IMG/VR virus record: IMGVR_UViG_3300021365_000005
Location: 33,457-97,456 of that record
Length of the DNA stretch: 64,000 nt
Strand: one strand, 5' to 3'
Source: a virus
Part shown: positions 1 through 64,000 of the stretch, in pieces
How positions within the stretch are numbered: position 1 is the first letter of the stretch
How the letters are laid out: each line of letters begins with the position of its first letter
The notes under the pieces: generated by a model
Databases searched by the model: none
Seen by the model: only the letters and a program-made list of their open reading frames with translations
Told to the model about the DNA's origin: nothing
Position numbers and translations under genes: made by a program

Positions 1-152
1 TACTTTTCCGGTTTTACTTTTACTTTTTCAGGCTTTTGATGTATAGTTGCAACCTTATTTAATAGCGCTGCTACTACATGAGAATCTCCTCCTCGAATTT
101 GGAGCTCTGACAATGCTTTGTGTATTAATGCTAATTCTTCTTTTTCAAACAT
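1..152 (-). CDS. Small protein (~50 aa), possible fibre-associated chaperone; not in ORF track
   Basis: ATG at 152 preceded by AAGGA; MFEKEELALIHKALSELQIRGGDSHVVAALLNKVATIHQKPEKVKVKPEK; probable stop cut by the window edge; resembles 214..381. Confidence 0.6.
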   Translation of the reverse strand, partial: MFEKEELALIHKALSELQIRGGDSHVVAALLNKVATIHQKPEKVKVKPEK

Positions 153-180
153 AACTATTCCTTTATTTAATTAATATCTA

Positions 181-213
181 GCTAATATATGACAAAAAGT
201 TTACAATAAAAAA
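181..213 (-). promoter_or_regulatory. Putative host-type/middle promoter (T-run, ~16 nt spacer, TATATTAG)
   Basis: Same architecture at 10390, 37997, 53715 and 57309; core resembles the Bacteroidota -7 box TAnnTTTG. Confidence 0.45.
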
Positions 214-381
214 TTATTGGGTGATTATTTTTTGCAATTTTACTGCTGTTTGGTAAACTAGCTGAACATCTTTGCCATCAAATTTAGAGTCTGCTACTAG
301 TTTTAATAGGAATTCTAATTCTTCTTTTGATAAAGTTGTTGAAATTTTTTCTTTCTTTTTGTCTTTGGATAATATTCCCAT
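214..381 (-). CDS. Small protein (55 aa), paralog of 1..152; not in ORF track
   Basis: MGILSKDKKKEKISTTLSKEELEFLLKLVADSKFDGKDVQLVYQTAVKLQKIITQ*; fills the gap after the fibre gene. Confidence 0.7.
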   Translation of the reverse strand: MGILSKDKKKEKISTTLSKEELEFLLKLVADSKFDGKDVQLVYQTAVKLQKIITQ

Positions 382-402
382 AGGTTATAACTCTTATTTT
401 AT

Positions 403-2457
403 TTATACGTGGAAGTAAATTTCTCCAGCGCTATCAACTCTCATGTTTCCATCTACATTTGCTTTTACTGATTCTGCACCATCGGCTGAGCCTGAAAATA
501 CCCCTACAAAGTGGACTTTGGTTGCTCCTAGGTTTGTGGTGAGTTCAGGTGAGCCGCCAGCATAACCCATACCAAAACGGCCTTTATTTCCTATTCCACT
601 ATCATACATTAAAGTGTTACTTTGTGTCGGGTCTTGACCAAAGGTTATACCAAAGTCAAAGGTGTTAAGCTCTGCTCCTTTTCCCATAAGAAAACAACTA
701 TCAGAAATTATTAAGTTTTCAGATTTAAATATAGTAACATTTTCTGCATCGGAAATATTTAGATTTCCTGGTATGGTGATAACGTCGTTTACACTAGTTC
801 CAAAAGCCAAAGTATTACTTTCAAAAGGCCCTGCAAGTAATAGTGCTACGGAATCTTCTTCTGTTCCTTTTGAAAGTCCTCCATTGGCGAAACTTAAAAA
901 TTGGTCATCGGCTCCTACGGCAGAAGCTGTCCAGTCTGTGTTATTGACATTAACCCCTCCGGCAATATCTTCGATAGTAATAGCAGGTGTGGTTGTTGCA
1001 TTTGTAAGTGTTAGGAATAGCCCATCTATAGTTGAACCACCTTCTAATGGAGCTACTGACATTGATGTTACCGTACCTGTAGTAGCCGAATAGTTTGGTA
1101 GGCCTTCTACAACTTTAGTTTTTAATGCACCTAGAGAGTGTTCGTAAAGCAGACCAGAAGTGGTCGCATTTGGATAATGGTGCTCGTACATTAAAGTATC
1201 GTTAGTTGCAAAAGATTCTGAAGGGATATGCGTGTGGCGGGATATTATACTACCGGTAAATCTAGAACCTGATATAGAGGTATTTGCATAAGCTGGGGCA
1301 TTAAAGGACCCTGAAACGATCATAACAGAGATCACACCAGAATCTTTAATTTTTATACCATCGGCATCTAATCCTAGACCTGAAGTGCGTCCTGCATCTT
1401 CCCAAAGCTGTAGCGCCATTGTTGCAGGAGCTTGGAAATTAAAGTGTTGGAAGCCAGAGCCAGTGTTGAATCCCGTGGACATTGTTAATGCCCCGAAAGC
1501 AACCTGTGAAGCGGCTATACCCGTTAGGCCTGAACCAGTACCTGTGAATGATGCTGCTAGGAATCCTTGTGAAGCCGTAAAGTCTGTAGTGAAACTATGA
1601 GAAGCGGTAGCATGTGCTCCCATAACAACTGAACTAGTTGTCTGTGATGTCACAAACTCGTTAAAGTCCGTTCCGTTGTAGTAAAATGTTCCGTCGACAC
1701 CTAGGTCCCCGAAATTACTAGAGCCGGAAGCAATCAACGTAGAAGCTGTTAAATATGATACCTGTAATCCTCCAAATGGTCCTGTATGAGTATGGTCCCC
1801 AGCATTTACAGCACCTACCTGAAAAGGGTTAGTAAGAGGATTGGTGGTCTGTATATCAATATGATTGCTTCCAATATCAATATTGAAATTACCATTAATA
1901 CTACCAGCTTCGTTTGACCCTGCGTCATCAGAACCAAGAGCCCCCACCGAAGTCCATGCTTGAGCGTTGCTCGATGAAACATCTCCTTGTCTATTGGTTG
2001 CAGTTAAATCACTATATGCAATGTCACCAACACCGGTGCCATTTGTGAGCTCGGTGTTGGTATAGTTTGTTGAATGGATTACTTGGCCAGGAACATCGCT
2101 TCCCCATGCATAGTGAACTTCTGTGGTGTTGGTTGTTGTTGAAGACCCACTATAGTGAGGAATACTGTCGTGATCTAGAGTGCCTTCATTAATACTCATA
2201 GTAAAGGCTGTGGCACCTTCTTCTTCTGTGCTTAAAGAAAGTCCTGTTGCAACATCGTACGTGGTGTTGATCCCGCCTAGATCTGATTGGGTGATAGGAA
2301 GGAAATTTCCAGCAGCGTCATGAACTAATACTTTATCTTCTATAGCCCCGCCGTTTGAAGCTAGAGGGGTTACTTGTAGTTCCCCTGTAGGAATTGTTAG
2401 TTGAGTTAACTCCGCGGAGCCTGATTCAACTATTACTTTTTTCCATGTACTTGGCAT
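403..2457 (-). CDS. Virion fibre/structural protein
   Basis: G/S/T-rich, 684 aa; N-terminus WKKVI and C-terminal region homologous to 2486..4321; GGAGAG upstream. Confidence 0.7.
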   Translation of the reverse strand: MPSTWKKVIVESGSAELTQLTIPTGELQVTPLASNGGAIEDKVLVHDAAGNFLPITQSDLGGINTTYDVATGLSLSTEEEGATAFTMSINEGTLDHDSIPHYSGSSTTTNTTEVHYAWGSDVPGQVIHSTNYTNTELTNGTGVGDIAYSDLTATNRQGDVSSSNAQAWTSVGALGSDDAGSNEAGSINGNFNIDIGSNHIDIQTTNPLTNPFQVGAVNAGDHTHTGPFGGLQVSYLTASTLIASGSSNFGDLGVDGTFYYNGTDFNEFVTSQTTSSVVMGAHATASHSFTTDFTASQGFLAASFTGTGSGLTGIAASQVAFGALTMSTGFNTGSGFQHFNFQAPATMALQLWEDAGRTSGLGLDADGIKIKDSGVISVMIVSGSFNAPAYANTSISGSRFTGSIISRHTHIPSESFATNDTLMYEHHYPNATTSGLLYEHSLGALKTKVVEGLPNYSATTGTVTSMSVAPLEGGSTIDGLFLTLTNATTTPAITIEDIAGGVNVNNTDWTASAVGADDQFLSFANGGLSKGTEEDSVALLLAGPFESNTLAFGTSVNDVITIPGNLNISDAENVTIFKSENLIISDSCFLMGKGAELNTFDFGITFGQDPTQSNTLMYDSGIGNKGRFGMGYAGGSPELTTNLGATKVHFVGVFSGSADGAESVKANVDGNMRVDSAGEIYFHV

Positions 2458-2485
2458 TTATTTTCTCTCCATTACTGCTTTTGAT

Positions 2486-4321
2486 CTATGCGTAGATATA
2501 CATATTACCACCTGAATGTCTGATGTTTCCTATCTGATCTGCCTTAGCGTTCGTTGCTTCTGCCTCTGATCCATTTATTACAGCAGCAAAGTGATAGTCG
2601 GCTGCAACATCTTGAGGAGTTTCAGAATTCCAAATGTCAATATCATTATTATAGTTGACCCCAAATCTACCATTACTTCCACTATAGTTGGTTTCCCATA
2701 CTAGCATATTACCTTGCGATGCCGCTTCTCCAAATTGAATTCCCACGTCTGTTGTAGTGGACCCAGATCCAATCAATATAAACTTATCTTTGATTTCTAG
2801 GTTTGTAGAAGCTATTGATGTTAGGGTTCCTTCTACAATTAGATCACCTGCAATTGTAATAGTGTCTGAGGCATCTCCAAAGGTGAGGTTTCCAAGGTTG
2901 GCATTTAATAAAGCCCCGGCTGCAGCAGCTGGTGTGGTTTGACCTGTTCCACCGTGGTCTATAGCAAGAGCTGCGCCTGACCAATTATCATCGTTTATTT
3001 GAACCGCACCACCAAGAGTAATTACCGGGGTATTGCCTCCACTGCTTTCAAGGGATAGACCTGAGACGTTTGAGTCTGCTGTGACAGCCGTTACCGTTCC
3101 CACTTCTGTTGTGAAGTCTAGAGAACTACTTATAAAGCTAGTTATATCAGCAAGGGTTGTGGACTTGATAGTAGCAGTGTCTGCGTCTTGGATTAGGAAT
3201 TTATTTGTTGAATTAAGTGAATTAGCAGCAACATTGTCAAGCGCAGATATAAAACTCGGTGCTAAGTGTTCAGATAGAATAGCCCCAACACCAATTTTAT
3301 CATTAGTAACTGCTCCGGGAGCTATTTGACTAGTTCCTACTCCATCATCTTTAATTCTAATACCTGCACTACCTAGCTGAAGAGTGTTTCCATTTAAGTC
3401 AACAGTAAATGTCCTATCGCCAGAACCATCATAGGAATTAGCGCTAATACCATGACCATCATGAAGAGTTCCCAATCCAGAAATACCCGATCCTGGGATT
3501 CCCGTTAAGTTGGATCCATCACCTGTGAATGTCGAAGCAGAAACTCCACCGCTTGCTGTTACACTTCCTGAAAAATAGTGGCTATCGCCTTCGTTATTTC
3601 CCCAAACTGTGGATCCTGTAATAACCCCAGCTGCAGCGTTCTCAAATGTGTATGCATTAAATGTAAGACTTCCGTCTACTGCAAGGGATCCTGTTATGGT
3701 TGCGTTTGAAGCGGAAATCCCCGTTGTTGCAGTAATCGTACCAGCTATTTCGGAATTCCCTGCAAGGAGTATATTCTCAGTGACGAGCACTGAAGCAGAC
3801 ACGACTGATGCAGAAACTATACCCGTTGTTGTGATATCACCAAATCCTGAGACTATTGATCCTCCAGATAAAGCCCCTACAGAAGTTACATGTGTTTGAG
3901 CTGCATCAAGATTAATTGTGGTTCCATCAATCGTAACTCCGGTGCCTCCTGTGTAGGTCGTATCCGAGTAGTTAGATTCATGAATATTAGAAGAAGTAGT
4001 TGCTGCCCAATTAACGTGTTGATCTTCAAAATAGCCTGAAAGCTGGGAGTGAGTTATTTCTGCTGGTACTACGGAGAATGTGTTGTTTGAACCTGCATCT
4101 TGAAGTCCATCTCCGGGTACGTATGTGGTATTAGTACCAGCAACCGAGCTTTGTGCAATAGATCTTAAGTTTCCACTACCATCAATTGTTACTACACGAT
4201 CACCAGTGCTTCCAGGAGTCCCTGCTGTTATTGCGGTTCCTAGATTTACCCCGACACTAGCTGTGACTGATGCTAGAGTTGCGTCGCTGCCGCTTAATAT
4301 AATTTTTTTCCAAATTGCCAT
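2486..4321 (-). CDS. Virion fibre/structural protein
   Basis: MAIWKKIILSGS start, fibre-like GGTG and GDLIVEGT..NLEIKDKFI motifs; paralog of 403..2457. Confidence 0.75.
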   Translation of the reverse strand: MAIWKKIILSGSDATLASVTASVGVNLGTAITAGTPGSTGDRVVTIDGSGNLRSIAQSSVAGTNTTYVPGDGLQDAGSNNTFSVVPAEITHSQLSGYFEDQHVNWAATTSSNIHESNYSDTTYTGGTGVTIDGTTINLDAAQTHVTSVGALSGGSIVSGFGDITTTGIVSASVVSASVLVTENILLAGNSEIAGTITATTGISASNATITGSLAVDGSLTFNAYTFENAAAGVITGSTVWGNNEGDSHYFSGSVTASGGVSASTFTGDGSNLTGIPGSGISGLGTLHDGHGISANSYDGSGDRTFTVDLNGNTLQLGSAGIRIKDDGVGTSQIAPGAVTNDKIGVGAILSEHLAPSFISALDNVAANSLNSTNKFLIQDADTATIKSTTLADITSFISSSLDFTTEVGTVTAVTADSNVSGLSLESSGGNTPVITLGGAVQINDDNWSGAALAIDHGGTGQTTPAAAAGALLNANLGNLTFGDASDTITIAGDLIVEGTLTSIASTNLEIKDKFILIGSGSTTTDVGIQFGEAASQGNMLVWETNYSGSNGRFGVNYNNDIDIWNSETPQDVAADYHFAAVINGSEAEATNAKADQIGNIRHSGGNMYIYA

Positions 4322-4342
4322 GTTGTTTACTCGTTATAGATT

Positions 4343-5524
4343 CTAATATGTTGTTGCGTTAAACCTAGGGGTTCTTTCAGCTATTGAGGTATCCATCGGG
4401 ATTGCGTAGCCTGAACTAGTTCCACTTGCCGAAGGAAATACATATATTCCTGGTAAAGCTGGAGTTGCTAGGGTAACGTCTCCGAAGATATGGGATCCTG
4501 AATTTGGTCCAAATCCCTTCCAAAATTCAAAAGGGGCTGTGGCCTGAGATCCTGATACGAAATATATGGTTCCTCCAGATCCAGTAGCTCCTGACATAGA
4601 TACATCTGATATTGCATACGTTCTAAGAAATGATTGTGACGCTACTACGGATCCTGTTGGAAAGTGAAGAATATTTGTTTTTGGAGCAAAGTCATATGCT
4701 TCATCCGGTCCATCACCTAAAGCCTTAAGAAATCCAGTGTGCGTGACAAAATCTTTATAGTAAGGTTGTGCAGTATAAGAACCAGATCCCCAGTTAGTTC
4801 CAATAACCGAGGCTGTTGTTGAACTTGATGATCCATAAGGAGTCCAAATAGATGAACTTGCATATGTTTCAGAGCTATATTCAGATCCTGTAAAACTATG
4901 GAAAGCTATGCTTCTTGATGGGAAAGATCCTGCAAAACTCATTGTTTCCATTGGAAGGGTAAACTCAACAATAGTTGTGTTTCCAGCAATACTACCACCT
5001 CCTGCTTTGAGTATGATGTTTGTTGCGTTTGTGGATGTGTTGTAAATTGAAAGTAAGTTTGTTTGACCATCTCCTATAAATGCTACAGGAACTTCCCAAC
5101 TAGCTGTTGCTGGAGCAGATGCCGTGGAAGATCCAGTATAAGAACTAGAATCTATTTGCACGATAAGAGCAGGAAAATTTACAGCATTAAATGATGTACT
5201 TATTTGACTTTTAGCTGCAGAAGATAATGAACTAGAATTAAGAAAATTCGTCATATCTACTTTAAATCTATCCCTTTCCATTGCAGTATATGATAGGCCA
5301 CTTCCAGTGTCGTAGATATAATATCCATCAGGATAGTCTGGGGCGGTTACAATAGAATCCCTATTGAAAAACCCAGTTGAGTTTTTAGATGCCTTAGCAC
5401 CTTGCTGAAGGGTTAGAGGTAGCCTGTGTTTTGGTCTAAACTCAAGAGCGTTTGTAGAGTCACCTACTGATGCAGATAACTGTGCCCATGTTTTCATTTC
5501 CCACTTATTTTTGTATAATGACAT
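4343..5524 (-). CDS. Putative virion structural protein
   Basis: Ser/Gly/Thr-rich, late motif upstream, located among structural genes. Confidence 0.55.
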   Translation of the reverse strand: MSLYKNKWEMKTWAQLSASVGDSTNALEFRPKHRLPLTLQQGAKASKNSTGFFNRDSIVTAPDYPDGYYIYDTGSGLSYTAMERDRFKVDMTNFLNSSSLSSAAKSQISTSFNAVNFPALIVQIDSSSYTGSSTASAPATASWEVPVAFIGDGQTNLLSIYNTSTNATNIILKAGGGSIAGNTTIVEFTLPMETMSFAGSFPSRSIAFHSFTGSEYSSETYASSSIWTPYGSSSSTTASVIGTNWGSGSYTAQPYYKDFVTHTGFLKALGDGPDEAYDFAPKTNILHFPTGSVVASQSFLRTYAISDVSMSGATGSGGTIYFVSGSQATAPFEFWKGFGPNSGSHIFGDVTLATPALPGIYVFPSASGTSSGYAIPMDTSIAERTPRFNATTY

Positions 5525-5542
5525 TGGTTTTAAATCCTTTTA

Positions 5543-5550
5543 TATAAATA
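5543..5550 (-). promoter_or_regulatory. Putative late promoter TATTTATA
   Basis: Recurrent motif directly upstream of a gene start. Confidence 0.65.
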
Positions 5551-6171
5551 TCAGTTGCCAAGGTAAAAGTCCCCGGAGGCACTATAGAACATACCACCAG
5601 TAACTGGGGTAGGAGTTGTGTCGAATTGGCCTAATATTGTTACCCCCTGGAGGTTTATTACAAATTTAGTGTCTTCAGAGTTATGAGCTCTAACTACAAA
5701 TAAGTCATTTACCCCATCTCCCTGAATGCTTACTTTTGAACTAGTAACTAAAGGAGCAAATAATGATTCAGAAAGATGTAGTTCGTGCTGAGGGTTTATA
5801 ATGTGTAGTCCTACATTATCACCAACAACTGTGAATGGATTCCCAATTATATTACCAAATGCAGGGTTGGCTATAGCAGCAGGAAAAGCCATATTGTCTG
5901 TAACGGTTACTGCAGTAGAGTCTGCAATTGTTATAGCAACTTGGTTTGGCGAATCAACTGCGACTTGAACTTGAACGGTTGTTGCAGGCTCTGTTGATAT
6001 GTTTTCAACGACTGGGGAAGTTGTTATGGTACCACCCTCTAATACACTAACAGCAGAACTTATTGATATAGTGCCACCTGCTAAAATATCATTAATATCT
6101 AGACTATATACAGCAATGTCGGAAACACTTATCGATTCTGAATCGTCATGTATTTCAACCGATTGTAGCAA
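5551..6171 (-). CDS. Putative virion structural protein
   Basis: Beta-rich; C-terminus GGMFYSASGDFYLG resembles the fibre C-termini; start codon uncertain. Confidence 0.55.
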   Translation of the reverse strand: MLQSVEIHDDSESISVSDIAVYSLDINDILAGGTISISSAVSVLEGGTITTSPVVENISTEPATTVQVQVAVDSPNQVAITIADSTAVTVTDNMAFPAAIANPAFGNIIGNPFTVVGDNVGLHIINPQHELHLSESLFAPLVTSSKVSIQGDGVNDLFVVRAHNSEDTKFVINLQGVTILGQFDTTPTPVTGGMFYSASGDFYLGN

Positions 6172-6174
6172 TAG

Positions 6175-6546
6175 TTATCTCGTAACTTCTGGAGATAACT
6201 TTATCGAGCCTTGTAGTAATCTAGTTACTGTTGAAGAAGCAGGATCTTCTATTTCAATATCATAAACTGCTGAATCAAATGTGTAGTTCTTTGTAACAGA
6301 TGCTTCAATTCTAAGCTGTATAGTACCACTAGCTGTGGAATTGGTAGTAGCTAGTATAGTCATGCCACTTCCAGTTTCAAATGACCCTCCAACCACAGGA
6401 GCAGCATCTGTTATAGCATCTCGTATATGCATTCGTACTAAATAGCCATTTAGATCTACAACATTAGCACTTGAATCTTTATATGTGAATTGCTTTACTA
6501 CTGTTGTTCCTTGTTCTATGGTAAAATTATAAATGCCGGCTGCCAT
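6175..6546 (-). CDS. Ig-like virion adaptor protein (BppU-N/LtfC-like)
   Basis: MAAGIYNFTIEQG...AVYDIEI...RLLQGSIKLSPEVT pattern common in phage fibre adaptors; AGGAGA SD. Confidence 0.65.
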   Translation of the reverse strand: MAAGIYNFTIEQGTTVVKQFTYKDSSANVVDLNGYLVRMHIRDAITDAAPVVGGSFETGSGMTILATTNSTASGTIQLRIEASVTKNYTFDSAVYDIEIEDPASSTVTRLLQGSIKLSPEVTR

Positions 6547-6578
6547 GTGGGTCTCCTAAACGTGATTGTACTTCCATA

Positions 6579-6586
6579 TATAAATA
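6579..6586 (-). promoter_or_regulatory. Putative late promoter TATTTATA
   Basis: Motif in the intergenic gap upstream of 6546. Confidence 0.6.
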
Positions 6587-6611
6587 TACAAAAAAGTACT
6601 AAATGAATACA

Positions 6612-7292
6612 CTATAAAACTTTACCAGGTCTATCTTCATAAGCCTGAAGTATAAGTTTTAGTATTGGGTGTCTGTGATTTTCTAATAACTCGATGGTGT
6701 GTAGTCCAGCTACAGTTTTAATTGATTGCAAAAACTTTAACCCAGACTCTCCTGTAGACTTTAGATCTATTTGATCTGAATCTCCGCAAAACAACATTTT
6801 AGATCCTTTACCTATTCTTTGAAGAATCATTAAGGTTTGTTCATGGGTCAAGTTTTGGGCCTCATCTACAATTATTACAGAATTTGTAAAAGTACGGCCT
6901 CTCATATAAGATACAGGAACTATTTCAATTTGTCTATTACTTATCATAGCGTCTATACGCTCGCGCCTAAGTAGCTGATACATGTTTCCATATACAGGTG
7001 CTACCCATGGATCCATTTTGTCATCAATACCTCCTGGTAGATATCCCAGATCTTCTTTAGATATTGTAGGCCTTGTGATTATTATTTTTTCAACATGTTT
7101 ATCTAAGGCTAGGTTTAGTGCTATTTGACATGCTAATAAGGTTTTTCCAGATCCTGCATTTCCTAGTACGATTGACACATCATTTTCTAAGATTATAGAC
7201 TTTGCTTTTTTTTGCTCTGGGTTTAGAGATAATAAAAACCTATATCCTTTTTTATTATTTTTAGGCTTAACTTTTGAAAAACTTGTAGACAT
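6612..7292 (-). CDS. phoH: PhoH family ATPase
   Basis: GNAGSGKT, TRP, LGYLPG, YMRGRTF, DEAQN, GD..QID and HRHP motifs. Confidence 0.97.
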   Translation of the reverse strand: MSTSFSKVKPKNNKKGYRFLLSLNPEQKKAKSIILENDVSIVLGNAGSGKTLLACQIALNLALDKHVEKIIITRPTISKEDLGYLPGGIDDKMDPWVAPVYGNMYQLLRRERIDAMISNRQIEIVPVSYMRGRTFTNSVIIVDEAQNLTHEQTLMILQRIGKGSKMLFCGDSDQIDLKSTGESGLKFLQSIKTVAGLHTIELLENHRHPILKLILQAYEDRPGKVL

Positions 7293-7312
7293 TAAGATCT
7301 CCTTTTCTTTAC

Positions 7313-7320
7313 TATAAATA
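7313..7320 (-). promoter_or_regulatory. Putative late promoter TATTTATA
   Basis: Lies between the capsid terminator and the phoH SD. Confidence 0.65.
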
Positions 7321-7328
7321 TCTCACAC

Positions 7329-7360
7329 AAAAAAAGAGACTCAAATTAATGAGCCTCTTT
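7329..7360 (-). terminator. Intrinsic terminator after the major capsid gene
   Basis: AAAGAGGCTCA-TTAATT-TGAGTCTC followed by a T7 run. Confidence 0.85.
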
Positions 7361-7384
7361 CGTAGAATTATACTAAACTTAAAC

Positions 7385-8893
7385 TTAAAGGATGTTTGAA
7401 ACTGTTAGCTTAGCGTAGAAGTCTTTACGAACTACTTTCTTAGCATAACGTGTCATTACACCTTTACGTGGAGTAAAGTTGTTTGGATCATAAACCAATG
7501 GAGTCATGATTAGTGGGATATATGGAGCGTAAACCGCACCTGTTTCAAGGAATTGATTTCCTCGGAATCCTATAATCATATCTGCAGAGTTCCAATATGG
7601 ATTCTTGTAAACCTTATAACGGTTTGCAAAGTTTCCAATTTTTTCTACACCTGCTGCAAATCCATCTGTATTTCCATCTGTATCTACTGCGAAACTAGGA
7701 ATAGTTTCAAGAACAGTAGCAACATCAGGAGAACAAACGATAAAGTTTGCACCACCACGCATTGTCGCTCTGTGGATCTTATTAGATAGCTTTTGGATTT
7801 CATATCCAATAGTAGCATTGTGTGTACCTAACGTGTAAGCCCAAGGACCTGAAGACGTTTGATATCCCTTAGCAGAAGCATTTGTTGGATCACCGACCCA
7901 AGTGCCGCTAAAGCCAGCAGAAGAGTGTAGCATTTCAAGGATCTCTAGATCGATTTCCATTGCAATGTACTCAGATAACATTGAAGTTAATTCTGCTTCA
8001 GCATCAATTGAGTGATACGCATTTAAATCTTGTGCAAACTCTGGAGTCCATACAACTTTTAACTTACGTGTCTTAGCAACTAAAGCCTCTGACTCTAGAG
8101 AAACCTCTAGTTCTGGAATATTTAGTTGAGCTTCCTCAAGTTCATTTCCAACAGTGTGCTGGGCCTCGAAATCACCACGAAGACCAGCTGCAGTAGATAC
8201 ATCACCATTCTGTTCAAGTTGGTGATAGTGTACTGTTACAACGTCAGTTGCACCAGGCATACCACTGAATGTTACCTCACCGGTTGCTTGATCAAAAGAA
8301 GTAGCAGCGTATTCAGTAGATCCTGATACAGCGTATGCTGAAAGACCCATGTCTAAATCTGCCTTTGTAAAGCCACCTGCATTAAGCTTGGTTCCCTTAG
8401 CAGCTAGAGTAACTGAAGCAGTTGATTGGGGAGCTCGCATAGAGTAAGCAGAACGACCAGGACCAGGATAAAGACCTTTTGTAAAGTCAGTTGTAGCTGC
8501 CTTTCCGTTTGATCCGAATATTGACTGTGTGTTGTCTACTGGGAATTTATCATTACCATATTTGAAATCCAACCAGAAAACTAGACCTGAAGGTAAGTTC
8601 ATTGGTTGTACCGATACGAAATCTTTTGCTGAGATTTCTGCAAAGATACGTCTTACTAGGGGAAGAGCTACGCCATTCCACTCATCATTAGCTGTTGCAG
8701 TGTTGTTTGCCTCAGAGATAAGTTGTTTAGCTTGGTTTTCCAAAAGAATAGCAGTGTTATGTTTATCATATTCACCACCAAGTCCTTCTAAAAGTCCAGT
8801 CTTTTCCCATTTAGTAACGTAGCCTTGTGTTTCATTGCGTTGTGTCGCAAATGCTGCCTTAGAATCTTGCAGCAAGTTTGAAATATTTGACAT
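7385..8893 (-). CDS. gp23: Major capsid protein (T4 gp23-like)
   Basis: VSVQPM..PSGL.F, AKTRKLK..WTPEFAQDL.AYH.IDAE.EL, YAPYIPL, P..GVMTRY. Confidence 0.97.
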   Translation of the reverse strand: MSNISNLLQDSKAAFATQRNETQGYVTKWEKTGLLEGLGGEYDKHNTAILLENQAKQLISEANNTATANDEWNGVALPLVRRIFAEISAKDFVSVQPMNLPSGLVFWLDFKYGNDKFPVDNTQSIFGSNGKAATTDFTKGLYPGPGRSAYSMRAPQSTASVTLAAKGTKLNAGGFTKADLDMGLSAYAVSGSTEYAATSFDQATGEVTFSGMPGATDVVTVHYHQLEQNGDVSTAAGLRGDFEAQHTVGNELEEAQLNIPELEVSLESEALVAKTRKLKVVWTPEFAQDLNAYHSIDAEAELTSMLSEYIAMEIDLEILEMLHSSAGFSGTWVGDPTNASAKGYQTSSGPWAYTLGTHNATIGYEIQKLSNKIHRATMRGGANFIVCSPDVATVLETIPSFAVDTDGNTDGFAAGVEKIGNFANRYKVYKNPYWNSADMIIGFRGNQFLETGAVYAPYIPLIMTPLVYDPNNFTPRKGVMTRYAKKVVRKDFYAKLTVSNIL

Positions 8894-8914
8894 TATTGTC
8901 TCCTAAATTTTAAA

Positions 8915-9826
8915 TTAAATTAAACCGGCAAGCTTACGCATGCGGTCTGAAAAGTTGTTTGATTCTACAATCACCGATTTGTTTGGTGCAGTAGATTTTG
9001 TAGATTTTGAAGCTAAGCCTTCAGTCATTGAAGATTTAGTTCCGCCTTTGCCTACGATTGATTCAGCAAGTGTTGAATAGACCAACTTAACTTCGCGAAC
9101 TGATGCTGCTCTATCGAACGTTTCAATTACACGTAGCTTTTGTGATTCATTCAAGTTATTAGCTCTGAAAAGTTTATTAGAAAATAGTAGCTTAGCATTT
9201 AGTAAGTTAACCTCATTGATCTTAGATCTTAGGAACTTAATAGTAGCATAAGCTTCTTCTAAATCAGATTCACCAACGACTTCTTTATCGTCTTCAGCTT
9301 CTTCATCTTCTTCTCTTAGTGCATTAATAACTTCTTCGAGGTCGAATTCTTCATCGTCCTCTGTTGCATCTTCTGTTACAGGCTCTTCTTCTTCAGCAGC
9401 GGCGTCTTCAGCGACAGGGACTTCGTCCTCATCTGTTTCAGTTCCGGCTTCTAGTTCACGAAGGATAGCTTCTAACTCGAGGTCATCTTCAGATTGTTCA
9501 CCTTCAGCTTCTGCTGCAACTTCTGCATCATCTTCTTCAGGGGCCATTTCTGCGTCTTCGTCATACATACCTTCAACCTCTGTATCTTCTTCATCTGCTG
9601 TGAGTTCTGCAACGGGATCAGTTTCTTCTTCAGAATCCATTGCCATTTCAGCAGTGGGAACTTCTTCTTCTTCTTCGTCTTCGTACTCTTCACGAATTTT
9701 AGTAGATAACATAGACTGGAGTTTGGGCGTAAACGCTTCTTCTAAAGCTAATTTTGCATTTGCAATTGCAGTCTGACGGACTGCCTTAGCATCAGCTATA
9801 GCTTCTTTTAATAGGTCTTTTGACAT
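8915..9826 (-). CDS. Prohead core scaffold protein (gp22-like)
   Basis: Very acidic coiled-coil protein immediately upstream of the capsid gene; many L/I-x-E sites; AAGGAGA SD. Confidence 0.85.
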   Translation of the reverse strand: MSKDLLKEAIADAKAVRQTAIANAKLALEEAFTPKLQSMLSTKIREEYEDEEEEEVPTAEMAMDSEEETDPVAELTADEEDTEVEGMYDEDAEMAPEEDDAEVAAEAEGEQSEDDLELEAILRELEAGTETDEDEVPVAEDAAAEEEEPVTEDATEDDEEFDLEEVINALREEDEEAEDDKEVVGESDLEEAYATIKFLRSKINEVNLLNAKLLFSNKLFRANNLNESQKLRVIETFDRAASVREVKLVYSTLAESIVGKGGTKSSMTEGLASKSTKSTAPNKSVIVESNNFSDRMRKLAGLI

Positions 9827-9946
9827 ATTATTCTCCTTATATTATAATTAGGAAATAAGACTATTAGGAGTCTCAATAAAATTGTTTTGGATTGCATGTC
9901 TTGCCACATATTACGGATGGGGCATTTTTGCATGCTGGTTTCATAA
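9827..9946 (-). promoter_or_regulatory. Structured 5' leader of the scaffold-capsid operon
   Basis: GCATG/CATGC and TGCC/GGCA nested stem, GAGACT/AGTCTT hairpin, and TTCCT pairing with the AGGAG SD. Confidence 0.5.
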
Positions 9947-9954
9947 TATAAGTA
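9947..9954 (-). promoter_or_regulatory. Putative late promoter variant TACTTATA
   Basis: One mismatch to the motif; follows the bS21 terminator. Confidence 0.5.
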
Positions 9955-9977
9955 TATATGAATTTATAAAAGCCCAC

Positions 9978-10011
9978 AAAAAAAAGACCAAAGACGCTAA
10001 ATCTTTGATCT
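9978..10011 (-). terminator. Intrinsic terminator after bS21
   Basis: AGATCAAAGAT-TTAGC-GTCTTTGGTCT followed by a T run. Confidence 0.85.
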
Positions 10012-10037
10012 AATTTAAGTTTTATATGAAAATTAAC

Positions 10038-10364
10038 TTACATTGCTGTGCCGCCGCCTTGGCTGTCTTCTATAATAGCGGTCCAAATATAACCATCTTC
10101 TAGTTTTTTCTGGGCTTTCCATCTAAACTGCTCGTTACGACAAGCTTCGATTCGGGCTCTTCGTTTAACAGAAGTTGGTTTGGTATATGTTCGGCGATTC
10201 TTATACTCGTCGATTTTACCAGCTTCTTTTAGATTTTTTTTAAAACTTCTTAATGCACCTTCAAGTGCTGCTGAAGAATCGTCTGGCACCCTTACTCCAG
10301 TTCCACTTTTATCTAGTGTGAAGTCACTTCTTTTATAGCGCTTACGCTTTTTATAATCTTCCAT
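10038..10364 (-). CDS. rpsU: Phage-encoded ribosomal protein bS21, with N- and C-terminal extensions
   Basis: VRV...LEGALRSFKK...G.IDEYKNRR.YTKP..VKRR matches the bS21 core. Confidence 0.9.
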   Translation of the reverse strand: MEDYKKRKRYKRSDFTLDKSGTGVRVPDDSSAALEGALRSFKKNLKEAGKIDEYKNRRTYTKPTSVKRRARIEACRNEQFRWKAQKKLEDGYIWTAIIEDSQGGGTAM

Positions 10365-10389
10365 GTATACTTTATTAATTATTTACTAT

Positions 10390-10422
10390 GTAAATATACA
10401 AAAAAATAGTTGATATAAAAAA
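10390..10422 (-). promoter_or_regulatory. Putative host-type/middle promoter of bS21
   Basis: TTTTTTAT-N16-TATATTTAC. Confidence 0.5.
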
Positions 10423-10439
10423 TTTATTTGGGGTTATTT

Positions 10440-10781
10440 TTAAATAGACCTAAATTTAGGAGATCCTTTTACCGCTTCGTCTTTACCGGAAGCCGTCATC
10501 TGAACTAATAAATACCAATCTTCTTTACCATTAGTTACATAATATGCAGCCCAATCTTCTCCAGAAAAATAGACATCAGCGCCAGTTATATAGCTATCAT
10601 TATCTACACTACCATCTGAAGATTTCTTATCTAATAGAGACTTATACTTACTTGGAAAGTCTTTGAACTCCCATCCACTTTTTTTAAGGTCCTTAGCAAA
10701 TGATGGGAAATCGCTCATTTTTGAGATATCTTTGGGATGTGTATCTGATGATTCGTATAGGAGATTTTTTAATTTTATCAT
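10440..10781 (-). CDS. Putative internal head protein
   Basis: N-terminus MIKLKNLLYE-S shared with neighbours; in the head module. Confidence 0.6.
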   Translation of the reverse strand: MIKLKNLLYESSDTHPKDISKMSDFPSFAKDLKKSGWEFKDFPSKYKSLLDKKSSDGSVDNDSYITGADVYFSGEDWAAYYVTNGKEDWYLLVQMTASGKDEAVKGSPKFRSI

Positions 10782-11071
10782 TATTTTATTTTTTTATTAA
10801 GCCACTTAACACAATATGCAATTAATTCTTTTTTGGCTGGTTTAATATCAGATGGTTCAGTCAGTGGACCTCTACCCCAAGTAAGCCAAGCTTCTTCAAT
10901 AAGTGCTAAACCTGCACCTACATCTCCATCCCCATCAATAGTTTCAACATACTCTTCGTTTATTGGCTCCGATTCCGTTAGAGGATTCCACTTCATTTTC
11001 ATCAATTTAGATGATGGTAGAGTCCCTAGTGCAGAATTCTCTTTTAATATGCCTTTTAATTTTATCATCAT
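10781..11071 (-). CDS. Putative internal head protein (start revised to 11071 or 11068)
   Basis: GGAG SD then MMIKLKGILKE; the upstream part of the tracked ORF overlaps a separate gene. Confidence 0.65.
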   Translation of the reverse strand: MMIKLKGILKENSALGTLPSSKLMKMKWNPLTESEPINEEYVETIDGDGDVGAGLALIEEAWLTWGRGPLTEPSDIKPAKKELIAYCVKWLNKKIK

Positions 11072-11214
11072 TTTTCTCCGAAATATTTTGATCCTTTTTT
11101 GGGTTGCCCTTTTTTTGTAGTTACGTATACTGGGTCGTCGGGTTCGAATTGGGCTTCTAATTCTACTAGCTTTCGTTTCCATTCCTGTACGCTAAATGTT
11201 TTATTTTTACTCAT
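11068..11214 (-). CDS. Small head-module protein (48 aa); not in ORF track
   Basis: MSKNKTFSVQEWKRKLVELEAQFEPDDPVYVTTKKGQPKKGSKYFGEK*; ATGA overlaps on both sides. Confidence 0.7.
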   Translation of the reverse strand: MSKNKTFSVQEWKRKLVELEAQFEPDDPVYVTTKKGQPKKGSKYFGEK

Positions 11215-11471
11215 AGTCCTCTTTCCGAAATGTAGGCATCAATATCTTCAGACCAATCATCCAAGTCAAAGTTTTTATACTTTTTAACACCAGACTTTTT
11301 AATGTCTTTTGCAAGAGATGTTAGGTATGCTTTTTTTTCATGAGGAGTTAAGTTTTCCTTAGCTGCTGCTATGTTAGCAAGCATTAGGACATCTTTCGAG
11401 GAAAGAGCTTCTCCAAGTAAAATACTAGAAATTTCCTCTCGGATTATTTCTTTTAGTCTTTCCTTATTCAT
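11211..11471 (-). CDS. Putative internal head protein
   Basis: MNKERLKEIIREEI...LLGE-A leader. Confidence 0.6.
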   Translation of the reverse strand: MNKERLKEIIREEISSILLGEALSSKDVLMLANIAAAKENLTPHEKKAYLTSLAKDIKKSGVKKYKNFDLDDWSEDIDAYISERGL

Positions 11472-12205
11472 TATGCCTTGCTCACTGAATCTACGTCAAC
11501 AGCCATCCAATCATTATTGCCGCCTTTAAAGCCTGCTTTTGCCTGAACAACTTTCACAGCCTTTTTAATTGCTTCTGCTGGAGTTCTAGCAATTACCTTT
11601 GACACACCACCAAAAGCAACGCCATTTACATTTGACTTTGCAAACTTAACTTTCCATGTGCCAGAGCCTTCTTTAAGAATAGATCCTAGTTTTGTTGATT
11701 CAGTAAATTCTTCTGCATTTTCTTTATCATCCTTATCTACACTTTTAACTGGGAATTCCTTTCCGTCTACAGTAAACTCGTCTTCGTCATTAGCTATTGC
11801 TTTTGCTCTTTCAGCTCCAAATGCATTACCTTCTGAAATCTCATAATACTTACCTAGCTTGTGGCCCATGTCTTCATAAACAGACTCAAGTCGCTGTTGA
11901 AGTGCGGATAGTTCTCTTGCTGTTTTTTCAAACAACTTAACAGAAGATGCTACTTCATTCATATCACGCTTAACAGTTACAGAATCAAACCAATCGTCGG
12001 TTTCTTGAAGAGCTAGTTGTGTAGCTCCTTCAGACATTTTAACTATGGCTTCAACCATTTCTTTAATTTCTTCGGTTCTATAGATTTTAGATCCAAACTC
12101 GTTGAATGAAGAAACAGATTTAATAATATCTTGTTTTGCTTCTTTTGTTAAGTGCCTTGCTAGGCGATCCTTATTATTCTCGTATAGAAGATTTTTTAAT
12201 TTCAT
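11471..12205 (-). CDS. Putative prohead core/internal protein
   Basis: MKLKNLLYE leader, coiled coil, internal ISE-G, FTE-S and LKE-G sites. Confidence 0.6.
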   Translation of the reverse strand: MKLKNLLYENNKDRLARHLTKEAKQDIIKSVSSFNEFGSKIYRTEEIKEMVEAIVKMSEGATQLALQETDDWFDSVTVKRDMNEVASSVKLFEKTARELSALQQRLESVYEDMGHKLGKYYEISEGNAFGAERAKAIANDEDEFTVDGKEFPVKSVDKDDKENAEEFTESTKLGSILKEGSGTWKVKFAKSNVNGVAFGGVSKVIARTPAEAIKKAVKVVQAKAGFKGGNNDWMAVDVDSVSKA

Positions 12206-12208
12206 GGG

Positions 12209-12841
12209 TTATCTCTTGTTTGGAAGTGCACAGACACACGTTAAGTCACAAAGGACTTCATTTATTATAGTATTAACCCTATCGTACTTATTTAAGGGTA
12301 TTAGTTTATTATTTACAGATTCATTAATTGCAGGAGTCATAAATGCTCCATGGGTAGATGGGTTGCTTACAAAGTCCCAACACACTAATTCAAAGTCGTC
12401 TTGAACTTCTACACCAGCTGCAGATTCTTTTACCGAACCTAGACCTCTTGAGCTAATGCCTAATAGGATGCCAGCTTTTAGAAGTTCTTTTAAAATGTTT
12501 CCTGATGGTGTGCTAAGTACTTCTACTTCACCCATTAGGTCGTTATTTTTCCACCAGATTTTTCTAATGTTATGGGAAACATTGGCCAGGTTAACCACCG
12601 AAGAGTCTGGATGGTCTAGTTCACCAAGTGCTCGGTTTTGAGTTATAAATTGTTGATCATACTTTTTGGCTTCACGTTCTAGTACTGGACGTGGGTATAC
12701 CCTGCCGTTTTGATTTTCAGCACCTGCTCTTTGAAGAATTCCCTTTACAATTACCCTACCACCATTTTTGGCTTCAGACTCATTAATCATTTGGGGTGAA
12801 ATTTTAAATATATTATAATCAACCAGTAATTGTTTAGTCAT
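12209..12841 (-). CDS. gp21: Prohead core protease (T4 gp21-like); start revised to 12841
   Basis: NQNGRVYP, ALGELDHP, TPSG, GISSRGLGS, DFVSNPS. Confidence 0.95.
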   Translation of the reverse strand: MTKQLLVDYNIFKISPQMINESEAKNGGRVIVKGILQRAGAENQNGRVYPRPVLEREAKKYDQQFITQNRALGELDHPDSSVVNLANVSHNIRKIWWKNNDLMGEVEVLSTPSGNILKELLKAGILLGISSRGLGSVKESAAGVEVQDDFELVCWDFVSNPSTHGAFMTPAINESVNNKLIPLNKYDRVNTIINEVLCDLTCVCALPNKR

Positions 12842-12984
12842 TAGTTGCTCCAAGTTGACTTTTTACGATATAGATCAAAAAAGATTTTTGCAACTTCTTT
12901 TCTGATTACAGCTCTTATTATTGAAATGTCATCAGGGGTTAAATTTTCAGTAATGACTTTGTTGTTGGGCTTTTGGGTTGGCAT
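12841..12984 (-). CDS. Small head-module protein (47 aa); not in ORF track
   Basis: MPTQKPNNKVITENLTPDDISIIRAVIRKEVAKIFFDLYRKKSTWSN*; TAATG coupling at both ends. Confidence 0.75.
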   Translation of the reverse strand: MPTQKPNNKVITENLTPDDISIIRAVIRKEVAKIFFDLYRKKSTWSN

Positions 12985-13412
12985 TAGAATTTCCTTAATT
13001 TTTCTGAAATGCCAGACATTCTTTCTGCTATTTTGTATAGAGTTTTTCTAGTGCTTTTCCAATACTTTCCTCTATCAACTCCAGTTTCAGTTTTAAGCTT
13101 TATATTGTTAGTAAGGATTTTATCAATTTCTTTAAGCTTTCCTGCAATCTCTTTAATAGCTCTATTTACTTTTTGCTTGGGAGTAGCAGTCTCGTCTTTT
13201 TTATATGCTCTATAACTAGTTTCACCTAGCATAATTTTAGAAGCTTTTACGAATGTAGACTCTTCGACTTTTTCATAGCCATTTTTTTCAACATCCTCAT
13301 CATCAAGCTCACCAAATGCATAAGGGGTATTATAAGCTTCACCAGCTCCAGTAGAATTGGTTTCGTCCATAATGTCTTTGATCAATTCTTCAAGTTGGCT
13401 ATTTAACGACAC
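12984..13412 (-). CDS. Head-module hypothetical protein
   Basis: IMDE-TNSTG..Y.TP.AF motif; between portal and protease. Confidence 0.6.
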   Translation of the reverse strand: MSLNSQLEELIKDIMDETNSTGAGEAYNTPYAFGELDDEDVEKNGYEKVEESTFVKASKIMLGETSYRAYKKDETATPKQKVNRAIKEIAGKLKEIDKILTNNIKLKTETGVDRGKYWKSTRKTLYKIAERMSGISEKLRKF

Positions 13413-14259
13413 GATTTAACTCCTGGGCTAGTTCGTGGGCTCTCATTATAGAAAGTACTTGCTCGTCTTTAATTATTTTCGATTCATTAATAGCCAATAA
13501 CTGAACTATAACTTCTTGAAGCTTTACTTTGATTACTTTGTCTTCGACTTTTGGAAGGTTGGCTCTTAAAGATTTTGTTATTTTGCTAGTAGCTGACTGG
13601 ACATGCTCTTTAAGTTTTCCAGTATTAGAAACATTATTGATATAATTTTTTAATAGGTTTTTTTGGCCTTTATTTAATCCATTATACTTAGAATTAAACT
13701 TTTCTAAAAGAATATTGTATGTTAGCAAACGAACATCTTCAGATTCTGTTTTATAAGTTTCTAAAAGTTTGTCACTTTTGCGGGCTTTAGATTTGGGCTT
13801 AAAAATATGCTCGACTAAAGTATTTCTTGAAGTCATCGTTTTTAAAGGGGACTTAGACTTCATTAAATTCATTTCAAACAAGTTGTATATAGAAGCATTG
13901 ACTTTATAGTCGGATATTTTAGTTGAAAAAAATAGATCTAAATCATAAGTGTTTTTTATTTCACGAATTAAATTATACTTTTCAGACTTAAGCTTTGGTT
14001 GGCTTAGGTTTTTATGCTCTACCAAAACAATATCAACAAATTTATTTGCTTTGGCTTCTGAAGTCATTGCTTCTGTTTTAAGCATTTGATAGTAGTTTAG
14101 CTCTTTTTTAAGCAAAGAAGGTCCACTAAAAAACTTTTTAACTATATTTGCAGCCGGAGAATTGTCTACAGCATTAATAGCATCATTTGTTATCTGTCTT
14201 ACCAGTAACTCGAACAATACGCCTGTATTTTTAAATTTTGAATGTTTTACTTTACTCAT
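13399..14259 (-). CDS. Head-module hypothetical protein (possible prohead core component)
   Basis: Basic helical 286-aa protein directly downstream of the portal. Confidence 0.6.
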   Translation of the reverse strand: MSKVKHSKFKNTGVLFELLVRQITNDAINAVDNSPAANIVKKFFSGPSLLKKELNYYQMLKTEAMTSEAKANKFVDIVLVEHKNLSQPKLKSEKYNLIREIKNTYDLDLFFSTKISDYKVNASIYNLFEMNLMKSKSPLKTMTSRNTLVEHIFKPKSKARKSDKLLETYKTESEDVRLLTYNILLEKFNSKYNGLNKGQKNLLKNYINNVSNTGKLKEHVQSATSKITKSLRANLPKVEDKVIKVKLQEVIVQLLAINESKIIKDEQVLSIMRAHELAQELNRVVK

Positions 14260-14291
14260 ATTATTTCCACGATGGGTTTCGATGCATCACT

Positions 14292-14299
14292 AATAAATA
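14292..14299 (-). promoter_or_regulatory. Putative late promoter variant TATTTATT
   Basis: GATATTTATT in the gap upstream of 14259. Confidence 0.55.
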
Positions 14300-14309
14300 T
14301 CTATATATT

Positions 14310-16103
14310 CTATAAAGAGTTATCATCCATTATATTATTTTCACTAAGTAGGTTTTGGCGTTTAGACTTGGCTAATCCTTTTTCATCTAGAGATTTTATA
14401 AAGTTTTCTCTATTAACAGATCTAGTTTCCTTTCCTAATGGGTCTCGGCCTCTTGCTGAGTTTTGGGATACTCCATACTTTGGAGATTTTTTTGGCCTAC
14501 CACCTTCTGTCCCAAATTCTTCGTCGGTTTTAGCAGGGGCACCTTCAGGAGGGCCATCTGACTCTTCTGCGTCTATTGTTGCCAATGCATGAGGGGTTCC
14601 TAGGGTTTCTTGAGATTTAGATGGATCGTTACCTTCCATTTCGATTTGAGACTTTCTAAATGCTTGTTTAGTATCTTCTATTACACCTTCACGTTCACCT
14701 TCTACATCTTCGGAGTTAAGACCAAATACATTTTCATAGATCCAAGATTCTGAAAGCATTTTATTGCTTTTCATAGATTCTGCTAGGTCGACTTTAGATG
14801 ACCATAGTTCCATTTTTTCTTGTTCGGCAATTGTTGACGGATTAGATAATGTTAGTTTAAAGTCTACTAGATCGGCATCTGTATATCCCTGAGAATATAA
14901 ATGGACTATAGCTATTTTGGTTAATTCTGAAACGAATATTTTTTGAAGTCTTTCTATTGTTCTAGCAAATCGAACATCTTCAGCTGCTAACGTAGCTTTT
15001 TCGCCTAGGTTTTCATCATAGCCTAAAAATGCTTTTGGTATTTTTAAAGCAGCAAACATACGATTTCTTAAATATTCAATATCATCGATACCTCCAAAGT
15101 CCATACCAGATAAAGAATCGATTTCAGTTCCAGATTGACCACCTCTAACCGGAAGGAAAAAGTCCTCCATCATATTTTGCATGTTAAATTCTAAATTATA
15201 TTGTCCGGTTGCAGGATCTACAAAAGGAGTTTTTTTCATGCTATCAATAATTCTTTTCATATAGTTGTCAACTTCTGCAGGAGGAATATTTCCGATGTCG
15301 ATTTTAAATACTCTTTTTTCAGGAGCTCTCATGATTCTATGGATCATCATCGCATCTTCCATAAGAGTTAACTGTTTCCAGTTTTTGCGGGCTCCTTCTA
15401 TCATTGACTTACCATATGGGATAAAATTAGCATCACTTAATAGTCTAAAGTGTGCTATTTCATAATTATCATATTCATCTTGCTCTCTATTAACAGCACC
15501 GCCATACTGAGAAGCCCCTGCCATAGAAGGGTCGTGTACAAATTTAACAAGTTCTGGGTTTGAAGGATCTTCGCCGTCAATACGAACCATTTCGTAAGTT
15601 GACATAGGATGAACACCAGTAACTCCATACTTTTCAGTAATATCTAGCTTAAGATAAAAGTCCCCATACTTGCACATGTTTCTAATCCATGGCCACAAAT
15701 TAAATTCAATATTTAATACGTCATAAAAAAGGTTGTTTAGTATTTTTTCAACTTCTGAATTAGTGCTAGTGATTTCTAAAACATTTCCAAATTCATTTTT
15801 TAATGTTGACTCGTCTGCATAAATATCTAATGCTGAAGATATGATTGAATCTTCATCCATTAACTCATAGTCTGTAAATAGTTGCATTCGAATAGCATGA
15901 TAATTTGTATGAATTCCTCTACCTTCGCCACGTTGAGCTTGGTATAAGCGATTAAACCTATCAACCAACCTATTAGAAGCTAGGTCTGAACCTGCCTGTA
16001 TTTTATTAATGTCAACAACTTTAAGACCTTTATCAGCCCTTTGGATAATTGTTGAAGTAGAAAATAATGTTCTTAATCTACCAAAAAATGATTTATCGTT
16101 CAT
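14310..16103 (-). CDS. gp20: Portal vertex protein (T4 gp20-like)
   Basis: LMEDAM.I.RI.RAPEKRVF.ID.GN.P, EDFFLP.RGG..GTEI..L.G, ALKIP. Confidence 0.96.
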   Translation of the reverse strand: MNDKSFFGRLRTLFSTSTIIQRADKGLKVVDINKIQAGSDLASNRLVDRFNRLYQAQRGEGRGIHTNYHAIRMQLFTDYELMDEDSIISSALDIYADESTLKNEFGNVLEITSTNSEVEKILNNLFYDVLNIEFNLWPWIRNMCKYGDFYLKLDITEKYGVTGVHPMSTYEMVRIDGEDPSNPELVKFVHDPSMAGASQYGGAVNREQDEYDNYEIAHFRLLSDANFIPYGKSMIEGARKNWKQLTLMEDAMMIHRIMRAPEKRVFKIDIGNIPPAEVDNYMKRIIDSMKKTPFVDPATGQYNLEFNMQNMMEDFFLPVRGGQSGTEIDSLSGMDFGGIDDIEYLRNRMFAALKIPKAFLGYDENLGEKATLAAEDVRFARTIERLQKIFVSELTKIAIVHLYSQGYTDADLVDFKLTLSNPSTIAEQEKMELWSSKVDLAESMKSNKMLSESWIYENVFGLNSEDVEGEREGVIEDTKQAFRKSQIEMEGNDPSKSQETLGTPHALATIDAEESDGPPEGAPAKTDEEFGTEGGRPKKSPKYGVSQNSARGRDPLGKETRSVNRENFIKSLDEKGLAKSKRQNLLSENNIMDDNSL

Positions 16104-16114
16104 TTGAATTCCTT

Positions 16115-17689
16115 CTATAGTAGCCAGGTAAGATCTTCATCCTTTCCGGCGATATTTTGTTTCCAAGCATTAGTGCCAGGACCTGTTGCATTACTGTAAA
16201 ACCCAGTTCTACCTATATGATCCATAGCACTTCTATTTAATTCAAGACCTTCATTTCTAAGTTTCAATGCAGAATCTCTAACAAATAGCCCAATGGCAAA
16301 TGCCATTACAAGATCATCATTATAACCACGTTGAGCTTCAGGTCTTGAACCGTTCCAAATAAAAACGAATAACTCTTCTAACAATCTAGAAGACCTTACT
16401 GTACAAGCTTTCTCTCTAAAATAAATATCAAGTTTTGATATTAGGAGTGGTCTTGTTCTAGATGTTGTTGAAAATCCTGGGGTCATTTGAGATCGGTCTT
16501 TTAAATCATAACCTTTAGACAATTGGGTTGCTGCATCAACTACTCCTTCATGTTTATAAGTGTAGTATAAATTTTTATAACCTCTGTCTATTGATGGCTG
16601 CAGTGCTGCCCATCCGACATTATCGTTTTCTACAATTAATAAGGCTTCATTATATTCTGTAGCGACATTAACTAGCATGTTTCCAAATTCTTTCGTACCG
16701 ATCTGGGCTTTATACTCTGCCACTTGTGTTACCGAATCTACATCCATTATATGGAAAGTTGAAAAATCACTCCCGTCGCCTCGAGCTACATCTGCTACTA
16801 CAATATAGCTTTTTGTATAATCAGGCCTTTCCCATATTTGGAATTCTCCGGCTACTCCTCTAGTTTCAATAGGAGGCAAAGCCATATTTTCTTTATACCA
16901 CTCTAGGAGCTCTCCGGAAATTACAGAGTTACCAGAAGTAATAAAGTCACAGTCACATTCTTGGGCAGCATGTTTAGCCCCAAGAAGTTCGTCTTGTTCG
17001 TCTCTCCAAGGTTGATGTCTTTCTGGATGGACCGACCAATGCAGTCTTATAGTATTGAATTTATTATTGGGCTCTTCTGCTTTTACCCATGTTTTATGGA
17101 AAAAATTACCAGTACCATTTGGAGTTGACAAAATAATTGCTTTACCCCCTGTTGCTAGGGTTTGTTGAGAGGATGCCCAGATTTCATCGATTTTATCAAT
17201 AAAGGCTGCCTCATCCATAACCAATAAAGACAGGGCTTCAGATCTACCAGCATCACCAGCAGCAGATACAGCTTTAATTTGTGATCCATTTTCAAATCTT
17301 AAAGATAGTTTGTTATCTTCCGACGCTGCATTTTTTAGCCATGAAGGAAGATAGTGATGCATAACCCTGACTTTAGTAACCAGGTTTTTAGCAACTTCTT
17401 GCTTTGTAGCAATAACTAATGTGTTGAAATCCTCATTAAATGTCATAGCCCAAAGAGCATAACCAGCGGTTAGAGTTGATATCCCCAACTGTCTAGATTT
17501 TAGAATAATATTGTAGTCGTAGTCTTTAAATTCTGTTAAAGATTTTTCTTGAAAAGGAAAAAGATTAAATAGGATTTTACCTCTAGTTGGATGTTGGATA
17601 TAGCAATACTTTCTCATAAAGTGTACTGGATCCTTTGCACACAGCTGATACTCGTCCGCAATGATTTGTTTTATTGTTTTCTTTGCCAT
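16115..17689 (-). CDS. gp17: Terminase large subunit (T4 gp17-like)
   Basis: KSRQLG.ST, DEAAF, STPNG, DVARG and DDLVMA motifs. Confidence 0.96.
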   Translation of the reverse strand: MAKKTIKQIIADEYQLCAKDPVHFMRKYCYIQHPTRGKILFNLFPFQEKSLTEFKDYDYNIILKSRQLGISTLTAGYALWAMTFNEDFNTLVIATKQEVAKNLVTKVRVMHHYLPSWLKNAASEDNKLSLRFENGSQIKAVSAAGDAGRSEALSLLVMDEAAFIDKIDEIWASSQQTLATGGKAIILSTPNGTGNFFHKTWVKAEEPNNKFNTIRLHWSVHPERHQPWRDEQDELLGAKHAAQECDCDFITSGNSVISGELLEWYKENMALPPIETRGVAGEFQIWERPDYTKSYIVVADVARGDGSDFSTFHIMDVDSVTQVAEYKAQIGTKEFGNMLVNVATEYNEALLIVENDNVGWAALQPSIDRGYKNLYYTYKHEGVVDAATQLSKGYDLKDRSQMTPGFSTTSRTRPLLISKLDIYFREKACTVRSSRLLEELFVFIWNGSRPEAQRGYNDDLVMAFAIGLFVRDSALKLRNEGLELNRSAMDHIGRTGFYSNATGPGTNAWKQNIAGKDEDLTWLL

Positions 17690-17697
17690 AACCTATA

Positions 17698-17705
17698 TAT
17701 AAATA
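17698..17705 (-). promoter_or_regulatory. Putative late promoter TATTTATA
   Basis: 8 nt upstream of the terminase ATG. Confidence 0.6.
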
Positions 17706-17710
17706 TATAC

Positions 17711-18091
17711 TTACTCTGGTAAAGTGTACCCTACAACATGAATAAGACCTATTGTTCCTAATACCCCTAAAACTACCCCGAAAGGCCTTTTATCATACCA
17801 TTTATCAACTTTATTAAGTCTATCATCATATAGTTGAATCTGGCTTTCTAATAGAGTAATTTGCTCTTGCTTATATGCAATAACCAAGCTATCTTGTTTA
17901 ATAATAGTTTCAAAAAATTTAATTTCAGATTCTAAACTAATTATTATTAAATTGTTTATAGAATCCTGCTCAACTAAAGTGTCTATAGCTTCGATTATAC
18001 CATCAAGCTCGACTTGAGGTACTGGTATTGTGTCTTGAGCCGAAGTGGCAAATGACAACATGGTTAAGAATAGTACTAATATTAATCTCAT
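17711..18091 (-). CDS. Exported coiled-coil protein with C-terminal TM segment (candidate lysis accessory)
   Basis: Signal peptide ending TSA-QD, coiled coil, hydrophobic C-terminus. Confidence 0.55.
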   Translation of the reverse strand: MRLILVLFLTMLSFATSAQDTIPVPQVELDGIIEAIDTLVEQDSINNLIIISLESEIKFFETIIKQDSLVIAYKQEQITLLESQIQLYDDRLNKVDKWYDKRPFGVVLGVLGTIGLIHVVGYTLPE

Positions 18092-18399
18092 TTCTTTTTA
18101 GACTTGTATTTGGCTTTAAAATTTTTAGCGGTAGATTTAGCTTTAGTTGTAGGTTTCTTTTTTGCTTTTGCTTGGGCTGTTTTAACTTTTGCTTTTTTTA
18201 GTTTTGTTTTAGTAACCTTTTTTTCAGCAATAACTTTTTCAGTTTTTTCTTTGGTAGCTTTAACTGCTTTTTTAGAGGCTTTTACGTCTTCTTTAAACTT
18301 TTTTTTGGATGCAGATTTTTTATTACTTGCAAATAACATTGTAAGAACGGCAGCAATTGAAGCTCCTACAATTAACACAAACTTAAATATTTTTTTCAT
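18088..18399 (-). CDS. Membrane-anchored Lys-rich protein
   Basis: N-terminal TM helix then a K/A/T-rich tail; 4-nt overlap with the downstream gene. Confidence 0.6.
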   Translation of the reverse strand: MKKIFKFVLIVGASIAAVLTMLFASNKKSASKKKFKEDVKASKKAVKATKEKTEKVIAEKKVTKTKLKKAKVKTAQAKAKKKPTTKAKSTAKNFKAKYKSKKK

Positions 18400-18409
18400 A
18401 ACATATTTC

Positions 18410-18967
18410 CTATTTAGATTTTAAATCTTTTTTTATTTTATTAACTTGGGTATCAAATTCTTTTTTTAGAGTTTCTTTAGATTTACCTCCCGACCAGTCT
18501 TCAATATCTCCTGCTTCAGTAATATAAGACTTGCTATTTATTGTAGTTAGCCAATCATAATATTCTTCGGTTTTATCCTTTAGCCATGCTTCATTATCAG
18601 ACTTTGACAGCTCTTTTGCAAATTCTTCAAATTTACCAGCGGCTTTAAGTTCATTTTCAAATTTATAAACACAATTAAAGCACATGCCAAATTTTTTATA
18701 CATAGCTTTGTAGGCATGGTGTTGCATTCTAGGATCTCCACACTTTGGGCACTCCATAGGAACCTTTATAGCTTCTCTAGCAGCATCTAGTTTAGATACT
18801 GTTTGTCGAATACCATTTTTTATAGTCCAGGTTTTACCTTTAATTTCCCAAGTATCACCTTCTGATCTAACGATTCTTTTTTTACCATAACCAGTTGAAA
18901 CTTTTGTTTTGTTTGAGGCATTCCCGGAAACCAGGTTCCTCATTCTTTGTATTCCTTTTTTATCCAT
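18410..18967 (-). CDS. Hypothetical protein with Zn-finger
   Basis: CPKC...CFNC. Confidence 0.65.
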   Translation of the reverse strand: MDKKGIQRMRNLVSGNASNKTKVSTGYGKKRIVRSEGDTWEIKGKTWTIKNGIRQTVSKLDAAREAIKVPMECPKCGDPRMQHHAYKAMYKKFGMCFNCVYKFENELKAAGKFEEFAKELSKSDNEAWLKDKTEEYYDWLTTINSKSYITEAGDIEDWSGGKSKETLKKEFDTQVNKIKKDLKSK

Positions 18968-20847
18968 TATAACTTTTTACTTTTTTTAATCCACTTAAGG
19001 GCTTCTTTGTTTTTTACAGGTTTGTTTAAAAATGACATTACTGCTGATTTAGTTCCTGGGGGAAGTTTTTCTATCATGTTGCCATCAGCTTCTACTTTTA
19101 CAAAATTAGAACCAAAGCCACTTTTAAAAGTGTTAAAATTGTCATGAACTTTTTGCCAGGTCCTTTCCACTACCTTATCAAGTAATTTTCGTTCAGGCCT
19201 ATTTGCATTTCGTTGCAAAGCAGTTTCTAGGGTTGTGTTGACATAAACCATATAAGTGTCATAACCTAAAGCCTCAATACTTTTCTTTTTTCCAAAAAGG
19301 GCATTCGAAGATGCACCAGTTCCATCTATTATAATTCCAAGTTTACCATCCAAATAATTTTCTAATTGCTTTTTAGCAATCTTAACGGACTTACCCATAA
19401 GCTTACCATCAAGGCTTCGTTCGGCATCTGTCATGGCATCAGAATCTGCAGGGATTTTGTGCTTCTTTTTTAAGTACTCAAGGGCTTGATCTAGATTAAC
19501 AACTTTAAGCCCTGTAGATGTTAGACTTTTTATTTGTTTAGAAGATGGGTCGTTGAACAACTTGTTGATAACAGTAGATTTGCCAGAGCCTGGGCCTCCA
19601 GCTAAAAATATAGCCTTAAATATGTACTTATCATTGATCCCTTCTGTAAGAGGCTCTTCGATTTTTTCGCCGTCTGGAGATTTACTAGGAATTTCATCTT
19701 TAAAACTTAGAAATTCAATTCCAAGTTTACTTGCTATTTGCTGAATGTGTTTTTTCCATAAAGCGTATGCTTGGGATGACTTATAGTCTTTGGGATTTGA
19801 AGGGGTGCCTTCGCCGGGAAGTCCTGCTGGAAAGAATGAAGGTGAGGTCGATGAGTATGGATCTTGAAAGCTTTGGAAATCCCCATCATTCATTATATAG
19901 TCTACAACTTTCATTCCTAAACGATCTGCCATTTTGGTAGATGCATTTTTGAAGTGAGCTAAGCTATTATAATATGCTGTAGGCCCGTCGTCGACGTCGG
20001 CACCAGTTAGGTTTGTGGAATTACTTTCAATTATAAACTTATCCAACTCTTTCTGGGATATCGTTTCAAGTATGGTAGTAAAGGCTATTTCTTCGCCTAG
20101 AGTTAATGGTTCGTTGGGAATTGTGATTTTTGATTCCCCTAAAGATTTTAGCTTAAGCTGGTCTTGTATCCATTTCTTTCCAATTGGGTTTTTCAAAGGC
20201 TTACTTACTAATCTAGAAACTCCTTTAATTTTATCTGCATGCATTTTATTAAAATTGCCAACCTCTGTGTTGTCGATGATAACAAATGAAGATCCAAATA
20301 GGGATTGAAACTTGCCCATATTGTTTTGAACATCCATCCAGCTTTTTTCTAAAAGGTCTGCTGGCAATACTCTGTCTCTTTTAAGGTTTCTTTCTTGGGC
20401 AACTTTTAGAGAAGTGTTTACAAAAACCATAGAGCAATCATAACCTTGAGCCTCTAATCTTTTTTTACGCTTTGCAATTTTACTGTAGTTTGCTCCAGTG
20501 CCATCTAGTACTAGACCTAGCTTTCCATCTTCATACATAGCTTGTAGTTTTGCTTTCATTCTACGAGCTTTTTGGCGAGCAGCATTGGGATTGTCTGTGT
20601 AGTACTTAAAAACTTTATCCGTCATTTTAGATAGGTTCTTAGGATTAACCCCAGATTTTTTTAGAAACATTTCAAATGCAGGATCTGAATTAACTTGTTT
20701 TAGTCCTGTAGCAGAAGTAGATTTCATTATGTCGGCAACACCAAATACTTTAGATGCGGCGTATGATTTTCCAGATCCAGGACCTCCTGCTAGAAAAATG
20801 GCCTTTAATATATTTGGATCGTAGACCCCTTCATTAACTGATTTCAT
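18967..20847 (-). CDS. Tandem zeta-toxin/AAA_33-like P-loop kinase (two domains)
   Basis: Two copies of KAIFLAGGPGSGKS, N.D, hhhDGTG, V.T.L..A..RN..R. Confidence 0.85.
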   Translation of the reverse strand: MKSVNEGVYDPNILKAIFLAGGPGSGKSYAASKVFGVADIMKSTSATGLKQVNSDPAFEMFLKKSGVNPKNLSKMTDKVFKYYTDNPNAARQKARRMKAKLQAMYEDGKLGLVLDGTGANYSKIAKRKKRLEAQGYDCSMVFVNTSLKVAQERNLKRDRVLPADLLEKSWMDVQNNMGKFQSLFGSSFVIIDNTEVGNFNKMHADKIKGVSRLVSKPLKNPIGKKWIQDQLKLKSLGESKITIPNEPLTLGEEIAFTTILETISQKELDKFIIESNSTNLTGADVDDGPTAYYNSLAHFKNASTKMADRLGMKVVDYIMNDGDFQSFQDPYSSTSPSFFPAGLPGEGTPSNPKDYKSSQAYALWKKHIQQIASKLGIEFLSFKDEIPSKSPDGEKIEEPLTEGINDKYIFKAIFLAGGPGSGKSTVINKLFNDPSSKQIKSLTSTGLKVVNLDQALEYLKKKHKIPADSDAMTDAERSLDGKLMGKSVKIAKKQLENYLDGKLGIIIDGTGASSNALFGKKKSIEALGYDTYMVYVNTTLETALQRNANRPERKLLDKVVERTWQKVHDNFNTFKSGFGSNFVKVEADGNMIEKLPPGTKSAVMSFLNKPVKNKEALKWIKKSKKL

Positions 20848-20864
20848 GAATTATCTCCTTAGTA

Positions 20865-20872
20865 TATAAATA
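20865..20872 (-). promoter_or_regulatory. Putative late promoter TATTTATA
   Basis: Upstream of the AAGGAGA SD of 20847. Confidence 0.65.
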
Positions 20873-20876
20873 TCTA

Positions 20877-21548
20877 TTATATCCCAATTACCTTTCCAAT
20901 ATTTGCTGTTGCTACACCTAACACTTCACCTATGTTTGCTGTCGCAACGCCTATAACGTCATTTGCATATCCAGACGATGCTTCTGTGTAAGTAAGAGTA
21001 ATTGTAGTTCCAAATCCTATACCTGCGTTTAAAGCCGTTCCTGAGGTTGCTGCTGTATTGCTGTAGTCTTTATCATGTTCAACTATAGCGCAAATAAAGG
21101 CATCATCATTTTGTATGTCTGTATTTGCGGTTGAATTAAGGGTAATGTCATTAGTACCTGAAGCATCCCATGAAGCATATTCACTACTATATGCTGTACT
21201 AAAATCTATTGTAGAAAAAAAATCTGAAGTTGCTAATGTTGTGCCCCCATCTCCACCAAAAGCCGTACTTTTTAAAACAATAACATCAGCTGTGTCTCCT
21301 CCAGCTCCTACAATATTAAGTGAAGTATTTGATATTGTTCCAGTTAGTCCACTAGTGTCAAAATAAAGGAATGTTCTTCTCATAGCATGAGTAAGAGAAC
21401 CACGACCAGGAACTGCTGTATATTGAAGAGCAGCTTGGTCGTTTGTAGGAGCTGATACTACACTACTACCATTTTGTCTTGCAGTTGCAAAAATTCTAGA
21501 GGATTGACCTGTAATATATCCTGCTTTAGATGCGTCTATTGTTGCCAT
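20877..21548 (-). CDS. Putative virion protein
   Basis: Beta-rich, R.FLYFD motif, C-terminal VIGVATANIG repeats. Confidence 0.55.
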   Translation of the reverse strand: MATIDASKAGYITGQSSRIFATARQNGSSVVSAPTNDQAALQYTAVPGRGSLTHAMRRTFLYFDTSGLTGTISNTSLNIVGAGGDTADVIVLKSTAFGGDGGTTLATSDFFSTIDFSTAYSSEYASWDASGTNDITLNSTANTDIQNDDAFICAIVEHDKDYSNTAATSGTALNAGIGFGTTITLTYTEASSGYANDVIGVATANIGEVLGVATANIGKVIGI

Positions 21549-22096
21549 TTTGGTAGGTAGTAGGTTTTGTTATTAAAGTACATATTTGTAGGAGGATCAA
21601 CAGAATATTGTTGGTAGGTAACATTAGGTATGTTATAGAAGTTATTTTCTTCTTCTAGGTTATTCCACCAAGTAGCTACTCCTCCTTTTTTTACTAGAGA
21701 TGATAATGAAGCAGAAAAGTGTATCATATCATCATCACCAAAGGTATCATAAAATACCCCATCGTATGTTGATAGGGAATTTCTTACATCATACCAACTT
21801 CCTGTTATTATTGTTACGTTAGATTTTCCACTTGCCCAAGCCTGAGCTTTAGGGATCACTTCTGGGTGGTTTTCTATAATAGTATGAGAAGAAATTGAGT
21901 GAGAATGCATATACCCTGCTGAGATACCCATCCCAAATCCTATTTCTAAAATATCTCCACCTCCCTTACAAACATAAGCAGCAGAAGCTGACATTAGAGA
22001 ATCCTCCCAATTCATCATTACTTCAAACTTTACACTTTCTTCGGTGTAATAAATCTTATCGGATTCAAAGGTTAATATTTTATCTATATATGTCAT
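21536..22096 (-). CDS. Class I SAM-dependent methyltransferase, GAMT/RMT2-like
   Basis: VMM.WE..LM, ILEIGFGMGISA, HTIIE.HP, G.W, YDGVFYDTF. Confidence 0.85.
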   Translation of the reverse strand: MTYIDKILTFESDKIYYTEESVKFEVMMNWEDSLMSASAAYVCKGGGDILEIGFGMGISAGYMHSHSISSHTIIENHPEVIPKAQAWASGKSNVTIITGSWYDVRNSLSTYDGVFYDTFGDDDMIHFSASLSSLVKKGGVATWWNNLEEENNFYNIPNVTYQQYSVDPPTNMYFNNKTYYLPKWQQ

Positions 22097-23994
22097 TAAG
22101 CAATTTCCACATAAGTGCTATCAGGATTAAAGAACATTTTTTTGTTGCTAACGCCTAGAGAATATCCTAAAATTCTAACTAGGTCACCAGAATCAGACGG
22201 TGCAGTTAGAGTAGCTTCCCCACCGGTTTCAGAAGCATATACTGGAATACCTGCTGCATCAGAACCTGCTGTGTAAGCAGATGCTAAAGTAACACATCCT
22301 TTTATAATCATACCATCTCCAGAGTTTCCATTACCTGCGGCGATCGTTGCAACAGCACATAAGTTATAGACTCTGTTGTCAAAGTTTGCGTCGATTAGCG
22401 TCCAAACCCCAGATCGTAAAGTATATATAGCCCCAGCTGTAACACTAGTACTACTAATGCCATATAGTATTTCGGCACCTGGCCCGTAGTCTCCGGCGTT
22501 ATTACCACTAATAGAATGCTTTATACTAGTAGCTGTAATTTCTCCTGTGTCTATAGTGCTTGTGCCATTATCTATATTGCCAAAGCCAGAAGCTATTGTT
22601 CCCGATCCTAAAGCACCTACTGTTGTTATAGCTAATCCATTAATATCGGCTTGGGTTTGATCAGCAGTAGCACTCGCTTCAATAGCATCCAGTTTTGTTT
22701 TGTCTCCATTTGCAAATGCTCCCTCAGAAGGTTTAGGTTGTAGTGTACTTATCGTTACACCTTTAACTCCTGCTAAATCTGTAAGTTCAGAATCCATAAG
22801 GGCACCTGCTGAGGTAACATTTGCCGTATCAGTTACATCTGCGCTAGCTTCGATACCATCTAATTTTGTTTTATCACCATTAGCGAAAGCACCTTCCGAA
22901 GGTGGTTGTTGGGCTGAGTCAGCTTTGGTTCCTTGTGCGGATGTGGCATAGTCTGAAGAATCGAATGCTTTAACTTGTGCTAAGTTAGTCACTTCTGAGT
23001 CCATTAATGCTCCTGCACTGGTTACGTTTGTAGTGTCAGTTACATCTGCACTGGCTTCTATTCCATCTAATTTTGTTTTATCACCATTAGCGAAAGCACC
23101 TTCTGAAGGCTTAACTTGTAGTGTTGAGATTGTTACTCCCTTAACACCTGCTAAGTCAGTTAATTCACTATCCATAAGGGCACCTGCTGATGTGACGTTT
23201 GCTGTATCTGTAACATCAGCGCTGGCTTCAATGGCATCCAGTTTTGTTTTATCGCCATTAGCAAATGCTCCCTCAGAAGGCTTAACTTGTAGTGTTGAGA
23301 TTGTTACTCCCTTAACACCCGCTAAATCTGTTAACTCTGAGTCCATTAATGCTCCTGCAGCTGTAACGTTTGTAGTATCGGTTATGTCTGCTGACGCTTC
23401 TATTGCATCTAGCTTGTCGTGATGTGCAACTGACATTACGCCTGCAATTGTATCAGATGCTTCTGCAATTATTACATTAGTTCCATCTGAGGAGTTTATT
23501 GTGATCTGAGATGCGTGTGTTGTTGCGGTTAAGTTTGTGCTTACGTTTGTTGCTTTAGCAGTGTTAGCAGTGATTGCTGTTTCAACATTTGCTATGTTTG
23601 GTATTGCAACTGTACCCGTAAATGTTGGACTTGCTATAGGAGAATAAATTGTGTTTATGTTTGCACCATTATCAAAATAGTCTGCAGCATATATATTAGC
23701 ACTTGCACTTATATTACCTGAGGCTGTTATGTCGCCTGTGAACGTATGAGTGTCTCCAGCAGAGTCTCCAAACGCGGTAGATCCCGAACTGAATGATGTT
23801 GTCATGTGAGTTACCGATGAGGAAACCACATATGTTTCTGCAGTTAACGTGTCGACTTTAAAGTCGCTTAGTACACTTGAGCCTGATCCATAGAATAATT
23901 TACCCGAATCAAGATTAATTGCTAGTTCGCCTTCTGCAAGACTTGATGGTACGGAACTACCAGTTCCTCTTTTTATTTGTATTGTGTTTGCCAT
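22096..23994 (-). CDS. Tail fibre protein with internal repeats
   Basis: N-terminus IQIKRG...LAEGELAIN...KLFYG; DKTKLD.IEA repeats. Confidence 0.8.
   Translation of the reverse strand: MANTIQIKRGTGSSVPSSLAEGELAINLDSGKLFYGSGSSVLSDFKVDTLTAETYVVSSSVTHMTTSFSSGSTAFGDSAGDTHTFTGDITASGNISASANIYAADYFDNGANINTIYSPIASPTFTGTVAIPNIANVETAITANTAKATNVSTNLTATTHASQITINSSDGTNVIIAEASDTIAGVMSVAHHDKLDAIEASADITDTTNVTAAGALMDSELTDLAGVKGVTISTLQVKPSEGAFANGDKTKLDAIEASADVTDTANVTSAGALMDSELTDLAGVKGVTISTLQVKPSEGAFANGDKTKLDGIEASADVTDTTNVTSAGALMDSEVTNLAQVKAFDSSDYATSAQGTKADSAQQPPSEGAFANGDKTKLDGIEASADVTDTANVTSAGALMDSELTDLAGVKGVTISTLQPKPSEGAFANGDKTKLDAIEASATADQTQADINGLAITTVGALGSGTIASGFGNIDNGTSTIDTGEITATSIKHSISGNNAGDYGPGAEILYGISSTSVTAGAIYTLRSGVWTLIDANFDNRVYNLCAVATIAAGNGNSGDGMIIKGCVTLASAYTAGSDAAGIPVYASETGGEATLTAPSDSGDLVRILGYSLGVSNKKMFFNPDSTYVEIA
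22670..23420 (-). repeat. In-frame tandem repeat, 57-aa unit, four copies plus a partial (one 69-aa variant)
   Basis: DKTKLDAIEASADVTDTANVTSAGALMDSELTDLAGVKGVTISTLQVKPSEGAFANG; boundaries approximate. Confidence 0.9.
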
Positions 23995-24417
23995 TTAAAA
24001 TATTCCTCCATCCATATTTCCTATGAATGATGTTGCTGTTATTATTCCACTTGAGCTTATATCGCCTGATGCTGTTATTGAACCCGAGACAATTAGGTTG
24101 GATAGCACATCTGTTGATGCTGGATTAAATCTAAGACCCGAAGTAGTATTGGAATGGTTAACGATATCTCCTGCTGTAATAATGCCACTTGCAGAAACAT
24201 CACCTACTAGGTTAATATCCCCTTGCATTTCTATGGTATCTTGGAAAATTATGGGATTAAAAAATTGGGCATCGCCATTTACATTAAATTGATTAACCTC
24301 TAAATTTAGGGATGATACAATACTACCCGTACCATTAAATAAGGTTGACCCATCAGTATGTAACACCCTTTGAAAAGTGTCCTGTATATTACTTCCGCTT
24401 AAGTTTGGTAACGCCAT
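23995..24417 (-). CDS. Short fibre/connector protein
   Basis: GSITASGDISSSG motif; ends in MDGGIF. Confidence 0.6.
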   Translation of the reverse strand: MALPNLSGSNIQDTFQRVLHTDGSTLFNGTGSIVSSLNLEVNQFNVNGDAQFFNPIIFQDTIEMQGDINLVGDVSASGIITAGDIVNHSNTTSGLRFNPASTDVLSNLIVSGSITASGDISSSGIITATSFIGNMDGGIF

Positions 24418-24424
24418 TTACTAA

Positions 24425-24988
24425 CTACTTTCTTTTTTCTAAAACTTTTAGGACTTTGTTTATTACTGGAGACTTTTGAGCAGGCTCTATAGTGTTTTCA
24501 TTTACATATGTTGCTACGATGTTATTTAGTTTGTTGCGCTTAATAACAAGATTAGCCATTGTGATGTCTTCTTTTATTAAAAGTTTAACTAGGTTTAATA
24601 CGTGTTGCTTTTCAGTAATAGTAGGCTTTTGGGATAAGATTTCTATTTGAGATTTAGATTCAAGTACTTTTCGGGATCCCTGAGATTTAACTTCAACAGT
24701 TACCTTTTTAGAAGTTTCTACTTCAAAGGTTGATTCCCATGGAATAAAGTATGTGTCTTCGGCAATCACTTCTAAACGAATGTTTCCACTAGATCGGTCT
24801 TCTAGTAATCCTTTTAGTCTTTTAACAGGGATTTCAACTTCACCCCCTGATGATATTGTACCCTTAAACATTAAATCAAAATCTTCAGATTCGACTACTA
24901 GTCTTGCTTGGGACTTTTTAAGTGAGGCACCTTCGAGCTTTATTTTAGCTGAAAACTTTTCTATTTTGTCAGTGTATAATGTGTACAT
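24425..24988 (-). CDS. Hypothetical virion-associated protein
   Basis: Ig-like N-terminal half (LEVIAEDTYF.PW), then L/I-x-E sites. Confidence 0.55.
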   Translation of the reverse strand: MYTLYTDKIEKFSAKIKLEGASLKKSQARLVVESEDFDLMFKGTISSGGEVEIPVKRLKGLLEDRSSGNIRLEVIAEDTYFIPWESTFEVETSKKVTVEVKSQGSRKVLESKSQIEILSQKPTITEKQHVLNLVKLLIKEDITMANLVIKRNKLNNIVATYVNENTIEPAQKSPVINKVLKVLEKRK

Positions 24989-25268
24989 GTCTTTTTAATT
25001 CCTCTGCTATTAATTCTATTTCTTTTGTATGATGAGTTATATTTTTAACTTCTTTTTTTTCATCATAAATTTTAATTCCATTCCTATGCATAATTAAACG
25101 GATTAACTTTTTCTTTTTGTCGTCCTTTAACTTGCGAAGCTCTGTGTCGTCTACATAGCCATTATTAGTTACAGAATCGACAATTTCTGATATTTCAGCC
25201 AAGTTCCATAAATGGGGGTTTAGGTCCCATTTAAAATTAGCTTCGTTCCATTTAATTTTAGTTGCCAT
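24969..25268 (-). CDS. Hypothetical protein
   Basis: Trp-repeat N-terminus, basic C-terminus; late motif 1 nt upstream of the ATG. Confidence 0.55.
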   Translation of the reverse strand: MATKIKWNEANFKWDLNPHLWNLAEISEIVDSVTNNGYVDDTELRKLKDDKKKKLIRLIMHRNGIKIYDEKKEVKNITHHTKEIELIAEELKRHVHIIH

Positions 25269-25269
25269 A

Positions 25270-25277
25270 TATAAATA
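25270..25277 (-). promoter_or_regulatory. Putative late promoter TATTTATA abutting the start codon
   Basis: GATATTTATA-T-ATG. Confidence 0.55.
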
Positions 25278-25281
25278 TCAC

Positions 25282-26970
25282 CTAAAAGGTTCCTCCGTCT
25301 ATACCAGATACACTAAGGGTTCCACTTGCGCTTATATTACCTGACAAACTTAGATTACCTGCTATATCCGCGTTACCGTCTACATCTAAAGCGTCAGCAT
25401 TTACAGTACCATCAAAATAAGCATCTTTCCACTGCCAGGTACCAGAACCTAAATCATAGGTATCATCTGCTCCTGGGTAAAGATTACCATGTAGATAACC
25501 ATCTTTGTATCTTTCTAAAAAGTTAACACCTTGTGTGTTAGCGGTGCTAGTGTTATTTAAGCTGTTGTCACCAGCTCTATAGTTAGCGGCATATAACGTG
25601 TGTATTCTAAAATAACTATTGTTTTGACTTCCTCCTAACGTATATCTTAATTTTGTTGTTCCTTGCCCTGTTCCGCTGTTACCAGTAATTTGTCTTAATA
25701 CAACATTCTCTGAATTGTCTGTAATGTCACAAAGAGTTTGCCATCCATCGTCTGTTTGATACGCTTCTATTTTAACTCTTTGAGGAGTAAAACTAACTGC
25801 CCCAAAAACTATACCTACCCAAGAGCTATATTGTAACTCGTTAGTCCACTCTAAAGTGATAACACCAACACCAGCGGTACTACCATCCGCACCGTTATCA
25901 GAGTACCAGCTACCAGCTGTACTTGAGTGCGCGTCAAAAGCTTTCCCACTGTCAAAATCTGATTCAGCGACAGGGTTGCTATAAGTATAATTTCCAGATG
26001 AACCGCTTCTAGTTTTATATAAACCAGTTACCGTTATACTCGAGTTACTCCACTTATTAAACCCTGCTAAGTCATTTATTATATGAGGTATGTGAACCAT
26101 AGAGGCTTCAGCTGCTGGGTTTAGAAACCCACCGCGTACCACGGTGCCAGTGGTACTTGTGCTAATAGCCTGAAAGTCAGCTCTGCCGTTTATATCTAGG
26201 CTAGTACCTTCTAATTCTGTACCTGTAATTTTACCAGTAGATGTTATCGCTCCGGATCCTATTGTACCTGTAACCGTAAGTAGACCTGCTTTGTCTAAAG
26301 TCATTACAGTAGCTAAGCTTCCACCAGTGTTTGTACCGTGTTTCCAAACCCAGTTGTCGTTTCCAGATCCACCGCCCCAAAGCTCAAAACTAGTGTTCAT
26401 AGCATCGCCATCGGTCTCATCTTGTCTGTGTATTAAGTGTGCTGTTCTATCTTCTGTATATACTCCCCAGTATTCAGTTGAAGCTCTACCAACTTTAAAT
26501 TGAGGACTATTTGGAGCTCCTTGAGATACAGTATATACTTCCAATCCAGCATCCCCTGTTGGGTGGATTATTTGAAGGCCATCTTCACTTTGATCCCAAA
26601 GCATATATGATCCTGCTGTCGCTCCAAAGAATTTAACATCGTGGCCCGTGTCATTTACACCGACGGTGAGATCGCTTGAGATAGGAGATCCTAAAGCTAA
26701 TGTTGTATCACTAGAACCTATAGTTAATGTAACACCTGTTGATCCATCTTCTGCTTTTATATTGCCTGTTTGTTCAAATAAAATGTCTACATTATTAGTA
26801 CCATCTCCGATGTAAATATCAGATGCCCCATCACCTATTAATACATCTCCTACTGCATTGCTAATAACAAGATTATTACCATCTTGGGTTATTGCTCCGC
26901 ATTCAGCGCCTGAACTATTATCAAATACTATATCGCCATCTGCTGGCGTGATTATAATGTCTTTTGCCAT
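25282..26970 (-). CDS. Tail fibre/receptor-binding protein
   Basis: TVGVNDTGHDVKFFG and P.ADDTYDLGS...WKD.Y fibre motifs; ends in IDGGTF. Confidence 0.75.
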   Translation of the reverse strand: MAKDIIITPADGDIVFDNSSGAECGAITQDGNNLVISNAVGDVLIGDGASDIYIGDGTNNVDILFEQTGNIKAEDGSTGVTLTIGSSDTTLALGSPISSDLTVGVNDTGHDVKFFGATAGSYMLWDQSEDGLQIIHPTGDAGLEVYTVSQGAPNSPQFKVGRASTEYWGVYTEDRTAHLIHRQDETDGDAMNTSFELWGGGSGNDNWVWKHGTNTGGSLATVMTLDKAGLLTVTGTIGSGAITSTGKITGTELEGTSLDINGRADFQAISTSTTGTVVRGGFLNPAAEASMVHIPHIINDLAGFNKWSNSSITVTGLYKTRSGSSGNYTYSNPVAESDFDSGKAFDAHSSTAGSWYSDNGADGSTAGVGVITLEWTNELQYSSWVGIVFGAVSFTPQRVKIEAYQTDDGWQTLCDITDNSENVVLRQITGNSGTGQGTTKLRYTLGGSQNNSYFRIHTLYAANYRAGDNSLNNTSTANTQGVNFLERYKDGYLHGNLYPGADDTYDLGSGTWQWKDAYFDGTVNADALDVDGNADIAGNLSLSGNISASGTLSVSGIDGGTF

Positions 26971-26971
26971 A

Positions 26972-29743
26972 TTATATCCTTCCGCTTATTCGTTTTTTAT
27001 TTGCTGTAAAACTAGTTCTAACACTCTTTCTACCTAGTTTAGTTGCATGGAGATGGTCAGTATGTAAGCTAGCTTTTGACAAAATTACATCTATAGGTAG
27101 AGCTTTAAAGCCTGTGGTTGTTATATCATGGTCATCTACATAATAACCATAAGCTAATTCATATCCCACACTTTGTGATGCCACTGTAAGGGTTTTTGTT
27201 TCCCATGCGCCTTGCGCCGTGCTGGTGTGGGGGATATACTCTACAAAACTATTTGTATATAAAGATCCAGAGAGATATGTTTCTGTACTTGTTTTTATGC
27301 CTGCTCTATCGCCTGCACTATTTATAATATCCCAATCGGAGAGTAATGTTCTAACATTACCACTATCTGTAACCACCCCTTCATTATGTCTTCCACCAAA
27401 CGCGGAATTTTGAATTGATCTTGCTATAAGAACGGGCATTGAACTGTCTGCTACAGTATTAGCTACCCCATCATAATCAGCGTCATTTATCTTTAAACGC
27501 GATCTTAAGTTAACAACAGTGTATGCAGGTACAAAAATACTAGCCATTATTTGGGGAGTTGATTGAGGGGCTACTATAAATTCATGGACAGAAGTACCAC
27601 CTTTTATTAATAAAGTCATTGATCCCCCATACTCTACATACTCATCTTGTCTAAATCCATGTTCTATCCAAAACTGTTTACCTTGCTTAGCACCTGTACT
27701 TACATAAGGTTTATTATGACCGGTAGCATAGTGTCTTATTTGATCTATATCATAATTAGGTGTGTGACCCATGCCCCATATGTGAGAACTTGCATCCCAA
27801 TAATTAGGCATAAATTGAGAATCTAGAAAGATCTCATCAATAGAATCTGTTGCGTATATATATCTATACCTGTCACAATAAATTCTACGAAAAGTAGTCC
27901 TATTGGAGGAACCGGGGTGAATACAATAAGAATTTGCATACCGTATGTCAAAATGTTGAACGGTAGTCATATCATTTTGTCTTCCCAAATTGCTTTTAAT
28001 CCAGTTATAATCCTCTGCCATTCTTAAATACATGTAAGAAATTTCATTGGGTCTTTCATATGCTGCTTCTGTAGACAATGAGCTATAATTATTAGCTGCT
28101 GATATGTGTCCATGGCTCTTTATAAAATGTTGACTACTCCAATGCCATACACCTCTACCAGTTCCTATAGTAACTAGGTTTCTAGCAACCATACCATAAG
28201 GATGTCTCATACATATACTAGGGTACGAATCACCATCTCTAGTTGTATTTGAGCATAAATTATAAGCAGTGTAACTACATCCGTCTATATAATTTTCACC
28301 TGTTTGAGTACAGCCACTGGTAGAGTGGATTGTTGTATTATCGGCAGCTGCTCCTGTGATTTTAGTATCATAATATCCGTTATAACCAGCTATATTAACT
28401 CCCTGCCTAAAATTGGTGCTATCACCGGTATTATACCCTAGCCCATCAAATTCAACATATTTTATTTTGACTCTTCTTGTTGGGGCATTATACCAAGTAT
28501 TAGAAGTCCAATATTTAACATTAAAAAACACTCTAGCAGTGTCTTCATCTGCATAAGCAATATCGTCACCATTAGCAGCACAAGCTTTAATAACTACACC
28601 TCTTGACATTTTAGTTATTAGCCCTCCAATTTTACCATCATATAGAATATCTCTGTCTACAGTTATTGTGGTGCCACTTATACTAGATATAGTATAAACT
28701 AATCGATGCCTCCATACGTTTGTTTCGCCTCCACTAGCATAGGTATAACTATCATCTCCGCAAGCTTCTATATATATTTTATCCCCCGATGAAAAGTCTG
28801 CAGCATTATTAACAACTACTGTTCTTAAATCAGCAGCTCCGGAGTATGTTGCTGCCATGGCGCTAGAAGTCCTTCTTACATGTGAGTCATTTAAGTGATA
28901 TTTTTCGGTGCCCGTTTGGTATACGTATTCGCCAATCAAACTGGGGGCGTTATCTATAGTGCTACCAAAAGTGATTACATTTGTTTTGCCATTTATAGCA
29001 GTTATTTTTAAGACATTTCTATTGTCACCTGTTCCAAAAATTAATAAATACCCCACCCTGAAAACATTTGCATCATCTACTGTTATTGTAGAACCGGAAA
29101 CGCTACTTATTATAGGAGCTTTATTTGTTACTCTTGGATAAACAAACTGTCTAAAATATATTCTATGATTTTCAGTATCTACATCATGTACCCAAAAACA
29201 TTCATCATTCGCTAATCTAAAATCTTCTTCTCTTTTATATATAGAGATAAGATCATTAGCTGTAAAATTGGTTGAATCGTCAACTGTTAAATATGGGGAT
29301 TGTTGAATATGGTTACCATTTAATTCTGTTTTTAAGGTTGGTTCTCCTCCATCTATATCAACACCACACCATTTTCTAGCATCAACTTGTATACCATGTT
29401 GTGCAGAGTTATTTCCTGATATTTTGATTTGAGAACCACTATGCATACTAAGTAAAGCACCACTAGTGGTAGAGCCCTCTACAAATTCACCTGCTGTGTT
29501 GTTAGAATTACTAGTATTTTTAACTGTCATTCTACCGTTAAGGTGCATTATACTACCACTGATAAAATTTAAATTACCATCAATAGTAACATTGTCTGTT
29601 ATAGCAGCAGTAATATCAGTACTAACAGTTACTCTGTGTCCATGAGCAATAACAACTGAATCGTTATTAGCTGGTACAGCACCACCTACCCAAGTTCCAG
29701 TAGCATGCCAATCCCCTGTTTGTGTACTAGTTATCGTTGCCAT
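26972..29743 (-). CDS. Large virion protein with G8-like N-terminus (possible tailspike)
   Basis: TGDW....TW.GG.VP...D.V.I..GH.V start; repeated TITVD/F..GD.I elements. Confidence 0.6.
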   Translation of the reverse strand: MATITSTQTGDWHATGTWVGGAVPANNDSVVIAHGHRVTVSTDITAAITDNVTIDGNLNFISGSIMHLNGRMTVKNTSNSNNTAGEFVEGSTTSGALLSMHSGSQIKISGNNSAQHGIQVDARKWCGVDIDGGEPTLKTELNGNHIQQSPYLTVDDSTNFTANDLISIYKREEDFRLANDECFWVHDVDTENHRIYFRQFVYPRVTNKAPIISSVSGSTITVDDANVFRVGYLLIFGTGDNRNVLKITAINGKTNVITFGSTIDNAPSLIGEYVYQTGTEKYHLNDSHVRRTSSAMAATYSGAADLRTVVVNNAADFSSGDKIYIEACGDDSYTYASGGETNVWRHRLVYTISSISGTTITVDRDILYDGKIGGLITKMSRGVVIKACAANGDDIAYADEDTARVFFNVKYWTSNTWYNAPTRRVKIKYVEFDGLGYNTGDSTNFRQGVNIAGYNGYYDTKITGAAADNTTIHSTSGCTQTGENYIDGCSYTAYNLCSNTTRDGDSYPSICMRHPYGMVARNLVTIGTGRGVWHWSSQHFIKSHGHISAANNYSSLSTEAAYERPNEISYMYLRMAEDYNWIKSNLGRQNDMTTVQHFDIRYANSYCIHPGSSNRTTFRRIYCDRYRYIYATDSIDEIFLDSQFMPNYWDASSHIWGMGHTPNYDIDQIRHYATGHNKPYVSTGAKQGKQFWIEHGFRQDEYVEYGGSMTLLIKGGTSVHEFIVAPQSTPQIMASIFVPAYTVVNLRSRLKINDADYDGVANTVADSSMPVLIARSIQNSAFGGRHNEGVVTDSGNVRTLLSDWDIINSAGDRAGIKTSTETYLSGSLYTNSFVEYIPHTSTAQGAWETKTLTVASQSVGYELAYGYYVDDHDITTTGFKALPIDVILSKASLHTDHLHATKLGRKSVRTSFTANKKRISGRI

Positions 29744-29915
29744 CTATATCCTCGGTATTAAATTGTTCTTGGTATGCAGATACGTTCAATGCAATTTCAA
29801 TTGACACTTCGGTATTAGTATCTGTAATTTTACTAGCCACAGCCTCCATTAAAGACTCATCGTCCACTATAACTATAGTACCATCTATTTTATTGTAAGT
29901 AATATTAATTATCAT
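29727..29915 (-). CDS. Hypothetical protein
   Basis: 62-aa ORF overlapping both neighbours. Confidence 0.5.
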   Translation of the reverse strand: MIINITYNKIDGTIVIVDDESLMEAVASKITDTNTEVSIEIALNVSAYQEQFNTEDIDGNDN

Positions 29916-31872
29916 GTTCTATCTGCTCTATATCTTTTCTGTTAGCGTGAATTACGAAATAGCAATTTGGGGTTTTTAATGTACCGGCGCTAATGTAAAC
30001 TTTATTATTTTTGATTTCTTTTACATATAAATTTTGATGTTTACCTATCGAGGTTAATTGAACTGATAGGGTATTCTCATCAACTAACCATTCCCACTCT
30101 TTGGGTAGATCTATGATATTGCCATTACATTTACCTCTATGGAATACATCGTGCTGTCTACCCTCTAAGCTTCCATATTCTAAGGATCCGCCGGTTGGAG
30201 TGTCTATAACAAATGATTTTGTTGTTGCTCTTAAAGCTCCTACGATGGTTGTGTTACCAACTACATGTAGGGGAACGGTTGGACTCGTAGTTCCTATCCC
30301 AACGTTGCCTCCTGATGGGTTTATCCATGAATTACCATCTGTGATTACTCTAAACGCCTCTGTCCCATCAGGTGCGTATAATGACATTTGAGACCTTTCG
30401 TTTGCTCCTGAGTCTATGCCTGTGATTTTAAATCTTGTAGTTTGCCCATGATTTGCACCTGAACCTATAAAGTTAAAAGATTGAGCATGTCTACTTATTA
30501 CAAAATTCATATTATCACCTACTACATCCTCAGCAGATATGTAGAACCCCTTTGAGCCATTATCTGAAAGTGACGAAAGATACAGTTTTGATTCCGCACC
30601 ATCTACTGTTGGCTTTATCCAAATGCTCCCCCCGTCTACTACTAATTTCTCACTCGGAGAAGTTGTTCCAATACCAACATTATCAAAAAGCCCATCTCCA
30701 CTTGCACTTATATTACCTGAGGCTGTTACTGGATGGTTAAATGTTATTGAGCTGTCTTGGAATTTAGCTGCTATTGTAGATGTGTTAGCATATATCTCTG
30801 TTCTTCCTGCTCCACCTGTTCCTGATTGTCTTCCTATTTCAACTACATCAGTACCAGCACTACCCAATATTAGTTTTTCTTCAGGGTTAATAGTTAAGCT
30901 ATCACTATTACCAACTGTACTTATTGTTCTATCACCGCTAAAATCTAAATTACCGCCAAATATATTAGTACCTGTTCCACTTGCGCTTATATTACCTGAG
31001 GCTGTTATTCCGCCGTTTACAGTAAGGTTTCCTACTACAGCGGTTGGTCCTTGTTTTACTGCTTGAGATGCAGTTGTTGCGATTTGAAAAGATACTGTAG
31101 GAGTTTTTGTGTTCACGCCCACTTCTCCTGATGCAGATACATAGAAAGCTATTTTGTCTTCCGCAATGCCGTTTGAACCTGAAGGTATTCGGAGTTGTAG
31201 ACTTTTACCATCGTCGGGATCAATCTCCCATCTGGCGGCTAGATTTGCAGGGTCATAAGAACCTCCGAAGTTCCCCGAGTAGAACTCTAGAGCAGATCCA
31301 GTTCCCATTTGAATATTTCCGGAAGAAGATAACACTGTATTACCTGTACTAAGAAATGATGACGATATAGCCCATCCGGCTATGCTTGCTGTGCCATTTG
31401 TAAAGTCGACGTTATAATTGCCTGCACCGTCTCCGTCAAACCCAGCATCACCAGAACCAGATATATAAGCTTTAGCTCCTGCACTACTAGTTGCGGAAGC
31501 TGGTACGAATAGTTCATCTGCAGAAAGTGATGCATTTATAGTTGTACCTGCACCGATAACTAATTTGCTATTGGCAGGATCTAAATGGAATAGGGAGGAG
31601 GATATTTCTATGTTTCCAGAAGATCCCGAAATATATTGTGTCGTTGGGGTTCCAATAAAAAATTTACGAGCTTTTATATCTAGCTCGGCGTTAGCTTGAT
31701 TAGCATCAAATCTTAAGTATGATTCCGAGCCCCCTACTAATTCTACGCCTACCCCAGAATATGTTTGTCCGCCAGCAACTGACGAACCCGACCACATCAT
31801 CCAGCCTTTGGTTCCTGTTTCTGCTGAGCCGGAATTAAATCCTTTATATCCTTTACTTCTAATATCTGGCAT
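29905..31872 (-). CDS. Tail fibre protein
   Basis: NVGIGTTSP repeats; C-terminal KSF.I..P...L.YGSLEG...V..RG...I.LP..W..LV domain seen in T4-like fibres. Confidence 0.85.
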   Translation of the reverse strand: MPDIRSKGYKGFNSGSAETGTKGWMMWSGSSVAGGQTYSGVGVELVGGSESYLRFDANQANAELDIKARKFFIGTPTTQYISGSSGNIEISSSLFHLDPANSKLVIGAGTTINASLSADELFVPASATSSAGAKAYISGSGDAGFDGDGAGNYNVDFTNGTASIAGWAISSSFLSTGNTVLSSSGNIQMGTGSALEFYSGNFGGSYDPANLAARWEIDPDDGKSLQLRIPSGSNGIAEDKIAFYVSASGEVGVNTKTPTVSFQIATTASQAVKQGPTAVVGNLTVNGGITASGNISASGTGTNIFGGNLDFSGDRTISTVGNSDSLTINPEEKLILGSAGTDVVEIGRQSGTGGAGRTEIYANTSTIAAKFQDSSITFNHPVTASGNISASGDGLFDNVGIGTTSPSEKLVVDGGSIWIKPTVDGAESKLYLSSLSDNGSKGFYISAEDVVGDNMNFVISRHAQSFNFIGSGANHGQTTRFKITGIDSGANERSQMSLYAPDGTEAFRVITDGNSWINPSGGNVGIGTTSPTVPLHVVGNTTIVGALRATTKSFVIDTPTGGSLEYGSLEGRQHDVFHRGKCNGNIIDLPKEWEWLVDENTLSVQLTSIGKHQNLYVKEIKNNKVYISAGTLKTPNCYFVIHANRKDIEQIEHDN

Positions 31873-31876
31873 AAAC

Positions 31877-33877
31877 TTATCCTATTTCTATAGTCCCATC
31901 AAGAACGTTATTAGATCCATTTATATATAAATTTCCACCTGTCCATTCTACGCCGTTGGTTTGTTTTGTAAAAACTTTATTGCCAAGATTATCATATAGT
32001 TCAAATTTAAAATCAAGAAAATCTACTTGTTGGAAATTATTTGCTACATAAAAATTTATTATGGTATAGTTGGGAGTCCATCCCGTTTGGGCTGATGCCT
32101 TTATGGAAATGTCGGAAAGATACCATCGGCCAAATGGTATTTGAAAAATCAAAGCTATTGTTCCAGCTCTTTGGACATCGATGTCAAATGACAATAAGTC
32201 TTCGTCATATATCAGTTGCAAGTTATCACCTGTTAAAGCATCTAAGACATCAAGGGCATTTCCTCCTGCTTCAGTACCATATGTTATAGTGGTAAGCTTT
32301 AACTTGTCATCACCATCTGTATCAGGATCTATTGCAGAACCCGATGCATATATCCTTATCGATGGAATTCCTGTTACACCGGATTCCCCATCGGGGACTA
32401 TTTCAGAAGCCGCTTTAAGTGTTACAGTGTAGCTTCCAGCACTAGGTATATCGATACCTGCGGTTGGAGACCCATCATTGTTCCAATCAGCGGACGGCTT
32501 CATTCTATATTCTACATAAGCATCATCGCGACCATTAGGATTGTTAGTGTCAAAGTTTTGTAAAAGTTCAGATCCAGATATTACTACTCCATTTACAAAA
32601 ATAGTTCCATTTGATGCGGTGATTGGAGGTTCGGTTGCAGTTAAAGCATTAACCCCCTGAAGGGAACCAGTCCAATAGGTATTAACTATGGTTTGCGTGT
32701 TAAATTCACCTAGATTTTGGGATATTGCATTTGAGTCGTTATTTTCTAATAGTTCGACAACTTCTAAATTTGCATCTTCAACAAATTGCCATTGCTGAAA
32801 TCCTTGGGATCTTTTATAGACCTTAACCGAAGCGATGTCCCCACATATTGGATCTAAATTTGAAATAAACACTTTTGCCCAGGATTCACTATTTGGGACC
32901 TGGGCCTCGAATTGGTATACCCCTTGATGGGTATGCTCAGCAAATATGCCTGTGACCGCAGGAGGATACCAAGTAAAAATATCACCTGTTGCAATAAGGG
33001 TTTGTTGTGACTGGTCATAATATTCTATCTGAACCATCTGTTTTAAAGCCCCAGCTATAGTAGCAACGTTAAAGTTTCCGAAATTATTTACTTCGGTTAT
33101 TTCCGGGAATGGAGGATTGCCGAAAGGGGATCCAACATTAACATGAATGGCATTTGCTCCATTGGTTCCCATTTCTGGCTCGAAGTAGTTTGGAGGTAGC
33201 TCTGATGTACCCCCGTATAAAAGGATATTAGTGCCAACGTCTGTAGTGGTAAAGTATGAAGAAGTTGTTCCAATAAGTCCTGATTGTCCAAATCCTGCTC
33301 CATTACCCTGGCTAAGAAGTTGGTATGAAACATTTGCTAGGCTAGATACAACTTCTGTTGTTCCAAAGCTTCCCGAAGGGGTTAGATAGGTTCTTTCTAC
33401 CTCTTGAATTGTTATTGCCGGGGACTTTGTCATAATTACCCGGGTTTGGTTTTCCCTAAATGGTAGTACATTAAGTCTTTTCTGCCACTTAACGTTAAGA
33501 GTTTTTTGTAGCTCTTGGGACACAGACTTTCCATTTGGTCTTTTTTGAGCTGTGCCTGCTATAGTTATGACTCCACCACCTTGAGGAGTATGCTCATACA
33601 CATATATAGCAACCGCACGACGTTTTGTACCCGGTTCTATGTACATAGCATTTTCATGATAAATAGGTCTGCCGTTTAGATCTGTAACTTCTACTTCTAT
33701 TTTAGATCCGGGAGCCAGTAGATCTTTATTACCTTTAATCATAAACAGGTTTTTACCACCTGTTAGAATATCGGGGACTTCACTTACATCAAAATATGTC
33801 GAATCAGGATCTGTGTCCGCTATTAAATATTGGCCTTGAGACAAATATTTAGGTTGGTTCAGTTTAATGAACGGCAT
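31877..33877 (-). CDS. Baseplate/fibre attachment structural protein
   Basis: YF.VSE.P..LTGGKN.F.I.G start, DFKFELYD near the C-terminus; context. Confidence 0.6.
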   Translation of the reverse strand: MPFIKLNQPKYLSQGQYLIADTDPDSTYFDVSEVPDILTGGKNLFMIKGNKDLLAPGSKIEVEVTDLNGRPIYHENAMYIEPGTKRRAVAIYVYEHTPQGGGVITIAGTAQKRPNGKSVSQELQKTLNVKWQKRLNVLPFRENQTRVIMTKSPAITIQEVERTYLTPSGSFGTTEVVSSLANVSYQLLSQGNGAGFGQSGLIGTTSSYFTTTDVGTNILLYGGTSELPPNYFEPEMGTNGANAIHVNVGSPFGNPPFPEITEVNNFGNFNVATIAGALKQMVQIEYYDQSQQTLIATGDIFTWYPPAVTGIFAEHTHQGVYQFEAQVPNSESWAKVFISNLDPICGDIASVKVYKRSQGFQQWQFVEDANLEVVELLENNDSNAISQNLGEFNTQTIVNTYWTGSLQGVNALTATEPPITASNGTIFVNGVVISGSELLQNFDTNNPNGRDDAYVEYRMKPSADWNNDGSPTAGIDIPSAGSYTVTLKAASEIVPDGESGVTGIPSIRIYASGSAIDPDTDGDDKLKLTTITYGTEAGGNALDVLDALTGDNLQLIYDEDLLSFDIDVQRAGTIALIFQIPFGRWYLSDISIKASAQTGWTPNYTIINFYVANNFQQVDFLDFKFELYDNLGNKVFTKQTNGVEWTGGNLYINGSNNVLDGTIEIG

Positions 33878-33922
33878 TTATAATACTCCCGATATATACT
33901 TCCACCTATGAGGGGAATCTAA

Positions 33923-33930
33923 TATAAATA
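33923..33930 (-). promoter_or_regulatory. Putative late promoter TATTTATA
   Basis: Starts the fibre operon just downstream of the recombination gene. Confidence 0.65.
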
Positions 33931-33934
33931 TCAT

Positions 33935-36900
33935 TTAAAATGTGATTTTGCTAAAGTCATTAGTTACATTGATTTCAAATAGATTATCAGCCACATCTCG
34001 TAATGCATCTAAATGTGATATAACTAAAATGAACGAAAACTCAGATTTTAAATAGTCAAACAACATAAACATGCTATTAAGGTTCTCAGAGTCTAGAGTT
34101 CCAAATCCTTCGTCGATTGCTAGGAAGTTTGGTCTTGGTAGGTTTGAAACATTAATTAAGGCAACTCTAATCGCTAAGGACGATATAAACTTTTCCATTC
34201 CAGAAGTTAATTCTAGTGGCCATGAGCTTTTATCATATTTAATAAATGTTAAAATGTTTTTGCCATCTGTTTCAAACACAATTGTAAACTCTACAAGTTG
34301 TGCTAGGATCTCATTTACTTCGTCTTGAATTAAAGGAAGCACTTCTGAAATAAGCTCATAAGGTACACCATCTCTTTTTATTGCTTCAAGATAGTATTCG
34401 TATGCTTTTAGCTTATTTTCAACATCATTAGCATTATCAATAGATTCTTCTATTTGGGCTATTTTTGTTCTTGCAAGCTCACGTTGTGTGTGCTTTTGTT
34501 TTATTATTGATTGAAGATCCTCTAGATATGCTGTGGCTATTTCAAGATCACCTTCTATAGTAGAAATTTCATTAGCAATTATTTCATTATGCTTAAGATC
34601 TCTTTTGTTTGCATGATACTCAGAGATTTTATTAGCATTGATTGCCATAGTTGACTTTAGATTGTTAATTTTAGACTCTATATTGGTTCGGTCCACCTTA
34701 ATACCTAATTGACTAGTTTTTATATCCCCTAAACGAACTTTTAAGGTATCATAGCGAGATTTATTTTCAATATGTGGTAATAAGTCTTCTATCGTAGTTT
34801 GCAATTTTGCAATCTTTTTCGAATACTCATCAGCATTTATTTTATCAGAGGCCAAATCAACTTTTGCTTGCTGTGCTTGTTTAACAAATGGATTATTAAC
34901 ACAATATGGACAATCAGGATCGTAAGAATGGTTTTCAAGTTCGCATACCAAGTTCTTTTTTTGTTTGGCAGAAGCTAATAGGATTTTTAACTTGACGTCG
35001 GTGGTGTCTTTGTCGGATATAGCATCATAATACTCGGCGGCTTTAGAATTTACTAAATCAAGATCTATATGAGCAATTTCATTTGCAATTTCTAAATAGG
35101 TTTGTTTGTTGGCTTCTGTTTTAGGATCGAGATCGGACAGAAGGGTATGGCTATTTTCTATGGCCTTGACTAAGCTCCCAGACTCTTCTATAAGTTGGTC
35201 AATGTCTACAGGGGAAATTGTTTGACGAAGTTTTTTTGACTTGTTTAGAATTTTACCAGATAACTCTTCTATTGTTTTTTTGAATTTTTTTTCTGTAACA
35301 GAAGCCGTTGCATACTCTGTTGAAGCTTCCTGTAGATCTATTCCTGCATCGACTAACTGCTGATCATAATCCATTTTCTTAAATTCCCTTAGGGAAACTT
35401 GGACATCTCGAATTTCTTCTGTTGCAAGACTATAAATTTCTTCGAAAACTGTTATGTCCATAAACTGGGCTAACAGGTCTTTGCGTTCGGTCTGGGACTT
35501 GTTTATAAACCCTGTATTATTGTTTTGTACAGAAAGGGCTGTTAGCTCAAAGTCTTCATACTTGCCAACGTAACCTCTAATATTTTTATTGGTGTCTCTT
35601 CTTTGTTCACCATTTAACGATACCTCAGATCCATCTTCACCTATCATCCAAAAGTTAACGTCGACCTTGACGTTTGATTTTCCAGACTTTACTCTTTTTG
35701 CTTTTCGTTCGACAAAAAAGTCTACCCCATCTACTTCAAAGTTAAATTTACAGTAAAAGTTTAAAGACTTGTTGTTCATAACGTCTTCAGCCTTTTTAGT
35801 TCTGCTGCACTTATCGAACAAACAAAATGCTATTGAATCTAAAATTGCAGACTTGCCTGAGTGGTTTGCAGCAAATAAACCCATCAACCCAGACGCTTTG
35901 TCAAGGTCAATACTATTGTCAGGACCATAACTAAACATGTTTGAAAATTCAAACTTTTTAGCTTTCCAAAAAATATTTCTTGAGATTTCTACTGGAGCAA
36001 GATCCTTGTTTAGAGCACGATTAATATTTTTAACCCTATCGATTATAACAGGATCAGCAGAAAAATTTCTTTCTATATACTCTCCAATTAACTCATTTTG
36101 GTATTCAACATCCCTGACATTATTGACTAGGGCTTTTGAAGTTTTATTAGTGGCTGTACCGGCTACTTTATCTAGCTTAACAACCATTGCATCGGCAAAT
36201 GTTGCTTTTTTCCTAACAGAGCTTAGTAAAGTTTTTAGTTCTGCTTCGGTGGTGTTAGTGGTTCTAATTCTTAGTCTAGGAAACTTAGGAATTGTTTTAA
36301 TGTTAGGTAACACCCCATCAGTAATATCAATGGTATAGAAGCCATGATCGTTATGGATATGAGTAAAGCTGCTAGACAAGTCAGCAGTGTTCCAAGTAGT
36401 ATAGCCATGGTTCTCATAGGCTTCTCCGAAGTTTTGTTGGACTAACGATCCTGGATAATGTACCCTTTTGTCAATGTCCAAATATTGATGTTTGTGAATG
36501 TCTCCGAGTAGAACTAGATCATAGCCAGCAAACATACCAATGCCATGATTTAAATTTGTAACCTTAAACCCCCCGTCAGTCATAGACGAATCTACTGCAC
36601 CATGAAAAAATGCAACTTTAAGTTTATCATCAGGTATGTCTTTTGCTTGAATATAGTTTTCATGATTGTCAGCAATATCAAATACACTAAGATATAAGTC
36701 TGCTGCTTCATACACTTCAGTTTTATCTAGGTAGTGTAGATTTGGATGTTTTAGGCTATCATATATAGGTCTTAAAGCATCCATTCGACTTTTGTTGTTT
36801 AAGTTCATATCGTGGTTGCCACGAATAAAAACTGTGGGTCGCCGATCTGCAAGCTCTCTTAAAAATTCAGAAGTTAAGTCTATAAGTTCTGGGGACATGT

Positions 36901-37087
36901 CAATTTTATTATGCACAATGTCTCCGGCTATATATACAATAGATTTTTCTGGTAGTGCGTCTACAGCTTTATAAACCTCGGTAAATATTTTTCTATATTC
37001 ATCGTGGCGATTATAATTCCTAATATGTATGTCTGCAATATGAAATATTTGCTCTACAGAGCTTATACCAATATTAAGCTTTTGCAT
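33935..37087 (-). CDS. Fused Mre11/SbcD (gp47) nuclease and Rad50/SbcC (gp46) ATPase
   Basis: DIH, GD, GNHD, GDIH metallophosphoesterase motifs; NHSGKS Walker A, CPYC hook, SGME signature, IDEGFG, ISH. Confidence 0.93.
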   Translation of the reverse strand: MQKLNIGISSVEQIFHIADIHIRNYNRHDEYRKIFTEVYKAVDALPEKSIVYIAGDIVHNKIDMSPELIDLTSEFLRELADRRPTVFIRGNHDMNLNNKSRMDALRPIYDSLKHPNLHYLDKTEVYEAADLYLSVFDIADNHENYIQAKDIPDDKLKVAFFHGAVDSSMTDGGFKVTNLNHGIGMFAGYDLVLLGDIHKHQYLDIDKRVHYPGSLVQQNFGEAYENHGYTTWNTADLSSSFTHIHNDHGFYTIDITDGVLPNIKTIPKFPRLRIRTTNTTEAELKTLLSSVRKKATFADAMVVKLDKVAGTATNKTSKALVNNVRDVEYQNELIGEYIERNFSADPVIIDRVKNINRALNKDLAPVEISRNIFWKAKKFEFSNMFSYGPDNSIDLDKASGLMGLFAANHSGKSAILDSIAFCLFDKCSRTKKAEDVMNNKSLNFYCKFNFEVDGVDFFVERKAKRVKSGKSNVKVDVNFWMIGEDGSEVSLNGEQRRDTNKNIRGYVGKYEDFELTALSVQNNNTGFINKSQTERKDLLAQFMDITVFEEIYSLATEEIRDVQVSLREFKKMDYDQQLVDAGIDLQEASTEYATASVTEKKFKKTIEELSGKILNKSKKLRQTISPVDIDQLIEESGSLVKAIENSHTLLSDLDPKTEANKQTYLEIANEIAHIDLDLVNSKAAEYYDAISDKDTTDVKLKILLASAKQKKNLVCELENHSYDPDCPYCVNNPFVKQAQQAKVDLASDKINADEYSKKIAKLQTTIEDLLPHIENKSRYDTLKVRLGDIKTSQLGIKVDRTNIESKINNLKSTMAINANKISEYHANKRDLKHNEIIANEISTIEGDLEIATAYLEDLQSIIKQKHTQRELARTKIAQIEESIDNANDVENKLKAYEYYLEAIKRDGVPYELISEVLPLIQDEVNEILAQLVEFTIVFETDGKNILTFIKYDKSSWPLELTSGMEKFISSLAIRVALINVSNLPRPNFLAIDEGFGTLDSENLNSMFMLFDYLKSEFSFILVISHLDALRDVADNLFEINVTNDFSKITF

Positions 37088-37991
37088 ATAGCTTATACTC
37101 CATTAATTTTCCAAAAGTCAATTTAGATGACTTGGATATTAATTCTAAAACTTTAGATCGACCTAGATCTGATGGGTCTGAATCCTGCATGTCAACCATG
37201 TGGACTTCAATATTATTATTCATAAGAAATTCTGCATGCTCTAGGGATTTAGCCCTTGCATCTGAGTCTAGTAGTAAGTTAACTCGCTTGACTCTATTTT
37301 GCAATATTTTATATCTTAAAGACTTCTGAATCATTTTACCAAATAGAGGTATAGCATTTTCCCCAACTGTTAAAGCATCAAAAGGACCTTCGACAATATT
37401 AATAGGTTCTGTCCAATTAACCAATAAGTCATATCCAATAATGTCTTTTGAAACTTTGGGATTTTTATGTTTAAAATTGGTATCATAAAATGATCTTGCG
37501 GTGAAGTAATTAAGTTCCCCTGAGCTATCGAAGCTAGGTATGATTATCATTCCGCCGTATTCTCCAGACTCGCAATATCCTATTGAGTATCTAAGAATAT
37601 CATACTTAGATATACCTCTGGACTTAAGATACTTTACAGCATTTCTAAAGTCCGGGCTTTTCATATTGCCTTCTAGAATAGGAATATACTCTAATGGCAG
37701 TGCAATAAATGTTGGTTGCTTATCGACGTGGAATTGGTCTACTTCACCGACTAGTTTAGTTAAGTCTTTTATTTTTTGATATGATGCCTGCAGGGACTTT
37801 AAAATGTTTACAAGCTTTCGACCTTTTTTACCGCATACCCAACACTGCCACTTTTGATTGATTATGTTTACAGACAGCTTTGGTTTTGGGTGGTGGCAGT
37901 ACGGACAGTTAAACCATATGTCACCATGGTTTTTATCGTGACCTTTGCCCAGAACACTTTCAAGAATATGCTTTATCTTTTGTTTAATCAT
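37074..37991 (-). CDS. DNA primase (Zn-finger plus TOPRIM)
   Basis: CPYC..CWVC, YL.SRGI, VEGPFD, LDSD. Confidence 0.92.
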   Translation of the reverse strand: MIKQKIKHILESVLGKGHDKNHGDIWFNCPYCHHPKPKLSVNIINQKWQCWVCGKKGRKLVNILKSLQASYQKIKDLTKLVGEVDQFHVDKQPTFIALPLEYIPILEGNMKSPDFRNAVKYLKSRGISKYDILRYSIGYCESGEYGGMIIIPSFDSSGELNYFTARSFYDTNFKHKNPKVSKDIIGYDLLVNWTEPINIVEGPFDALTVGENAIPLFGKMIQKSLRYKILQNRVKRVNLLLDSDARAKSLEHAEFLMNNNIEVHMVDMQDSDPSDLGRSKVLELISKSSKLTFGKLMEYKLYAKA

Positions 37992-37996
37992 GCCCT

Positions 37997-38028
37997 CTTA
38001 ATATAAGAAATAACTACGAGAAAAAAAA
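37997..38028 (-). promoter_or_regulatory. Putative host-type/middle promoter of the primase-recombination operon
   Basis: T8 run, spacer, TATATTAAG. Confidence 0.45.
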
Positions 38029-38475
38029 TTATTTTGGAAGGTTTGTTTCAAAAATTAAGGCTTTAGATCTGTCTGTGAATTTAACAGAAACGAACTTACG
38101 AGAGCCTACACAATCATTATAATAATCATCCCGTATCATAACATTTGCTTTATGTTGAATGTTTTCTTCCATGTAGTTTACCTGGCCTTTGGTTTCTCCT
38201 AGAAATAGAATCTCAAACTTAAAATTGTCATACCCAAACTTTTCTATTGCAGAATTAACAGATTTAGACGATCCAACGTAAGTCCTCCAGTCAGATTCCT
38301 TTCTAACAACCTTTCTTCGGGTTTTGCCCTTTACTTTAACTCTTCTTGTGGTTCCGAAGTACTTTCGGCCAATATACTTTTTACCATTTTTACTATTGGT
38401 AATTATATAAACAAAACCGAAAAATCCTTGGGGAACTTCAGACAGAGGTTTGCCTTTGTACTTCCAGTGACTCAT
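38029..38475 (-). CDS. GIY-YIG endonuclease (Seg/EndoII-like)
   Basis: GFVYIITN..NGKKYIGRK, W..Y.GSS, F.FEIL, YYN. Confidence 0.88.
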   Translation of the reverse strand: MSHWKYKGKPLSEVPQGFFGFVYIITNSKNGKKYIGRKYFGTTRRVKVKGKTRRKVVRKESDWRTYVGSSKSVNSAIEKFGYDNFKFEILFLGETKGQVNYMEENIQHKANVMIRDDYYNDCVGSRKFVSVKFTDRSKALIFETNLPK

Positions 38476-38481
38476 TATTTA

Positions 38482-39282
38482 TTATGTATCAAACCTAACG
38501 ACATATGAAGTGTCGAACTTTTCTGACTTTTTTATTGCTTGGCCTAGTTTTCCAATTGCAAGTAGATTGCTGTTGTCGTCATATAGACCAACCGTTGTGA
38601 CATAGGGATTAAACGCAGATGAGCTTACAAAACCAGCTACCGAGCCGGAGGCTATGTCACTCAGAACTGACTGATTAGTAGTGGCATTAAACTCATGCTT
38701 AGTAGCGTTGCACATATACTCATGTTCTTCTATTACATGGGTGTTTTTAAATTTTAATGTTGAAGTGAAAAGGGAATCGGAGGTTGAATGTAAAACAACT
38801 ATCCCAGAGGAATAAAATATATTACCCATTTGTGTGTCTCCTATCATCAAATTTCCATAGCTGTCGTCTTCAAACGTTCCATCATCTTCAATGCTAAGGC
38901 TTCCAGGTTTTATTCCATCACCTATCATTAGGTGGGGTATCGAAATAACCTGGAAGTCACCTAAGGTCTCCAAAAGAATCCTGGATGAACCTTTAAATGT
39001 CGGGTCGACATGACCTTGATAGCCACCGCCTTCACCAGGAGGGCCTTCGACTTTTTTATAGAAATTTGTGTTTATAGAGCTATAAATGTCTCGCTTGTTA
39101 TAGCCATTAGTAGTTGCAGTGTCAGCAAGACCATACTCTTCTGTATTCTTTTTTCCTTGATATACAAATACTTCAAGACCATCAAAACTTCCCGAAGCAC
39201 CAACAAGACTTATTTCATAAGATTTGTGAGCAGTGTGTCGGGTTATGTTTTTAGTAGCTATGGTTTTGAAAGCTCCAGCCAT
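38482..39282 (-). CDS. Baseplate structural protein
   Basis: C-terminus YVTTVGLYD..NLLAIGKL shared with 39293..40402. Confidence 0.65.
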   Translation of the reverse strand: MAGAFKTIATKNITRHTAHKSYEISLVGASGSFDGLEVFVYQGKKNTEEYGLADTATTNGYNKRDIYSSINTNFYKKVEGPPGEGGGYQGHVDPTFKGSSRILLETLGDFQVISIPHLMIGDGIKPGSLSIEDDGTFEDDSYGNLMIGDTQMGNIFYSSGIVVLHSTSDSLFTSTLKFKNTHVIEEHEYMCNATKHEFNATTNQSVLSDIASGSVAGFVSSSAFNPYVTTVGLYDDNSNLLAIGKLGQAIKKSEKFDTSYVVRFDT

Positions 39283-39292
39283 TTTTAGAGTC

Positions 39293-40402
39293 CTAGTATT
39301 CTAAGCGGACCCTAACCAAAGCTTCTCTATTAAATGATTTTAATAAAGGTTTGCTAAGCTTAGCTACTGCCAGAAGTTCGTGCTGTTCATCATAAAGACC
39401 TACTGTTGTGATATAGCTTTTTGGGTTACCCACCATTGACGAATGTAAAAATGTTCCATCTTGGGTTGTTTGCTTAACGTATGTAGGGTTAGATGAGAAA
39501 TTAGCAGCATATGAAGGGATTCTACAAAAGTAGGTCCTAGTGTGTAGGTGCTCTGTATTTCTTGCTTTAAAATGCGCTCCACCCTTAATAGCGTTGAAAA
39601 GCCCCAAAGCTGCAGTTTTTTTCATTGATGTGCTTGAAGTATATGGTGCTGAGTAAGCCCCATAATGATACTGAGATAAATCAATTGACATTCCTGTTGT
39701 GGCATCTATATTTGAAGCATTGAAAACCATAACTCCGTAGTTTGGATAAAACTTACCATATGAAGTGTAGGTTGGAGATGCAGCAGCACCACCAGCAATA
39801 GAACCAGATACTATATCAATAGGACCATCACCAAGGTCGTTGCTACCAGTACCAACAAATGCATCTACAAAAGTGTGGACTGATGAACCCGAAATTTTTA
39901 TTTCCCAGTTACCAGAGTCTGCACGTTCTTTTAATTGGTTTCGACCTATATTAATAACGTAAATAGAATCTGTAGATCCTGATATATCAAACTTGAAATC
40001 TGCGTCTGTAGCATTTTTATCTTCTAGAAGAGCTGCATATTGAGAGTAAATAGCTTTAGTAGGAGTAAGTCCACTAGTTTGGCCTTCTAGAGATGATTCT
40101 CCTTTACCAGCAAAGTCCCCGAAAGCTACAGAAAATTGAGATACTTGGGTTGGATCTGCAATTGGATCTGCGCGATAGACATCAAGGTAGTATTCTCCTG
40201 AAGTTGCGTATTGTGTAGACGAGGTGTGCATTTCTGAGCCTGTTAGTGTTGTGTCTCCACTTGCCCACATTGCCGAATTTACTCTGTCACCTACTGGGTT
40301 TAATTGGATGTCTCCACCTAAAACGTCTCCAGCTTCATTTTGAACGACTGTGAAGTCAATGAATGAAGAATTTCCTGCTGTTACTGTTGTTATTGATGCC
40401 AT
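39293..40402 (-). CDS. Baseplate structural protein
   Basis: YITTVGLYD..ELLAVAKLSKP; paralog of its neighbour. Confidence 0.65.
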   Translation of the reverse strand: MASITTVTAGNSSFIDFTVVQNEAGDVLGGDIQLNPVGDRVNSAMWASGDTTLTGSEMHTSSTQYATSGEYYLDVYRADPIADPTQVSQFSVAFGDFAGKGESSLEGQTSGLTPTKAIYSQYAALLEDKNATDADFKFDISGSTDSIYVINIGRNQLKERADSGNWEIKISGSSVHTFVDAFVGTGSNDLGDGPIDIVSGSIAGGAAASPTYTSYGKFYPNYGVMVFNASNIDATTGMSIDLSQYHYGAYSAPYTSSTSMKKTAALGLFNAIKGGAHFKARNTEHLHTRTYFCRIPSYAANFSSNPTYVKQTTQDGTFLHSSMVGNPKSYITTVGLYDEQHELLAVAKLSKPLLKSFNREALVRVRLEY

Positions 40403-40414
40403 GTTATTACTCTA

Positions 40415-41044
40415 TTAAGCGTCTACTGGTTTCTTAGTTACACTTATTGTAACCGTTTGGGTTATACCTGTTGCATTACCTATAACGGTTAGTGTTGTAG
40501 TTTTGTCGGTTGTTTCTGAAAGATTCAAGCCGTAAATATGAATATCAGCCGAGCCATCCTGTACAAAGAAATTCTTAGATATTGATCCGCCTTCTTGGGT
40601 GTTAATATCATCACCCCTAAAGGAAACCAAAGTGCCATCAGATATAATAGCAGTATAGAAAGTGTCTGCAAATGCAGTACCCGAGCCTGCTATTGAGGTC
40701 TTAGCGTTTATTGTACCATCACCATTATAAGTAATCGTAAATATAGCATTGGCAGGTGATAGTTGTAGGAATGGTAGCTTTTGAATGTTCTTTTCTAGAG
40801 TCATAAGTTTAAACCTCATTACTTTAGATTCGTCAGGAACAGCTTCTACCATAGGCATATTTTCAATTGCTTGGCCATAAAAATTAGTTCCTTTACCATG
40901 GTTTTCATCCCATAATGTGTAGTCGACTTCGTCATCTGCAAGTGCAAATTTAGTAATGTTGAAATTTCCAGCTGCAAGTTTTTCACGGCCTCGTTTTGTC
41001 AATATAGCATCGACGGTAATTGTTGATTTGTCTAAATATCCCAT
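40415..41044 (-). CDS. Baseplate structural protein
   Basis: DAILTKRGRE.LA.G.F.ITKFAL.DDEVDY; AAGGAGA SD. Confidence 0.65.
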   Translation of the reverse strand: MGYLDKSTITVDAILTKRGREKLAAGNFNITKFALADDEVDYTLWDENHGKGTNFYGQAIENMPMVEAVPDESKVMRFKLMTLEKNIQKLPFLQLSPANAIFTITYNGDGTINAKTSIAGSGTAFADTFYTAIISDGTLVSFRGDDINTQEGGSISKNFFVQDGSADIHIYGLNLSETTDKTTTLTVIGNATGITQTVTISVTKKPVDA

Positions 41045-41062
41045 TATGTCTCCTTTGGTATA

Positions 41063-41070
41063 TATAAATA
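41063..41070 (-). promoter_or_regulatory. Putative late promoter TATTTATA
   Basis: Upstream of 41044. Confidence 0.65.
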
Positions 41071-41083
41071 TCTTAAATATTGA

Positions 41084-44000
41084 TTATCTAATTTGTATAT
41101 CACCCAGAGCCGTAAGTGGGCCTTGAGTTGTTGTTAATTCTACAGGATTTGTTTCAACTACTTCGATTGCACATCTAATATTTGTGCTTGCGTCGAATAA
41201 TCCTTTACCTGTAACTTGCGGATCGTTTGTTAAGTTTATGACTCCACCTATAGATCCTGGGGCTTTACCATATTTAGACCCACCATATCTCTGATTATTA
41301 ATGGCTGTTGGTAAAAAGTCTTGAACTGCTACCGACGTTTCGGTTCCATTCGTTTCTTGGGTTATATAGCGCTTGCTTGTGGTTGTGCGATCATAAACTG
41401 GTACGTCTGCTGATGCCATGTTACTTATGCCATATCCCGTAGCTAAAGAATCATCAAAGCTATTTGGAAAGTGTGGGGTAGCACTAACATGGGTATCTCT
41501 GTCATAAATCATATATGTTTTAAACACAGCTTCATATGGTTCCGAATATTCTTTACTAAATACAGGCTTAAAAGTTATAGCTTCTGTTTGTTCATATGTA
41601 AGATTGGCAAAAGACTCGGACACTCTGGCTATTGTTGGTCTTTCCAAAAGATTTGGCTTAATTAATATTCCTGTTTGTTTATTAGCTCTTGCAGGAAGTA
41701 GCGACTCGAGTTGTAAAAATAACGAGCTATCAAAATACTTTAGTACTTTGAGGTAAGCAGCAAAGGTTGGACTTGCTTGGTATTTTTGCCAATAAAAGTT
41801 ACTTATGCTTCTTAGTTCTTTATATGTTTTTCTGTAGGCATCCCTAGGATTCCCAACAAAGTCGTCAAACTTCGCTCCGCCTATTGCGTGGGATATGTCG
41901 AGGTCTATATCGTCATTAGGGGAAAAGAATACCCCAAGCAGCGGTGAGTCTGGTGCCGATAGTTCTATCGAGCTTGAAACCACCGAACTATCTACGTAGA
42001 AACTTCCAGTAAAAGTTGAATCATCAATTCTTATTTTATCTGAAACTGCTCTTGTGCCAATAATTTCAGGAACCACAGTATAGAATGTTTCTTCTTCATA
42101 TTGCCAGTCTGCTGCTGTGCCAGTATATCCACTTCCTGATAATGTCATAGTCTGGCCGGTTGAACCTGTCCATGGAGTAGCAGAAACATTTTGGTTTGGA
42201 TGTGAAGAGGAAATAAGTGCGGTTGCTAAACTAGAAGTAGCCCCAGTAGATCCTAGTGGCCATCTGGCTACTAGATCTGTATATGATGATGTATAAGTAT
42301 TACCTTCAATAGATAGGGGAGAAAGTACGTGATTATTAAACGCCTCGTCGCTTAGAATTGTATTATCTGAAAATGCCCAGTATCTCAACTCTTGCATACT
42401 CCCAGTAAACCCAGGAAGGGTTCCTGCCGCAACTATAGAACCTGAAGCCATTTTCCACCCCGCTGCTCCTGAATCATATGGGTCGTGATTCCCAAGAGTT
42501 AGAGTTGTTACGTTTCCGTTTTCATCCCAGGAATGGTTATATATGTCATATCCACCAGACCCCATATCCCATGCTATTTTTTCCTCATGAGTTATTCGGC
42601 CATTAGAGTGGTCAGCTGATTTTTTTAAATGGAAGTTAAAAGTGTCTGCAGAACTTATTCCAAACTGAATATTCCACCAATCATTATCGAATAGTGGGTA
42701 GTAGCCAGATGATGTTGCTTCTAAATGTGTTGCAGCTGATTGGGTCTGGGCACCTATCCAAACTCTTCCATGATTATAGTATGCCGAAGATGTGTTAGAT
42801 GCAGACGGATGGGCTTCCAGTTCTATTCCCCATTTGGAGTAACTGCTATGGATTAGAATTGAGCTTTGTGGTTTGGTGGCATTAAATCTTAGCTCAATAA
42901 GGTCTGGCGCTTTGTCTGTTGACATGTGACTATAATTGTCGGCTTCTAACATTGACCAGGGAGCTTCTACAAATTGGCTACCATTGAAATTAAGAGAGTA
43001 TCCTGATTTCTCATACTTAATGTATTGCTTGGTCGACATCTCCTTAGGAGTTCCGCCATACTCTTTTATACGCAGCACCGTTGGTGGAAGTCCATAGGTA
43101 TTAACCAAGGCCCTAACAGATCTTTCAGTTCCTTTTGAGCTAAGAAGATGTGGTAGGTTATTTAGAGTTCGAGACCAAACTTCTTTGGTAATGTCTTCAG
43201 TAGGCATTGACGAAGCATTAACAAATGTTTGGGTACTTCCAGAATCTGTTGCTTGGTAGTTTCCAGATTCGTCAGTTCCTAGCTTGTAGGCCCAAAGGTC
43301 GTCGAAGTTATATCCATTAATGCCATTCCAGCCTAAAGACTTTAGAACATCCCAAACTAAATCTTTGGATAGACCTAAATAAAGTTCATTTTGCCGATCA
43401 TGAATCATATCCATGTGGTCTATATAGTTGTAGACATGGTCGAAGTTTTGGCCTATCATATTTACAAACATCATATAGTTTGCATTTTCAGGGTCTAGCC
43501 TTATGTGAGCAGGAATTGTTTTTTCTAGGTTATAGGAATTATCTATGTCATAGTCAAGAGCTTCTGCTGTTTGGGTTGTGAACCACGCTATAGCTTCTGA
43601 CGATGTTGAATGAAGTAGGGTGTGGGGTTTTGCCGAAGTTGATTTGGGCCATGTAGAAGCATTAAAAACCCCATAAGATCCGTTTTCATATGAAGATGAC
43701 TCAGTATATAAGTAGTTTTCATAGGCATCAAATTTAGATACAATATTATTCTTTTTTGTTACAAATTGGATTCGATTAATTTCTGCAGCTGGAGAAGCTG
43801 AAGAACTTAAAACTGCTGATTGGGAATCATAATATTCTATTAACTGAATTTTATATTTAAAATTATCGAGTCGCTCTTTAGCAGAACTAAAATGAACAAA
43901 GTTAGCATATTTTCTATAGTCTATTCCTAACACTGCCGATTTCGCTGCAGAAGAACTAAACATAGAATTTAATAATTCATTTTTAACTCCTTCATTAGAG

Positions 44001-44794
44001 CCAAGAAGGGATTCCCAGGTTTCATACTTGGAAGACAAAGGTCCTTGTGCTGTCTCAGCGTTGATTGTGAAATCAGGAAGAGCCATTACATTAAGATCCT
44101 CGACATAGACAGGTTGAGGAATTGTAAAGTCAAATTTTCTTGGCTCAGTTATTTGGATTTCTATTTTAGCTCTTTGTCCCGGTCTTATATTTTTAGGAAC
44201 CCCATTTGCCAATTTTACTGCTATTTCGGAATTTCTATATACTCCTTCAGATACGTTTTTATTATCCCGAATGTGAAAAATAGAACCATCAGCTAATGAC
44301 AACACCAAATTATTTAGAGGTAAAATTTTATCTCTAAAATTATTAAGTTCTGTTTGATATATAGATTTAGCAGATGCAGCTTCTGAAGTAACTCCTCCTA
44401 TTGAAACATTGTCGTGGACACCCAAAACAATTTCATCTTTTTTGGGAGAAATTGTTTTTATATAGAACTCTAGGACTCTTGTTGAAAATAAGTCTTTAGG
44501 CGTTGCATGGGTATACAACTTTAAAGAATATGCCCCAGGGTTTTCATTTTTAGGATGTAATACGTCTTTTAGATTAAAGTCTATAGTTACTTTACCATCA
44601 CCGTCGACATTAAAGTTGCCATTAGGATTAACCAAGTAATTAGATAACTTTGAATGATCTACTAGAGATTCCCCAACCATAAGTTGCCATCTAAAAAATA
44701 TTCCTGCACCGTTGTTTGTGTTTACACTAAACCTTTCATAGCGGCTTAGCACGTCTTCTATTCCTGGTACGTCGTATTTATTTATAAGGTTCAT
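41084..44794 (-). CDS. Large baseplate wedge protein with LamG-like region
   Basis: NNLP.LL..KGT.RSV.AL...YG wedge-like motif; F.GSMQELRYW; TATTTATA at 44844-44851 upstream. Confidence 0.7.
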   Translation of the reverse strand: MNLINKYDVPGIEDVLSRYERFSVNTNNGAGIFFRWQLMVGESLVDHSKLSNYLVNPNGNFNVDGDGKVTIDFNLKDVLHPKNENPGAYSLKLYTHATPKDLFSTRVLEFYIKTISPKKDEIVLGVHDNVSIGGVTSEAASAKSIYQTELNNFRDKILPLNNLVLSLADGSIFHIRDNKNVSEGVYRNSEIAVKLANGVPKNIRPGQRAKIEIQITEPRKFDFTIPQPVYVEDLNVMALPDFTINAETAQGPLSSKYETWESLLGSNEGVKNELLNSMFSSSAAKSAVLGIDYRKYANFVHFSSAKERLDNFKYKIQLIEYYDSQSAVLSSSASPAAEINRIQFVTKKNNIVSKFDAYENYLYTESSSYENGSYGVFNASTWPKSTSAKPHTLLHSTSSEAIAWFTTQTAEALDYDIDNSYNLEKTIPAHIRLDPENANYMMFVNMIGQNFDHVYNYIDHMDMIHDRQNELYLGLSKDLVWDVLKSLGWNGINGYNFDDLWAYKLGTDESGNYQATDSGSTQTFVNASSMPTEDITKEVWSRTLNNLPHLLSSKGTERSVRALVNTYGLPPTVLRIKEYGGTPKEMSTKQYIKYEKSGYSLNFNGSQFVEAPWSMLEADNYSHMSTDKAPDLIELRFNATKPQSSILIHSSYSKWGIELEAHPSASNTSSAYYNHGRVWIGAQTQSAATHLEATSSGYYPLFDNDWWNIQFGISSADTFNFHLKKSADHSNGRITHEEKIAWDMGSGGYDIYNHSWDENGNVTTLTLGNHDPYDSGAAGWKMASGSIVAAGTLPGFTGSMQELRYWAFSDNTILSDEAFNNHVLSPLSIEGNTYTSSYTDLVARWPLGSTGATSSLATALISSSHPNQNVSATPWTGSTGQTMTLSGSGYTGTAADWQYEEETFYTVVPEIIGTRAVSDKIRIDDSTFTGSFYVDSSVVSSSIELSAPDSPLLGVFFSPNDDIDLDISHAIGGAKFDDFVGNPRDAYRKTYKELRSISNFYWQKYQASPTFAAYLKVLKYFDSSLFLQLESLLPARANKQTGILIKPNLLERPTIARVSESFANLTYEQTEAITFKPVFSKEYSEPYEAVFKTYMIYDRDTHVSATPHFPNSFDDSLATGYGISNMASADVPVYDRTTTSKRYITQETNGTETSVAVQDFLPTAINNQRYGGSKYGKAPGSIGGVINLTNDPQVTGKGLFDASTNIRCAIEVVETNPVELTTTQGPLTALGDIQIR

Positions 44795-45513
44795 TAGTAG
44801 CTCTTAAATGCCGGATCTATTATTTCGTCCAGTGCAGAAGGTTTATAAATAATATTTCTTAGGTCTAGGGTAATGATTAAATCATTTCCGTCATATACCA
44901 ATGGGGATTCAGGTACTACATCTTCAAGCACCTTTATTCCTGTTGTGTATTCTAGGGTTACTCCTGCTGAATCATCATTTCCATCCCCAGCTCTACCTTC
45001 GTCAGATTCTATATTGCCATCGACGATGGGTGGAACCTGTTGTGCTAATGGTAACCAGATCCGACCTTCACCTTCGCCAGTATCATCGGGGTCAATAAGT
45101 GAAAAAGTTGGAGGGTTCCCGTCATTAGGACCTCCGTCAGCTACGACTTCAATTTTTACCGAATAGTTTCCAGGGGTAACGGCTACTATTTTAAGTGCTG
45201 CCGTGTTGCCTGAAGCGTCTCTAAGAAGTATAACATCTGGGCCAAGGTCCATGGGAACATCGGCCAGATCACTAAAGTATGATTCTAGGTTGTTTCCTCC
45301 ATATTGCTCATAGTTTAGGTGAATATAGCTTTTATTTTCATCAGCCTCATACCTCATTCGGGTAGTATTGTCATCTGAAGTTCTTGACGAATCCATATCA
45401 TAAAACAGGTCTGTATTGTACCACCCAGCATCCCCAGTGCCTCTTGTTGCAAGAGTTCCAGGTTCTACCCTAGTTTCACCGTAAAAGTAATATTCCCCGT
45501 TTACAATAGGCAT
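44794..45513 (-). CDS. Hypothetical baseplate-region protein
   Basis: Acidic; coupled to both neighbours. Confidence 0.55.
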   Translation of the reverse strand: MPIVNGEYYFYGETRVEPGTLATRGTGDAGWYNTDLFYDMDSSRTSDDNTTRMRYEADENKSYIHLNYEQYGGNNLESYFSDLADVPMDLGPDVILLRDASGNTAALKIVAVTPGNYSVKIEVVADGGPNDGNPPTFSLIDPDDTGEGEGRIWLPLAQQVPPIVDGNIESDEGRAGDGNDDSAGVTLEYTTGIKVLEDVVPESPLVYDGNDLIITLDLRNIIYKPSALDEIIDPAFKSY

Positions 45514-46547
45514 TATTCGTACACTCTAAACATATCATCTAAGACGTGGTAGTCTGATGTTCCGTTGTGATCCACTCTAATGTGAAACTGATACAGCCTG
45601 TCTGGATATAGCCCACTTAATTTTAGATTCGCAAAGTTCCCTGTAGCATCGCAACTAATTTTTGTGTATGTTGTGTCAAAAGGAACTACCGTTTCCCCTG
45701 TACGAACATCGACTAGGGAATAGTAACTAGAAGTTGGTAGGTATTCTACAGTAGCCGGAGATGATGATGTGTATGTTGCAGCAGGGTATTTTTCTCGGCC
45801 TATAAATCTAAACTTTGGAGTTGTGTTAATTTTATATGTGCCAAGATTTGTATCTTGATATATGTAGTGATCTTTTGTTAGATCTAATGCAGATAATGAT
45901 CCGGTTGCAAATGCCGAATCGTCATAATGAATTTCAAGACGTGGCTTATATATTGTAGAAGTTTCTGCAGAATAAAAATTAACAAACCCATAGTCAATAC
46001 TATTAGTTTCATTTGTCGAAGCTCGGGCTAGTAATAGTCCTTTGTCCGTTGCAACACTTACTTCTACAGCTTTTACTAATGTAGTAACATCTATTTTTAA
46101 ATCTTTAATTCTATCAGATTCAGAAATTGAAGTAAGGGCTCCTAGGGAATGTGGATAAACCTTGCCATCCCATAGAGATGTAGATGACGAAGGATAACTC
46201 CAGCAAACACCCTCTTCTGTTTTAGGATTGTGGGTTGATCTACCAAGACCCGGAGACCATGGGGCTGCATTGTCTCCAATTACATATGAAAATGAATTGA
46301 TTGGTGTGTTTTCATTAGCCACATATAAATTAAGCTTATAGGCTCCTACAGTTATGTCTTCGGTAACTAAAGATGCGCTATTTGCATTTAGACCAAAGTC
46401 CATTAATATTTTAGTGTTAAATGTACCAGAAACTTCAGAGCTATTAACAGTTTTATTAAGTTCCAAAATTTCATCCCTTGAAGTATTCATCGTAGGATAG
46501 CGTGAGTAGACTGTTGCTGAGTGCTTGGGGAATATTGAATATATCAT
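45513..46547 (-). CDS. Virion protein (DNRLRE-like)
   Basis: AT.YS..P..N...EILE start; FYSAET...KPRLEI.YDD. Confidence 0.6.
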   Translation of the reverse strand: MIYSIFPKHSATVYSRYPTMNTSRDEILELNKTVNSSEVSGTFNTKILMDFGLNANSASLVTEDITVGAYKLNLYVANENTPINSFSYVIGDNAAPWSPGLGRSTHNPKTEEGVCWSYPSSSTSLWDGKVYPHSLGALTSISESDRIKDLKIDVTTLVKAVEVSVATDKGLLLARASTNETNSIDYGFVNFYSAETSTIYKPRLEIHYDDSAFATGSLSALDLTKDHYIYQDTNLGTYKINTTPKFRFIGREKYPAATYTSSSPATVEYLPTSSYYSLVDVRTGETVVPFDTTYTKISCDATGNFANLKLSGLYPDRLYQFHIRVDHNGTSDYHVLDDMFRVYE

Positions 46548-46550
46548 ATT

Positions 46551-48401
46551 TTAGAATCCTACAATTTTACCACGTATATCTTTGTCTGGATATTTTATTT
46601 CGAAAATACAAGGGTCTTGAGAAGGGTATACTACATTGTTTATGGTGGCTGAACCTATGTTGTAAGAATTGCCAGAATATCCTGAGTCTGCACTAGCATT
46701 ATTTTTAATTTCAATTTTAGACACTGCCTGAACTCCTTTAACCACACTCATTTTAGCTACCAGATCTCCAATCATTATAGGTTGGTTGAATTGCCACTTA
46801 TCGATATCAAAGTATTTTTTTATCATATCAATCGTTTGGGCTAAAACTTCCTTTCCATTAAAGCTTGGAAGAATTACAATTTCAAAATCAATACCGATGT
46901 TAATTGGAAACCCATCCTTAATATTAATACCATCAGTTAATATTCTATATTGACTTAAGTATGTTTGTAGATTTTTTTTAGTCGTAGTATTAGTAGTAGC
47001 TAAATTATTTGAGTTATCATAGCTTAATACATATAGGTTTAAGGCCAAGGGGTTTGGCTCTGAAGAATTGCTTATTTTGTCGTCAGATGCTATATATGCT
47101 TTTGCTATAGAACCAAACTTTGGAGGCATAGCATAAACCCTTGAAATATAATCTTCTTTTGTAACTGCACGATTTTGGGATGCATAAGCTCCAAGAGCAT
47201 TTTGGCGAATTTCTTCGTTTGTTTCTGCTGAGCGGCCTCCTGTTGCAGGACTTTCATTTGTTATTGCTATTGAATCTTTTACTGTGGTTACAACTGAAGA
47301 GTCTAATCCATCCTCATCAAGATTTATAGTTTTATTTATAATCTTATTAAGAGCTCCTGAAGTTACGTTAGAAGCTATACCTCCACCCCTAAGATATTTT
47401 ATAGTTAAAGCCTGAGCAGGTGCTTGGCCATATGCTCTAGTGTGCATCATATTGGCTGGGTCAAAAGACACATCTATCTGGGCAGCATTTCCAATCTCTA
47501 ATACATTTCCTATAGTAGATGGATTAGGAACAATTAAGTCGTCAGGGGATGTTGAAACCCCTGCCCCAAAGTTTAATTCTGTATAATTATCTTTGTTGAT
47601 CCTAGTTGTAAATCGTCTTGCTGTTCGTCTTAATTTTAGTAGATATGGAGAATCGTCTGAGTCGGCAGCTGTTGTTGGGTCTACAGAAGCTTTATTCGAC
47701 ACTTGCTCAAATATTGTATCTTGAGCTAAGTATGGAACTTCATACCAAACGTTGCTGTCAGAGTCAATTACCGATTCAATAGCTATTACATCATTAGCAT
47801 CTAGCTTAAACTTATCAAACTTTGTAGCTTGGGTTGGCGTATACGTTTCGGTTTCAGATTGTCCTGAAATAGCCTTGACTTTAGTTTTAATTAAAAATGC
47901 ATCGGGATCTGTGCCAGATAAACTAAATACAGTTACATCGGTTTTTGCAGATCCTGTATTTGCAAAGTTAGCATCTTCTAGAGTAGTAAAGGTAATCCCG
48001 GTTTCATCCCCTGACACTTCCATTCCCTGAGGAATTGTTAAGGCATAATTCATATTAGGAACTTTTGCTCCTGTAGAGCCTGTTGCAGGCACCCATAGAT
48101 AAACACTTAATTCAACGTGTGCAGGGCCTGTTGCTTTGGCTTTGTACCCAAGAGAATTTGCGATGTCTAAAATATTAGAACGTTCTTGTGCTGCAGATAA
48201 TAAACTTTCTTTTAATTGGTAGTCTGTGTAATATGATAAGACATCACCTACATAGGCACCCATTTCCATAAACATCATACCAGGGGATGTTTCGTTAAAA
48301 TCGTTGTATGTGTCTGGGAAGTAGTTTTTTGCAAAATCTATAAGACCTTCCCTGAAGTCCCCAAAGTCTCTTCCTAAATATTTAACTTCTTTTTTATTCA
48401 T
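46551..48401 (-). CDS. gp6: Baseplate wedge subunit (T4 gp6-like)
   Basis: DF..., A.ER.NI..IA.SLGY, GG..AET.EEIR, QNRAVT.EDY. Confidence 0.9.
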   Translation of the reverse strand: MNKKEVKYLGRDFGDFREGLIDFAKNYFPDTYNDFNETSPGMMFMEMGAYVGDVLSYYTDYQLKESLLSAAQERSNILDIANSLGYKAKATGPAHVELSVYLWVPATGSTGAKVPNMNYALTIPQGMEVSGDETGITFTTLEDANFANTGSAKTDVTVFSLSGTDPDAFLIKTKVKAISGQSETETYTPTQATKFDKFKLDANDVIAIESVIDSDSNVWYEVPYLAQDTIFEQVSNKASVDPTTAADSDDSPYLLKLRRTARRFTTRINKDNYTELNFGAGVSTSPDDLIVPNPSTIGNVLEIGNAAQIDVSFDPANMMHTRAYGQAPAQALTIKYLRGGGIASNVTSGALNKIINKTINLDEDGLDSSVVTTVKDSIAITNESPATGGRSAETNEEIRQNALGAYASQNRAVTKEDYISRVYAMPPKFGSIAKAYIASDDKISNSSEPNPLALNLYVLSYDNSNNLATTNTTTKKNLQTYLSQYRILTDGINIKDGFPINIGIDFEIVILPSFNGKEVLAQTIDMIKKYFDIDKWQFNQPIMIGDLVAKMSVVKGVQAVSKIEIKNNASADSGYSGNSYNIGSATINNVVYPSQDPCIFEIKYPDKDIRGKIVGF

Positions 48402-48411
48402 CTAAGTTACT

Positions 48412-48903
48412 CTATGCAAATACAACTACTGTTTGTAAATCTACTTCATTATCAAATATAATATAGTCAAGTTTAATTCTAATCTCATTATTATCTATAC
48501 GCTCGGTATTAATATCTACAGCTTTAATAGTTACATAGGGTAACCATACAGAAACTTGGGTAAAAATAGTTTCATGTATTTCTTTAATAACCGATGGGGT
48601 TATGTTTTCGAATAACAAGCCTTGAACTCCTATACCAAAATTTGGATGGTAAAATCTTTCACCGGGATTAGTTAGAACTAGATTTCTTATATTGGCCTGC
48701 ACTTGTTCATTCGTTGTGTAGGTAGAATTGAACACACCACCTTTAAACTTAGAAGCCCCTATTTCTTGGTCTGCAGTTTCTAGGGATCCTGATTGGGGTG
48801 AGGGATACTTTCCTCCGTCAGCTGGAGTCATTGGTAACCCAATGCCAATAGCAACGTCAGGCTCAAAATCTAAAGGATTATATCTATGCTCAGGTCTATT
48901 CAA
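48412..48903 (-). CDS. gp25: Baseplate protein, gp25/GPW family
   Basis: NIRNLVLT.PGER..HP.FG, W.PYV. Confidence 0.9.
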   Translation of the reverse strand: MNRPEHRYNPLDFEPDVAIGIGLPMTPADGGKYPSPQSGSLETADQEIGASKFKGGVFNSTYTTNEQVQANIRNLVLTNPGERFYHPNFGIGVQGLLFENITPSVIKEIHETIFTQVSVWLPYVTIKAVDINTERIDNNEIRIKLDYIIFDNEVDLQTVVVFA

Positions 48904-48907
48904 TTAT

Positions 48908-49243
48908 TTATTTCGTCATAGCTTTTACCAATTGGGAATAATCCCTGGTAAATGCCTTCTCTAAGGATTCGTCTTTTTGTACTGTTGGATTAGCTAACAA
49001 GGTGTTCATTCCAGGATTAACCCCACCACCTTGCATTGCTGCAAATGTAGCTCTAGCGTCTTTGCTATCAAAAGTTCCCATTGACTTCCAATCTCCATTA
49101 TCTTTCGTTTGGCTTAGTGCTTCATTTAAAGATATTGGTGCTTCGGGTTGTTTTTTTACTTCTGTAAGAGCCGACTTAACAGCTTTTTTAACCTCAGACT
49201 TAACTACAAGTCTGATGATTTCAACTAGTTCTTTCTTTTTCAT
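48908..49243 (-). CDS. Hypothetical protein with head-protein-like leader
   Basis: MKKKELVEIIR.VV..EV, LNE-A; ends RDYS.L.KAM. Confidence 0.6.
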   Translation of the reverse strand: MKKKELVEIIRLVVKSEVKKAVKSALTEVKKQPEAPISLNEALSQTKDNGDWKSMGTFDSKDARATFAAMQGGGVNPGMNTLLANPTVQKDESLEKAFTRDYSQLVKAMTK

Positions 49244-49262
49244 GTAAATAGGTTCCTATAGC

Positions 49263-49270
49263 TATAAATA
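49263..49270 (-). promoter_or_regulatory. Putative late promoter TATTTATA
   Basis: Upstream of 49243. Confidence 0.6.
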
Positions 49271-49297
49271 TAAAGTTATTAGGTAATTAGATATGGT

Positions 49298-50347
49298 CTA
49301 TTGCTTAAGAGCATTTAGTTTAGTTGTTATTGTTACTAGCTTAGGAATGACAGTGGGGTGTAGGGGTATGGGAGTGGATGGTCCTGGAGCAAACACCTGC
49401 TGAGACATTGTAGAAACTTCGGATATTAGATCTTCGAGGATATCACAGAGTTTGGTTATATCAGCTTTCCATTCTGGCGTTGAAATAGATACTCCCTTGT
49501 TTCCAGATATCACTACATTGTCTTCCGTAGAATTTATTATGATTTTATTAGAAGATAGAACTATTTGGCTTGCTCTATATTGATTAGGCTTTTGATATCC
49601 TATAGGCAACTTATTAGAAGTCTCGAAGTCTAATTCTTGGGCAGACGATAAAATTATATTTGAAGACCCATCATTTAGGTTTTCAGATCTAGTCATTCCA
49701 GAAGTCTCTTCTATTCCATTTGAAATAATAGTTATTGGATCACCATCAGTTCCGGTACTATTCCAGAATGTTGGATCTTCAGAGCCATTAGAGGTATTGC
49801 CAAATCTTATAGAATTTCCCCATCGGCCCTGAATTATTCTGTCACCTTCAAATGCAACTAAGGCAGGTATAAAAATAGGTGGTGCATAGTCTCCGACATT
49901 AGATTCTTCTTCAGCACCCATGTTTCCTGTAAATGTAGTAAATGGGTTTGGTTCTAAAGTAGTAGCTCTTCCAGGAGCAGCATTGTTACTAATAGCATTA
50001 AAGATTCCGACAGTTGAAGTGTAGTATAAAGCCCTAGCATGTTTACTAGAAATTATTCCAGGATTAGGGGCTTCTACTATTAGTACTGCCTCGCCTATCA
50101 AGGGTATTTTTAGATCGGTAGGATCAATTGGATTATACCATGACAAATTTTCTAAAGGAGTTCCTTTTTCGGTATCGTATCTTCGTCCTTTAATAGCTCC
50201 TATCGAAACCTCGGCAGTATTTTTATATGAAGGATGACTTTCACTTAAGATAACATCCATGACTTCTACTGGGAACGAGGTTCTTTTAAAGCCTTCTGGG
50301 CCAGCACTAGATGCTTTTTTAGATGTAGCTGAAAAAGGCCTAGCCAT
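49298..50347 (-). CDS. Baseplate hub/central spike protein (gp5-like, no lysozyme domain seen)
   Basis: P.IGE.V OB-fold-like motif, EGD.IIQGRWGNSIRFG, beta-repeat C-terminus. Confidence 0.65.
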   Translation of the reverse strand: MARPFSATSKKASSAGPEGFKRTSFPVEVMDVILSESHPSYKNTAEVSIGAIKGRRYDTEKGTPLENLSWYNPIDPTDLKIPLIGEAVLIVEAPNPGIISSKHARALYYTSTVGIFNAISNNAAPGRATTLEPNPFTTFTGNMGAEEESNVGDYAPPIFIPALVAFEGDRIIQGRWGNSIRFGNTSNGSEDPTFWNSTGTDGDPITIISNGIEETSGMTRSENLNDGSSNIILSSAQELDFETSNKLPIGYQKPNQYRASQIVLSSNKIIINSTEDNVVISGNKGVSISTPEWKADITKLCDILEDLISEVSTMSQQVFAPGPSTPIPLHPTVIPKLVTITTKLNALKQ

Positions 50348-50690
50348 TTGTAGTAGTCTCGTCTTCCATTTGGTTAACAGTATCTAAAAGCTGGCGCTTT
50401 TCCTCTTCAGATAATAATACTCCATTTGCAGAATCGCTAGCAGACCTTGACATAGCTCTTTGAACTATTGCTGCCATTTTTATAAGATGGTCGTCATTCT
50501 TTACACTAATATCCATATACTCAGCTATTAGAGGCACAATTACTGTGGCATCCCCTATATTTTTAATCATAGGTTGTAAGTCCTTTATTAAGCTGTTTAT
50601 TTGGACTTCTTTCTTTTTTGCATTGGTATAAATGTCGGATAGTAAGCCCGAGAAATTTTTACCTTTAAATACTTCTTGTTCGCCGTTCAT
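50340..50690 (-). CDS. Hypothetical helical protein
   Basis: AGGAGA SD; TATTTATT motif at 50705-50712. Confidence 0.6.
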   Translation of the reverse strand: MNGEQEVFKGKNFSGLLSDIYTNAKKKEVQINSLIKDLQPMIKNIGDATVIVPLIAEYMDISVKNDDHLIKMAAIVQRAMSRSASDSANGVLLSEEEKRQLLDTVNQMEDETTTNG

Positions 50691-50724
50691 AAGATTCTCC
50701 TATGAATAAATATCCTTACACAGG

Positions 50725-50758
50725 AAAATGCCCCGATCATTACTGACCGAGGCACTTT
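50725..50758 (-). terminator. Intrinsic terminator
   Basis: GTGCCTCGGTCA-GTAA-TGATCGGGGCAT followed by TTT; GNRA loop. Confidence 0.8.
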
Positions 50759-50796
50759 GTTATAACTTATTCCTCTAAAGGAATTTATTTATGTAC

Positions 50797-51021
50797 TTAC
50801 TTCTTAATAAAAAATGAGCAAACAAACAAAATAGCAACTAGTCCAGCAAAGCCGCTTTCGCCAACAGACTGGATAATTGATGTTAGGTTTGAAATTACAT
50901 CCAGACCGAATACTCCTGTACCGGTAAGGACTTGGAAAAGAATAGTAACTGGAAGTAGAGCTGTTAAAAGCGCAAATAATCCTCCGAGAAATCCATTCAT
51001 GTATTTAAATACAGAATCCAT
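50797..51021 (-). CDS. Small two-TM membrane protein
   Basis: Hydrophobic 74 aa, AGGAGA SD, followed by a terminator. Confidence 0.7.
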   Translation of the reverse strand: MDSVFKYMNGFLGGLFALLTALLPVTILFQVLTGTGVFGLDVISNLTSIIQSVGESGFAGLVAILFVCSFFIKK

Positions 51022-51065
51022 AGTTATATCTCCTATTTATAAGTTTTGTGACAATATTGTCGTGA

Positions 51066-51845
51066 TCAAATCGTATTACCATTTTCAAATTGTTTAAATA
51101 AACGGGTATACTCTGATTTAATTTCATTCACCACTTTAGTAATGTATTGGGTTTTAGTTCCAGTCATTTCTCGGATCATAATGTACAAGGCTTTCTTGTT
51201 ATAGTTCTCGATGTTTTCACGGTTCTTAAATAGCTCTAAGACAGCATAAGCTATGCTTTGGTCTCTTTTAATTTTATATGTTGATTCTACTTTAGCATCA
51301 TAGTATTCGATAAAATGATCCAGGAAAGCTAGTATAGATTCTTGTCTTTCAGTTCTTACAATTTCATTAACAACATTACGATTATTGTCAATAGCTTCTT
51401 GTGGGATTCTAGTTATAAGACGCTTGTAACTTTTATTATTATTTTGTATAAGATAGTTTTTTGCTACGATACTAAAGTATGAGAATGCTCGGCCTTTGTC
51501 TGGTGTATACTTATTTAGTTTTTCTAGTAGGAATGAAATAACTTCATACTTAACATCTTCAGGAGAACCATCCATGTAATAAAATTTAAATCTATGAATT
51601 AGATTTTCAGCCATTTTATATAGTGGATAGTGTATGTGTTCTTTGTAAATCCTATTTCGTTTTTTACGATCCTCGTCAATATTATAAGCTACGATTGCAG
51701 CTTCAGTAACAGGAGTAAAGTACATTTTATTTTTTCTAGGTCTTCCCCTTCGCCCGGGCCTAAGGTACTCTGCTTCAAAAGCAGCTTGTAGCTTGTCATG
51801 GTCTTCATAAAATTTAGATATTGGACTAGTCTTTGTCTGTGCCAT
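51066..51845 (-). CDS. Phage RNA polymerase sigma factor (gp55-like late sigma)
   Basis: Region-2-like KMAENL..., KY.PDKG.AFSYF...AKNY. Confidence 0.75.
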   Translation of the reverse strand: MAQTKTSPISKFYEDHDKLQAAFEAEYLRPGRRGRPRKNKMYFTPVTEAAIVAYNIDEDRKKRNRIYKEHIHYPLYKMAENLIHRFKFYYMDGSPEDVKYEVISFLLEKLNKYTPDKGRAFSYFSIVAKNYLIQNNNKSYKRLITRIPQEAIDNNRNVVNEIVRTERQESILAFLDHFIEYYDAKVESTYKIKRDQSIAYAVLELFKNRENIENYNKKALYIMIREMTGTKTQYITKVVNEIKSEYTRLFKQFENGNTI

Positions 51846-52107
51846 ATTTATTCTCTAGCTTATCCATAACTTTTTTTAGATCCTTGAATATAGATCCAAT
51901 TTCATCGTCAGCTTCAAAGCCGCCTTTATGATCTATTCGCTTCATTTCAGAAAATGTTTTATGGAGATCGCCATAAAGTTCAACCATTGTGTTGTATAAA
52001 GATTCACAATCAGAAACAGCCGCGTCTAGTTTTCGAAGCAAATTCCAAATTATGAATGCAGAAATAATTGCTTCTACTAGAATAAATATTGATAGTAATA
52101 AAATCAT
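51826..52107 (-). CDS. Membrane-anchored hypothetical protein
   Basis: N-terminal TM helix, D..G.FE.DDE.G..F motif. Confidence 0.6.
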   Translation of the reverse strand: MILLLSIFILVEAIISAFIIWNLLRKLDAAVSDCESLYNTMVELYGDLHKTFSEMKRIDHKGGFEADDEIGSIFKDLKKVMDKLENKYGTDKD

Positions 52108-52850
52108 TCGCCGAACAAGTCCTTAAATAGGTCATTTGCTTTTTCACTAGCTACAGAAACAGTTTTCTTTTTATTGCCACGAGGAAGATTACTAGGCTTG
52201 CTAGATCTAGATGCCTTTGCAGTGTCATGCTCTATTCTAGATGCCATGTGATCTGCGTGGTGAAGAAGTATTGGCAAATGGTTTTGTAATTCTTTTTGAG
52301 GATTGTATGTCTTAAAATAAGCCTCATTAGCTTGGTCATATAATCCATCATGGCATCTAATAGCTATTGCTTCATTAACCGTAAAAGGAATTCCAAAGTC
52401 TTGTAATAAAAATAAGCTTCTATCTGGTACAGTCATATGTCTTAACTTTGGATGATAGTCATATATTTTACCTTGGTTTTTTCTATGCCACTCCGAAGGG
52501 TTAGGAATGTAGTATGGAAATTCGCGATCGCCAATTTTACCAAGGTCGTGATTCAATGCAGAAAACATAAGTTCCTCTTCAGTAAAGTCAGAAGATATTG
52601 CTCCCATTAAGTTCCACGACTTGTGGAGTTCTTTAGCACATTTAATAACTCGAAGGACATGATCTACATAACCACCCTCAAAACAATTATGATAATGTTC
52701 TAATCCTGATGCAGGTGCTATAACCATTCTTTCTTCAAAAAAGGAATACATAGCAAGCAGGTTATCTTTTCGAGTTCCACTAAATTCAGTGGAAATTATT
52801 TCCTGAAGCTCTGCCCAATTGTCTAAAAGTTGTTTGTCTGTTAATTTCAT
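52104..52850 (-). CDS. HD-domain phosphohydrolase
   Basis: PAS...H..F.GG...H, HDLGK, HDG, H.AD. Confidence 0.88.
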   Translation of the reverse strand: MKLTDKQLLDNWAELQEIISTEFSGTRKDNLLAMYSFFEERMVIAPASGLEHYHNCFEGGYVDHVLRVIKCAKELHKSWNLMGAISSDFTEEELMFSALNHDLGKIGDREFPYYIPNPSEWHRKNQGKIYDYHPKLRHMTVPDRSLFLLQDFGIPFTVNEAIAIRCHDGLYDQANEAYFKTYNPQKELQNHLPILLHHADHMASRIEHDTAKASRSSKPSNLPRGNKKKTVSVASEKANDLFKDLFGE

Positions 52851-52851
52851 A

Positions 52852-53481
52852 TTAGCCTATTTCGTCGATGATCCCAACTGCCATGGCTTCTTGAGCCGTG
52901 AAGTATTTGTCATGGGAAGTTTCTTGAGTCCACCACTTAGCGGGCTTTTTTGTATACTCTTCTAAGATCTCACCGATCATTATATCAATCTTAGTATAGT
53001 GTTCTGCAGTAGATTTTAAATCTCCAATTTTACCTGATGTAGTTCCCATACCTTGGTGCAACATTATTGAGGATCTTTTAGAAGCATATCGGGTTCCGGT
53101 ACCTGCAGCTAGTATAAGTGCTCCTGCTGACATTGCTTTCCCTCTGCAGATAGTATTAACAGGAACGTCTAGATTTTCCATATAGTCTATAATACCTAAG
53201 GCAGAAAACGCACAGCCGCCGAATGAATCTATAACTAAATTTATTGGAAGAGTTGCTTCAGACTCGTCTCTATTATTCATAACCATTCGACACTTAACGA
53301 TAATATCCGCTAGACTAAATTCGTCAATAGGACCTGTAAGGTAGACCAGAGAATCTTTAATTGATAATCCATTTTCCAATTCACTTAGATCTGGAGGAGT
53401 TTTCTCAATTGTTATTTCAATAGGAGTCTCGTCTTTTTTTAAGACTTTTTCTTTATATAAATCTTCTGACATGTTAATCAA
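52852..53481 (-). CDS. clpP: ClpP-family protease subunit
   Basis: I.S.GG, G.AMSAG (Ser), MLHQ (His), HD.YF.A.EA...G.ID (Asp). Confidence 0.92.
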   Translation of the reverse strand: MINMSEDLYKEKVLKKDETPIEITIEKTPPDLSELENGLSIKDSLVYLTGPIDEFSLADIIVKCRMVMNNRDESEATLPINLVIDSFGGCAFSALGIIDYMENLDVPVNTICRGKAMSAGALILAAGTGTRYASKRSSIMLHQGMGTTSGKIGDLKSTAEHYTKIDIMIGEILEEYTKKPAKWWTQETSHDKYFTAQEAMAVGIIDEIG

Positions 53482-53686
53482 GTAATAATTTTAGTTGTTT
53501 AGGATCTCCAGATTCTTCTGGCATTCCAAAGGTCTTTTTTATTGAATTGCTATCATACCCCAATGCATGAGCCATTCGAATACAATTTAATTTAAAAGCC
53601 TCAAGGGATAAATCATGTTGAACTTCAAATACGATTCTTTGGGCCTCTATTGATTCCACAGAACGTTCATAAATTAATTTATCCAT
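53474..53686 (-). CDS. Hypothetical protein
   Basis: 70 aa, GGAG SD, coupled to clpP. Confidence 0.6.
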   Translation of the reverse strand: MDKLIYERSVESIEAQRIVFEVQHDLSLEAFKLNCIRMAHALGYDSNSIKKTFGMPEESGDPKQLKLLLD

Positions 53687-53714
53687 CTCACATACTCCGA
53701 TTTTTTATTGTTAT

Positions 53715-53747
53715 CTAAATATACGAAATAAATGTTGAATAAAAAAA
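53715..53747 (-). promoter_or_regulatory. Putative host-type/middle promoter of the clpP-HD-sigma operon
   Basis: TTTTTTTAT, spacer, CGTATATTTAG. Confidence 0.5.
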
Positions 53748-53758
53748 TAAATAGAAGG

Positions 53759-54370
53759 TTAGTTTGCCATAAAGTCTTCAAAAACAAATTTCTTTGGAAA
53801 CTTACCCAATGCAATGCGTTGAAGTTTTTTTATTTCTTGCATTATAGGTTTTTGGTCTTTTTTAAACCTTGTTTTTGCTAGTTTTTTCTTTAGCTTGTGA
53901 AGTTGAACTGAAGCATGGCTTCTAGCTCGCTCCTTGTCTTTTTTGCGAATCCTTTTTTTAGGTTCGACCTTAGTTGGCTCTAGAGTCCCTTTTAAATCTG
54001 GTTGCTCTACACCTCGGAAGAATACACTACCATCTTTATCTACAAACTCAACCATAAAGTGCCATCCCTGAGGTCTTCCGGAAGATGTTCTTTGCGAAGA
54101 TATATCAGGAGGACCTACCTGTTCTTGTACACATGCGGAACATACTATGCTTGCAGCTGAAAGTCCTGCTACACAGTCTTGTCCACATTCTTTGCAAGCC
54201 ATGTATCTATATGTAAGTGCAGGGTTTTGATTCCACTTAGTTCCTAATGCATATCTTATTGGATATTCACATAAGGCATCAAAAGCTTTTTGGTCTTTTG
54301 GAGGAGCCTCTTTTTTGCGACTTCTAGATCCTTTAATCTTTGGGATTTTATTTGATTTCTTTTTCGCCAT
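53759..54370 (-). CDS. Basic Zn-finger protein
   Basis: CKEC..CSAC; RP.GWH...FVD..G.V..RG.E. Confidence 0.6.
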   Translation of the reverse strand: MAKKKSNKIPKIKGSRSRKKEAPPKDQKAFDALCEYPIRYALGTKWNQNPALTYRYMACKECGQDCVAGLSAASIVCSACVQEQVGPPDISSQRTSSGRPQGWHFMVEFVDKDGSVFFRGVEQPDLKGTLEPTKVEPKKRIRKKDKERARSHASVQLHKLKKKLAKTRFKKDQKPIMQEIKKLQRIALGKFPKKFVFEDFMAN

Positions 54371-55319
54371 ATAAGTTTTTCTTTATTTCTTTAATTTTTT
54401 TCTGTTTATCAGCCATACTAATGTTTCCTCCTTTTGCTATAAGATCTAGAGTTAGTTCTATTACTTTATTTTGTCTACTATCTATTTTGTTTACAACAGG
54501 CTTTTTTACTACAGGATCTTTTACGACTTTAGGAGCTTTTAAAATTTTAGTCTTTTCAAGTATTGGGGTTTTACCGAAAGCTATATTAGCAACTACAACT
54601 AAAGCTATAGCTAAAGGATCAAATACGAATATAATTAATAGCATAAACCAATTAATAATTGAATCCATAGGTTTATTAATAAGAGTTGATACGTATTTTA
54701 ATGGGCCAAGTTCTCGAGTTGTCTCGTCATTAATTTTCAGATCTAAAATTTGAATGTCAATAGCTGATATCGAATCTGATGCTACTGCATATGCCACCCT
54801 AGCTTCTTCCAATTGACTTTGTAAAGCTTTTCGCTGTCTAGATGACGTGGTAGTTACCAAAAGCCCTGACTCTCTATCTACATATTGTATTGCTGTAGGA
54901 TTAGCCAAAGCCTCTGACCAAGTTATGATGTTCGTATTTAGAACTTCGGAGTCTCTAACGAACCTGTTTTGCTTTGATTCCAAAATGGCAATTTCATTTG
55001 AAGTAATGGCTTCTTTAGCAGACGTTTCTTGATAAGCTCCAGATAGGAATCCATATATACCAGCTGAAGTTATGGCAATTAGAACTACCATAGCAACAGA
55101 AAGGTATGTTCTTAAAAATACATTAACCCTGTCCCAGTATTGATATAAAGCTGATGCAGTTACTAACTTGGCAAACTCTAATGAAGAGGCCATTATAATA
55201 ACTGCGGTAGATGCTCCTGCAAATAGATTACTTAATCCATATACCGAATAGAATGCAGCGGATGCCGAAACAAATAGTGCCGACATTGCTACAACATAAG
55301 GAAACAAATTAAATTTCAT
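54348..55319 (-). CDS. Membrane protein with coiled coil
   Basis: Three N-terminal TM segments, ELGPLKY, IIFVFDPLAI.L. Confidence 0.75.
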   Translation of the reverse strand: MKFNLFPYVVAMSALFVSASAAFYSVYGLSNLFAGASTAVIIMASSLEFAKLVTASALYQYWDRVNVFLRTYLSVAMVVLIAITSAGIYGFLSGAYQETSAKEAITSNEIAILESKQNRFVRDSEVLNTNIITWSEALANPTAIQYVDRESGLLVTTTSSRQRKALQSQLEEARVAYAVASDSISAIDIQILDLKINDETTRELGPLKYVSTLINKPMDSIINWFMLLIIFVFDPLAIALVVVANIAFGKTPILEKTKILKAPKVVKDPVVKKPVVNKIDSRQNKVIELTLDLIAKGGNISMADKQKKIKEIKKNLYGEKEIK

Positions 55320-55337
55320 ATAAATAAGTATATTAAT

Positions 55338-56006
55338 TTAGGCTTTAGAGTTTAACTTGAAAATGTATGTATGAAAAACAGTTTCGCCTATAGTCTTAAC
55401 CCTGTGTTCACATGGAAGTTTACCTTTATTAACAAAGACCTTTTTTATTATATCTAATGCTTTAAGGTCGTGAGAGGTTATGGCTAATGACCCGCTAATA
55501 ATTGAAACGGTTAACGAGTCCAGCTTATATATACTGGCGGGTAGTTGTTCAGGACCTTTATTACTGGTTGGTATTAATGGAAGCGCTGACGTTAATCTAT
55601 CAATATAGAAATCTAACTCTAAAGGGGCTAAAGTTGAAAACCAATTTTCAAAGATCCGCTTATCATTTCCGAAAATAACTGATTTGTCTTCTGGTTGTAA
55701 AAGATCCCAAGCTTCTCCTGGGTCATATTCAGTATTTCTCTGAGACCACTCTATATACCCATCCATTTCCTCTTTAGTCATAGTAGCAGCAGTAGATATC
55801 CAGTCAACAACAACGTCATCATTTTGGCTATTAGTATTTGTCTGAGATAACTCATATACCAACTCATTAAGGAGAGAATTATAAAATGACTTACCTGATT
55901 TCTCTACAAAGATCTGCTTAAAGTCTTCTTGGCAAAACTTCCACATGGCTTTATTGTCTTGTACGTCTTTAAATTTCCAAATCATTGCTTCGTCAAAATC
56001 ATTCAT
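55338..56006 (-). CDS. Hypothetical protein
   Basis: 222 aa, GGAGA SD, immediately downstream of the tmRNA. Confidence 0.65.
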   Translation of the reverse strand: MNDFDEAMIWKFKDVQDNKAMWKFCQEDFKQIFVEKSGKSFYNSLLNELVYELSQTNTNSQNDDVVVDWISTAATMTKEEMDGYIEWSQRNTEYDPGEAWDLLQPEDKSVIFGNDKRIFENWFSTLAPLELDFYIDRLTSALPLIPTSNKGPEQLPASIYKLDSLTVSIISGSLAITSHDLKALDIIKKVFVNKGKLPCEHRVKTIGETVFHTYIFKLNSKA

Positions 56007-56107
56007 TATAATTCTCCAAATATGTTCCGCCTTCCTCCGGGCTTTAATGATACGACTAGAATAGATCTAATCTTGCCCTGTTAATACCAGCAGCTCCGGG
56101 TACCTTA

Positions 56108-56140
56108 TTAGGCAGCCATTGCTAGTTCAACTTGTTCGCC
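56108..56140 (-). other. tmRNA tag reading frame (A)GEQVELAMAA*
   Basis: TTAACT-GGC GAA CAA GTT GAA CTA GCA ATG GCT GCC TAA TAA; stops in a hairpin loop. Confidence 0.88.
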
Positions 56141-56201
56141 AGTTAATTGCGTTGTGATCTTCTGAATGCTCTTATCATATGGTCAAATCCAAAATCACCC
56201 C

Positions 56202-56268
56202 CATATTATATCTATTTGAATATAATTCATTAGATATTGATCATATTATATCTAATTGAATATAATTC
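56202..56268. repeat. 27-bp direct repeat, two copies, in the tmRNA intervening segment
   Basis: catattatatctaWttgaatataattc at 56202 and 56242; one mismatch. Confidence 0.9.
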
Positions 56269-56334
56269 TTTGTGGAGGTGGGGGGAGTCGAACCCCCGTC
56301 CCGATATGTAGCTGACACTCATACTTCGATCATC

Positions 56335-56342
56335 TATAAATA
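56335..56342 (-). promoter_or_regulatory. Putative late promoter TATTTATA driving the tmRNA
   Basis: Directly abuts the inferred 5' end of the acceptor piece. Confidence 0.7.
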
Positions 56343-56348
56343 TAAGGT

Positions 56349-56702
56349 CTAGCTCATTAATGCTGAGAGTTTCTTATGTTTATTATATAGTTTATTCACG
56401 ATCTTGAGATCGGTGTTATCCTTCAGCTTTGTAGATCGATATTTCATTAGAATATCAAATACTTGTTTAGCATCAGATTTAATATCAGCAGAGTCAAAGT
56501 TTCTTAAGCCAGTCGACCTTTTAATATTATCATGGATCAGAGCTAGTACTATATCTAATTTTTTAATAGTAGAATCTGAATCATTCTCATCCTCTAGAGA
56601 ATTCATAAAGGTGTTTAGGGTTCCAGTTAAATTTGAGTTACCCCTTTTCCTCCACTCCTTTTTTTCTAGAGGCTTTTGTTTTTGCTTTTTTGGCATTAAC
56701 AT
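56349..56702 (-). CDS. Hypothetical protein
   Basis: Open frame in the operon; start uncertain. Confidence 0.55.
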   Translation of the reverse strand: MLMPKKQKQKPLEKKEWRKRGNSNLTGTLNTFMNSLEDENDSDSTIKKLDIVLALIHDNIKRSTGLRNFDSADIKSDAKQVFDILMKYRSTKLKDNTDLKIVNKLYNKHKKLSALMS

Positions 56703-56856
56703 TATCCTGGGTTTTTGTATACTCTTTGAGGATGTCGATTATGACATGTTTATCTAGCACGGTAGTTGTCATCTGAGACAACTTACTTCGAAAATAAAAA
56801 TAGCTCCAAAGTCCACCTATCGTAGCTCCGCTTATAAATACCATTATACTATTCAT
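56638..56856 (-). CDS. Small membrane-anchored protein
   Basis: N-terminal TM helix, basic tail. Confidence 0.55.
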   Translation of the reverse strand: MNSIMVFISGATIGGLWSYFYFRSKLSQMTTTVLDKHVIIDILKEYTKTQDNVNAKKAKTKASRKKGVEEKG

Positions 56857-57184
56857 AAGTTTTACTCCATTGACTTACAGGTGTTCCAGTACCAGCATCT
56901 AACATACCCATACGTCGAGCAGTGTTATATTGGTATTGGGCATCTTTAAGTGTGTCCATGATACGTGACGCTTCAGAAGCTGTAATTTCAAACTCCCGAC
57001 CTCCAATACATAACGAACCAATCAATGGTTGTTCAGCAGGAGGTGTAGGTCTTTGAGCTTTCATTCCTTTAGCCAGTTTAAAGTTTATACCATTCCATAG
57101 TTTTCCATATTTGTCAGGATTAAACTTTGGTTTGGATCGTTCCCTATTGGAACCTTGTTTGTAAGAATTATTATTCTTTACCAT
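56849..57184 (-). CDS. Hypothetical protein
   Basis: 111-aa ORF after an AT-rich gap. Confidence 0.6.
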   Translation of the reverse strand: MVKNNNSYKQGSNRERSKPKFNPDKYGKLWNGINFKLAKGMKAQRPTPPAEQPLIGSLCIGGREFEITASEASRIMDTLKDAQYQYNTARRMGMLDAGTGTPVSQWSKTYE

Positions 57185-57308
57185 TTATTAAAAATTTAGA
57201 TTATTAAAACAACACCCGGTTAACATACTTGTTATTATATTAGTATATGTTAACTTATTATTAAATTTGTATATTTTATTACTTGAAAGTAAGTAGAATA
57301 ATTACATT

Positions 57309-57341
57309 GTAAATATAATACATAAACTCCACATAAAAAAA
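57309..57341 (-). promoter_or_regulatory. Putative host-type/middle promoter
   Basis: TTTTTTTAT, spacer, TATATTTAC. Confidence 0.45.
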
Positions 57342-57611
57342 TTATTCAAGAGGTTTATTTTGAATTCCTTCAACTAATTCGTCAACTACCAACTCTGCTT
57401 GGAGATTCTGGAGTGAAGCACATCTTTCATACTCTTCTTTAGCTAAAAAATGAGCTATAAGGCCTTCGATAAGTTTGGTAATAGGAAAGTCTTGGCTGAA
57501 TGCCGTGCTACCATGTTCTACTAACATAAGGTAAGCTTGTTCAGCAGCCATATCCGCAATATATTCGGTTATTTTAGGAAATTCTGTTTCGTCAAATGTA
57601 TGATTCATCAT
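57342..57611 (-). CDS. Small protein with a UVR (UvrB/C)-like motif
   Basis: F.AKEEYERCA.L; TATTTATA at 57613-57620. Confidence 0.6.
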   Translation of the reverse strand: MMNHTFDETEFPKITEYIADMAAEQAYLMLVEHGSTAFSQDFPITKLIEGLIAHFLAKEEYERCASLQNLQAELVVDELVEGIQNKPLE

Positions 57612-57622
57612 ATATAAATATC

Positions 57623-58093
57623 TTATTGAACTTTAGAAATGTTTTCTTTGTTGCTAAGGTATTCTACAACTGATTTCCAATTCATTTCGGTTCCAAAGTG
57701 AATATGTTCGCCCTTAAAATCTTCTACGCCATTCCAAACGTTGTCGTCGATTAAATAATCGCCACGAACCAAACCTTTGTTGTGAGTTAAGATTAATTTC
57801 TTCCTAGCTTTTTCTCCTAGAACGTTGTCGACCCATAATCTCTTGTCGATCCAGCTTGAAGGATTCCTCCAGCTCGGAGATGAGCAGATATAAACATCGA
57901 AATGTTCGTTAAGCCAATTAAAAGCATCGAGTGCTCCAGGCATAGGTTCTAAATCCCGGTAAAAACCAGGAATTCCATGGCAGTCATAGTGTTTATCCTT
58001 TAGCCATTGAGGCATAAGTGCCGCTTTCATATCATAATCGCATAGGACTCCGTCCATGTCGACTAAAACTATTTTTTTATTTTTCATTTTCAA
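57623..58093 (-). CDS. 5'(3')-deoxyribonucleotidase (HAD, NT5C-like)
   Basis: VDMDGVL.D, GFY..L.PMPGA, K..W, GDYLIDD. Confidence 0.92.
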   Translation of the reverse strand: MKMKNKKIVLVDMDGVLCDYDMKAALMPQWLKDKHYDCHGIPGFYRDLEPMPGALDAFNWLNEHFDVYICSSPSWRNPSSWIDKRLWVDNVLGEKARKKLILTHNKGLVRGDYLIDDNVWNGVEDFKGEHIHFGTEMNWKSVVEYLSNKENISKVQ

Positions 58094-58568
58094 ATTTTCT
58101 GATTAAATCTACGTGAAATTGTCTAGGGTATTCATTCTCATCTTCTACAACCCAAAATGATTTGCCATAAAAGCCCCCTATAGTGACAGTTCGATCACAC
58201 CAAGGTTCAAGGATTTCATTAAAACAGTCAAGACGATAGACTTCGTCATAACATCTAAGTAAAACCTTCATACCTTTTGCTAATTTTACCTTACGATTAG
58301 CTAATATTTCGGAAAATATTTCGTTTGGTATAAAACTTTTGTCTAGCTTTGGGCATTTTAGACTTGAAGTTGGATTCCAATGTGAAGCAAGAGCAACTCT
58401 TACCACCATAGATTGTTTTACAACGCCAATTATTTCTAAAACCTTGCGTCTTGTTGCCTGTTCGGACCTGCCGATTTGCAAAGCTACTTTTTTTATTACT
58501 TCACCATCAATATCTTCGTTGACATGAGGAAGTATTTTGAGAATTTCTTCGTTTTTCCAGTAATTCAT
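58077..58568 (-). CDS. Hypothetical protein
   Basis: N-terminal HTH-like segment (VA..IGRS..A.R.K). Confidence 0.55.
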   Translation of the reverse strand: MNYWKNEEILKILPHVNEDIDGEVIKKVALQIGRSEQATRRKVLEIIGVVKQSMVVRVALASHWNPTSSLKCPKLDKSFIPNEIFSEILANRKVKLAKGMKVLLRCYDEVYRLDCFNEILEPWCDRTVTIGGFYGKSFWVVEDENEYPRQFHVDLIRKFENEK

Positions 58569-59032
58569 TATCTGTCTAATTGCTTATTAACCTTATCCCA
58601 ATATTTTTGGGTGGCTTTTTTTGTTAGTCCTCTTGGACCTCCGTTCCAACACCTAGCTTTTGCTTCCGGAGAAGTTAGTTTATAGTGTTCACAGTAGATA
58701 TTGAAAATTTCAATGGACTTAATTCTGTTCCATCTATCTTTCATTTTGTATTTGGTGGTGTCGCCTCTGTGTTTAAGGATTCTATTGACATCCCTTATCA
58801 TTGTTCTCCTGATCTGCAAACAACCAACGGCATCTTCTGATGAACAATAGGCTGAATCATTGCCAGAACTTTCAACGTGTATAAGCGCATATACTAGACT
58901 ATCATTTTCGATATGGACTAATGTATGGGGCTTAGCTTTAAGTGGCTGTATTGGACTCTGCAATGGCTTAATTACAACCCCTGCAGAGCTTATTAAAAGC
59001 ATAGCAAATCCTAATAGGATAAATCGCTTCAT
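58568..59032 (-). CDS. Exported lysozyme-fold muralytic enzyme (SLT/i-type-like)
   Basis: N-terminal signal or anchor, ALI.VES, G.LQI, AR.WNGGP. Confidence 0.82.
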   Translation of the reverse strand: MKRFILLGFAMLLISSAGVVIKPLQSPIQPLKAKPHTLVHIENDSLVYALIHVESSGNDSAYCSSEDAVGCLQIRRTMIRDVNRILKHRGDTTKYKMKDRWNRIKSIEIFNIYCEHYKLTSPEAKARCWNGGPRGLTKKATQKYWDKVNKQLDR

Positions 59033-59328
59033 AGATTAACTGAAACGATAGCTGCTTCTAATAGAGAATCTAGTTCGGCTTCCAGTTTAGAAGCGAGTTT
59101 GTCCCTGAAAGGCTTATTACTTTCGTTAGTGACTAAGACAGATTCTGGACGAGAGGGTCTGAACCAAATACTAAGTTTAGTTTCAGGATTACTGAAGACA
59201 ATTTCCGAACCTTCGTCGTCGGTATCATATCCGAGTTCCTCCATGTGTTCGATAAGGAAGTATTTAATTACTCCTAATTTATGTTTCTTAGTAGATTTAG
59301 AAGATTTTGTTATTACAGGTAAGTCCAT
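59029..59328 (-). CDS. Hypothetical early protein
   Basis: First gene after a 60-bp element. Confidence 0.6.
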   Translation of the reverse strand: MDLPVITKSSKSTKKHKLGVIKYFLIEHMEELGYDTDDEGSEIVFSNPETKLSIWFRPSRPESVLVTNESNKPFRDKLASKLEAELDSLLEAAIVSVNL

Positions 59329-59366
59329 TTTTTAGTGGGTTTTAATGTTTAATAGTTAATTGATGT

Positions 59367-59426
59367 ACATAGCTAATATACAGCTTTATCTGTAGAAGCT
59401 ACGAGGATAATCGTTAAAGTTCGTTA
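59367..59426 (-). promoter_or_regulatory. 60-bp early promoter-like element, copy 1
   Basis: TAACG-N4-TTAACGA-N7-CGTAG-N17-GTATATT-N2-CTATGT; ungapped match to three other copies. Confidence 0.8.
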
Positions 59427-59521
59427 AGATTAAAGACGATTATAATAAAAATAGTTCCAAGGGTGATTAAGCCTGTGTAGTAGATAATTGAATCTACAAT
59501 CGAGTCGAATGAATTTTTCAT
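59414..59521 (-). CDS. Small membrane peptide (35 aa); not in ORF track
   Basis: MKNSFDSIVDSIIYYTGLITLGTIFIIIVFNLNEL*. Confidence 0.5.
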   Translation of the reverse strand: MKNSFDSIVDSIIYYTGLITLGTIFIIIVFNLNEL

Positions 59522-59522
59522 A

Positions 59523-59765
59523 TTAACTTAAGATTGTTAAAAGTGATTTAGGACAGTTGATTTTTCTATTAGCTCCATTTTCTTTAATGATGCAATTGAC
59601 GGTATTAACTTTAGTAACCAGAAATTTAATTCCATGGTATTTAGGTTTGTTAATAGCAACGACAGTACCAATATTGAAAGCGTTATAGGATAGTAGTTTG
59701 ATCTGAGTGTTGATGTCAGACTTAAGCTTTTGAAGCTCGTTTAAGTTTAAATTTTTAATGTTCAT
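59523..59765 (-). CDS. Hypothetical early protein (SH3/KOW-like C-terminal half)
   Basis: F.IG..V....VTKVN pattern. Confidence 0.6.
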   Translation of the reverse strand: MNIKNLNLNELQKLKSDINTQIKLLSYNAFNIGTVVAINKPKYHGIKFLVTKVNTVNCIIKENGANRKINCPKSLLTILS

Positions 59766-59796
59766 TAGTATAGTGGGTTAAATGAATGATTGATTG

Positions 59797-59856
59797 ACAT
59801 AGTCAATATACGACTTATACTACAAATACTACGATGTTCCTCGTTAAAAAACGTTA
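59797..59856 (-). promoter_or_regulatory. 60-bp early promoter-like element, copy 2
   Basis: acatagtcaatatacgactta...ctacga...tcgttaaaaaacgtta on the plus strand. Confidence 0.82.
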
Positions 59857-59876
59857 AAATTTTTAAATTATTTTTC

Positions 59877-61196
59877 TTATGTAGTTCTTTCGGCCCCGTG
59901 TATAACTTTAACAGTTGGGAATCTTAAGGACCAATCCCCATCCTGGTTCTGAGTCTCTTCGAAGTATGCTACAGTAATTAGTTTGCCTATAATGTCCTTA
60001 GGACTTTTATGGTAGCGTATACGTTCTTGTTGACTAAAGCCAGATCCCACCGCCACTTTAAATCCTTTGTGCTCGATAAATACCTGGGCAAGCATATCCA
60101 TTTTAACTTCTTTACCATCTCTGATAACCCTGTGCTCTCTGAAGTCGCATCCTGTAACTTCATACTCTGCATCATGGAATGTTTTAACCTTAAGAAGATT
60201 GTTAGAACGTTTGCCTTCATATCCTACATTTTTACGAATCATGAATCCTTCCCACTGATTATCCTTGGCCATATCTTGCCATGTTTCAAAGTGCGAATCG
60301 CTTCGTAAAGGAAAGTGCTCTACGTATTGAAGTGTGTCTCCATCCGACGAGTCCACTATAGAACTAGCAACTCTTAGTCTTTTTTCTAGAGGCTCATCAC
60401 CTACTTTATCGTCAAAGGTTTTTTTAGAAATACAGTCGAAGATTTTAAATTTAGGATTCTGGATAGTGTGGTCCTTGCGTCTAATCTCTTTCATAATTGC
60501 CTGGAAGTCCTCGTTGTCCAGATCATTACATATACAGATCTCGCCATCTAAAACAATGTTAACCAAGTTAAGAGCTTCTATATCTTTAACAACTTTATCC
60601 AAGGTATCAAAGACTTGGCCTTGACGCGATCGTAATTCCACCCGCCCCGTCGCATCCACAACAGCAAGGCAGCGCACCCCATCAAGTTTACGAGAAGCAT
60701 ACCAAATAGCATCGGCATCACGATTAGAGAGATCCACAAGTTTAGGTTGGTAGACATTAGCCAATGCAGGTTTAAATGTGGGGATCCACCCAGGCACAAT
60801 GGCATTAAACACCCCATCACTAGCACGCACTTCTAAGTTGCGGTCAACCACACTAAAGATTAAATCCTCATATGCTTTGTTTAGAAATACGTAGCCATTG
60901 ACTTTTGCAATAGCATCATGTCCGGTGTAGACCCTGTTATTGAGATCATCTAGTAACTCGAATATGTTGGCATAGCCATGTGTGACATCCAGAAGATCCG
61001 GATTAGCTCGACATGTTTTAGATGTAACATGGTAGACCCGGAATGGATCATAAGTGTATTCGACGAGCTTAACCAGGAATGAATGACACTTGTAGATGTG
61101 TATAATTTCTTTCTTGACCGTGGTCTTGGAATTGGCTTTCATTTCACGAACAAAGTCGGCAGCCAGCGACCAGTTGTCTTTAGGGTGGTTTATCAT
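59877..61196 (-). CDS. ATP-dependent DNA ligase
   Basis: KLDGVR, LDGEI, IFD, WEG.M.R, KRS..LLKVK, VGSG, SLRFP. Confidence 0.96.
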   Translation of the reverse strand: MINHPKDNWSLAADFVREMKANSKTTVKKEIIHIYKCHSFLVKLVEYTYDPFRVYHVTSKTCRANPDLLDVTHGYANIFELLDDLNNRVYTGHDAIAKVNGYVFLNKAYEDLIFSVVDRNLEVRASDGVFNAIVPGWIPTFKPALANVYQPKLVDLSNRDADAIWYASRKLDGVRCLAVVDATGRVELRSRQGQVFDTLDKVVKDIEALNLVNIVLDGEICICNDLDNEDFQAIMKEIRRKDHTIQNPKFKIFDCISKKTFDDKVGDEPLEKRLRVASSIVDSSDGDTLQYVEHFPLRSDSHFETWQDMAKDNQWEGFMIRKNVGYEGKRSNNLLKVKTFHDAEYEVTGCDFREHRVIRDGKEVKMDMLAQVFIEHKGFKVAVGSGFSQQERIRYHKSPKDIIGKLITVAYFEETQNQDGDWSLRFPTVKVIHGAERTT

Positions 61197-61570
61197 TTAG
61201 TAGAGGTATCGGAGTGAACGTATTCAATAATGGTTTCAACAGGAAGATCGTAGAGCTCCGCTAGATAGTGGAGACCATTGCCTTGCTTGTAGAGCGATCG
61301 GGCTTCATTGACTTGGCCGGCGTTGAGTTCGCTATGTGGAAAGTACTTGGCATCCCATTCCGGAAACACTTTGAAGAGTTCAGGAGGAAATGGTTGCCGT
61401 CTAGTAAGAAGAGTGTTCAGAGCATGTTCGCAACTCTCACAATGAAGGTTAAGACTTTCGGGTAGGTCTATGTCCAAATCGTGGAGTAGTGAGCGTCGGG
61501 CCTTGAGCTTATCAGTGAGGGTGGTTAAAAATTCCCTTTGAGAGATGTAGTCTAGTGGTGCTGTTGTCAT
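61193..61570 (-). CDS. Hypothetical protein with C-terminal HTH
   Basis: V.EAR.LY..G.....LAE.Y....TI. Confidence 0.6.
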   Translation of the reverse strand: MTTAPLDYISQREFLTTLTDKLKARRSLLHDLDIDLPESLNLHCESCEHALNTLLTRRQPFPPELFKVFPEWDAKYFPHSELNAGQVNEARSLYKQGNGLHYLAELYDLPVETIIEYVHSDTSTK

Positions 61571-61574
61571 GGTT

Positions 61575-61796
61575 CTAGTAATATTTTATGATGTTGCCGT
61601 TTTTGGTGATGAGATTAATACCTAGTTCTATTTCAATTTTGCGGAAGTCCAATCGGCCCATATGAATGGCTTGTTGAAGCGCCGTCGCAAACACAGGATA
61701 AGGTAGCGCGAGGTCACTCCGTTCGGTAAACCACTCATAGAGCAATTCGGCACCTTGTCCGGTGTTCTTGAATGTTATGTATTGGTCTCGGGTCAT
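61575..61796 (-). CDS. Hypothetical early protein
   Basis: Tightly packed ORF. Confidence 0.55.
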   Translation of the reverse strand: MTRDQYITFKNTGQGAELLYEWFTERSDLALPYPVFATALQQAIHMGRLDFRKIEIELGINLITKNGNIIKYY

Positions 61797-62081
61797 TTAG
61801 AGTTTAGGCTCGTAGAGTCGCCACCACTTATTGAGGATCTTGAGTGTGCGCTTCCGAGGTTCTTGACCTTCTTGGACACAGATCATGAGCTTGCGAAGTT
61901 GGGTGACGTGAAGACACGTGGTGGGTGTTGAGGGATGGTACCCGATCCTAGTGATGAGACTCTCAATCTTCTTCATGAAGTTCACAACAAGAGCCTGTTG
62001 GTCCATGTCCGAGATCTCACTGTCGGTGTACCAATGGCGGGGATCCGCCTTGGGTAGGCCATTGTCGTCGCGTTCAAACAT
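61797..62081 (-). CDS. Hypothetical early protein
   Basis: Tightly packed ORF. Confidence 0.55.
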   Translation of the reverse strand: MFERDDNGLPKADPRHWYTDSEISDMDQQALVVNFMKKIESLITRIGYHPSTPTTCLHVTQLRKLMICVQEGQEPRKRTLKILNKWWRLYEPKL

Positions 62082-62314
62082 TAGTTGTGTTTCATACCTG
62101 TCATGACCCCATAACCTTTGCGAGCGGAGAGTCGGTTAATATTGTCGGCCACCTCTTTGGGTAGCACTTGGATTGTGTTGCCGGTTTTATGATTGCTTAT
62201 AGCCACGCATCCATAAGGTTGAGTGGTGCTACAGTTCACACACGTGTGGTAGCCCAAAGCGGTGCGGCCGGCAGGGATAGTGGCTTTACAGCCGCATTTA
62301 AGGAGAGTGCTCAT
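62081..62314 (-). CDS. DksA/TraR-type C4 zinc-finger protein
   Basis: C.C...IP.GR...G...CV.CS. Confidence 0.65.
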   Translation of the reverse strand: MSTLLKCGCKATIPAGRTALGYHTCVNCSTTQPYGCVAISNHKTGNTIQVLPKEVADNINRLSARKGYGVMTGMKHN

Positions 62315-62544
62315 TGGTCTTCGTCTACTGTGATGAATTGGTTAGAGTAGTCTATGCCTTCGAGAATATCGATAGCATGCTCGAGAGCTGCCGTCATGTT
62401 GTTTACAAGCGACTCTAGTCCACTGCTTCTAACACAGTTATTGATTTCGTAGCACATATCATTTGTTTCGTTGATAGCTCTAACTGCTTGTTTTAATTCG
62501 GGGACACATCCCCAACCGTCTTCGGTGGTTTTTATTTTACTCAT
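62311..62544 (-). CDS. Hypothetical early protein
   Basis: First gene after element copy 3. Confidence 0.6.
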   Translation of the reverse strand: MSKIKTTEDGWGCVPELKQAVRAINETNDMCYEINNCVRSSGLESLVNNMTAALEHAIDILEGIDYSNQFITVDEDQ

Positions 62545-62570
62545 TTGTTATGGGTTTGAGTGATTAATGA

Positions 62571-62630
62571 ACATAGTCAATATACAATATAATTTGCAAA
62601 GACTATGAGGAATTTCGTTAAAGAACGTTA
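62571..62630 (-). promoter_or_regulatory. 60-bp early promoter-like element, copy 3
   Basis: Ungapped match to the other copies. Confidence 0.8.
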
Positions 62631-62978
62631 GTCTAGGTATGAATCAGATTTATAGAAAGGATCAGTGTTCTGGGCTTCGGCCTTCTTGGCGAACCATTCA
62701 GGAGAGTAGGGTCCTTCGTTCTTAAAGGACACAAGGCAGCGTCCTGTGGTGGCACTGTAGCTTCCTATGTCCTTTATTCTGGGTAGTAGGCCTCCGTTCT
62801 CTTGAACAAGTTCCTGGAGGAATTTATTGATGGGCTCTTGCATGGCTTCGCCATATCCCAAAGGATTTGAACTTAGCACCGGGATGTATTTTGGGTCCAT
62901 CTCCCTGTAGATCGTGACCTTGGGAAATAGCCTTGTGTAGTTCTTAGTGCTGGTAATTGGAGTGTGGATTTTATTCAT
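62628..62978 (-). CDS. Hypothetical early protein
   Basis: 116-aa ORF coupled to the upstream gene. Confidence 0.55.
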   Translation of the reverse strand: MNKIHTPITSTKNYTRLFPKVTIYREMDPKYIPVLSSNPLGYGEAMQEPINKFLQELVQENGGLLPRIKDIGSYSATTGRCLVSFKNEGPYSPEWFAKKAEAQNTDPFYKSDSYLD

Positions 62979-63189
62979 TATTTTTATTTATTATGTTCTC
63001 TATGAAAGTCCTTTGGGTGTCCCGTACTTCTTTGTCGAATTCGGTTGCAGATAGTGAACTCGAGCCTTTGGCTTGGTTCTTAGATTCCTGGATCATTGCG
63101 TGGGCTTTTGCCATTGTGAGTTCCCCTGAAAGAACCCTTTTTAATGTGTGGGCCTTGAATTCGAGGAAGGTTTTTAGGTGCTCATTCAT
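62971..63189 (-). CDS. Hypothetical early protein, paralog of 63186..63398
   Basis: LKTFLEFKAHTLKR...GELT...A..IQ. Confidence 0.65.
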   Translation of the reverse strand: MNEHLKTFLEFKAHTLKRVLSGELTMAKAHAMIQESKNQAKGSSSLSATEFDKEVRDTQRTFIENIINKNNE

Positions 63190-63398
63190 TTTTTATATCT
63201 TTGGCTTGCTTCGTCCAGTAGCTCCTGGAGGAAGTCTTTTTTAGTTAAGTGGCTTGCGAGGATAGCAGCATCTAGTGCAGGCTGAATTAGTATGTTGGCC
63301 ATACGAGGAGTTATTTCTCCTGCGGCTGCTCTTTTGAGCGTGTTGGCCTTGAACTCTATAAACTTTAGTACTTCGGGATTGACCTTTCGTGGGTTCAT
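63186..63398 (-). CDS. Hypothetical early protein, paralog of 62971..63189
   Basis: LKFIEFKANTLKR...GEIT...A..IQ. Confidence 0.65.
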   Translation of the reverse strand: MNPRKVNPEVLKFIEFKANTLKRAAAGEITPRMANILIQPALDAAILASHLTKKDFLQELLDEASQRYKK

Positions 63399-63411
63399 GA
63401 TTCTATGTGTT

Positions 63412-63582
63412 TTATTTAGTGATGTTGTTCTTCCAAGTTTTGACTGATAGTCTTGCTTCTAAGCCATCCTCATCAATTATAATGATGTCTCTCATTAGCA
63501 CTTTTGTGACTATGCCTCTGTACGCTCCATCGTCATAGTGAAGCTTGTCACCTATTTTGAAATATTTAGAAGTCTTAGACAT
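63412..63582 (-). CDS. Small SH3-like early protein (56 aa); not in ORF track
   Basis: MSKTSKYFKIGDKLHYDDGAYRGIVTKVLMRDIIIIDEDGLEARLSVKTWKNNITK*. Confidence 0.7.
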   Translation of the reverse strand: MSKTSKYFKIGDKLHYDDGAYRGIVTKVLMRDIIIIDEDGLEARLSVKTWKNNITK

Positions 63583-63601
63583 GTGTATGAATGATTGATT
63601 G

Positions 63602-63661
63602 ACATAGTCAATATACGACTTATCTGGCCATTACTACGATGTTAATCGTTAAAAAACGTTA
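63602..63661 (-). promoter_or_regulatory. 60-bp early promoter-like element, copy 4
   Basis: Nearly identical to copy 2, including the downstream CAATCAATCATTCAT leader. Confidence 0.82.
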
Positions 63662-63673
63662 GGAGCCTGAACC

Positions 63674-63919
63674 TTATTTGGTGAGCTTGGTGAGCTGCTT
63701 GTGAAGAAATGCTATTTGATTCCTCAATGACTTTGCGGGTACTGGTTGTAGATTCCCAATTGCCTTTTCGATGGCGAGTCCATTACTCTGATCAAGGAGT
63801 AGTTTTAGGAGGTCCCCAAACTCTTTGACTGCTTGGTCGTTCACCGAGGGAGCTTCCTGGAGTGACCCTTTGCTCTCTAGTGGGCCAGAGGCCTCTAGTA
63901 TGTTTGTTAGCTTTATCAT
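63674..63919 (-). CDS. Putative internal head protein
   Basis: MIKLTNILE-A leader like 10440, 10781 and 11471; further PLE-S and LQE-A sites. Confidence 0.6.
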   Translation of the reverse strand: MIKLTNILEASGPLESKGSLQEAPSVNDQAVKEFGDLLKLLLDQSNGLAIEKAIGNLQPVPAKSLRNQIAFLHKQLTKLTK

Positions 63920-63929
63920 TTCTTTATTT

Positions 63930-64000
63930 TTAGTACAAATCTTTTAATGCACTTCTTAACAATTTAATTATTTCCCTGTCTTTTTTATTAGTACTACCTG
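63930..64000 (-). CDS. 3' end of a gene entering from outside the window
   Basis: ...GSTNKKDREIIKLLRSALKDLY*. Confidence 0.45.
   Translation of the reverse strand, partial: GSTNKKDREIIKLLRSALKDLY

Follow-up and report, generated by a model that had tools for sequence, protein, structure and literature searches.

Genes for the ribosomal protein bS21 are widespread in phages, and the role given to them has so far rested on speculation. Freshwater myophages of 293-331 kb that carry bS21 were assigned Bacteroidetes hosts (Chen et al. 2022, ISME Commun 2:31, PMC9723584). In F. johnsoniae the anti-Shine-Dalgarno (anti-SD) sequence is sequestered in a bS21-dependent manner and the bS21 gene, rpsU, is autoregulated (Jha et al. 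2021, PMC7797042; McNutt et al. 2023, PMC9976891). Exchange of Tyr54 for Ala in this bS21, or deletion of its C terminus, raised the output of strong-SD reporters 1.7- to 5-fold; the C-terminal deletion also reduced initiation on SD-less mRNAs, and bS21 dissociates from mature ribosomes (PMC9976891). For Pelagibacter phage HTVC008M, which like the phage described here is T4-like and carries bS21, entry of this protein into E. coli ribosomes has been reported (Mizuno et al. 2019, cited in PMC9976891); as the work is cited there, no link to SD use is described. HTVC008M was absent from the capsid matches above 30% identity and belongs to a different capsid lineage.

The window analysed here is a 64,000-nt stretch of a 97-kb viral contig with an estimated completeness of 56% (full genome approximately 174 kb, CheckV estimate). 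Genes are named by the window position of their start, and the features are collected in Table 1. A sequence-only reading of the window had proposed that late genes carry SD sites, that early genes and a phage bS21 gene lack them, and that phage bS21 biases ribosomes to the late messages.

Table 1. Features of the window that bear on translation start and on bS21.
Feature	Position	Strand	Description
Early block	56349..63919	-	19 mostly small genes + DNA ligase (59877-61196)
Class E early promoter-like motif	59329..59425	-	TTAACG…TTTAACGA…TCGTAG…GTATATT[GA][AG]CTATG
Permuted tmRNA	56108..56343	-	Directly behind late motif; predicted tag GEQVELAMAA
Second, ClpP-like protease gene	52852-53481		
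Late/structural region	403..51021	-	Baseplate, portal, terminase, prohead protease, scaffold, Gp23 capsid, PhoH, others
Late-module example	41045..41071	-	GATATTTATA-TATACCAA-AGGAG-ACATA-ATG: late motif, short leader, SD
Terminase leader	17690..17706	-	Late motif 8 nt from start codon
bS21 leader and promoter-like motif	10365..10450	-	SD-less, …TAAATAATTAATAAAGTATAC-ATG; class M motif AATAAATTTTTTAT-N17-TATATTTAC
Phage bS21 gene	10038..10364	-	108 aa; PF01165 41.2 bits, cut-off 27
Intrinsic terminator-like hairpin	9975..10011	-	11 pairs + T8 run, 27 nt past bS21 stop
Scaffold leader	9827..9846	-	ATAAGGAGAATAAT-ATG
Capsid (Gp23) leader	8894..8913	-	TTTAGGAGACAATA-ATG, canonical SD 6 nt before start

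Start signals of early and late genes

Pairing energy was computed for leader positions -20 to -3 against CACCUCCUUU. The early block (19 genes), the late/structural genes (71) and a replication block lying outside the window (13) were compared, with leaders upstream of internal ATGs and shuffled leaders as backgrounds. Early-block leaders had a mean pairing energy of +0.14 kcal/mol; a 4-nt SD core was found in 0/19 and pairing of -5 or lower in 0/19, against an internal-ATG background of 15% at -5. The late/structural genes averaged -4.23 kcal/mol, with an SD core in 35/71 and pairing of -5 or lower in 30 of the 71 (42%; background at -5, 18% for internal ATGs and 12% for shuffled leaders). 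The corresponding values for the replication block were -1.35 and 2/13. Late genes were separated from early plus replication genes at p = 1e-9 (Mann-Whitney; label permutation p = 1e-5), and the contrast first seen by inspection was thus significant. When only unit-heading genes (gap of >25 nt upstream) were counted, -5 was reached by 18 of 23 late genes (78%) and by 0/7 early genes.

The late-gene SD cores clustered at -16 to -9 and were nearly missing at other leader positions, the spacing from GGAG to ATG being 5-12 nt and mostly 5-9 nt. In early genes the SD-core position profile was flat. Late genes carry canonical SD sites, that is, CCUCC-complementary cores 5-9 nt before the start, enriched over background. 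The early/late contrast is strong and positional, the classes having been defined independently of SDs (by gene position and function, or by promoter motif), and the phage partitions its translation start signals by expression time.

The individual sites named in the sequence-only reading were all located: AGGAG or AAGGAG before 8893, 9826, 7292, 6546, 20847, 41044, 50690 and 51021, AGGA or GGAG before 2457, 5524, 16103, 18399, 23994, 26970, 31872, 33877, 39282, 46547 and 49243, and leaders free of an SD at 63582, 63398, 62544, 59765, 59328, 57184 and bS21 (10364). The exceptions that it listed were likewise found to lack a clear SD, namely terminase (17689), 25268, which has the late motif at its ATG, and 4321, which has only GAG.

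The two kinds of leader go with different promoter-like motifs. Four copies of the class E motif lie in the window (that of Table 1 and those before 63582, 62544 and 59765) and two outside it, before an endonuclease gene and the DNA polymerase gene. The late motif, ATATTTATA, was found in 18 copies on the coding strand and 0 on the opposite strand, all intergenic and placed 1-66 nt ahead of a start codon or ahead of the tmRNA. Leaders of the early block are A/C-rich and G-poor (8% G). Those behind the E motif, and most of those behind the M motif, are G-poor, A-rich and without SD, and those behind the late motif are very short and carry AGGAG at 5-9 nt from the ATG, unless the gene is leaderless. 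SD-rich leaders made up 63% of late-motif genes versus 12% of GTATATT-motif genes (p = 0.0008). The layout of the late-module example recurs within the window before 20847, 7292, 5524 and 49243, and beyond it before the neck, sheath and tube genes. At 25268 and 57611 the late motif stands 1 nt from the ATG; because the motif abuts the ATG, these two genes and terminase are leaderless-like, and the terminase arrangement is kept in two relatives (L005 and L007). Replication genes are embedded in the late region (primase, 37074-37991; Mre11/Rad50-like, 33935-37087), and SD-bearing genes of class M or of replication exist (SSB, RNR, primase, Mre11/Rad50). The tmRNA is a second translation-related gene in the window.

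The bS21 gene and its product

The minus-strand gene order is terminase (17689), portal (16103), protease (12853), bS21 (10364), scaffold (9826) and capsid (8893). The bS21 gene lies in a unit of its own, with an M motif rather than the late motif in front and an intrinsic terminator behind. The claim that it lacks an SD held (pairing energy -0.5); the description of its leader as A/C-rich was wrong, the leader being A/T-rich. The two-block class M motif also occurs before SSB (genome 12194), at genome 13607 and at window 57184. The bS21 leader is kept in three relatives (L005, L006 and L007), although the bS21 proteins are only 38-39% identical.

The PF01165 profile match spans residues 34-77 and exceeds the curated cut-off. 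By phmmer against the PDB the protein matched 37 solved bS21 chains; it is nearest to bS21 of Firmicutes and E. coli, and the F. johnsoniae protein was the weakest PDB match. An N-terminal basic extension and a C-terminal W-T-A-I hairpin are present. In the AlphaFold model (mean pLDDT 79.8) helices are predicted at residues 31-47, 50-57 and 63-89, with a hinge at K62-P63-T64 followed by a long basic helix, the helical hairpin of bS21. Judged from its sequence, the phage protein is a member of the ribosomal protein bS21 family, and binding to the 30S platform beside the 16S 3' end is predicted.

In a MAFFT alignment Arg76 is placed opposite Tyr54 of Bacteroidota bS21, a column filled by Tyr in 3/3 Bacteroidota bS21 copies from MAGs. 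Helix 63-89 is unbroken in the AlphaFold model, which argues that no indel shifts this register. The protein has 108 aa versus about 64 aa in the Bacteroidia type, and the 22 residues after K-P-T carry a net charge of +6 versus +2 to +4 in the host proteins. Assignment to the Bacteroidia type of bS21, which sequesters the anti-SD, was rejected, since the signature Tyr54, which stacks on A1534, is absent and length and basicity do not fit. Phe80 and Trp82, one to two helical turns past Arg76, might stack in the place of Tyr54.

Relatives and the host

The comparison set comprised about 65 related contigs, 41 with bS21 and 24 without. The contigs with bS21 were SD-rich in 39/41 cases and those without it SD-poor in 23/24, so that among the relatives SD sites are nearly confined to phages with a bS21 gene of their own. 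It had been suggested that relatives without bS21 be examined for a lack of late SDs; this lack was found, also in Flavobacterium phage immuto. The SD-poor relatives without bS21 form one clade in the MCP phylogeny, so about one independent evolutionary event stands behind the main correlation, or about two to three if the cases with Phe at position 54 (L010/G009 and L137, in SD-poor neighbourhoods) are counted. One contig (L149) is SD-rich without bS21, and LR756508, whose bS21 is non-aromatic, is nearly free of SDs. In two relatives (G001 and G003) about 60% of the genes in every region have SDs, as does bS21 itself, so that no temporal switch operates there. The late-only pattern was found again in a second lineage, in Mel-JY01 (60% vs 7%, p = 0.02).

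In L005, L006 and L007 SDs are kept before the genes for capsid, scaffold, PhoH, portal and protease and before 12205, 13412 and 2457; the scaffold SD is retained in L006 and L007 though its flanks differ. By this comparison of orthologues, in which the sites are retained while the flanks diverge, the late SDs are under selection.

These patterns could also be read as following the host. Its ribosomes would read SDs, perhaps weakly, as in cyanobacteria or Proteobacteria; late genes, with their very short leaders, would rely on SDs for high output, early genes would use A-rich S1-type leaders, and the bS21/SD correlation would mirror host phylum, phages of Bacteroidia having lost both. Phage bS21 would then serve as a general boost to initiation, replace a damaged or hibernation-blocked host protein, or counter a translation-targeting defence. 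We consider this account possible, if somewhat doubtful. The single SD-poor clade without bS21 holds the only confirmed Bacteroidota phage, Mel-JY01 was deposited with the cyanobacterial host Microcystis, and the affinities of the phage bS21 to Firmicutes and E. coli point the same way. So do the SDs in all regions of G001 and G003, whose tmRNA tags (…NDEPTYAYAA) we take to resemble the proteobacterial ANDENYALAA type. The tmRNA of the phage itself is permuted, a form typical of alphaproteobacteria and cyanobacteria. However, as a weak clue to the host, the tag of this tmRNA starts with GE, as does Bacteroidota GENNYALAA, and the MCP clade of the phage groups with the immuto clade, not with the clade having SDs everywhere. 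The early leaders moreover lie below SD background and resemble those of immuto, a depletion that is not seen in relatives SD-rich throughout, and the account offers no reason why SD use should accompany bS21 rather than another ribosomal protein. The MAG labels that mis-binned relatives carry are mixed as to host, the promoter motifs are compatible with both sigma-70 and Bacteroidota layouts, and the RNR sequence gave no host signal. The clues to a Bacteroidota host are indirect and mixed.

A proposed switch and its nearest parallels

The findings suggest, short of proof, that phage bS21 shifts the preference of host ribosomes to the late messages of the phage. We tentatively propose, as a real possibility though somewhat short of a probable one, that the protein is made before the late genes and swaps into the host 30S subunit, steering initiation to SD-led late messages. 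That it is an anti-SD unmasking factor, turning SD-ignoring Bacteroidia ribosomes into SD readers and so setting a temporal switch via ribosome composition, is rather doubtful. In the proposed course, bS21 would be made ahead of the late genes from its insulated unit; because this unit is SD-less and has an SSB-type promoter motif, unmodified host ribosomes should be able to translate the message. On 30S subunits phage bS21 would then take the place of host bS21, which is exchangeable, and Arg at the Tyr54 position, together with a third helix that is longer and more basic, would alter the hybrid ribosome. This ribosome would release the 16S 3' tail from the platform, if the host is one of the Bacteroidia, or would pair with SDs more readily, and as a result initiation would move to SD-led late messages and off SD-less host and early ones. 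The SD-less bS21 message would thereafter limit its own synthesis, a mirror image of the SD-driven rpsU autoregulation of the host. In a Bacteroidia host the late phage messages would be the sole SD-bearing mRNAs of the cell besides rpsU.

Late SD reading may instead need ribosomes free of bS21, with some other phage factor, such as the ClpP-like protease, removing or outcompeting host bS21, and phage bS21 restoring an essential N-terminal function or acting after takeover. Ribosomes of F. johnsoniae without bS21 do read SDs, and a phage protease directed at host bS21 was speculated upon in the same work (PMC9976891); LR756508 indicates in addition that a bS21 being non-aromatic is not by itself accompanied by SD use. 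This explanation is nevertheless unlikely, the near-perfect co-occurrence of SDs being with bS21 itself and immuto-type phages managing without the protease and without bS21. That the late SDs are functionless relics or part of a late promoter or start-site element, the contrast being incidental, is most improbable: the SD directly follows the late motif in many units and the group ancestor probably had SDs and bS21, but the SD-to-ATG distance is fixed while the motif lies anywhere from 16 to 66 nt ahead of the ATG, internal genes without the late motif (e.g. capsid and scaffold) have SDs, the SDs outlast their flanks, and in immuto the late motif is present but SDs are missing.

In this genome and about 65 relatives bS21 is tied to a specific, measurable property of the phage messages, SDs on late genes, and published host genetics has established that changed bS21 alters SD reading. 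If the proposed switch is real, a virus redefines which mRNAs are selected through the exchange of a single ribosomal protein. This would help to explain translation partitioning in SD-blind Bacteroidia, and the ribosomal protein that phages encode most often would gain a defined function. For F. johnsoniae, reporters, strains and an in vitro system are at hand, and of the related phages in culture Mel-JY01 carries bS21 and immuto lacks it.

Among cultured phages, Flavobacterium phage vB_FspM_immuto (NC_055915) is the nearest by its capsid (49% identity); it shares with this phage the terminase-to-PhoH gene order, the TATTTATA late motif and the GTATATT promoter core. No bS21 and no tmRNA were found in its complete genome. 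SD-like leaders amount to 6%, below background, and the leader of its capsid gene, orthologous to the SD-bearing one here, is aaaaaaacacaaaaaaccaca-ATG, without SD.

In the phages of Chen et al., as in this one, bS21 lies among the terminase, portal, prohead protease, scaffold and capsid genes, and the role proposed is likewise substitution into host ribosomes in favour of late phage messages. Their genomes are larger, and their bS21 is on the strand opposite the structural genes, whereas here it is on the same strand in its own unit. Position 54 is Tyr, His or Phe in those phages, read by the authors as keeping the anti-SD blocked; here it is Arg. No SD analysis was reported for them. The 21 Chen-type loci that we recovered have Tyr or His at position 54 and are SD-poor (SD-rich fraction 0-0.18), in contrast to the late genes here. 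Together with the Phe cases among the relatives, they show phage bS21 with an aromatic residue at position 54 in SD-poor surroundings.

The lever would be the same as in F. johnsoniae, in which a bS21 lacking Tyr54 or its C-terminal helix increases SD reading and decreases the use of SD-less messages, and in which ribosome subpopulations differing in bS21 choose different mRNAs. The F. johnsoniae switch serves host homeostasis on one gene, rpsU, with its extended SD, which is also present in Flavobacteriaceae and Sphingobacterium MAGs; here a foreign bS21, its own message SD-less unlike that of rpsU, would impose SD reading on many late genes.

Gene content and promoter-like classes

The window covers positions 33457-97456 of the source IMG/VR record, which is linear (97,456 bp, estimated 56% complete) and carries about 112 genes, 100% of them on the minus strand; the phage is a T4-like myophage. 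The main features of the window are collected in the table. The other 33 kb of the record holds the neck, sheath and tube genes together with a replication block (SSB, UvsX, exonuclease, DnaB, RNR, a thymidylate synthase homologue, dUTPase and DNA polymerase). In this part of the genome (L003:3206-5851) the DNA polymerase gene is adjoined by the thymidylate synthase homologue, dUTPase and a 459-aa protein of unknown type (phrog_16728).

The Mre11/Rad50-like protein is encoded by one ORF of 1050 aa, in which a calcineurin-like phosphoesterase N-terminus (Mre11/gp47-like) is followed by an SMC/Rad50 (gp46-like) ATPase, whereas the gp47 and gp46 counterparts in T4 are two genes. The ClpP-like protease is a second protease besides the gp21-like prohead protease; Clp proteases are mentioned with regard to bS21 phages by Chen et al. 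(PMC9723584) and McNutt et al. (PMC9976891). The prohead protease probably starts at ATG 12841 (12 nt inside), behind TGGAG as in the same-clade relatives L005 and L007, rather than at TTG 12853.

Features of the phage record and positions of selected promoter-like motifs
Feature	Position	Strand	Remark
PhoH	6612-7292	minus	
Gp23 capsid	7385-8893	minus	
bS21	10038-10364	minus	PF01165, 41 bits; between prohead protease and scaffold plus capsid
gp21-like prohead protease	12209-12853	minus	
T4-type portal	14310-16103	minus	
Large terminase	16115-17689	minus	
Late motif, terminase	17690-17706	minus	ends 8 nt from ATG
Late motif, 25268	25269-25278	minus	ends 1 nt from ATG
Fused Mre11/Rad50-like protein	33935-37087	minus	
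Primase	37074-37991	minus	
Baseplate wedge	46551-48401	minus	
ClpP-like protease	52852-53481	minus	
tmRNA	56108-56343	minus	circularly permuted; Rfam RF04321, 59.5 bits
Late motif, 57611	57612-57621	minus	ends 1 nt from ATG
Class E copy	59329-59425		before 59328
Class E copy	59766-59855		before 59765
DNA ligase	59877-61196	minus	
Class E copy	62545-62627		before 62544
Class E copy	63583-63660		before 63582
Class E copies outside window	genome 13192-13251 and 2692-2752		before endonuclease and DNA polymerase genes

Time classes were defined independently of the Shine-Dalgarno (SD) sequence, by sorting the intergenic regions into three promoter-like classes. Class E (early) is a motif of about 55 nt in four blocks, TTAACG…TTTAACGA…TCGTAG…GTATATTGACTATG, found in six copies on the coding strand only, with blocks and spacing conserved; no block has TTGACA or TTTG where a -35 element would stand. 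Class M (middle-type), AATAAATTTTTTAT-N17-TATATTTAC, lies upstream of 57184, bS21, SSB and one small gene. Class L (late), ATATTTATA, has 18 copies on the coding strand and 0 on the other, all intergenic and 1-66 nt upstream of a start codon or, for one copy, upstream of the tmRNA.

The typical late module reads GATATTTATA, 6-10 nt, AGGAG, 5-8 nt, ATG, a spacing that implies very short 5' leaders. SD-rich genes made up 63% of late-motif-proximal genes (mean -5.15) versus 12% of GTATATT-proximal genes (mean +0.37; p = 0.0008). Terminase and 25268, which the sequence-only reading had listed as exceptions lacking a clear SD, fit this scheme, since each has a late motif adjacent to its ATG. Together with 57611 they look, from the motif positions, like leaderless-like late genes; the terminase arrangement is conserved in L005 and L007.

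Shine-Dalgarno signals before early and late genes

Pairing energy was scored for positions -20 to -3 against the 16S tail CACCUCCUUU. In the early block (56349-63919) none of 19 genes had a 4-nt SD core or reached -5 kcal/mol (mean +0.14 kcal/mol), whereas 35 of the 71 late or structural genes had a core and 30 reached -5 (mean -4.23 kcal/mol); the corresponding counts among 13 replication-block genes were 2 and 2 (mean -1.35 kcal/mol). All the leaders quoted in the sequence-only reading were found in the sequence, and the early/late contrast that it had drawn was confirmed by this computation (late versus early plus replication: Mann-Whitney p = 1e-9, permutation p = 1e-5). The value of -5 was reached upstream of 15-18% of the ATGs inside these genes and by 12% of late leaders after mononucleotide shuffling, so SDs are enriched in late genes and depleted in early ones. 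Early-block leaders contain 8% G.

The contrast was sharpest for genes heading a unit (gap >25 nt), with SDs before 18/23 late versus 0/7 early genes. Late SD cores stack at -16 to -9, with a GGAG-to-ATG spacing mostly of 5-9 nt, and are nearly missing from -40 to -17 and from the coding start; the early profile is flat. The distance from SD to ATG is fixed, that from SD to late motif varies, and SDs also stand before internal genes without a late motif. Some non-late genes carry an SD (SSB, RNR, primase and Mre11/Rad50). The cores of capsid, scaffold, PhoH, portal, protease, 12205, 13412 and 2457 are kept in the same-clade relatives L005, L006 and L007 (capsid 71-75% identical), in which nearby leader bases differ. 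Judged on sequence, the late SD cores are probably functional signals.

The bS21 unit and its protein

The bS21 leader, …TAAATAATTAATAAAGTATAC-ATG, has no SD (-0.5 kcal/mol) and is conserved in L005-L007, though the protein is only 38-39% identical to those of L006 and L007. With a class M motif of its own ahead of it and, 27 nt past the stop codon, an 11-bp hairpin plus T8 run, the gene forms a separate unit within the late head operon. From this separate unit, and from a promoter class common to a replication gene (SSB), we infer that bS21 would be expressed before the late genes.

The protein has 108 aa, with a basic N-terminal and a C-terminal extension. A full HMMER scan gave 54 relatives and revealed a family of mostly viral forms of 100-125 aa with a common C-terminal W-T-[AT]-I-[VI]-D-G. 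The AlphaFold model (pLDDT 79.8) has helices at 31-47 and 50-57, an unbroken helix at 63-89 and then a small hairpin; the W-T-[AT]-I-[VI]-D-G segment (10038-10100, minus; alignments A1 and A3) is the part modelled as this small beta hairpin beyond helix 63-89. The closest solved structures were Firmicutes and E. coli bS21 (E = 5e-6 to 2e-4), and F. johnsoniae bS21 (7JIL) was the weakest match among them (E = 0.13). Foldseek found no meaningful counterpart of the model, which was to be expected of an extended helical protein taken alone, and a word-based protein search returned near-identical bS21 copies only. A tblastn search of the cultured-phage collection with the phage bS21 and a 75-aa relative type gave 0 matches despite the annotated S21 of Microcystis phage Mel-JY01, the queries probably being too short or masked for low complexity.

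Tyr54 of bS21 was shown by Jha et al. (PMC7797042) to stack on A1534, at the bend by which the 16S tail enters the bS6/bS18/bS21 pocket. Bacteroidota bS21 from three MAGs had 64-69 aa and K-A-[AI]-Y in all. Upstream of rpsU, the Sphingobacterium and Flavobacteriaceae MAGs (L162, L163) carry the extended SD GAGAGGAGGT, that of the bS21 autoregulation described by McNutt et al. in F. johnsoniae; the Bacteroidales copy (L164) has AAGGA only. Residue-54 calls were made from MAFFT alignment only, in which phage and Bacteroidota bS21 align without gaps through the last helix and the Tyr54 column holds phage Arg76. The 22 residues that follow carry a charge of +6 in the phage versus +2 to +4 in host proteins. 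One to two turns past Arg76 come Phe80 and Trp82, which could conceivably substitute for Tyr54; aromatic residues in this region were counted as Tyr54 equivalents by Chen et al. in their phages.

Relatives, candidate host and published systems

The capsid-protein search gave 67 IMG/VR loci and 44 MAG contigs, to which four cultured-phage records were added (Mel-JY01, PP395634; Flavobacterium phage immuto, NC_055915; LR756508; RM378); the counts cover loci that have 8 or more genes and sufficient upstream sequence. With bS21 at the syntenic place, 39/41 loci were SD-rich (-5 or lower for 30-80% of genes). The proposal that relatives without bS21 lack late SDs was borne out, 23/24 such loci being SD-poor (0-29%, mostly under the 13-20% background). 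Among them is immuto, whose complete genome has no bS21 anywhere, 6% SD genome-wide and an A/C-rich capsid leader; its gene order and late motif are the same as in the phage studied. G002 (81% complete) resembles immuto.

An aromatic residue at position 54 of phage bS21 went with SD-poor loci. A scan of viral contigs with a host-type bS21 query gave 21 loci with Tyr (one His) at position 54 and an SD-rich fraction of 0-0.18; their bS21 lies on the opposite strand, matching the phages of Chen et al. Phe occupies position 54 in L010/G009, sister of the phage's clade (25% SD; capsid, portal and terminase without SD), and in locus L137 (10% SD). The late-only SD pattern recurs in Mel-JY01 (Lys at 54), where 60% of late-motif genes versus 7% of GTATATT-motif genes are SD-rich (p = 0.02). 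In the capsid tree the SD-poor phages without bS21 all fall in one clade (support 93), so the correlation amounts essentially to one loss event plus two Phe54 cases.

The sequence-only reading proposed that phage bS21 may act as a translation switch: the host would be one of the Bacteroidia, phage bS21 would be incorporated into host ribosomes, the anti-SD would be released in these, and SD-led late mRNAs would be favoured. This reading is partly supported, and some relatives do not fit it. In a large sister clade, comprising G001, G003 and about 25 loci whose bS21 has 75 aa, SDs precede about 60% of genes in all regions, bS21 itself included, so bS21 cannot be a temporal switch there; LR756508 is nearly SD-free with a bS21 non-aromatic at 54; and locus L149 has SDs and no bS21. 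The switch is the best single account of the SD time split, the SD-less separate bS21, Arg54 and the distribution jointly, and we put it forward tentatively, as quite possible. Host tracking, in which bS21 has some other role, predicts the same pattern, as phages of SD-blind hosts would lose their SDs and either lose or adapt bS21; it is only slightly less probable.

Bacteroidota as candidate host, on which the switch would depend, are favoured by SD-depleted early leaders like those of immuto, by the grouping of the capsid with the immuto clade and by the predicted tag of the tmRNA, GEQVELAMAA versus GENNYALAA or GEGNYALAA in Bacteroidota MAGs. The permuted tmRNA type and the deposition of Mel-JY01 as a Microcystis phage were counted as against or neutral. 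A late motif, ATATTTATA, immediately precedes the tmRNA. Among relatives, G001 and G003, with bS21, have ordinary tmRNAs (tags …PTYAYAA), and immuto and G002, without bS21, have none; the tags of the G001/G003 clade look more proteobacterial.

Other routes to the host were rejected. MAG labels of mis-binned phage contigs placed both SD-rich and SD-poor types in bins named Flavobacteriales, as well as in alphaproteobacterial, actinobacterial and even archaeal ones; the common GTATATT core with TTGC-N17 fits sigma-70 and Bacteroidota layouts alike; and typical Bacteroidota RNRs are 39-40% identical, a lone 61% match probably being another phage contig. TAnnTTTG was not enriched in the phage studied or in immuto, and the large tail proteins showed no Bacteroidota-specific domain. 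TTG-N17-21-TAnnTTTG occurs 14 times in the intergenic regions of Mel-JY01 (1.14 per kb versus 0.17 per kb genome-wide); this typical Bacteroidota promoter layout can also be read as TTGCAT-17-TATATT. In early promoter architecture Mel-JY01 agrees with immuto. The cyanobacterial host on record for Mel-JY01 may deserve another look.

Neither McNutt et al. nor Chen et al. ties SDs on phage genes to phage bS21, and literature searches found no such paper; to the extent of these searches, the connection of phage bS21 with late genes that bear SDs, and with a non-sequestering bS21, is unpublished. Neither phage bS21 nor the notion of ribosome takeover is new, replacement of the host protein having been proposed by McNutt et al. 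(PMC9976891) and Chen et al. (PMC9723584). In F. johnsoniae, output from strong-SD reporters rose 1.7- to 5-fold, both in vivo and in vitro, when bS21 carried Y54A, lacked its C-terminus or was depleted, initiation on SD-less mRNAs fell with the C-terminal deletion, and bS21 was described as a late joiner in assembly that is able to leave mature ribosomes (McNutt et al., PMC9976891).

Follow-up and report, generated by a model that had tools for sequence, protein, structure and literature searches.

The tmRNA frees stalled ribosomes, and its first pseudoknot is regarded as almost indispensable. To our knowledge, a split tmRNA gene is known from only three bacterial lineages, plus some mitochondria, and the classical two-piece tmRNAs are said to go back to the work of Keiler in 2000 and of Sharkady and Williams in 2004. 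Almost all tag-encoding tmRNAs possess pseudoknot 1 (PMC1168896; PMC3985003), yet it is not strictly defining for a tmRNA, and the two-piece forms typically retain pseudoknots 1 and 2 (PMC3985003). Permuted genes have also been found in phages: of the 133 distinct phage tmRNAs, mostly marine, counted by Buchholz et al. 2022 (PMC9004378), 53 are permuted, a covariance family for them (RF04321, tmRNA_permuted) originates from the 2025 tmRNA database paper (PMC11915505), and our own pattern scan for the permuted layout returned at least 120 viral contigs. The phage two-piece tmRNA is thus a kind of gene that is already known and that standard tools detect, and the novelty implied in a preliminary description of the locus studied here, made from its letters alone, has to be given up in view of these counts and of the annotated tmRNA of Maribacter phage Panino. 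What is undescribed in the literature that we searched is such an RNA without pseudoknot 1, with one pseudoknot and with a resume region of Bacteroidota-like character, from a lineage of marine myoviruses close to Immutovirus.

The locus lies in a stretch of 64,000 nucleotides (the window) taken from an IMG/VR virus record of 97 kb, for which CheckV gives a completeness of 56%. We consider it highly probable that a true two-piece (circularly permuted) tmRNA gene is maintained here by selection, in a T4-like myovirus that is marine and uncultured; the gene is real and conserved, and it is almost certainly functional. The identification as a phage-encoded circularly permuted tmRNA, already proposed in the preliminary description, is borne out by ARAGORN, which calls a permuted tmRNA (tmRNA*) with the tag GEQVELAMAA at 56017-56363, and by RF04321 (Rfam 15), which scores 59.5 bits (cut-off 47, E = 5e-9) over model positions 1-213, that is, the full model, and 62.4-70.3 bits on the relatives. 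Since both programs call the gene above threshold, it was a mistake to expect that standard annotation would probably overlook it. The classical models stay below threshold: beta_tmRNA (RF01850) is the best of the clan, with 40.5 bits against a gathering score of 84 and an alignment that spans the full model (tag end GCAAUGGCUGCCUAA and terminal hairpin included), and both alpha (RF01849; threshold 50) and cyano (RF01851; threshold 70) score less than these 40.5 bits. A gathering-threshold Rfam scan of the whole window returned tmRNA_permuted alone, with 0 matches to any riboswitch family.

Each sequence element was re-located in the window, and the coordinates and pairings given beforehand are all correct on the minus strand (Table 1). 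Read in this direction, the gene begins with ATATTTATA, the 3' strands of three helices, GAC, the T arm, CACCTCC with A73, and a spacer, after which come GGGGGTG, the D-loop analogue, the 5' helix strands, 14 unpaired nucleotides and the tag frame.

Table 1. Elements of the permuted tmRNA gene in the window, in the order of the minus strand.
Feature	Position	Strand	Content or remark
Promoter-like motif ATATTTATA	56335..56343	(-)	2 nt ahead of the first tmRNA helix strand
Acceptor piece	56273..56332	(-)	P2 3' strands, GAC junction, T arm, acceptor 3' strand, A73
P2c, 3' strand	56332-56328	(-)	
P2b, 3' strand	56321-56315	(-)	
P2a, 3' strand	56308-56301	(-)	
T arm	56297-56281	(-)	GGGGG-TTCGACT-CCCCC
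Acceptor 3' strand	56280-56274	(-)	CACCTCC
Discriminator A73	56273	(-)	
Intervening segment	56203..56272	(-)	AT-rich, 70 nt; presumably removed from the precursor
Coding piece, 5' part	56155..56202	(-)	Acceptor 5' strand, D-loop analogue, P2 5' strands
Acceptor 5' strand	56202-56196	(-)	GGGGGTG
D-loop analogue	56195-56183	(-)	
P2a, 5' strand	56182-56176	(-)	
P2b, 5' strand	56169-56163	(-)	
P2c, 5' strand	56159-56155	(-)	
Single-stranded linker	56141..56154	(-)	14 nt, CAACGCAATTAACT; normal site of pseudoknot 1
Tag frame	56105..56140	(-)	GGC..GCC, (A)GEQVELAMAA, and stops TAA TAA; ARAGORN; tag at 56140-56111
Helix-5-like hairpin	56101..56114	(-)	UGCCU/AGGUA, stop codon in loop; RNAalifold
Single H-type pseudoknot	56039..56089	(-)	3' of tag; RNAalifold and inspection

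The alanine-type tRNA-like domain is complete, with the 7 acceptor pairs, G3-U70 and A73 all present as had been claimed, and the three helices through which the two pieces were proposed to zip together (CCATATG/CATAT(C)GG, GCATTCA/TGAGTGT and GATCA/TGATC) were found in the window and are kept among the relatives. The covariation set for these helices consists of 20 distinct full-length members from marine viral and metagenome contigs, which fall into subgroups A and B (alignment A2). In these homologues, the 31 proposed pairs hold in 94-100% of cells and 8 pairs carry compensatory changes; in a control in which the partner strand was slid by 1-3 nt, 2-91% of cells are paired overall (2-58% in the P2 helices, 55-91% in the acceptor and T stems). 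The acceptor helix (7 pairs) and the T stem (5 pairs) are intact in 20 of 20 members, that is, paired in 100% of cells, and each has one compensatory change (G-C to A-U in the acceptor), with G3-U70 invariant in the family. P2a (7 pairs) is paired in 97% of cells, with four compensatory changes, P2b (7 pairs) in 94%, with two, and P2c (5 pairs) in 100%, with no compensatory change and two one-sided G-U changes. Covariation, which the preliminary description had named as a check on its reading, is therefore present among the homologues in the acceptor stem, the T stem, P2a and P2b. Additionally, when the two pieces are cofolded (RNAcofold), the minimum-energy structure consists of exactly the 26 intermolecular pairs of the acceptor and P2 helices. 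The T arm of the family has a GUUCGANU-type loop. As for the 3' end, described beforehand as an incompletely encoded CCA, this is right for the window, where C74 only is present, and does not extend to the relatives L148, L153 and L154, which encode the full CCA.

The two pieces are separated by a spacer, which measures 16-20 nt in 18 members and 70 nt in the remaining two, the window and L147, and the sequence of which is unrelated between members. The greater length in these two is due to a direct repeat of 30 nt, present in no other member (in the window, 56202-56231 and 56242-56271, 93% identical, at a spacing of 40 nt), the last base of which is G1 of the coding piece. A hypervariable spacer beside conserved mature parts is characteristic of two mature RNAs linked by a segment that can be discarded, and the gene order, the spacer and the conserved flanks together fit a mature RNA made of two pieces.

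In this RNA, the end of the last P2 helix and the resume codon are 11-14 nt apart in all 20 members (14 nt in the window), and pseudoknot 1 is therefore absent, there being no room for it, as the preliminary description had recognized. Measured from G1, the resume codon follows after 56-62 nt in the family; of the other permuted phage tmRNAs examined, nearly all have 78-125 nt here. The RNA is minimal, as that description also called it, but it is not free of pseudoknots, one being present 3' of the tag. We assume that the RNA is active without pseudoknot 1; the long intermolecular P2 helix, which ends 11-14 nt before the resume codon, would probably do the positioning job of the missing element. 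Two other permuted phage tmRNAs, in the viral contigs L068 (408-693, tag ANDNFALAA) and L011 (3041-3426, tag DNVYQLGGVQLRAVA), have 57 nt and 63 nt, respectively, from G1 to the resume codon and hence also no room for pseudoknot 1. The tmRNA gene of L011 lies among tRNA-Met genes and has a spacer of 92 nt, and a capsid homologue was found neither in the L011 record (91% complete) nor in that of L068 (only 12% complete).

The tag GEQVELAMAA, followed by TAA TAA, stands where it had been placed at the outset, and ARAGORN gives the same tag. Its start, GGC-GAA (Gly-Glu), is indeed Bacteroidota-style, that is, as in Bacteroidota-type tmRNAs. Glycine resume codons also occur, at the normal pseudoknot 1 spacing, in permuted tmRNAs of the viral contigs L019, L036, L106, L122 and L126 (tags GAYNAPLALAA, GTFNSPLALAA, GNQYGSYMSSGYALAA and similar), so that the minimal family is not alone in starting with Gly. 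Within the family, the tag peptide is identical in all 20 members and the frame is intact throughout. At the nucleotide level, 19 of 20 members agree in all 30 tag-coding bases (56111-56140), and L138 departs from them by a single synonymous change, despite the diverged and compensated helices on either side; this conservation at synonymous sites exceeds what the peptide alone explains, and in subgroup A the frame lies partly in a long hairpin.

Downstream, the stop codon is presented in the loop of a helix-5-like hairpin, whose strands are UGCCU/AGGUA in subgroup A and UGCCU/AGGCA in subgroup B; in L138, a compensatory change gives UGCUU/AAGCA. The single pseudoknot that follows is formed in the window by UGGUAU (56089-56084) with GUAUCA (56053-56048) and by GGGC (56078-56075) with GCCC (56042-56039), and its loop accommodates a variable hairpin (56072-56054), for which subgroup A shows numerous compensatory changes. 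In subgroup B, the pseudoknot consists of ACGGY/RUCGU and GAGGC/GCCUC, both of which covary (U-G, U-A and C-G; GGGAU/AUCCC and GGGGC/GCCCC). An outer helix CACCC/GGGUG, considered as a closing helix of the 3' domain in subgroup B, was rejected: it overlaps the covarying helix 5, and its register is lost in L138 and in subgroup A.

Concerning its distribution, a pattern search with the extension of the acceptor piece located 5 viral and 23 marine metagenome loci, and many samples together supply 31 loci (24 distinct stretches) with the permuted layout, which is also found in Logan contigs of 12 studies. This recurrence speaks against a misassembly, which the preliminary description had named as a possible flaw. 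In the 185,579 GTDB species genomes, neither a family-specific pattern nor a degenerate tag pattern had any match (0 in both cases), so that no bacterial or prophage copy is present among the species representatives. Against 50,697 phage records, the 2-kb region gave no blastn match, and a short-query search of cultured phages returned T-arm matches only, to unrelated phage tmRNAs.

The gene itself sits between ordinary phage genes, in a window where all genes are on one strand and include a T4-type major head protein, a portal, a large terminase, a baseplate wedge and an ATP-dependent ligase. A 153-kb phage of subgroup B (87% complete) has a major capsid protein 51-62% identical to that of the window, which indicates that the tmRNA gene has been inherited within one phage lineage. 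The nearest cultured phages are Flavobacterium phage vB_FspM_immuto (49% identity in the capsid, 53% in the terminase) and Microcystis phage Mel-JY01 (47% and 57.5%, respectively), and the tmRNA is absent from both. A Bacteroidota host is a reasonable guess; the use of Shine-Dalgarno sequences in the phage is low but mixed, and the Bacteroidota -33/-7 promoter motif was neither clearly enriched nor clearly biased towards one strand. Downstream of the tmRNA, at a distance of about 2.6 kb, the window encodes a ClpP-family protease (52852-53481, minus strand; Pfam E = 1e-33), whose nearest clusters are viral, adjoined by an HD-domain protein (52104-52850, minus strand). A fixed partnership of ClpP and tmRNA was considered and discarded, the protease being missing from the 87%-complete phage of subgroup B. 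Elsewhere in the window, one ORF of 1050 residues (33935-37087, minus strand), whose N-terminus (14-348) matches SbcD/Mre11-type nuclease families and whose remainder (302-1048) matches SbcC/Rad50-type ATPase families, appears from its sequence to be a fused SbcD-SbcC nuclease-ATPase.

The motif ATATTTATA, which stands immediately before the first helix strand, occurs in 11 exact copies in the window (2.45 expected), all on the gene strand (minus strand; 5543, 6579, 7313, 17698, 20865, 25270, 33923, 41063, 49263, 56335 and 57613), each of them at most about 50 nt upstream of a start codon, and the genes so preceded include the terminase and structural genes. At the corresponding spot upstream of the tmRNA, ATATTTAT is invariant in 20 of 20 members. 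Read on the coding strand, ATATTTATA is the late-promoter word of T4, TATAAATA, in reverse complement, and it is probably a promoter element of the phage lineage, perhaps a late one; on this reading of the motif, the acceptor piece would probably start at or near P2c. A promoter scan found no sigma-70 promoter-like site upstream of the tmRNA gene on the gene strand, and a terminator scan found no terminator 3' of it. The gene, spacer included, is present in contigs of metatranscriptome libraries from three studies, which may contain DNA, and the four RNA runs, available as contigs, show presence only, not ends, strand or expression level; RNA-library contigs of a relative hold a version with a 17-nt spacer. 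A search of the family's two phage records (G000 and G001, 56% and 87% complete) detected no SmpB gene, which points to the use of host SmpB, although neither record is complete.

Taken together, these elements suggest a way of working in which the gene would be transcribed from the phage ATATTTATA motif as one precursor, which RNase P would cut at G1, and from which host enzymes would trim the spacer and complete the CCA. The RNA would then be charged by the host AlaRS and used by host SmpB, EF-Tu and ribosomes for trans-translation during infection, with the outcome that ribosomes stalled on broken messages are rescued and their products marked with a degron ending in AA. The ribosome-rescue function as such (alanylation, SmpB binding and trans-translation) is inferred.

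Other readings of the locus have to be weighed against this one. That the structure has no function, being either an assembly artefact or the decaying remnant of a host tmRNA at an integration site, has a background of its own, because tmRNA 3' ends are common phage attachment sites and ssrA fragments do occur in prophages (PMC9004378); nevertheless, this reading is contradicted by the same layout in 31 loci (24 distinct stretches) and in the Logan contigs of 12 studies, by helices kept through compensatory changes, by a tag frame intact in all members and by the position of the gene among ordinary phage genes, behind a phage promoter-like motif. Covariation and recurrence across independent assemblies thus refute the non-functional reading for practical purposes, and we give it next to no weight. 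An RNA that works to a different end, as a competitor that soaks up host SmpB, AlaRS or EF-Tu, or as a re-router that swaps the host tag for its own, is improbable rather than negligible. A tag-less tmRNA-like RNA of mycobacteriophage DS6A inhibited the host tmRNA in E. coli (as cited in PMC11915505), and the missing pseudoknot 1 might impair normal function; other points in favour are a tag that differs mid-sequence from GENNYALAA and ends in AMAA, and the ClpP encoded by the window's phage. In the family, however, the tag frame, the helix-5 stops and the resume context are invariant in 20 of 20 members, which argues that the frame is translated, and ClpP is not a fixed partner, as seen in the subgroup-B phage that lacks it. 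We retain a tmRNA used for ribosome rescue as the preferred reading.

The origin of the RNA is less clear-cut. For comparison we used one-piece tmRNAs with the tag GENNYALAA, which came from viral contigs and one of which stands next to a DnaB gene whose cluster is dominated by Bacteroidota; in Bacteroides, the tag reads GETNYALAA (10.1101/2025.03.18.644028). The family shares with these Bacteroidota-type forms (GENNYALAA, GETNYALAA) the resume codons GGC GAA in the upstream context CAAUUAACU (AAUUAACU-GGCGAA being common to the family and the one-piece GENNYALAA tmRNAs), with the latter the UUUGGAC junction and a nearly identical P2a with a bulged U (CAGCAAG/CUUGuUUG), and, in the case of subgroup B, the T stem GAGGG/CCCUC. 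The one-piece RNAs differ in being colinear and 393-399 nt long and in possessing both pseudoknot 1, with the resume codon at position 95-98, and the complete pseudoknot domain, whereas the family RNA is permuted, about 225 nt when mature, with one pseudoknot and the tag GEQVELAMAA. In a similarity ranking based on 30 nt at the 5' end, 45 nt at the 3' end and the context of the resume codon, the average is closer for the one-piece GENNYALAA tmRNAs (0.71-0.72, as against 0.65-0.67), and in the same crude ranking single other permuted phage tmRNAs score as high. On these sequence features, descent from a Bacteroidota-type one-piece tmRNA is about as probable as its opposite, and the stricter statement, an independent permutation derived from Bacteroidota, falls at or slightly below an even chance.

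The competing origin is a real two-piece tmRNA of a classical permuted lineage (most likely betaproteobacterial), acquired by a phage, in which it would then have lost pseudoknot 1. It can call on the best match of the clan being beta_tmRNA, aligned over its full model, on donors at hand in the form of permuted tmRNAs of many tag types, which are abundant in marine viral contigs, and on L068, which has the tag ANDNFALAA and no room for pseudoknot 1 and ranks as close as the Bacteroidota-type forms. We nevertheless regard it as unlikely, given that beta_tmRNA reaches only 40.5 of the 84 bits, with alpha and cyano lower still, and that both the GGC-GAA start in its AAUUAACU context and the bulged-U P2a match the one-piece genes. 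The tmRNA database, which comprises 97,179 sequences, lists 48 permuted tmRNAs in Bacteroidota assemblies (18 alpha, 23 beta and 7 cyano), against 24,380 standard ones (PMC11915505), and these 48 entries may include phage contigs binned with their hosts. Our tentative proposal, which we hold with rather less than even confidence, is a fourth independent permutation, comprising the family and probably the Panino-like form, drawn from a Bacteroidota one-piece source, confined to phages and working without pseudoknot 1, with P2 placing the resume codon.

Whatever its origin, a conserved phage two-piece form of roughly 225 nt that encodes a tag without pseudoknot 1 is a natural minimal construct with regard to what trans-translation requires. 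If the Bacteroidota-type origin is true, one further independent permutation event is added, and phages of hosts with one-piece tmRNAs carry their own re-engineered version. The gain lies in classification and mechanism and not in a new class, annotators already detecting the gene.

Among the described systems, the phage tmRNAs of Melnitz (a phage of OM43), of pelagimyophages and of cyanophages (PMC9004378) resemble the present one in being permuted ssrA genes of large marine myoviruses, and they also share the arrangement of acceptor piece, spacer and coding piece, the ARAGORN call and the presumed use of host SmpB. These tmRNAs are of the alpha or cyano type, with tags such as ANDN...ALAA, while here the resume codon is Gly and the classical models stay below threshold; they have room for pseudoknot 1 (at least 78 nt from G1 to the resume codon, as in nearly all other permuted forms measured), which is lacking in the family, and Melnitz carries a glutamine riboswitch, where the window has no Rfam riboswitch match. 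With the classical two-piece tmRNAs (of Alphaproteobacteria, a betaproteobacterial group and marine cyanobacteria), the family has in common the permutation, a long P2 and fewer pseudoknots, and it differs from them in the loss of pseudoknot 1, as they typically keep pseudoknots 1 and 2 (PMC3985003). Another likeness is with the annotated tmRNA of Maribacter phage Panino (PP540027, 27557-27889), which is permuted (ARAGORN tmRNA*, RF04321 63.9 bits), has 60 nt from G1 to the resume codon and hence no pseudoknot 1, and shows the 5' end GGGGGUGAUUGGAUUUGAC, a P2a CAGCAG/CUGuUUG, UAACU before the Gly resume codon GGU, and a flavobacterium as host. The paper on Panino mentions the tmRNA and is silent on its permutation and reduced size (Environ Microbiome 2024, PMC11590407). 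The two differ in the tag, GKVMNVSFAPTVRQFA being longer and less canonical than GEQVELAMAA, and in their setting, since the Panino gene lies in a tRNA cluster of a 77-kb phage that is unrelated to the phage of the window.
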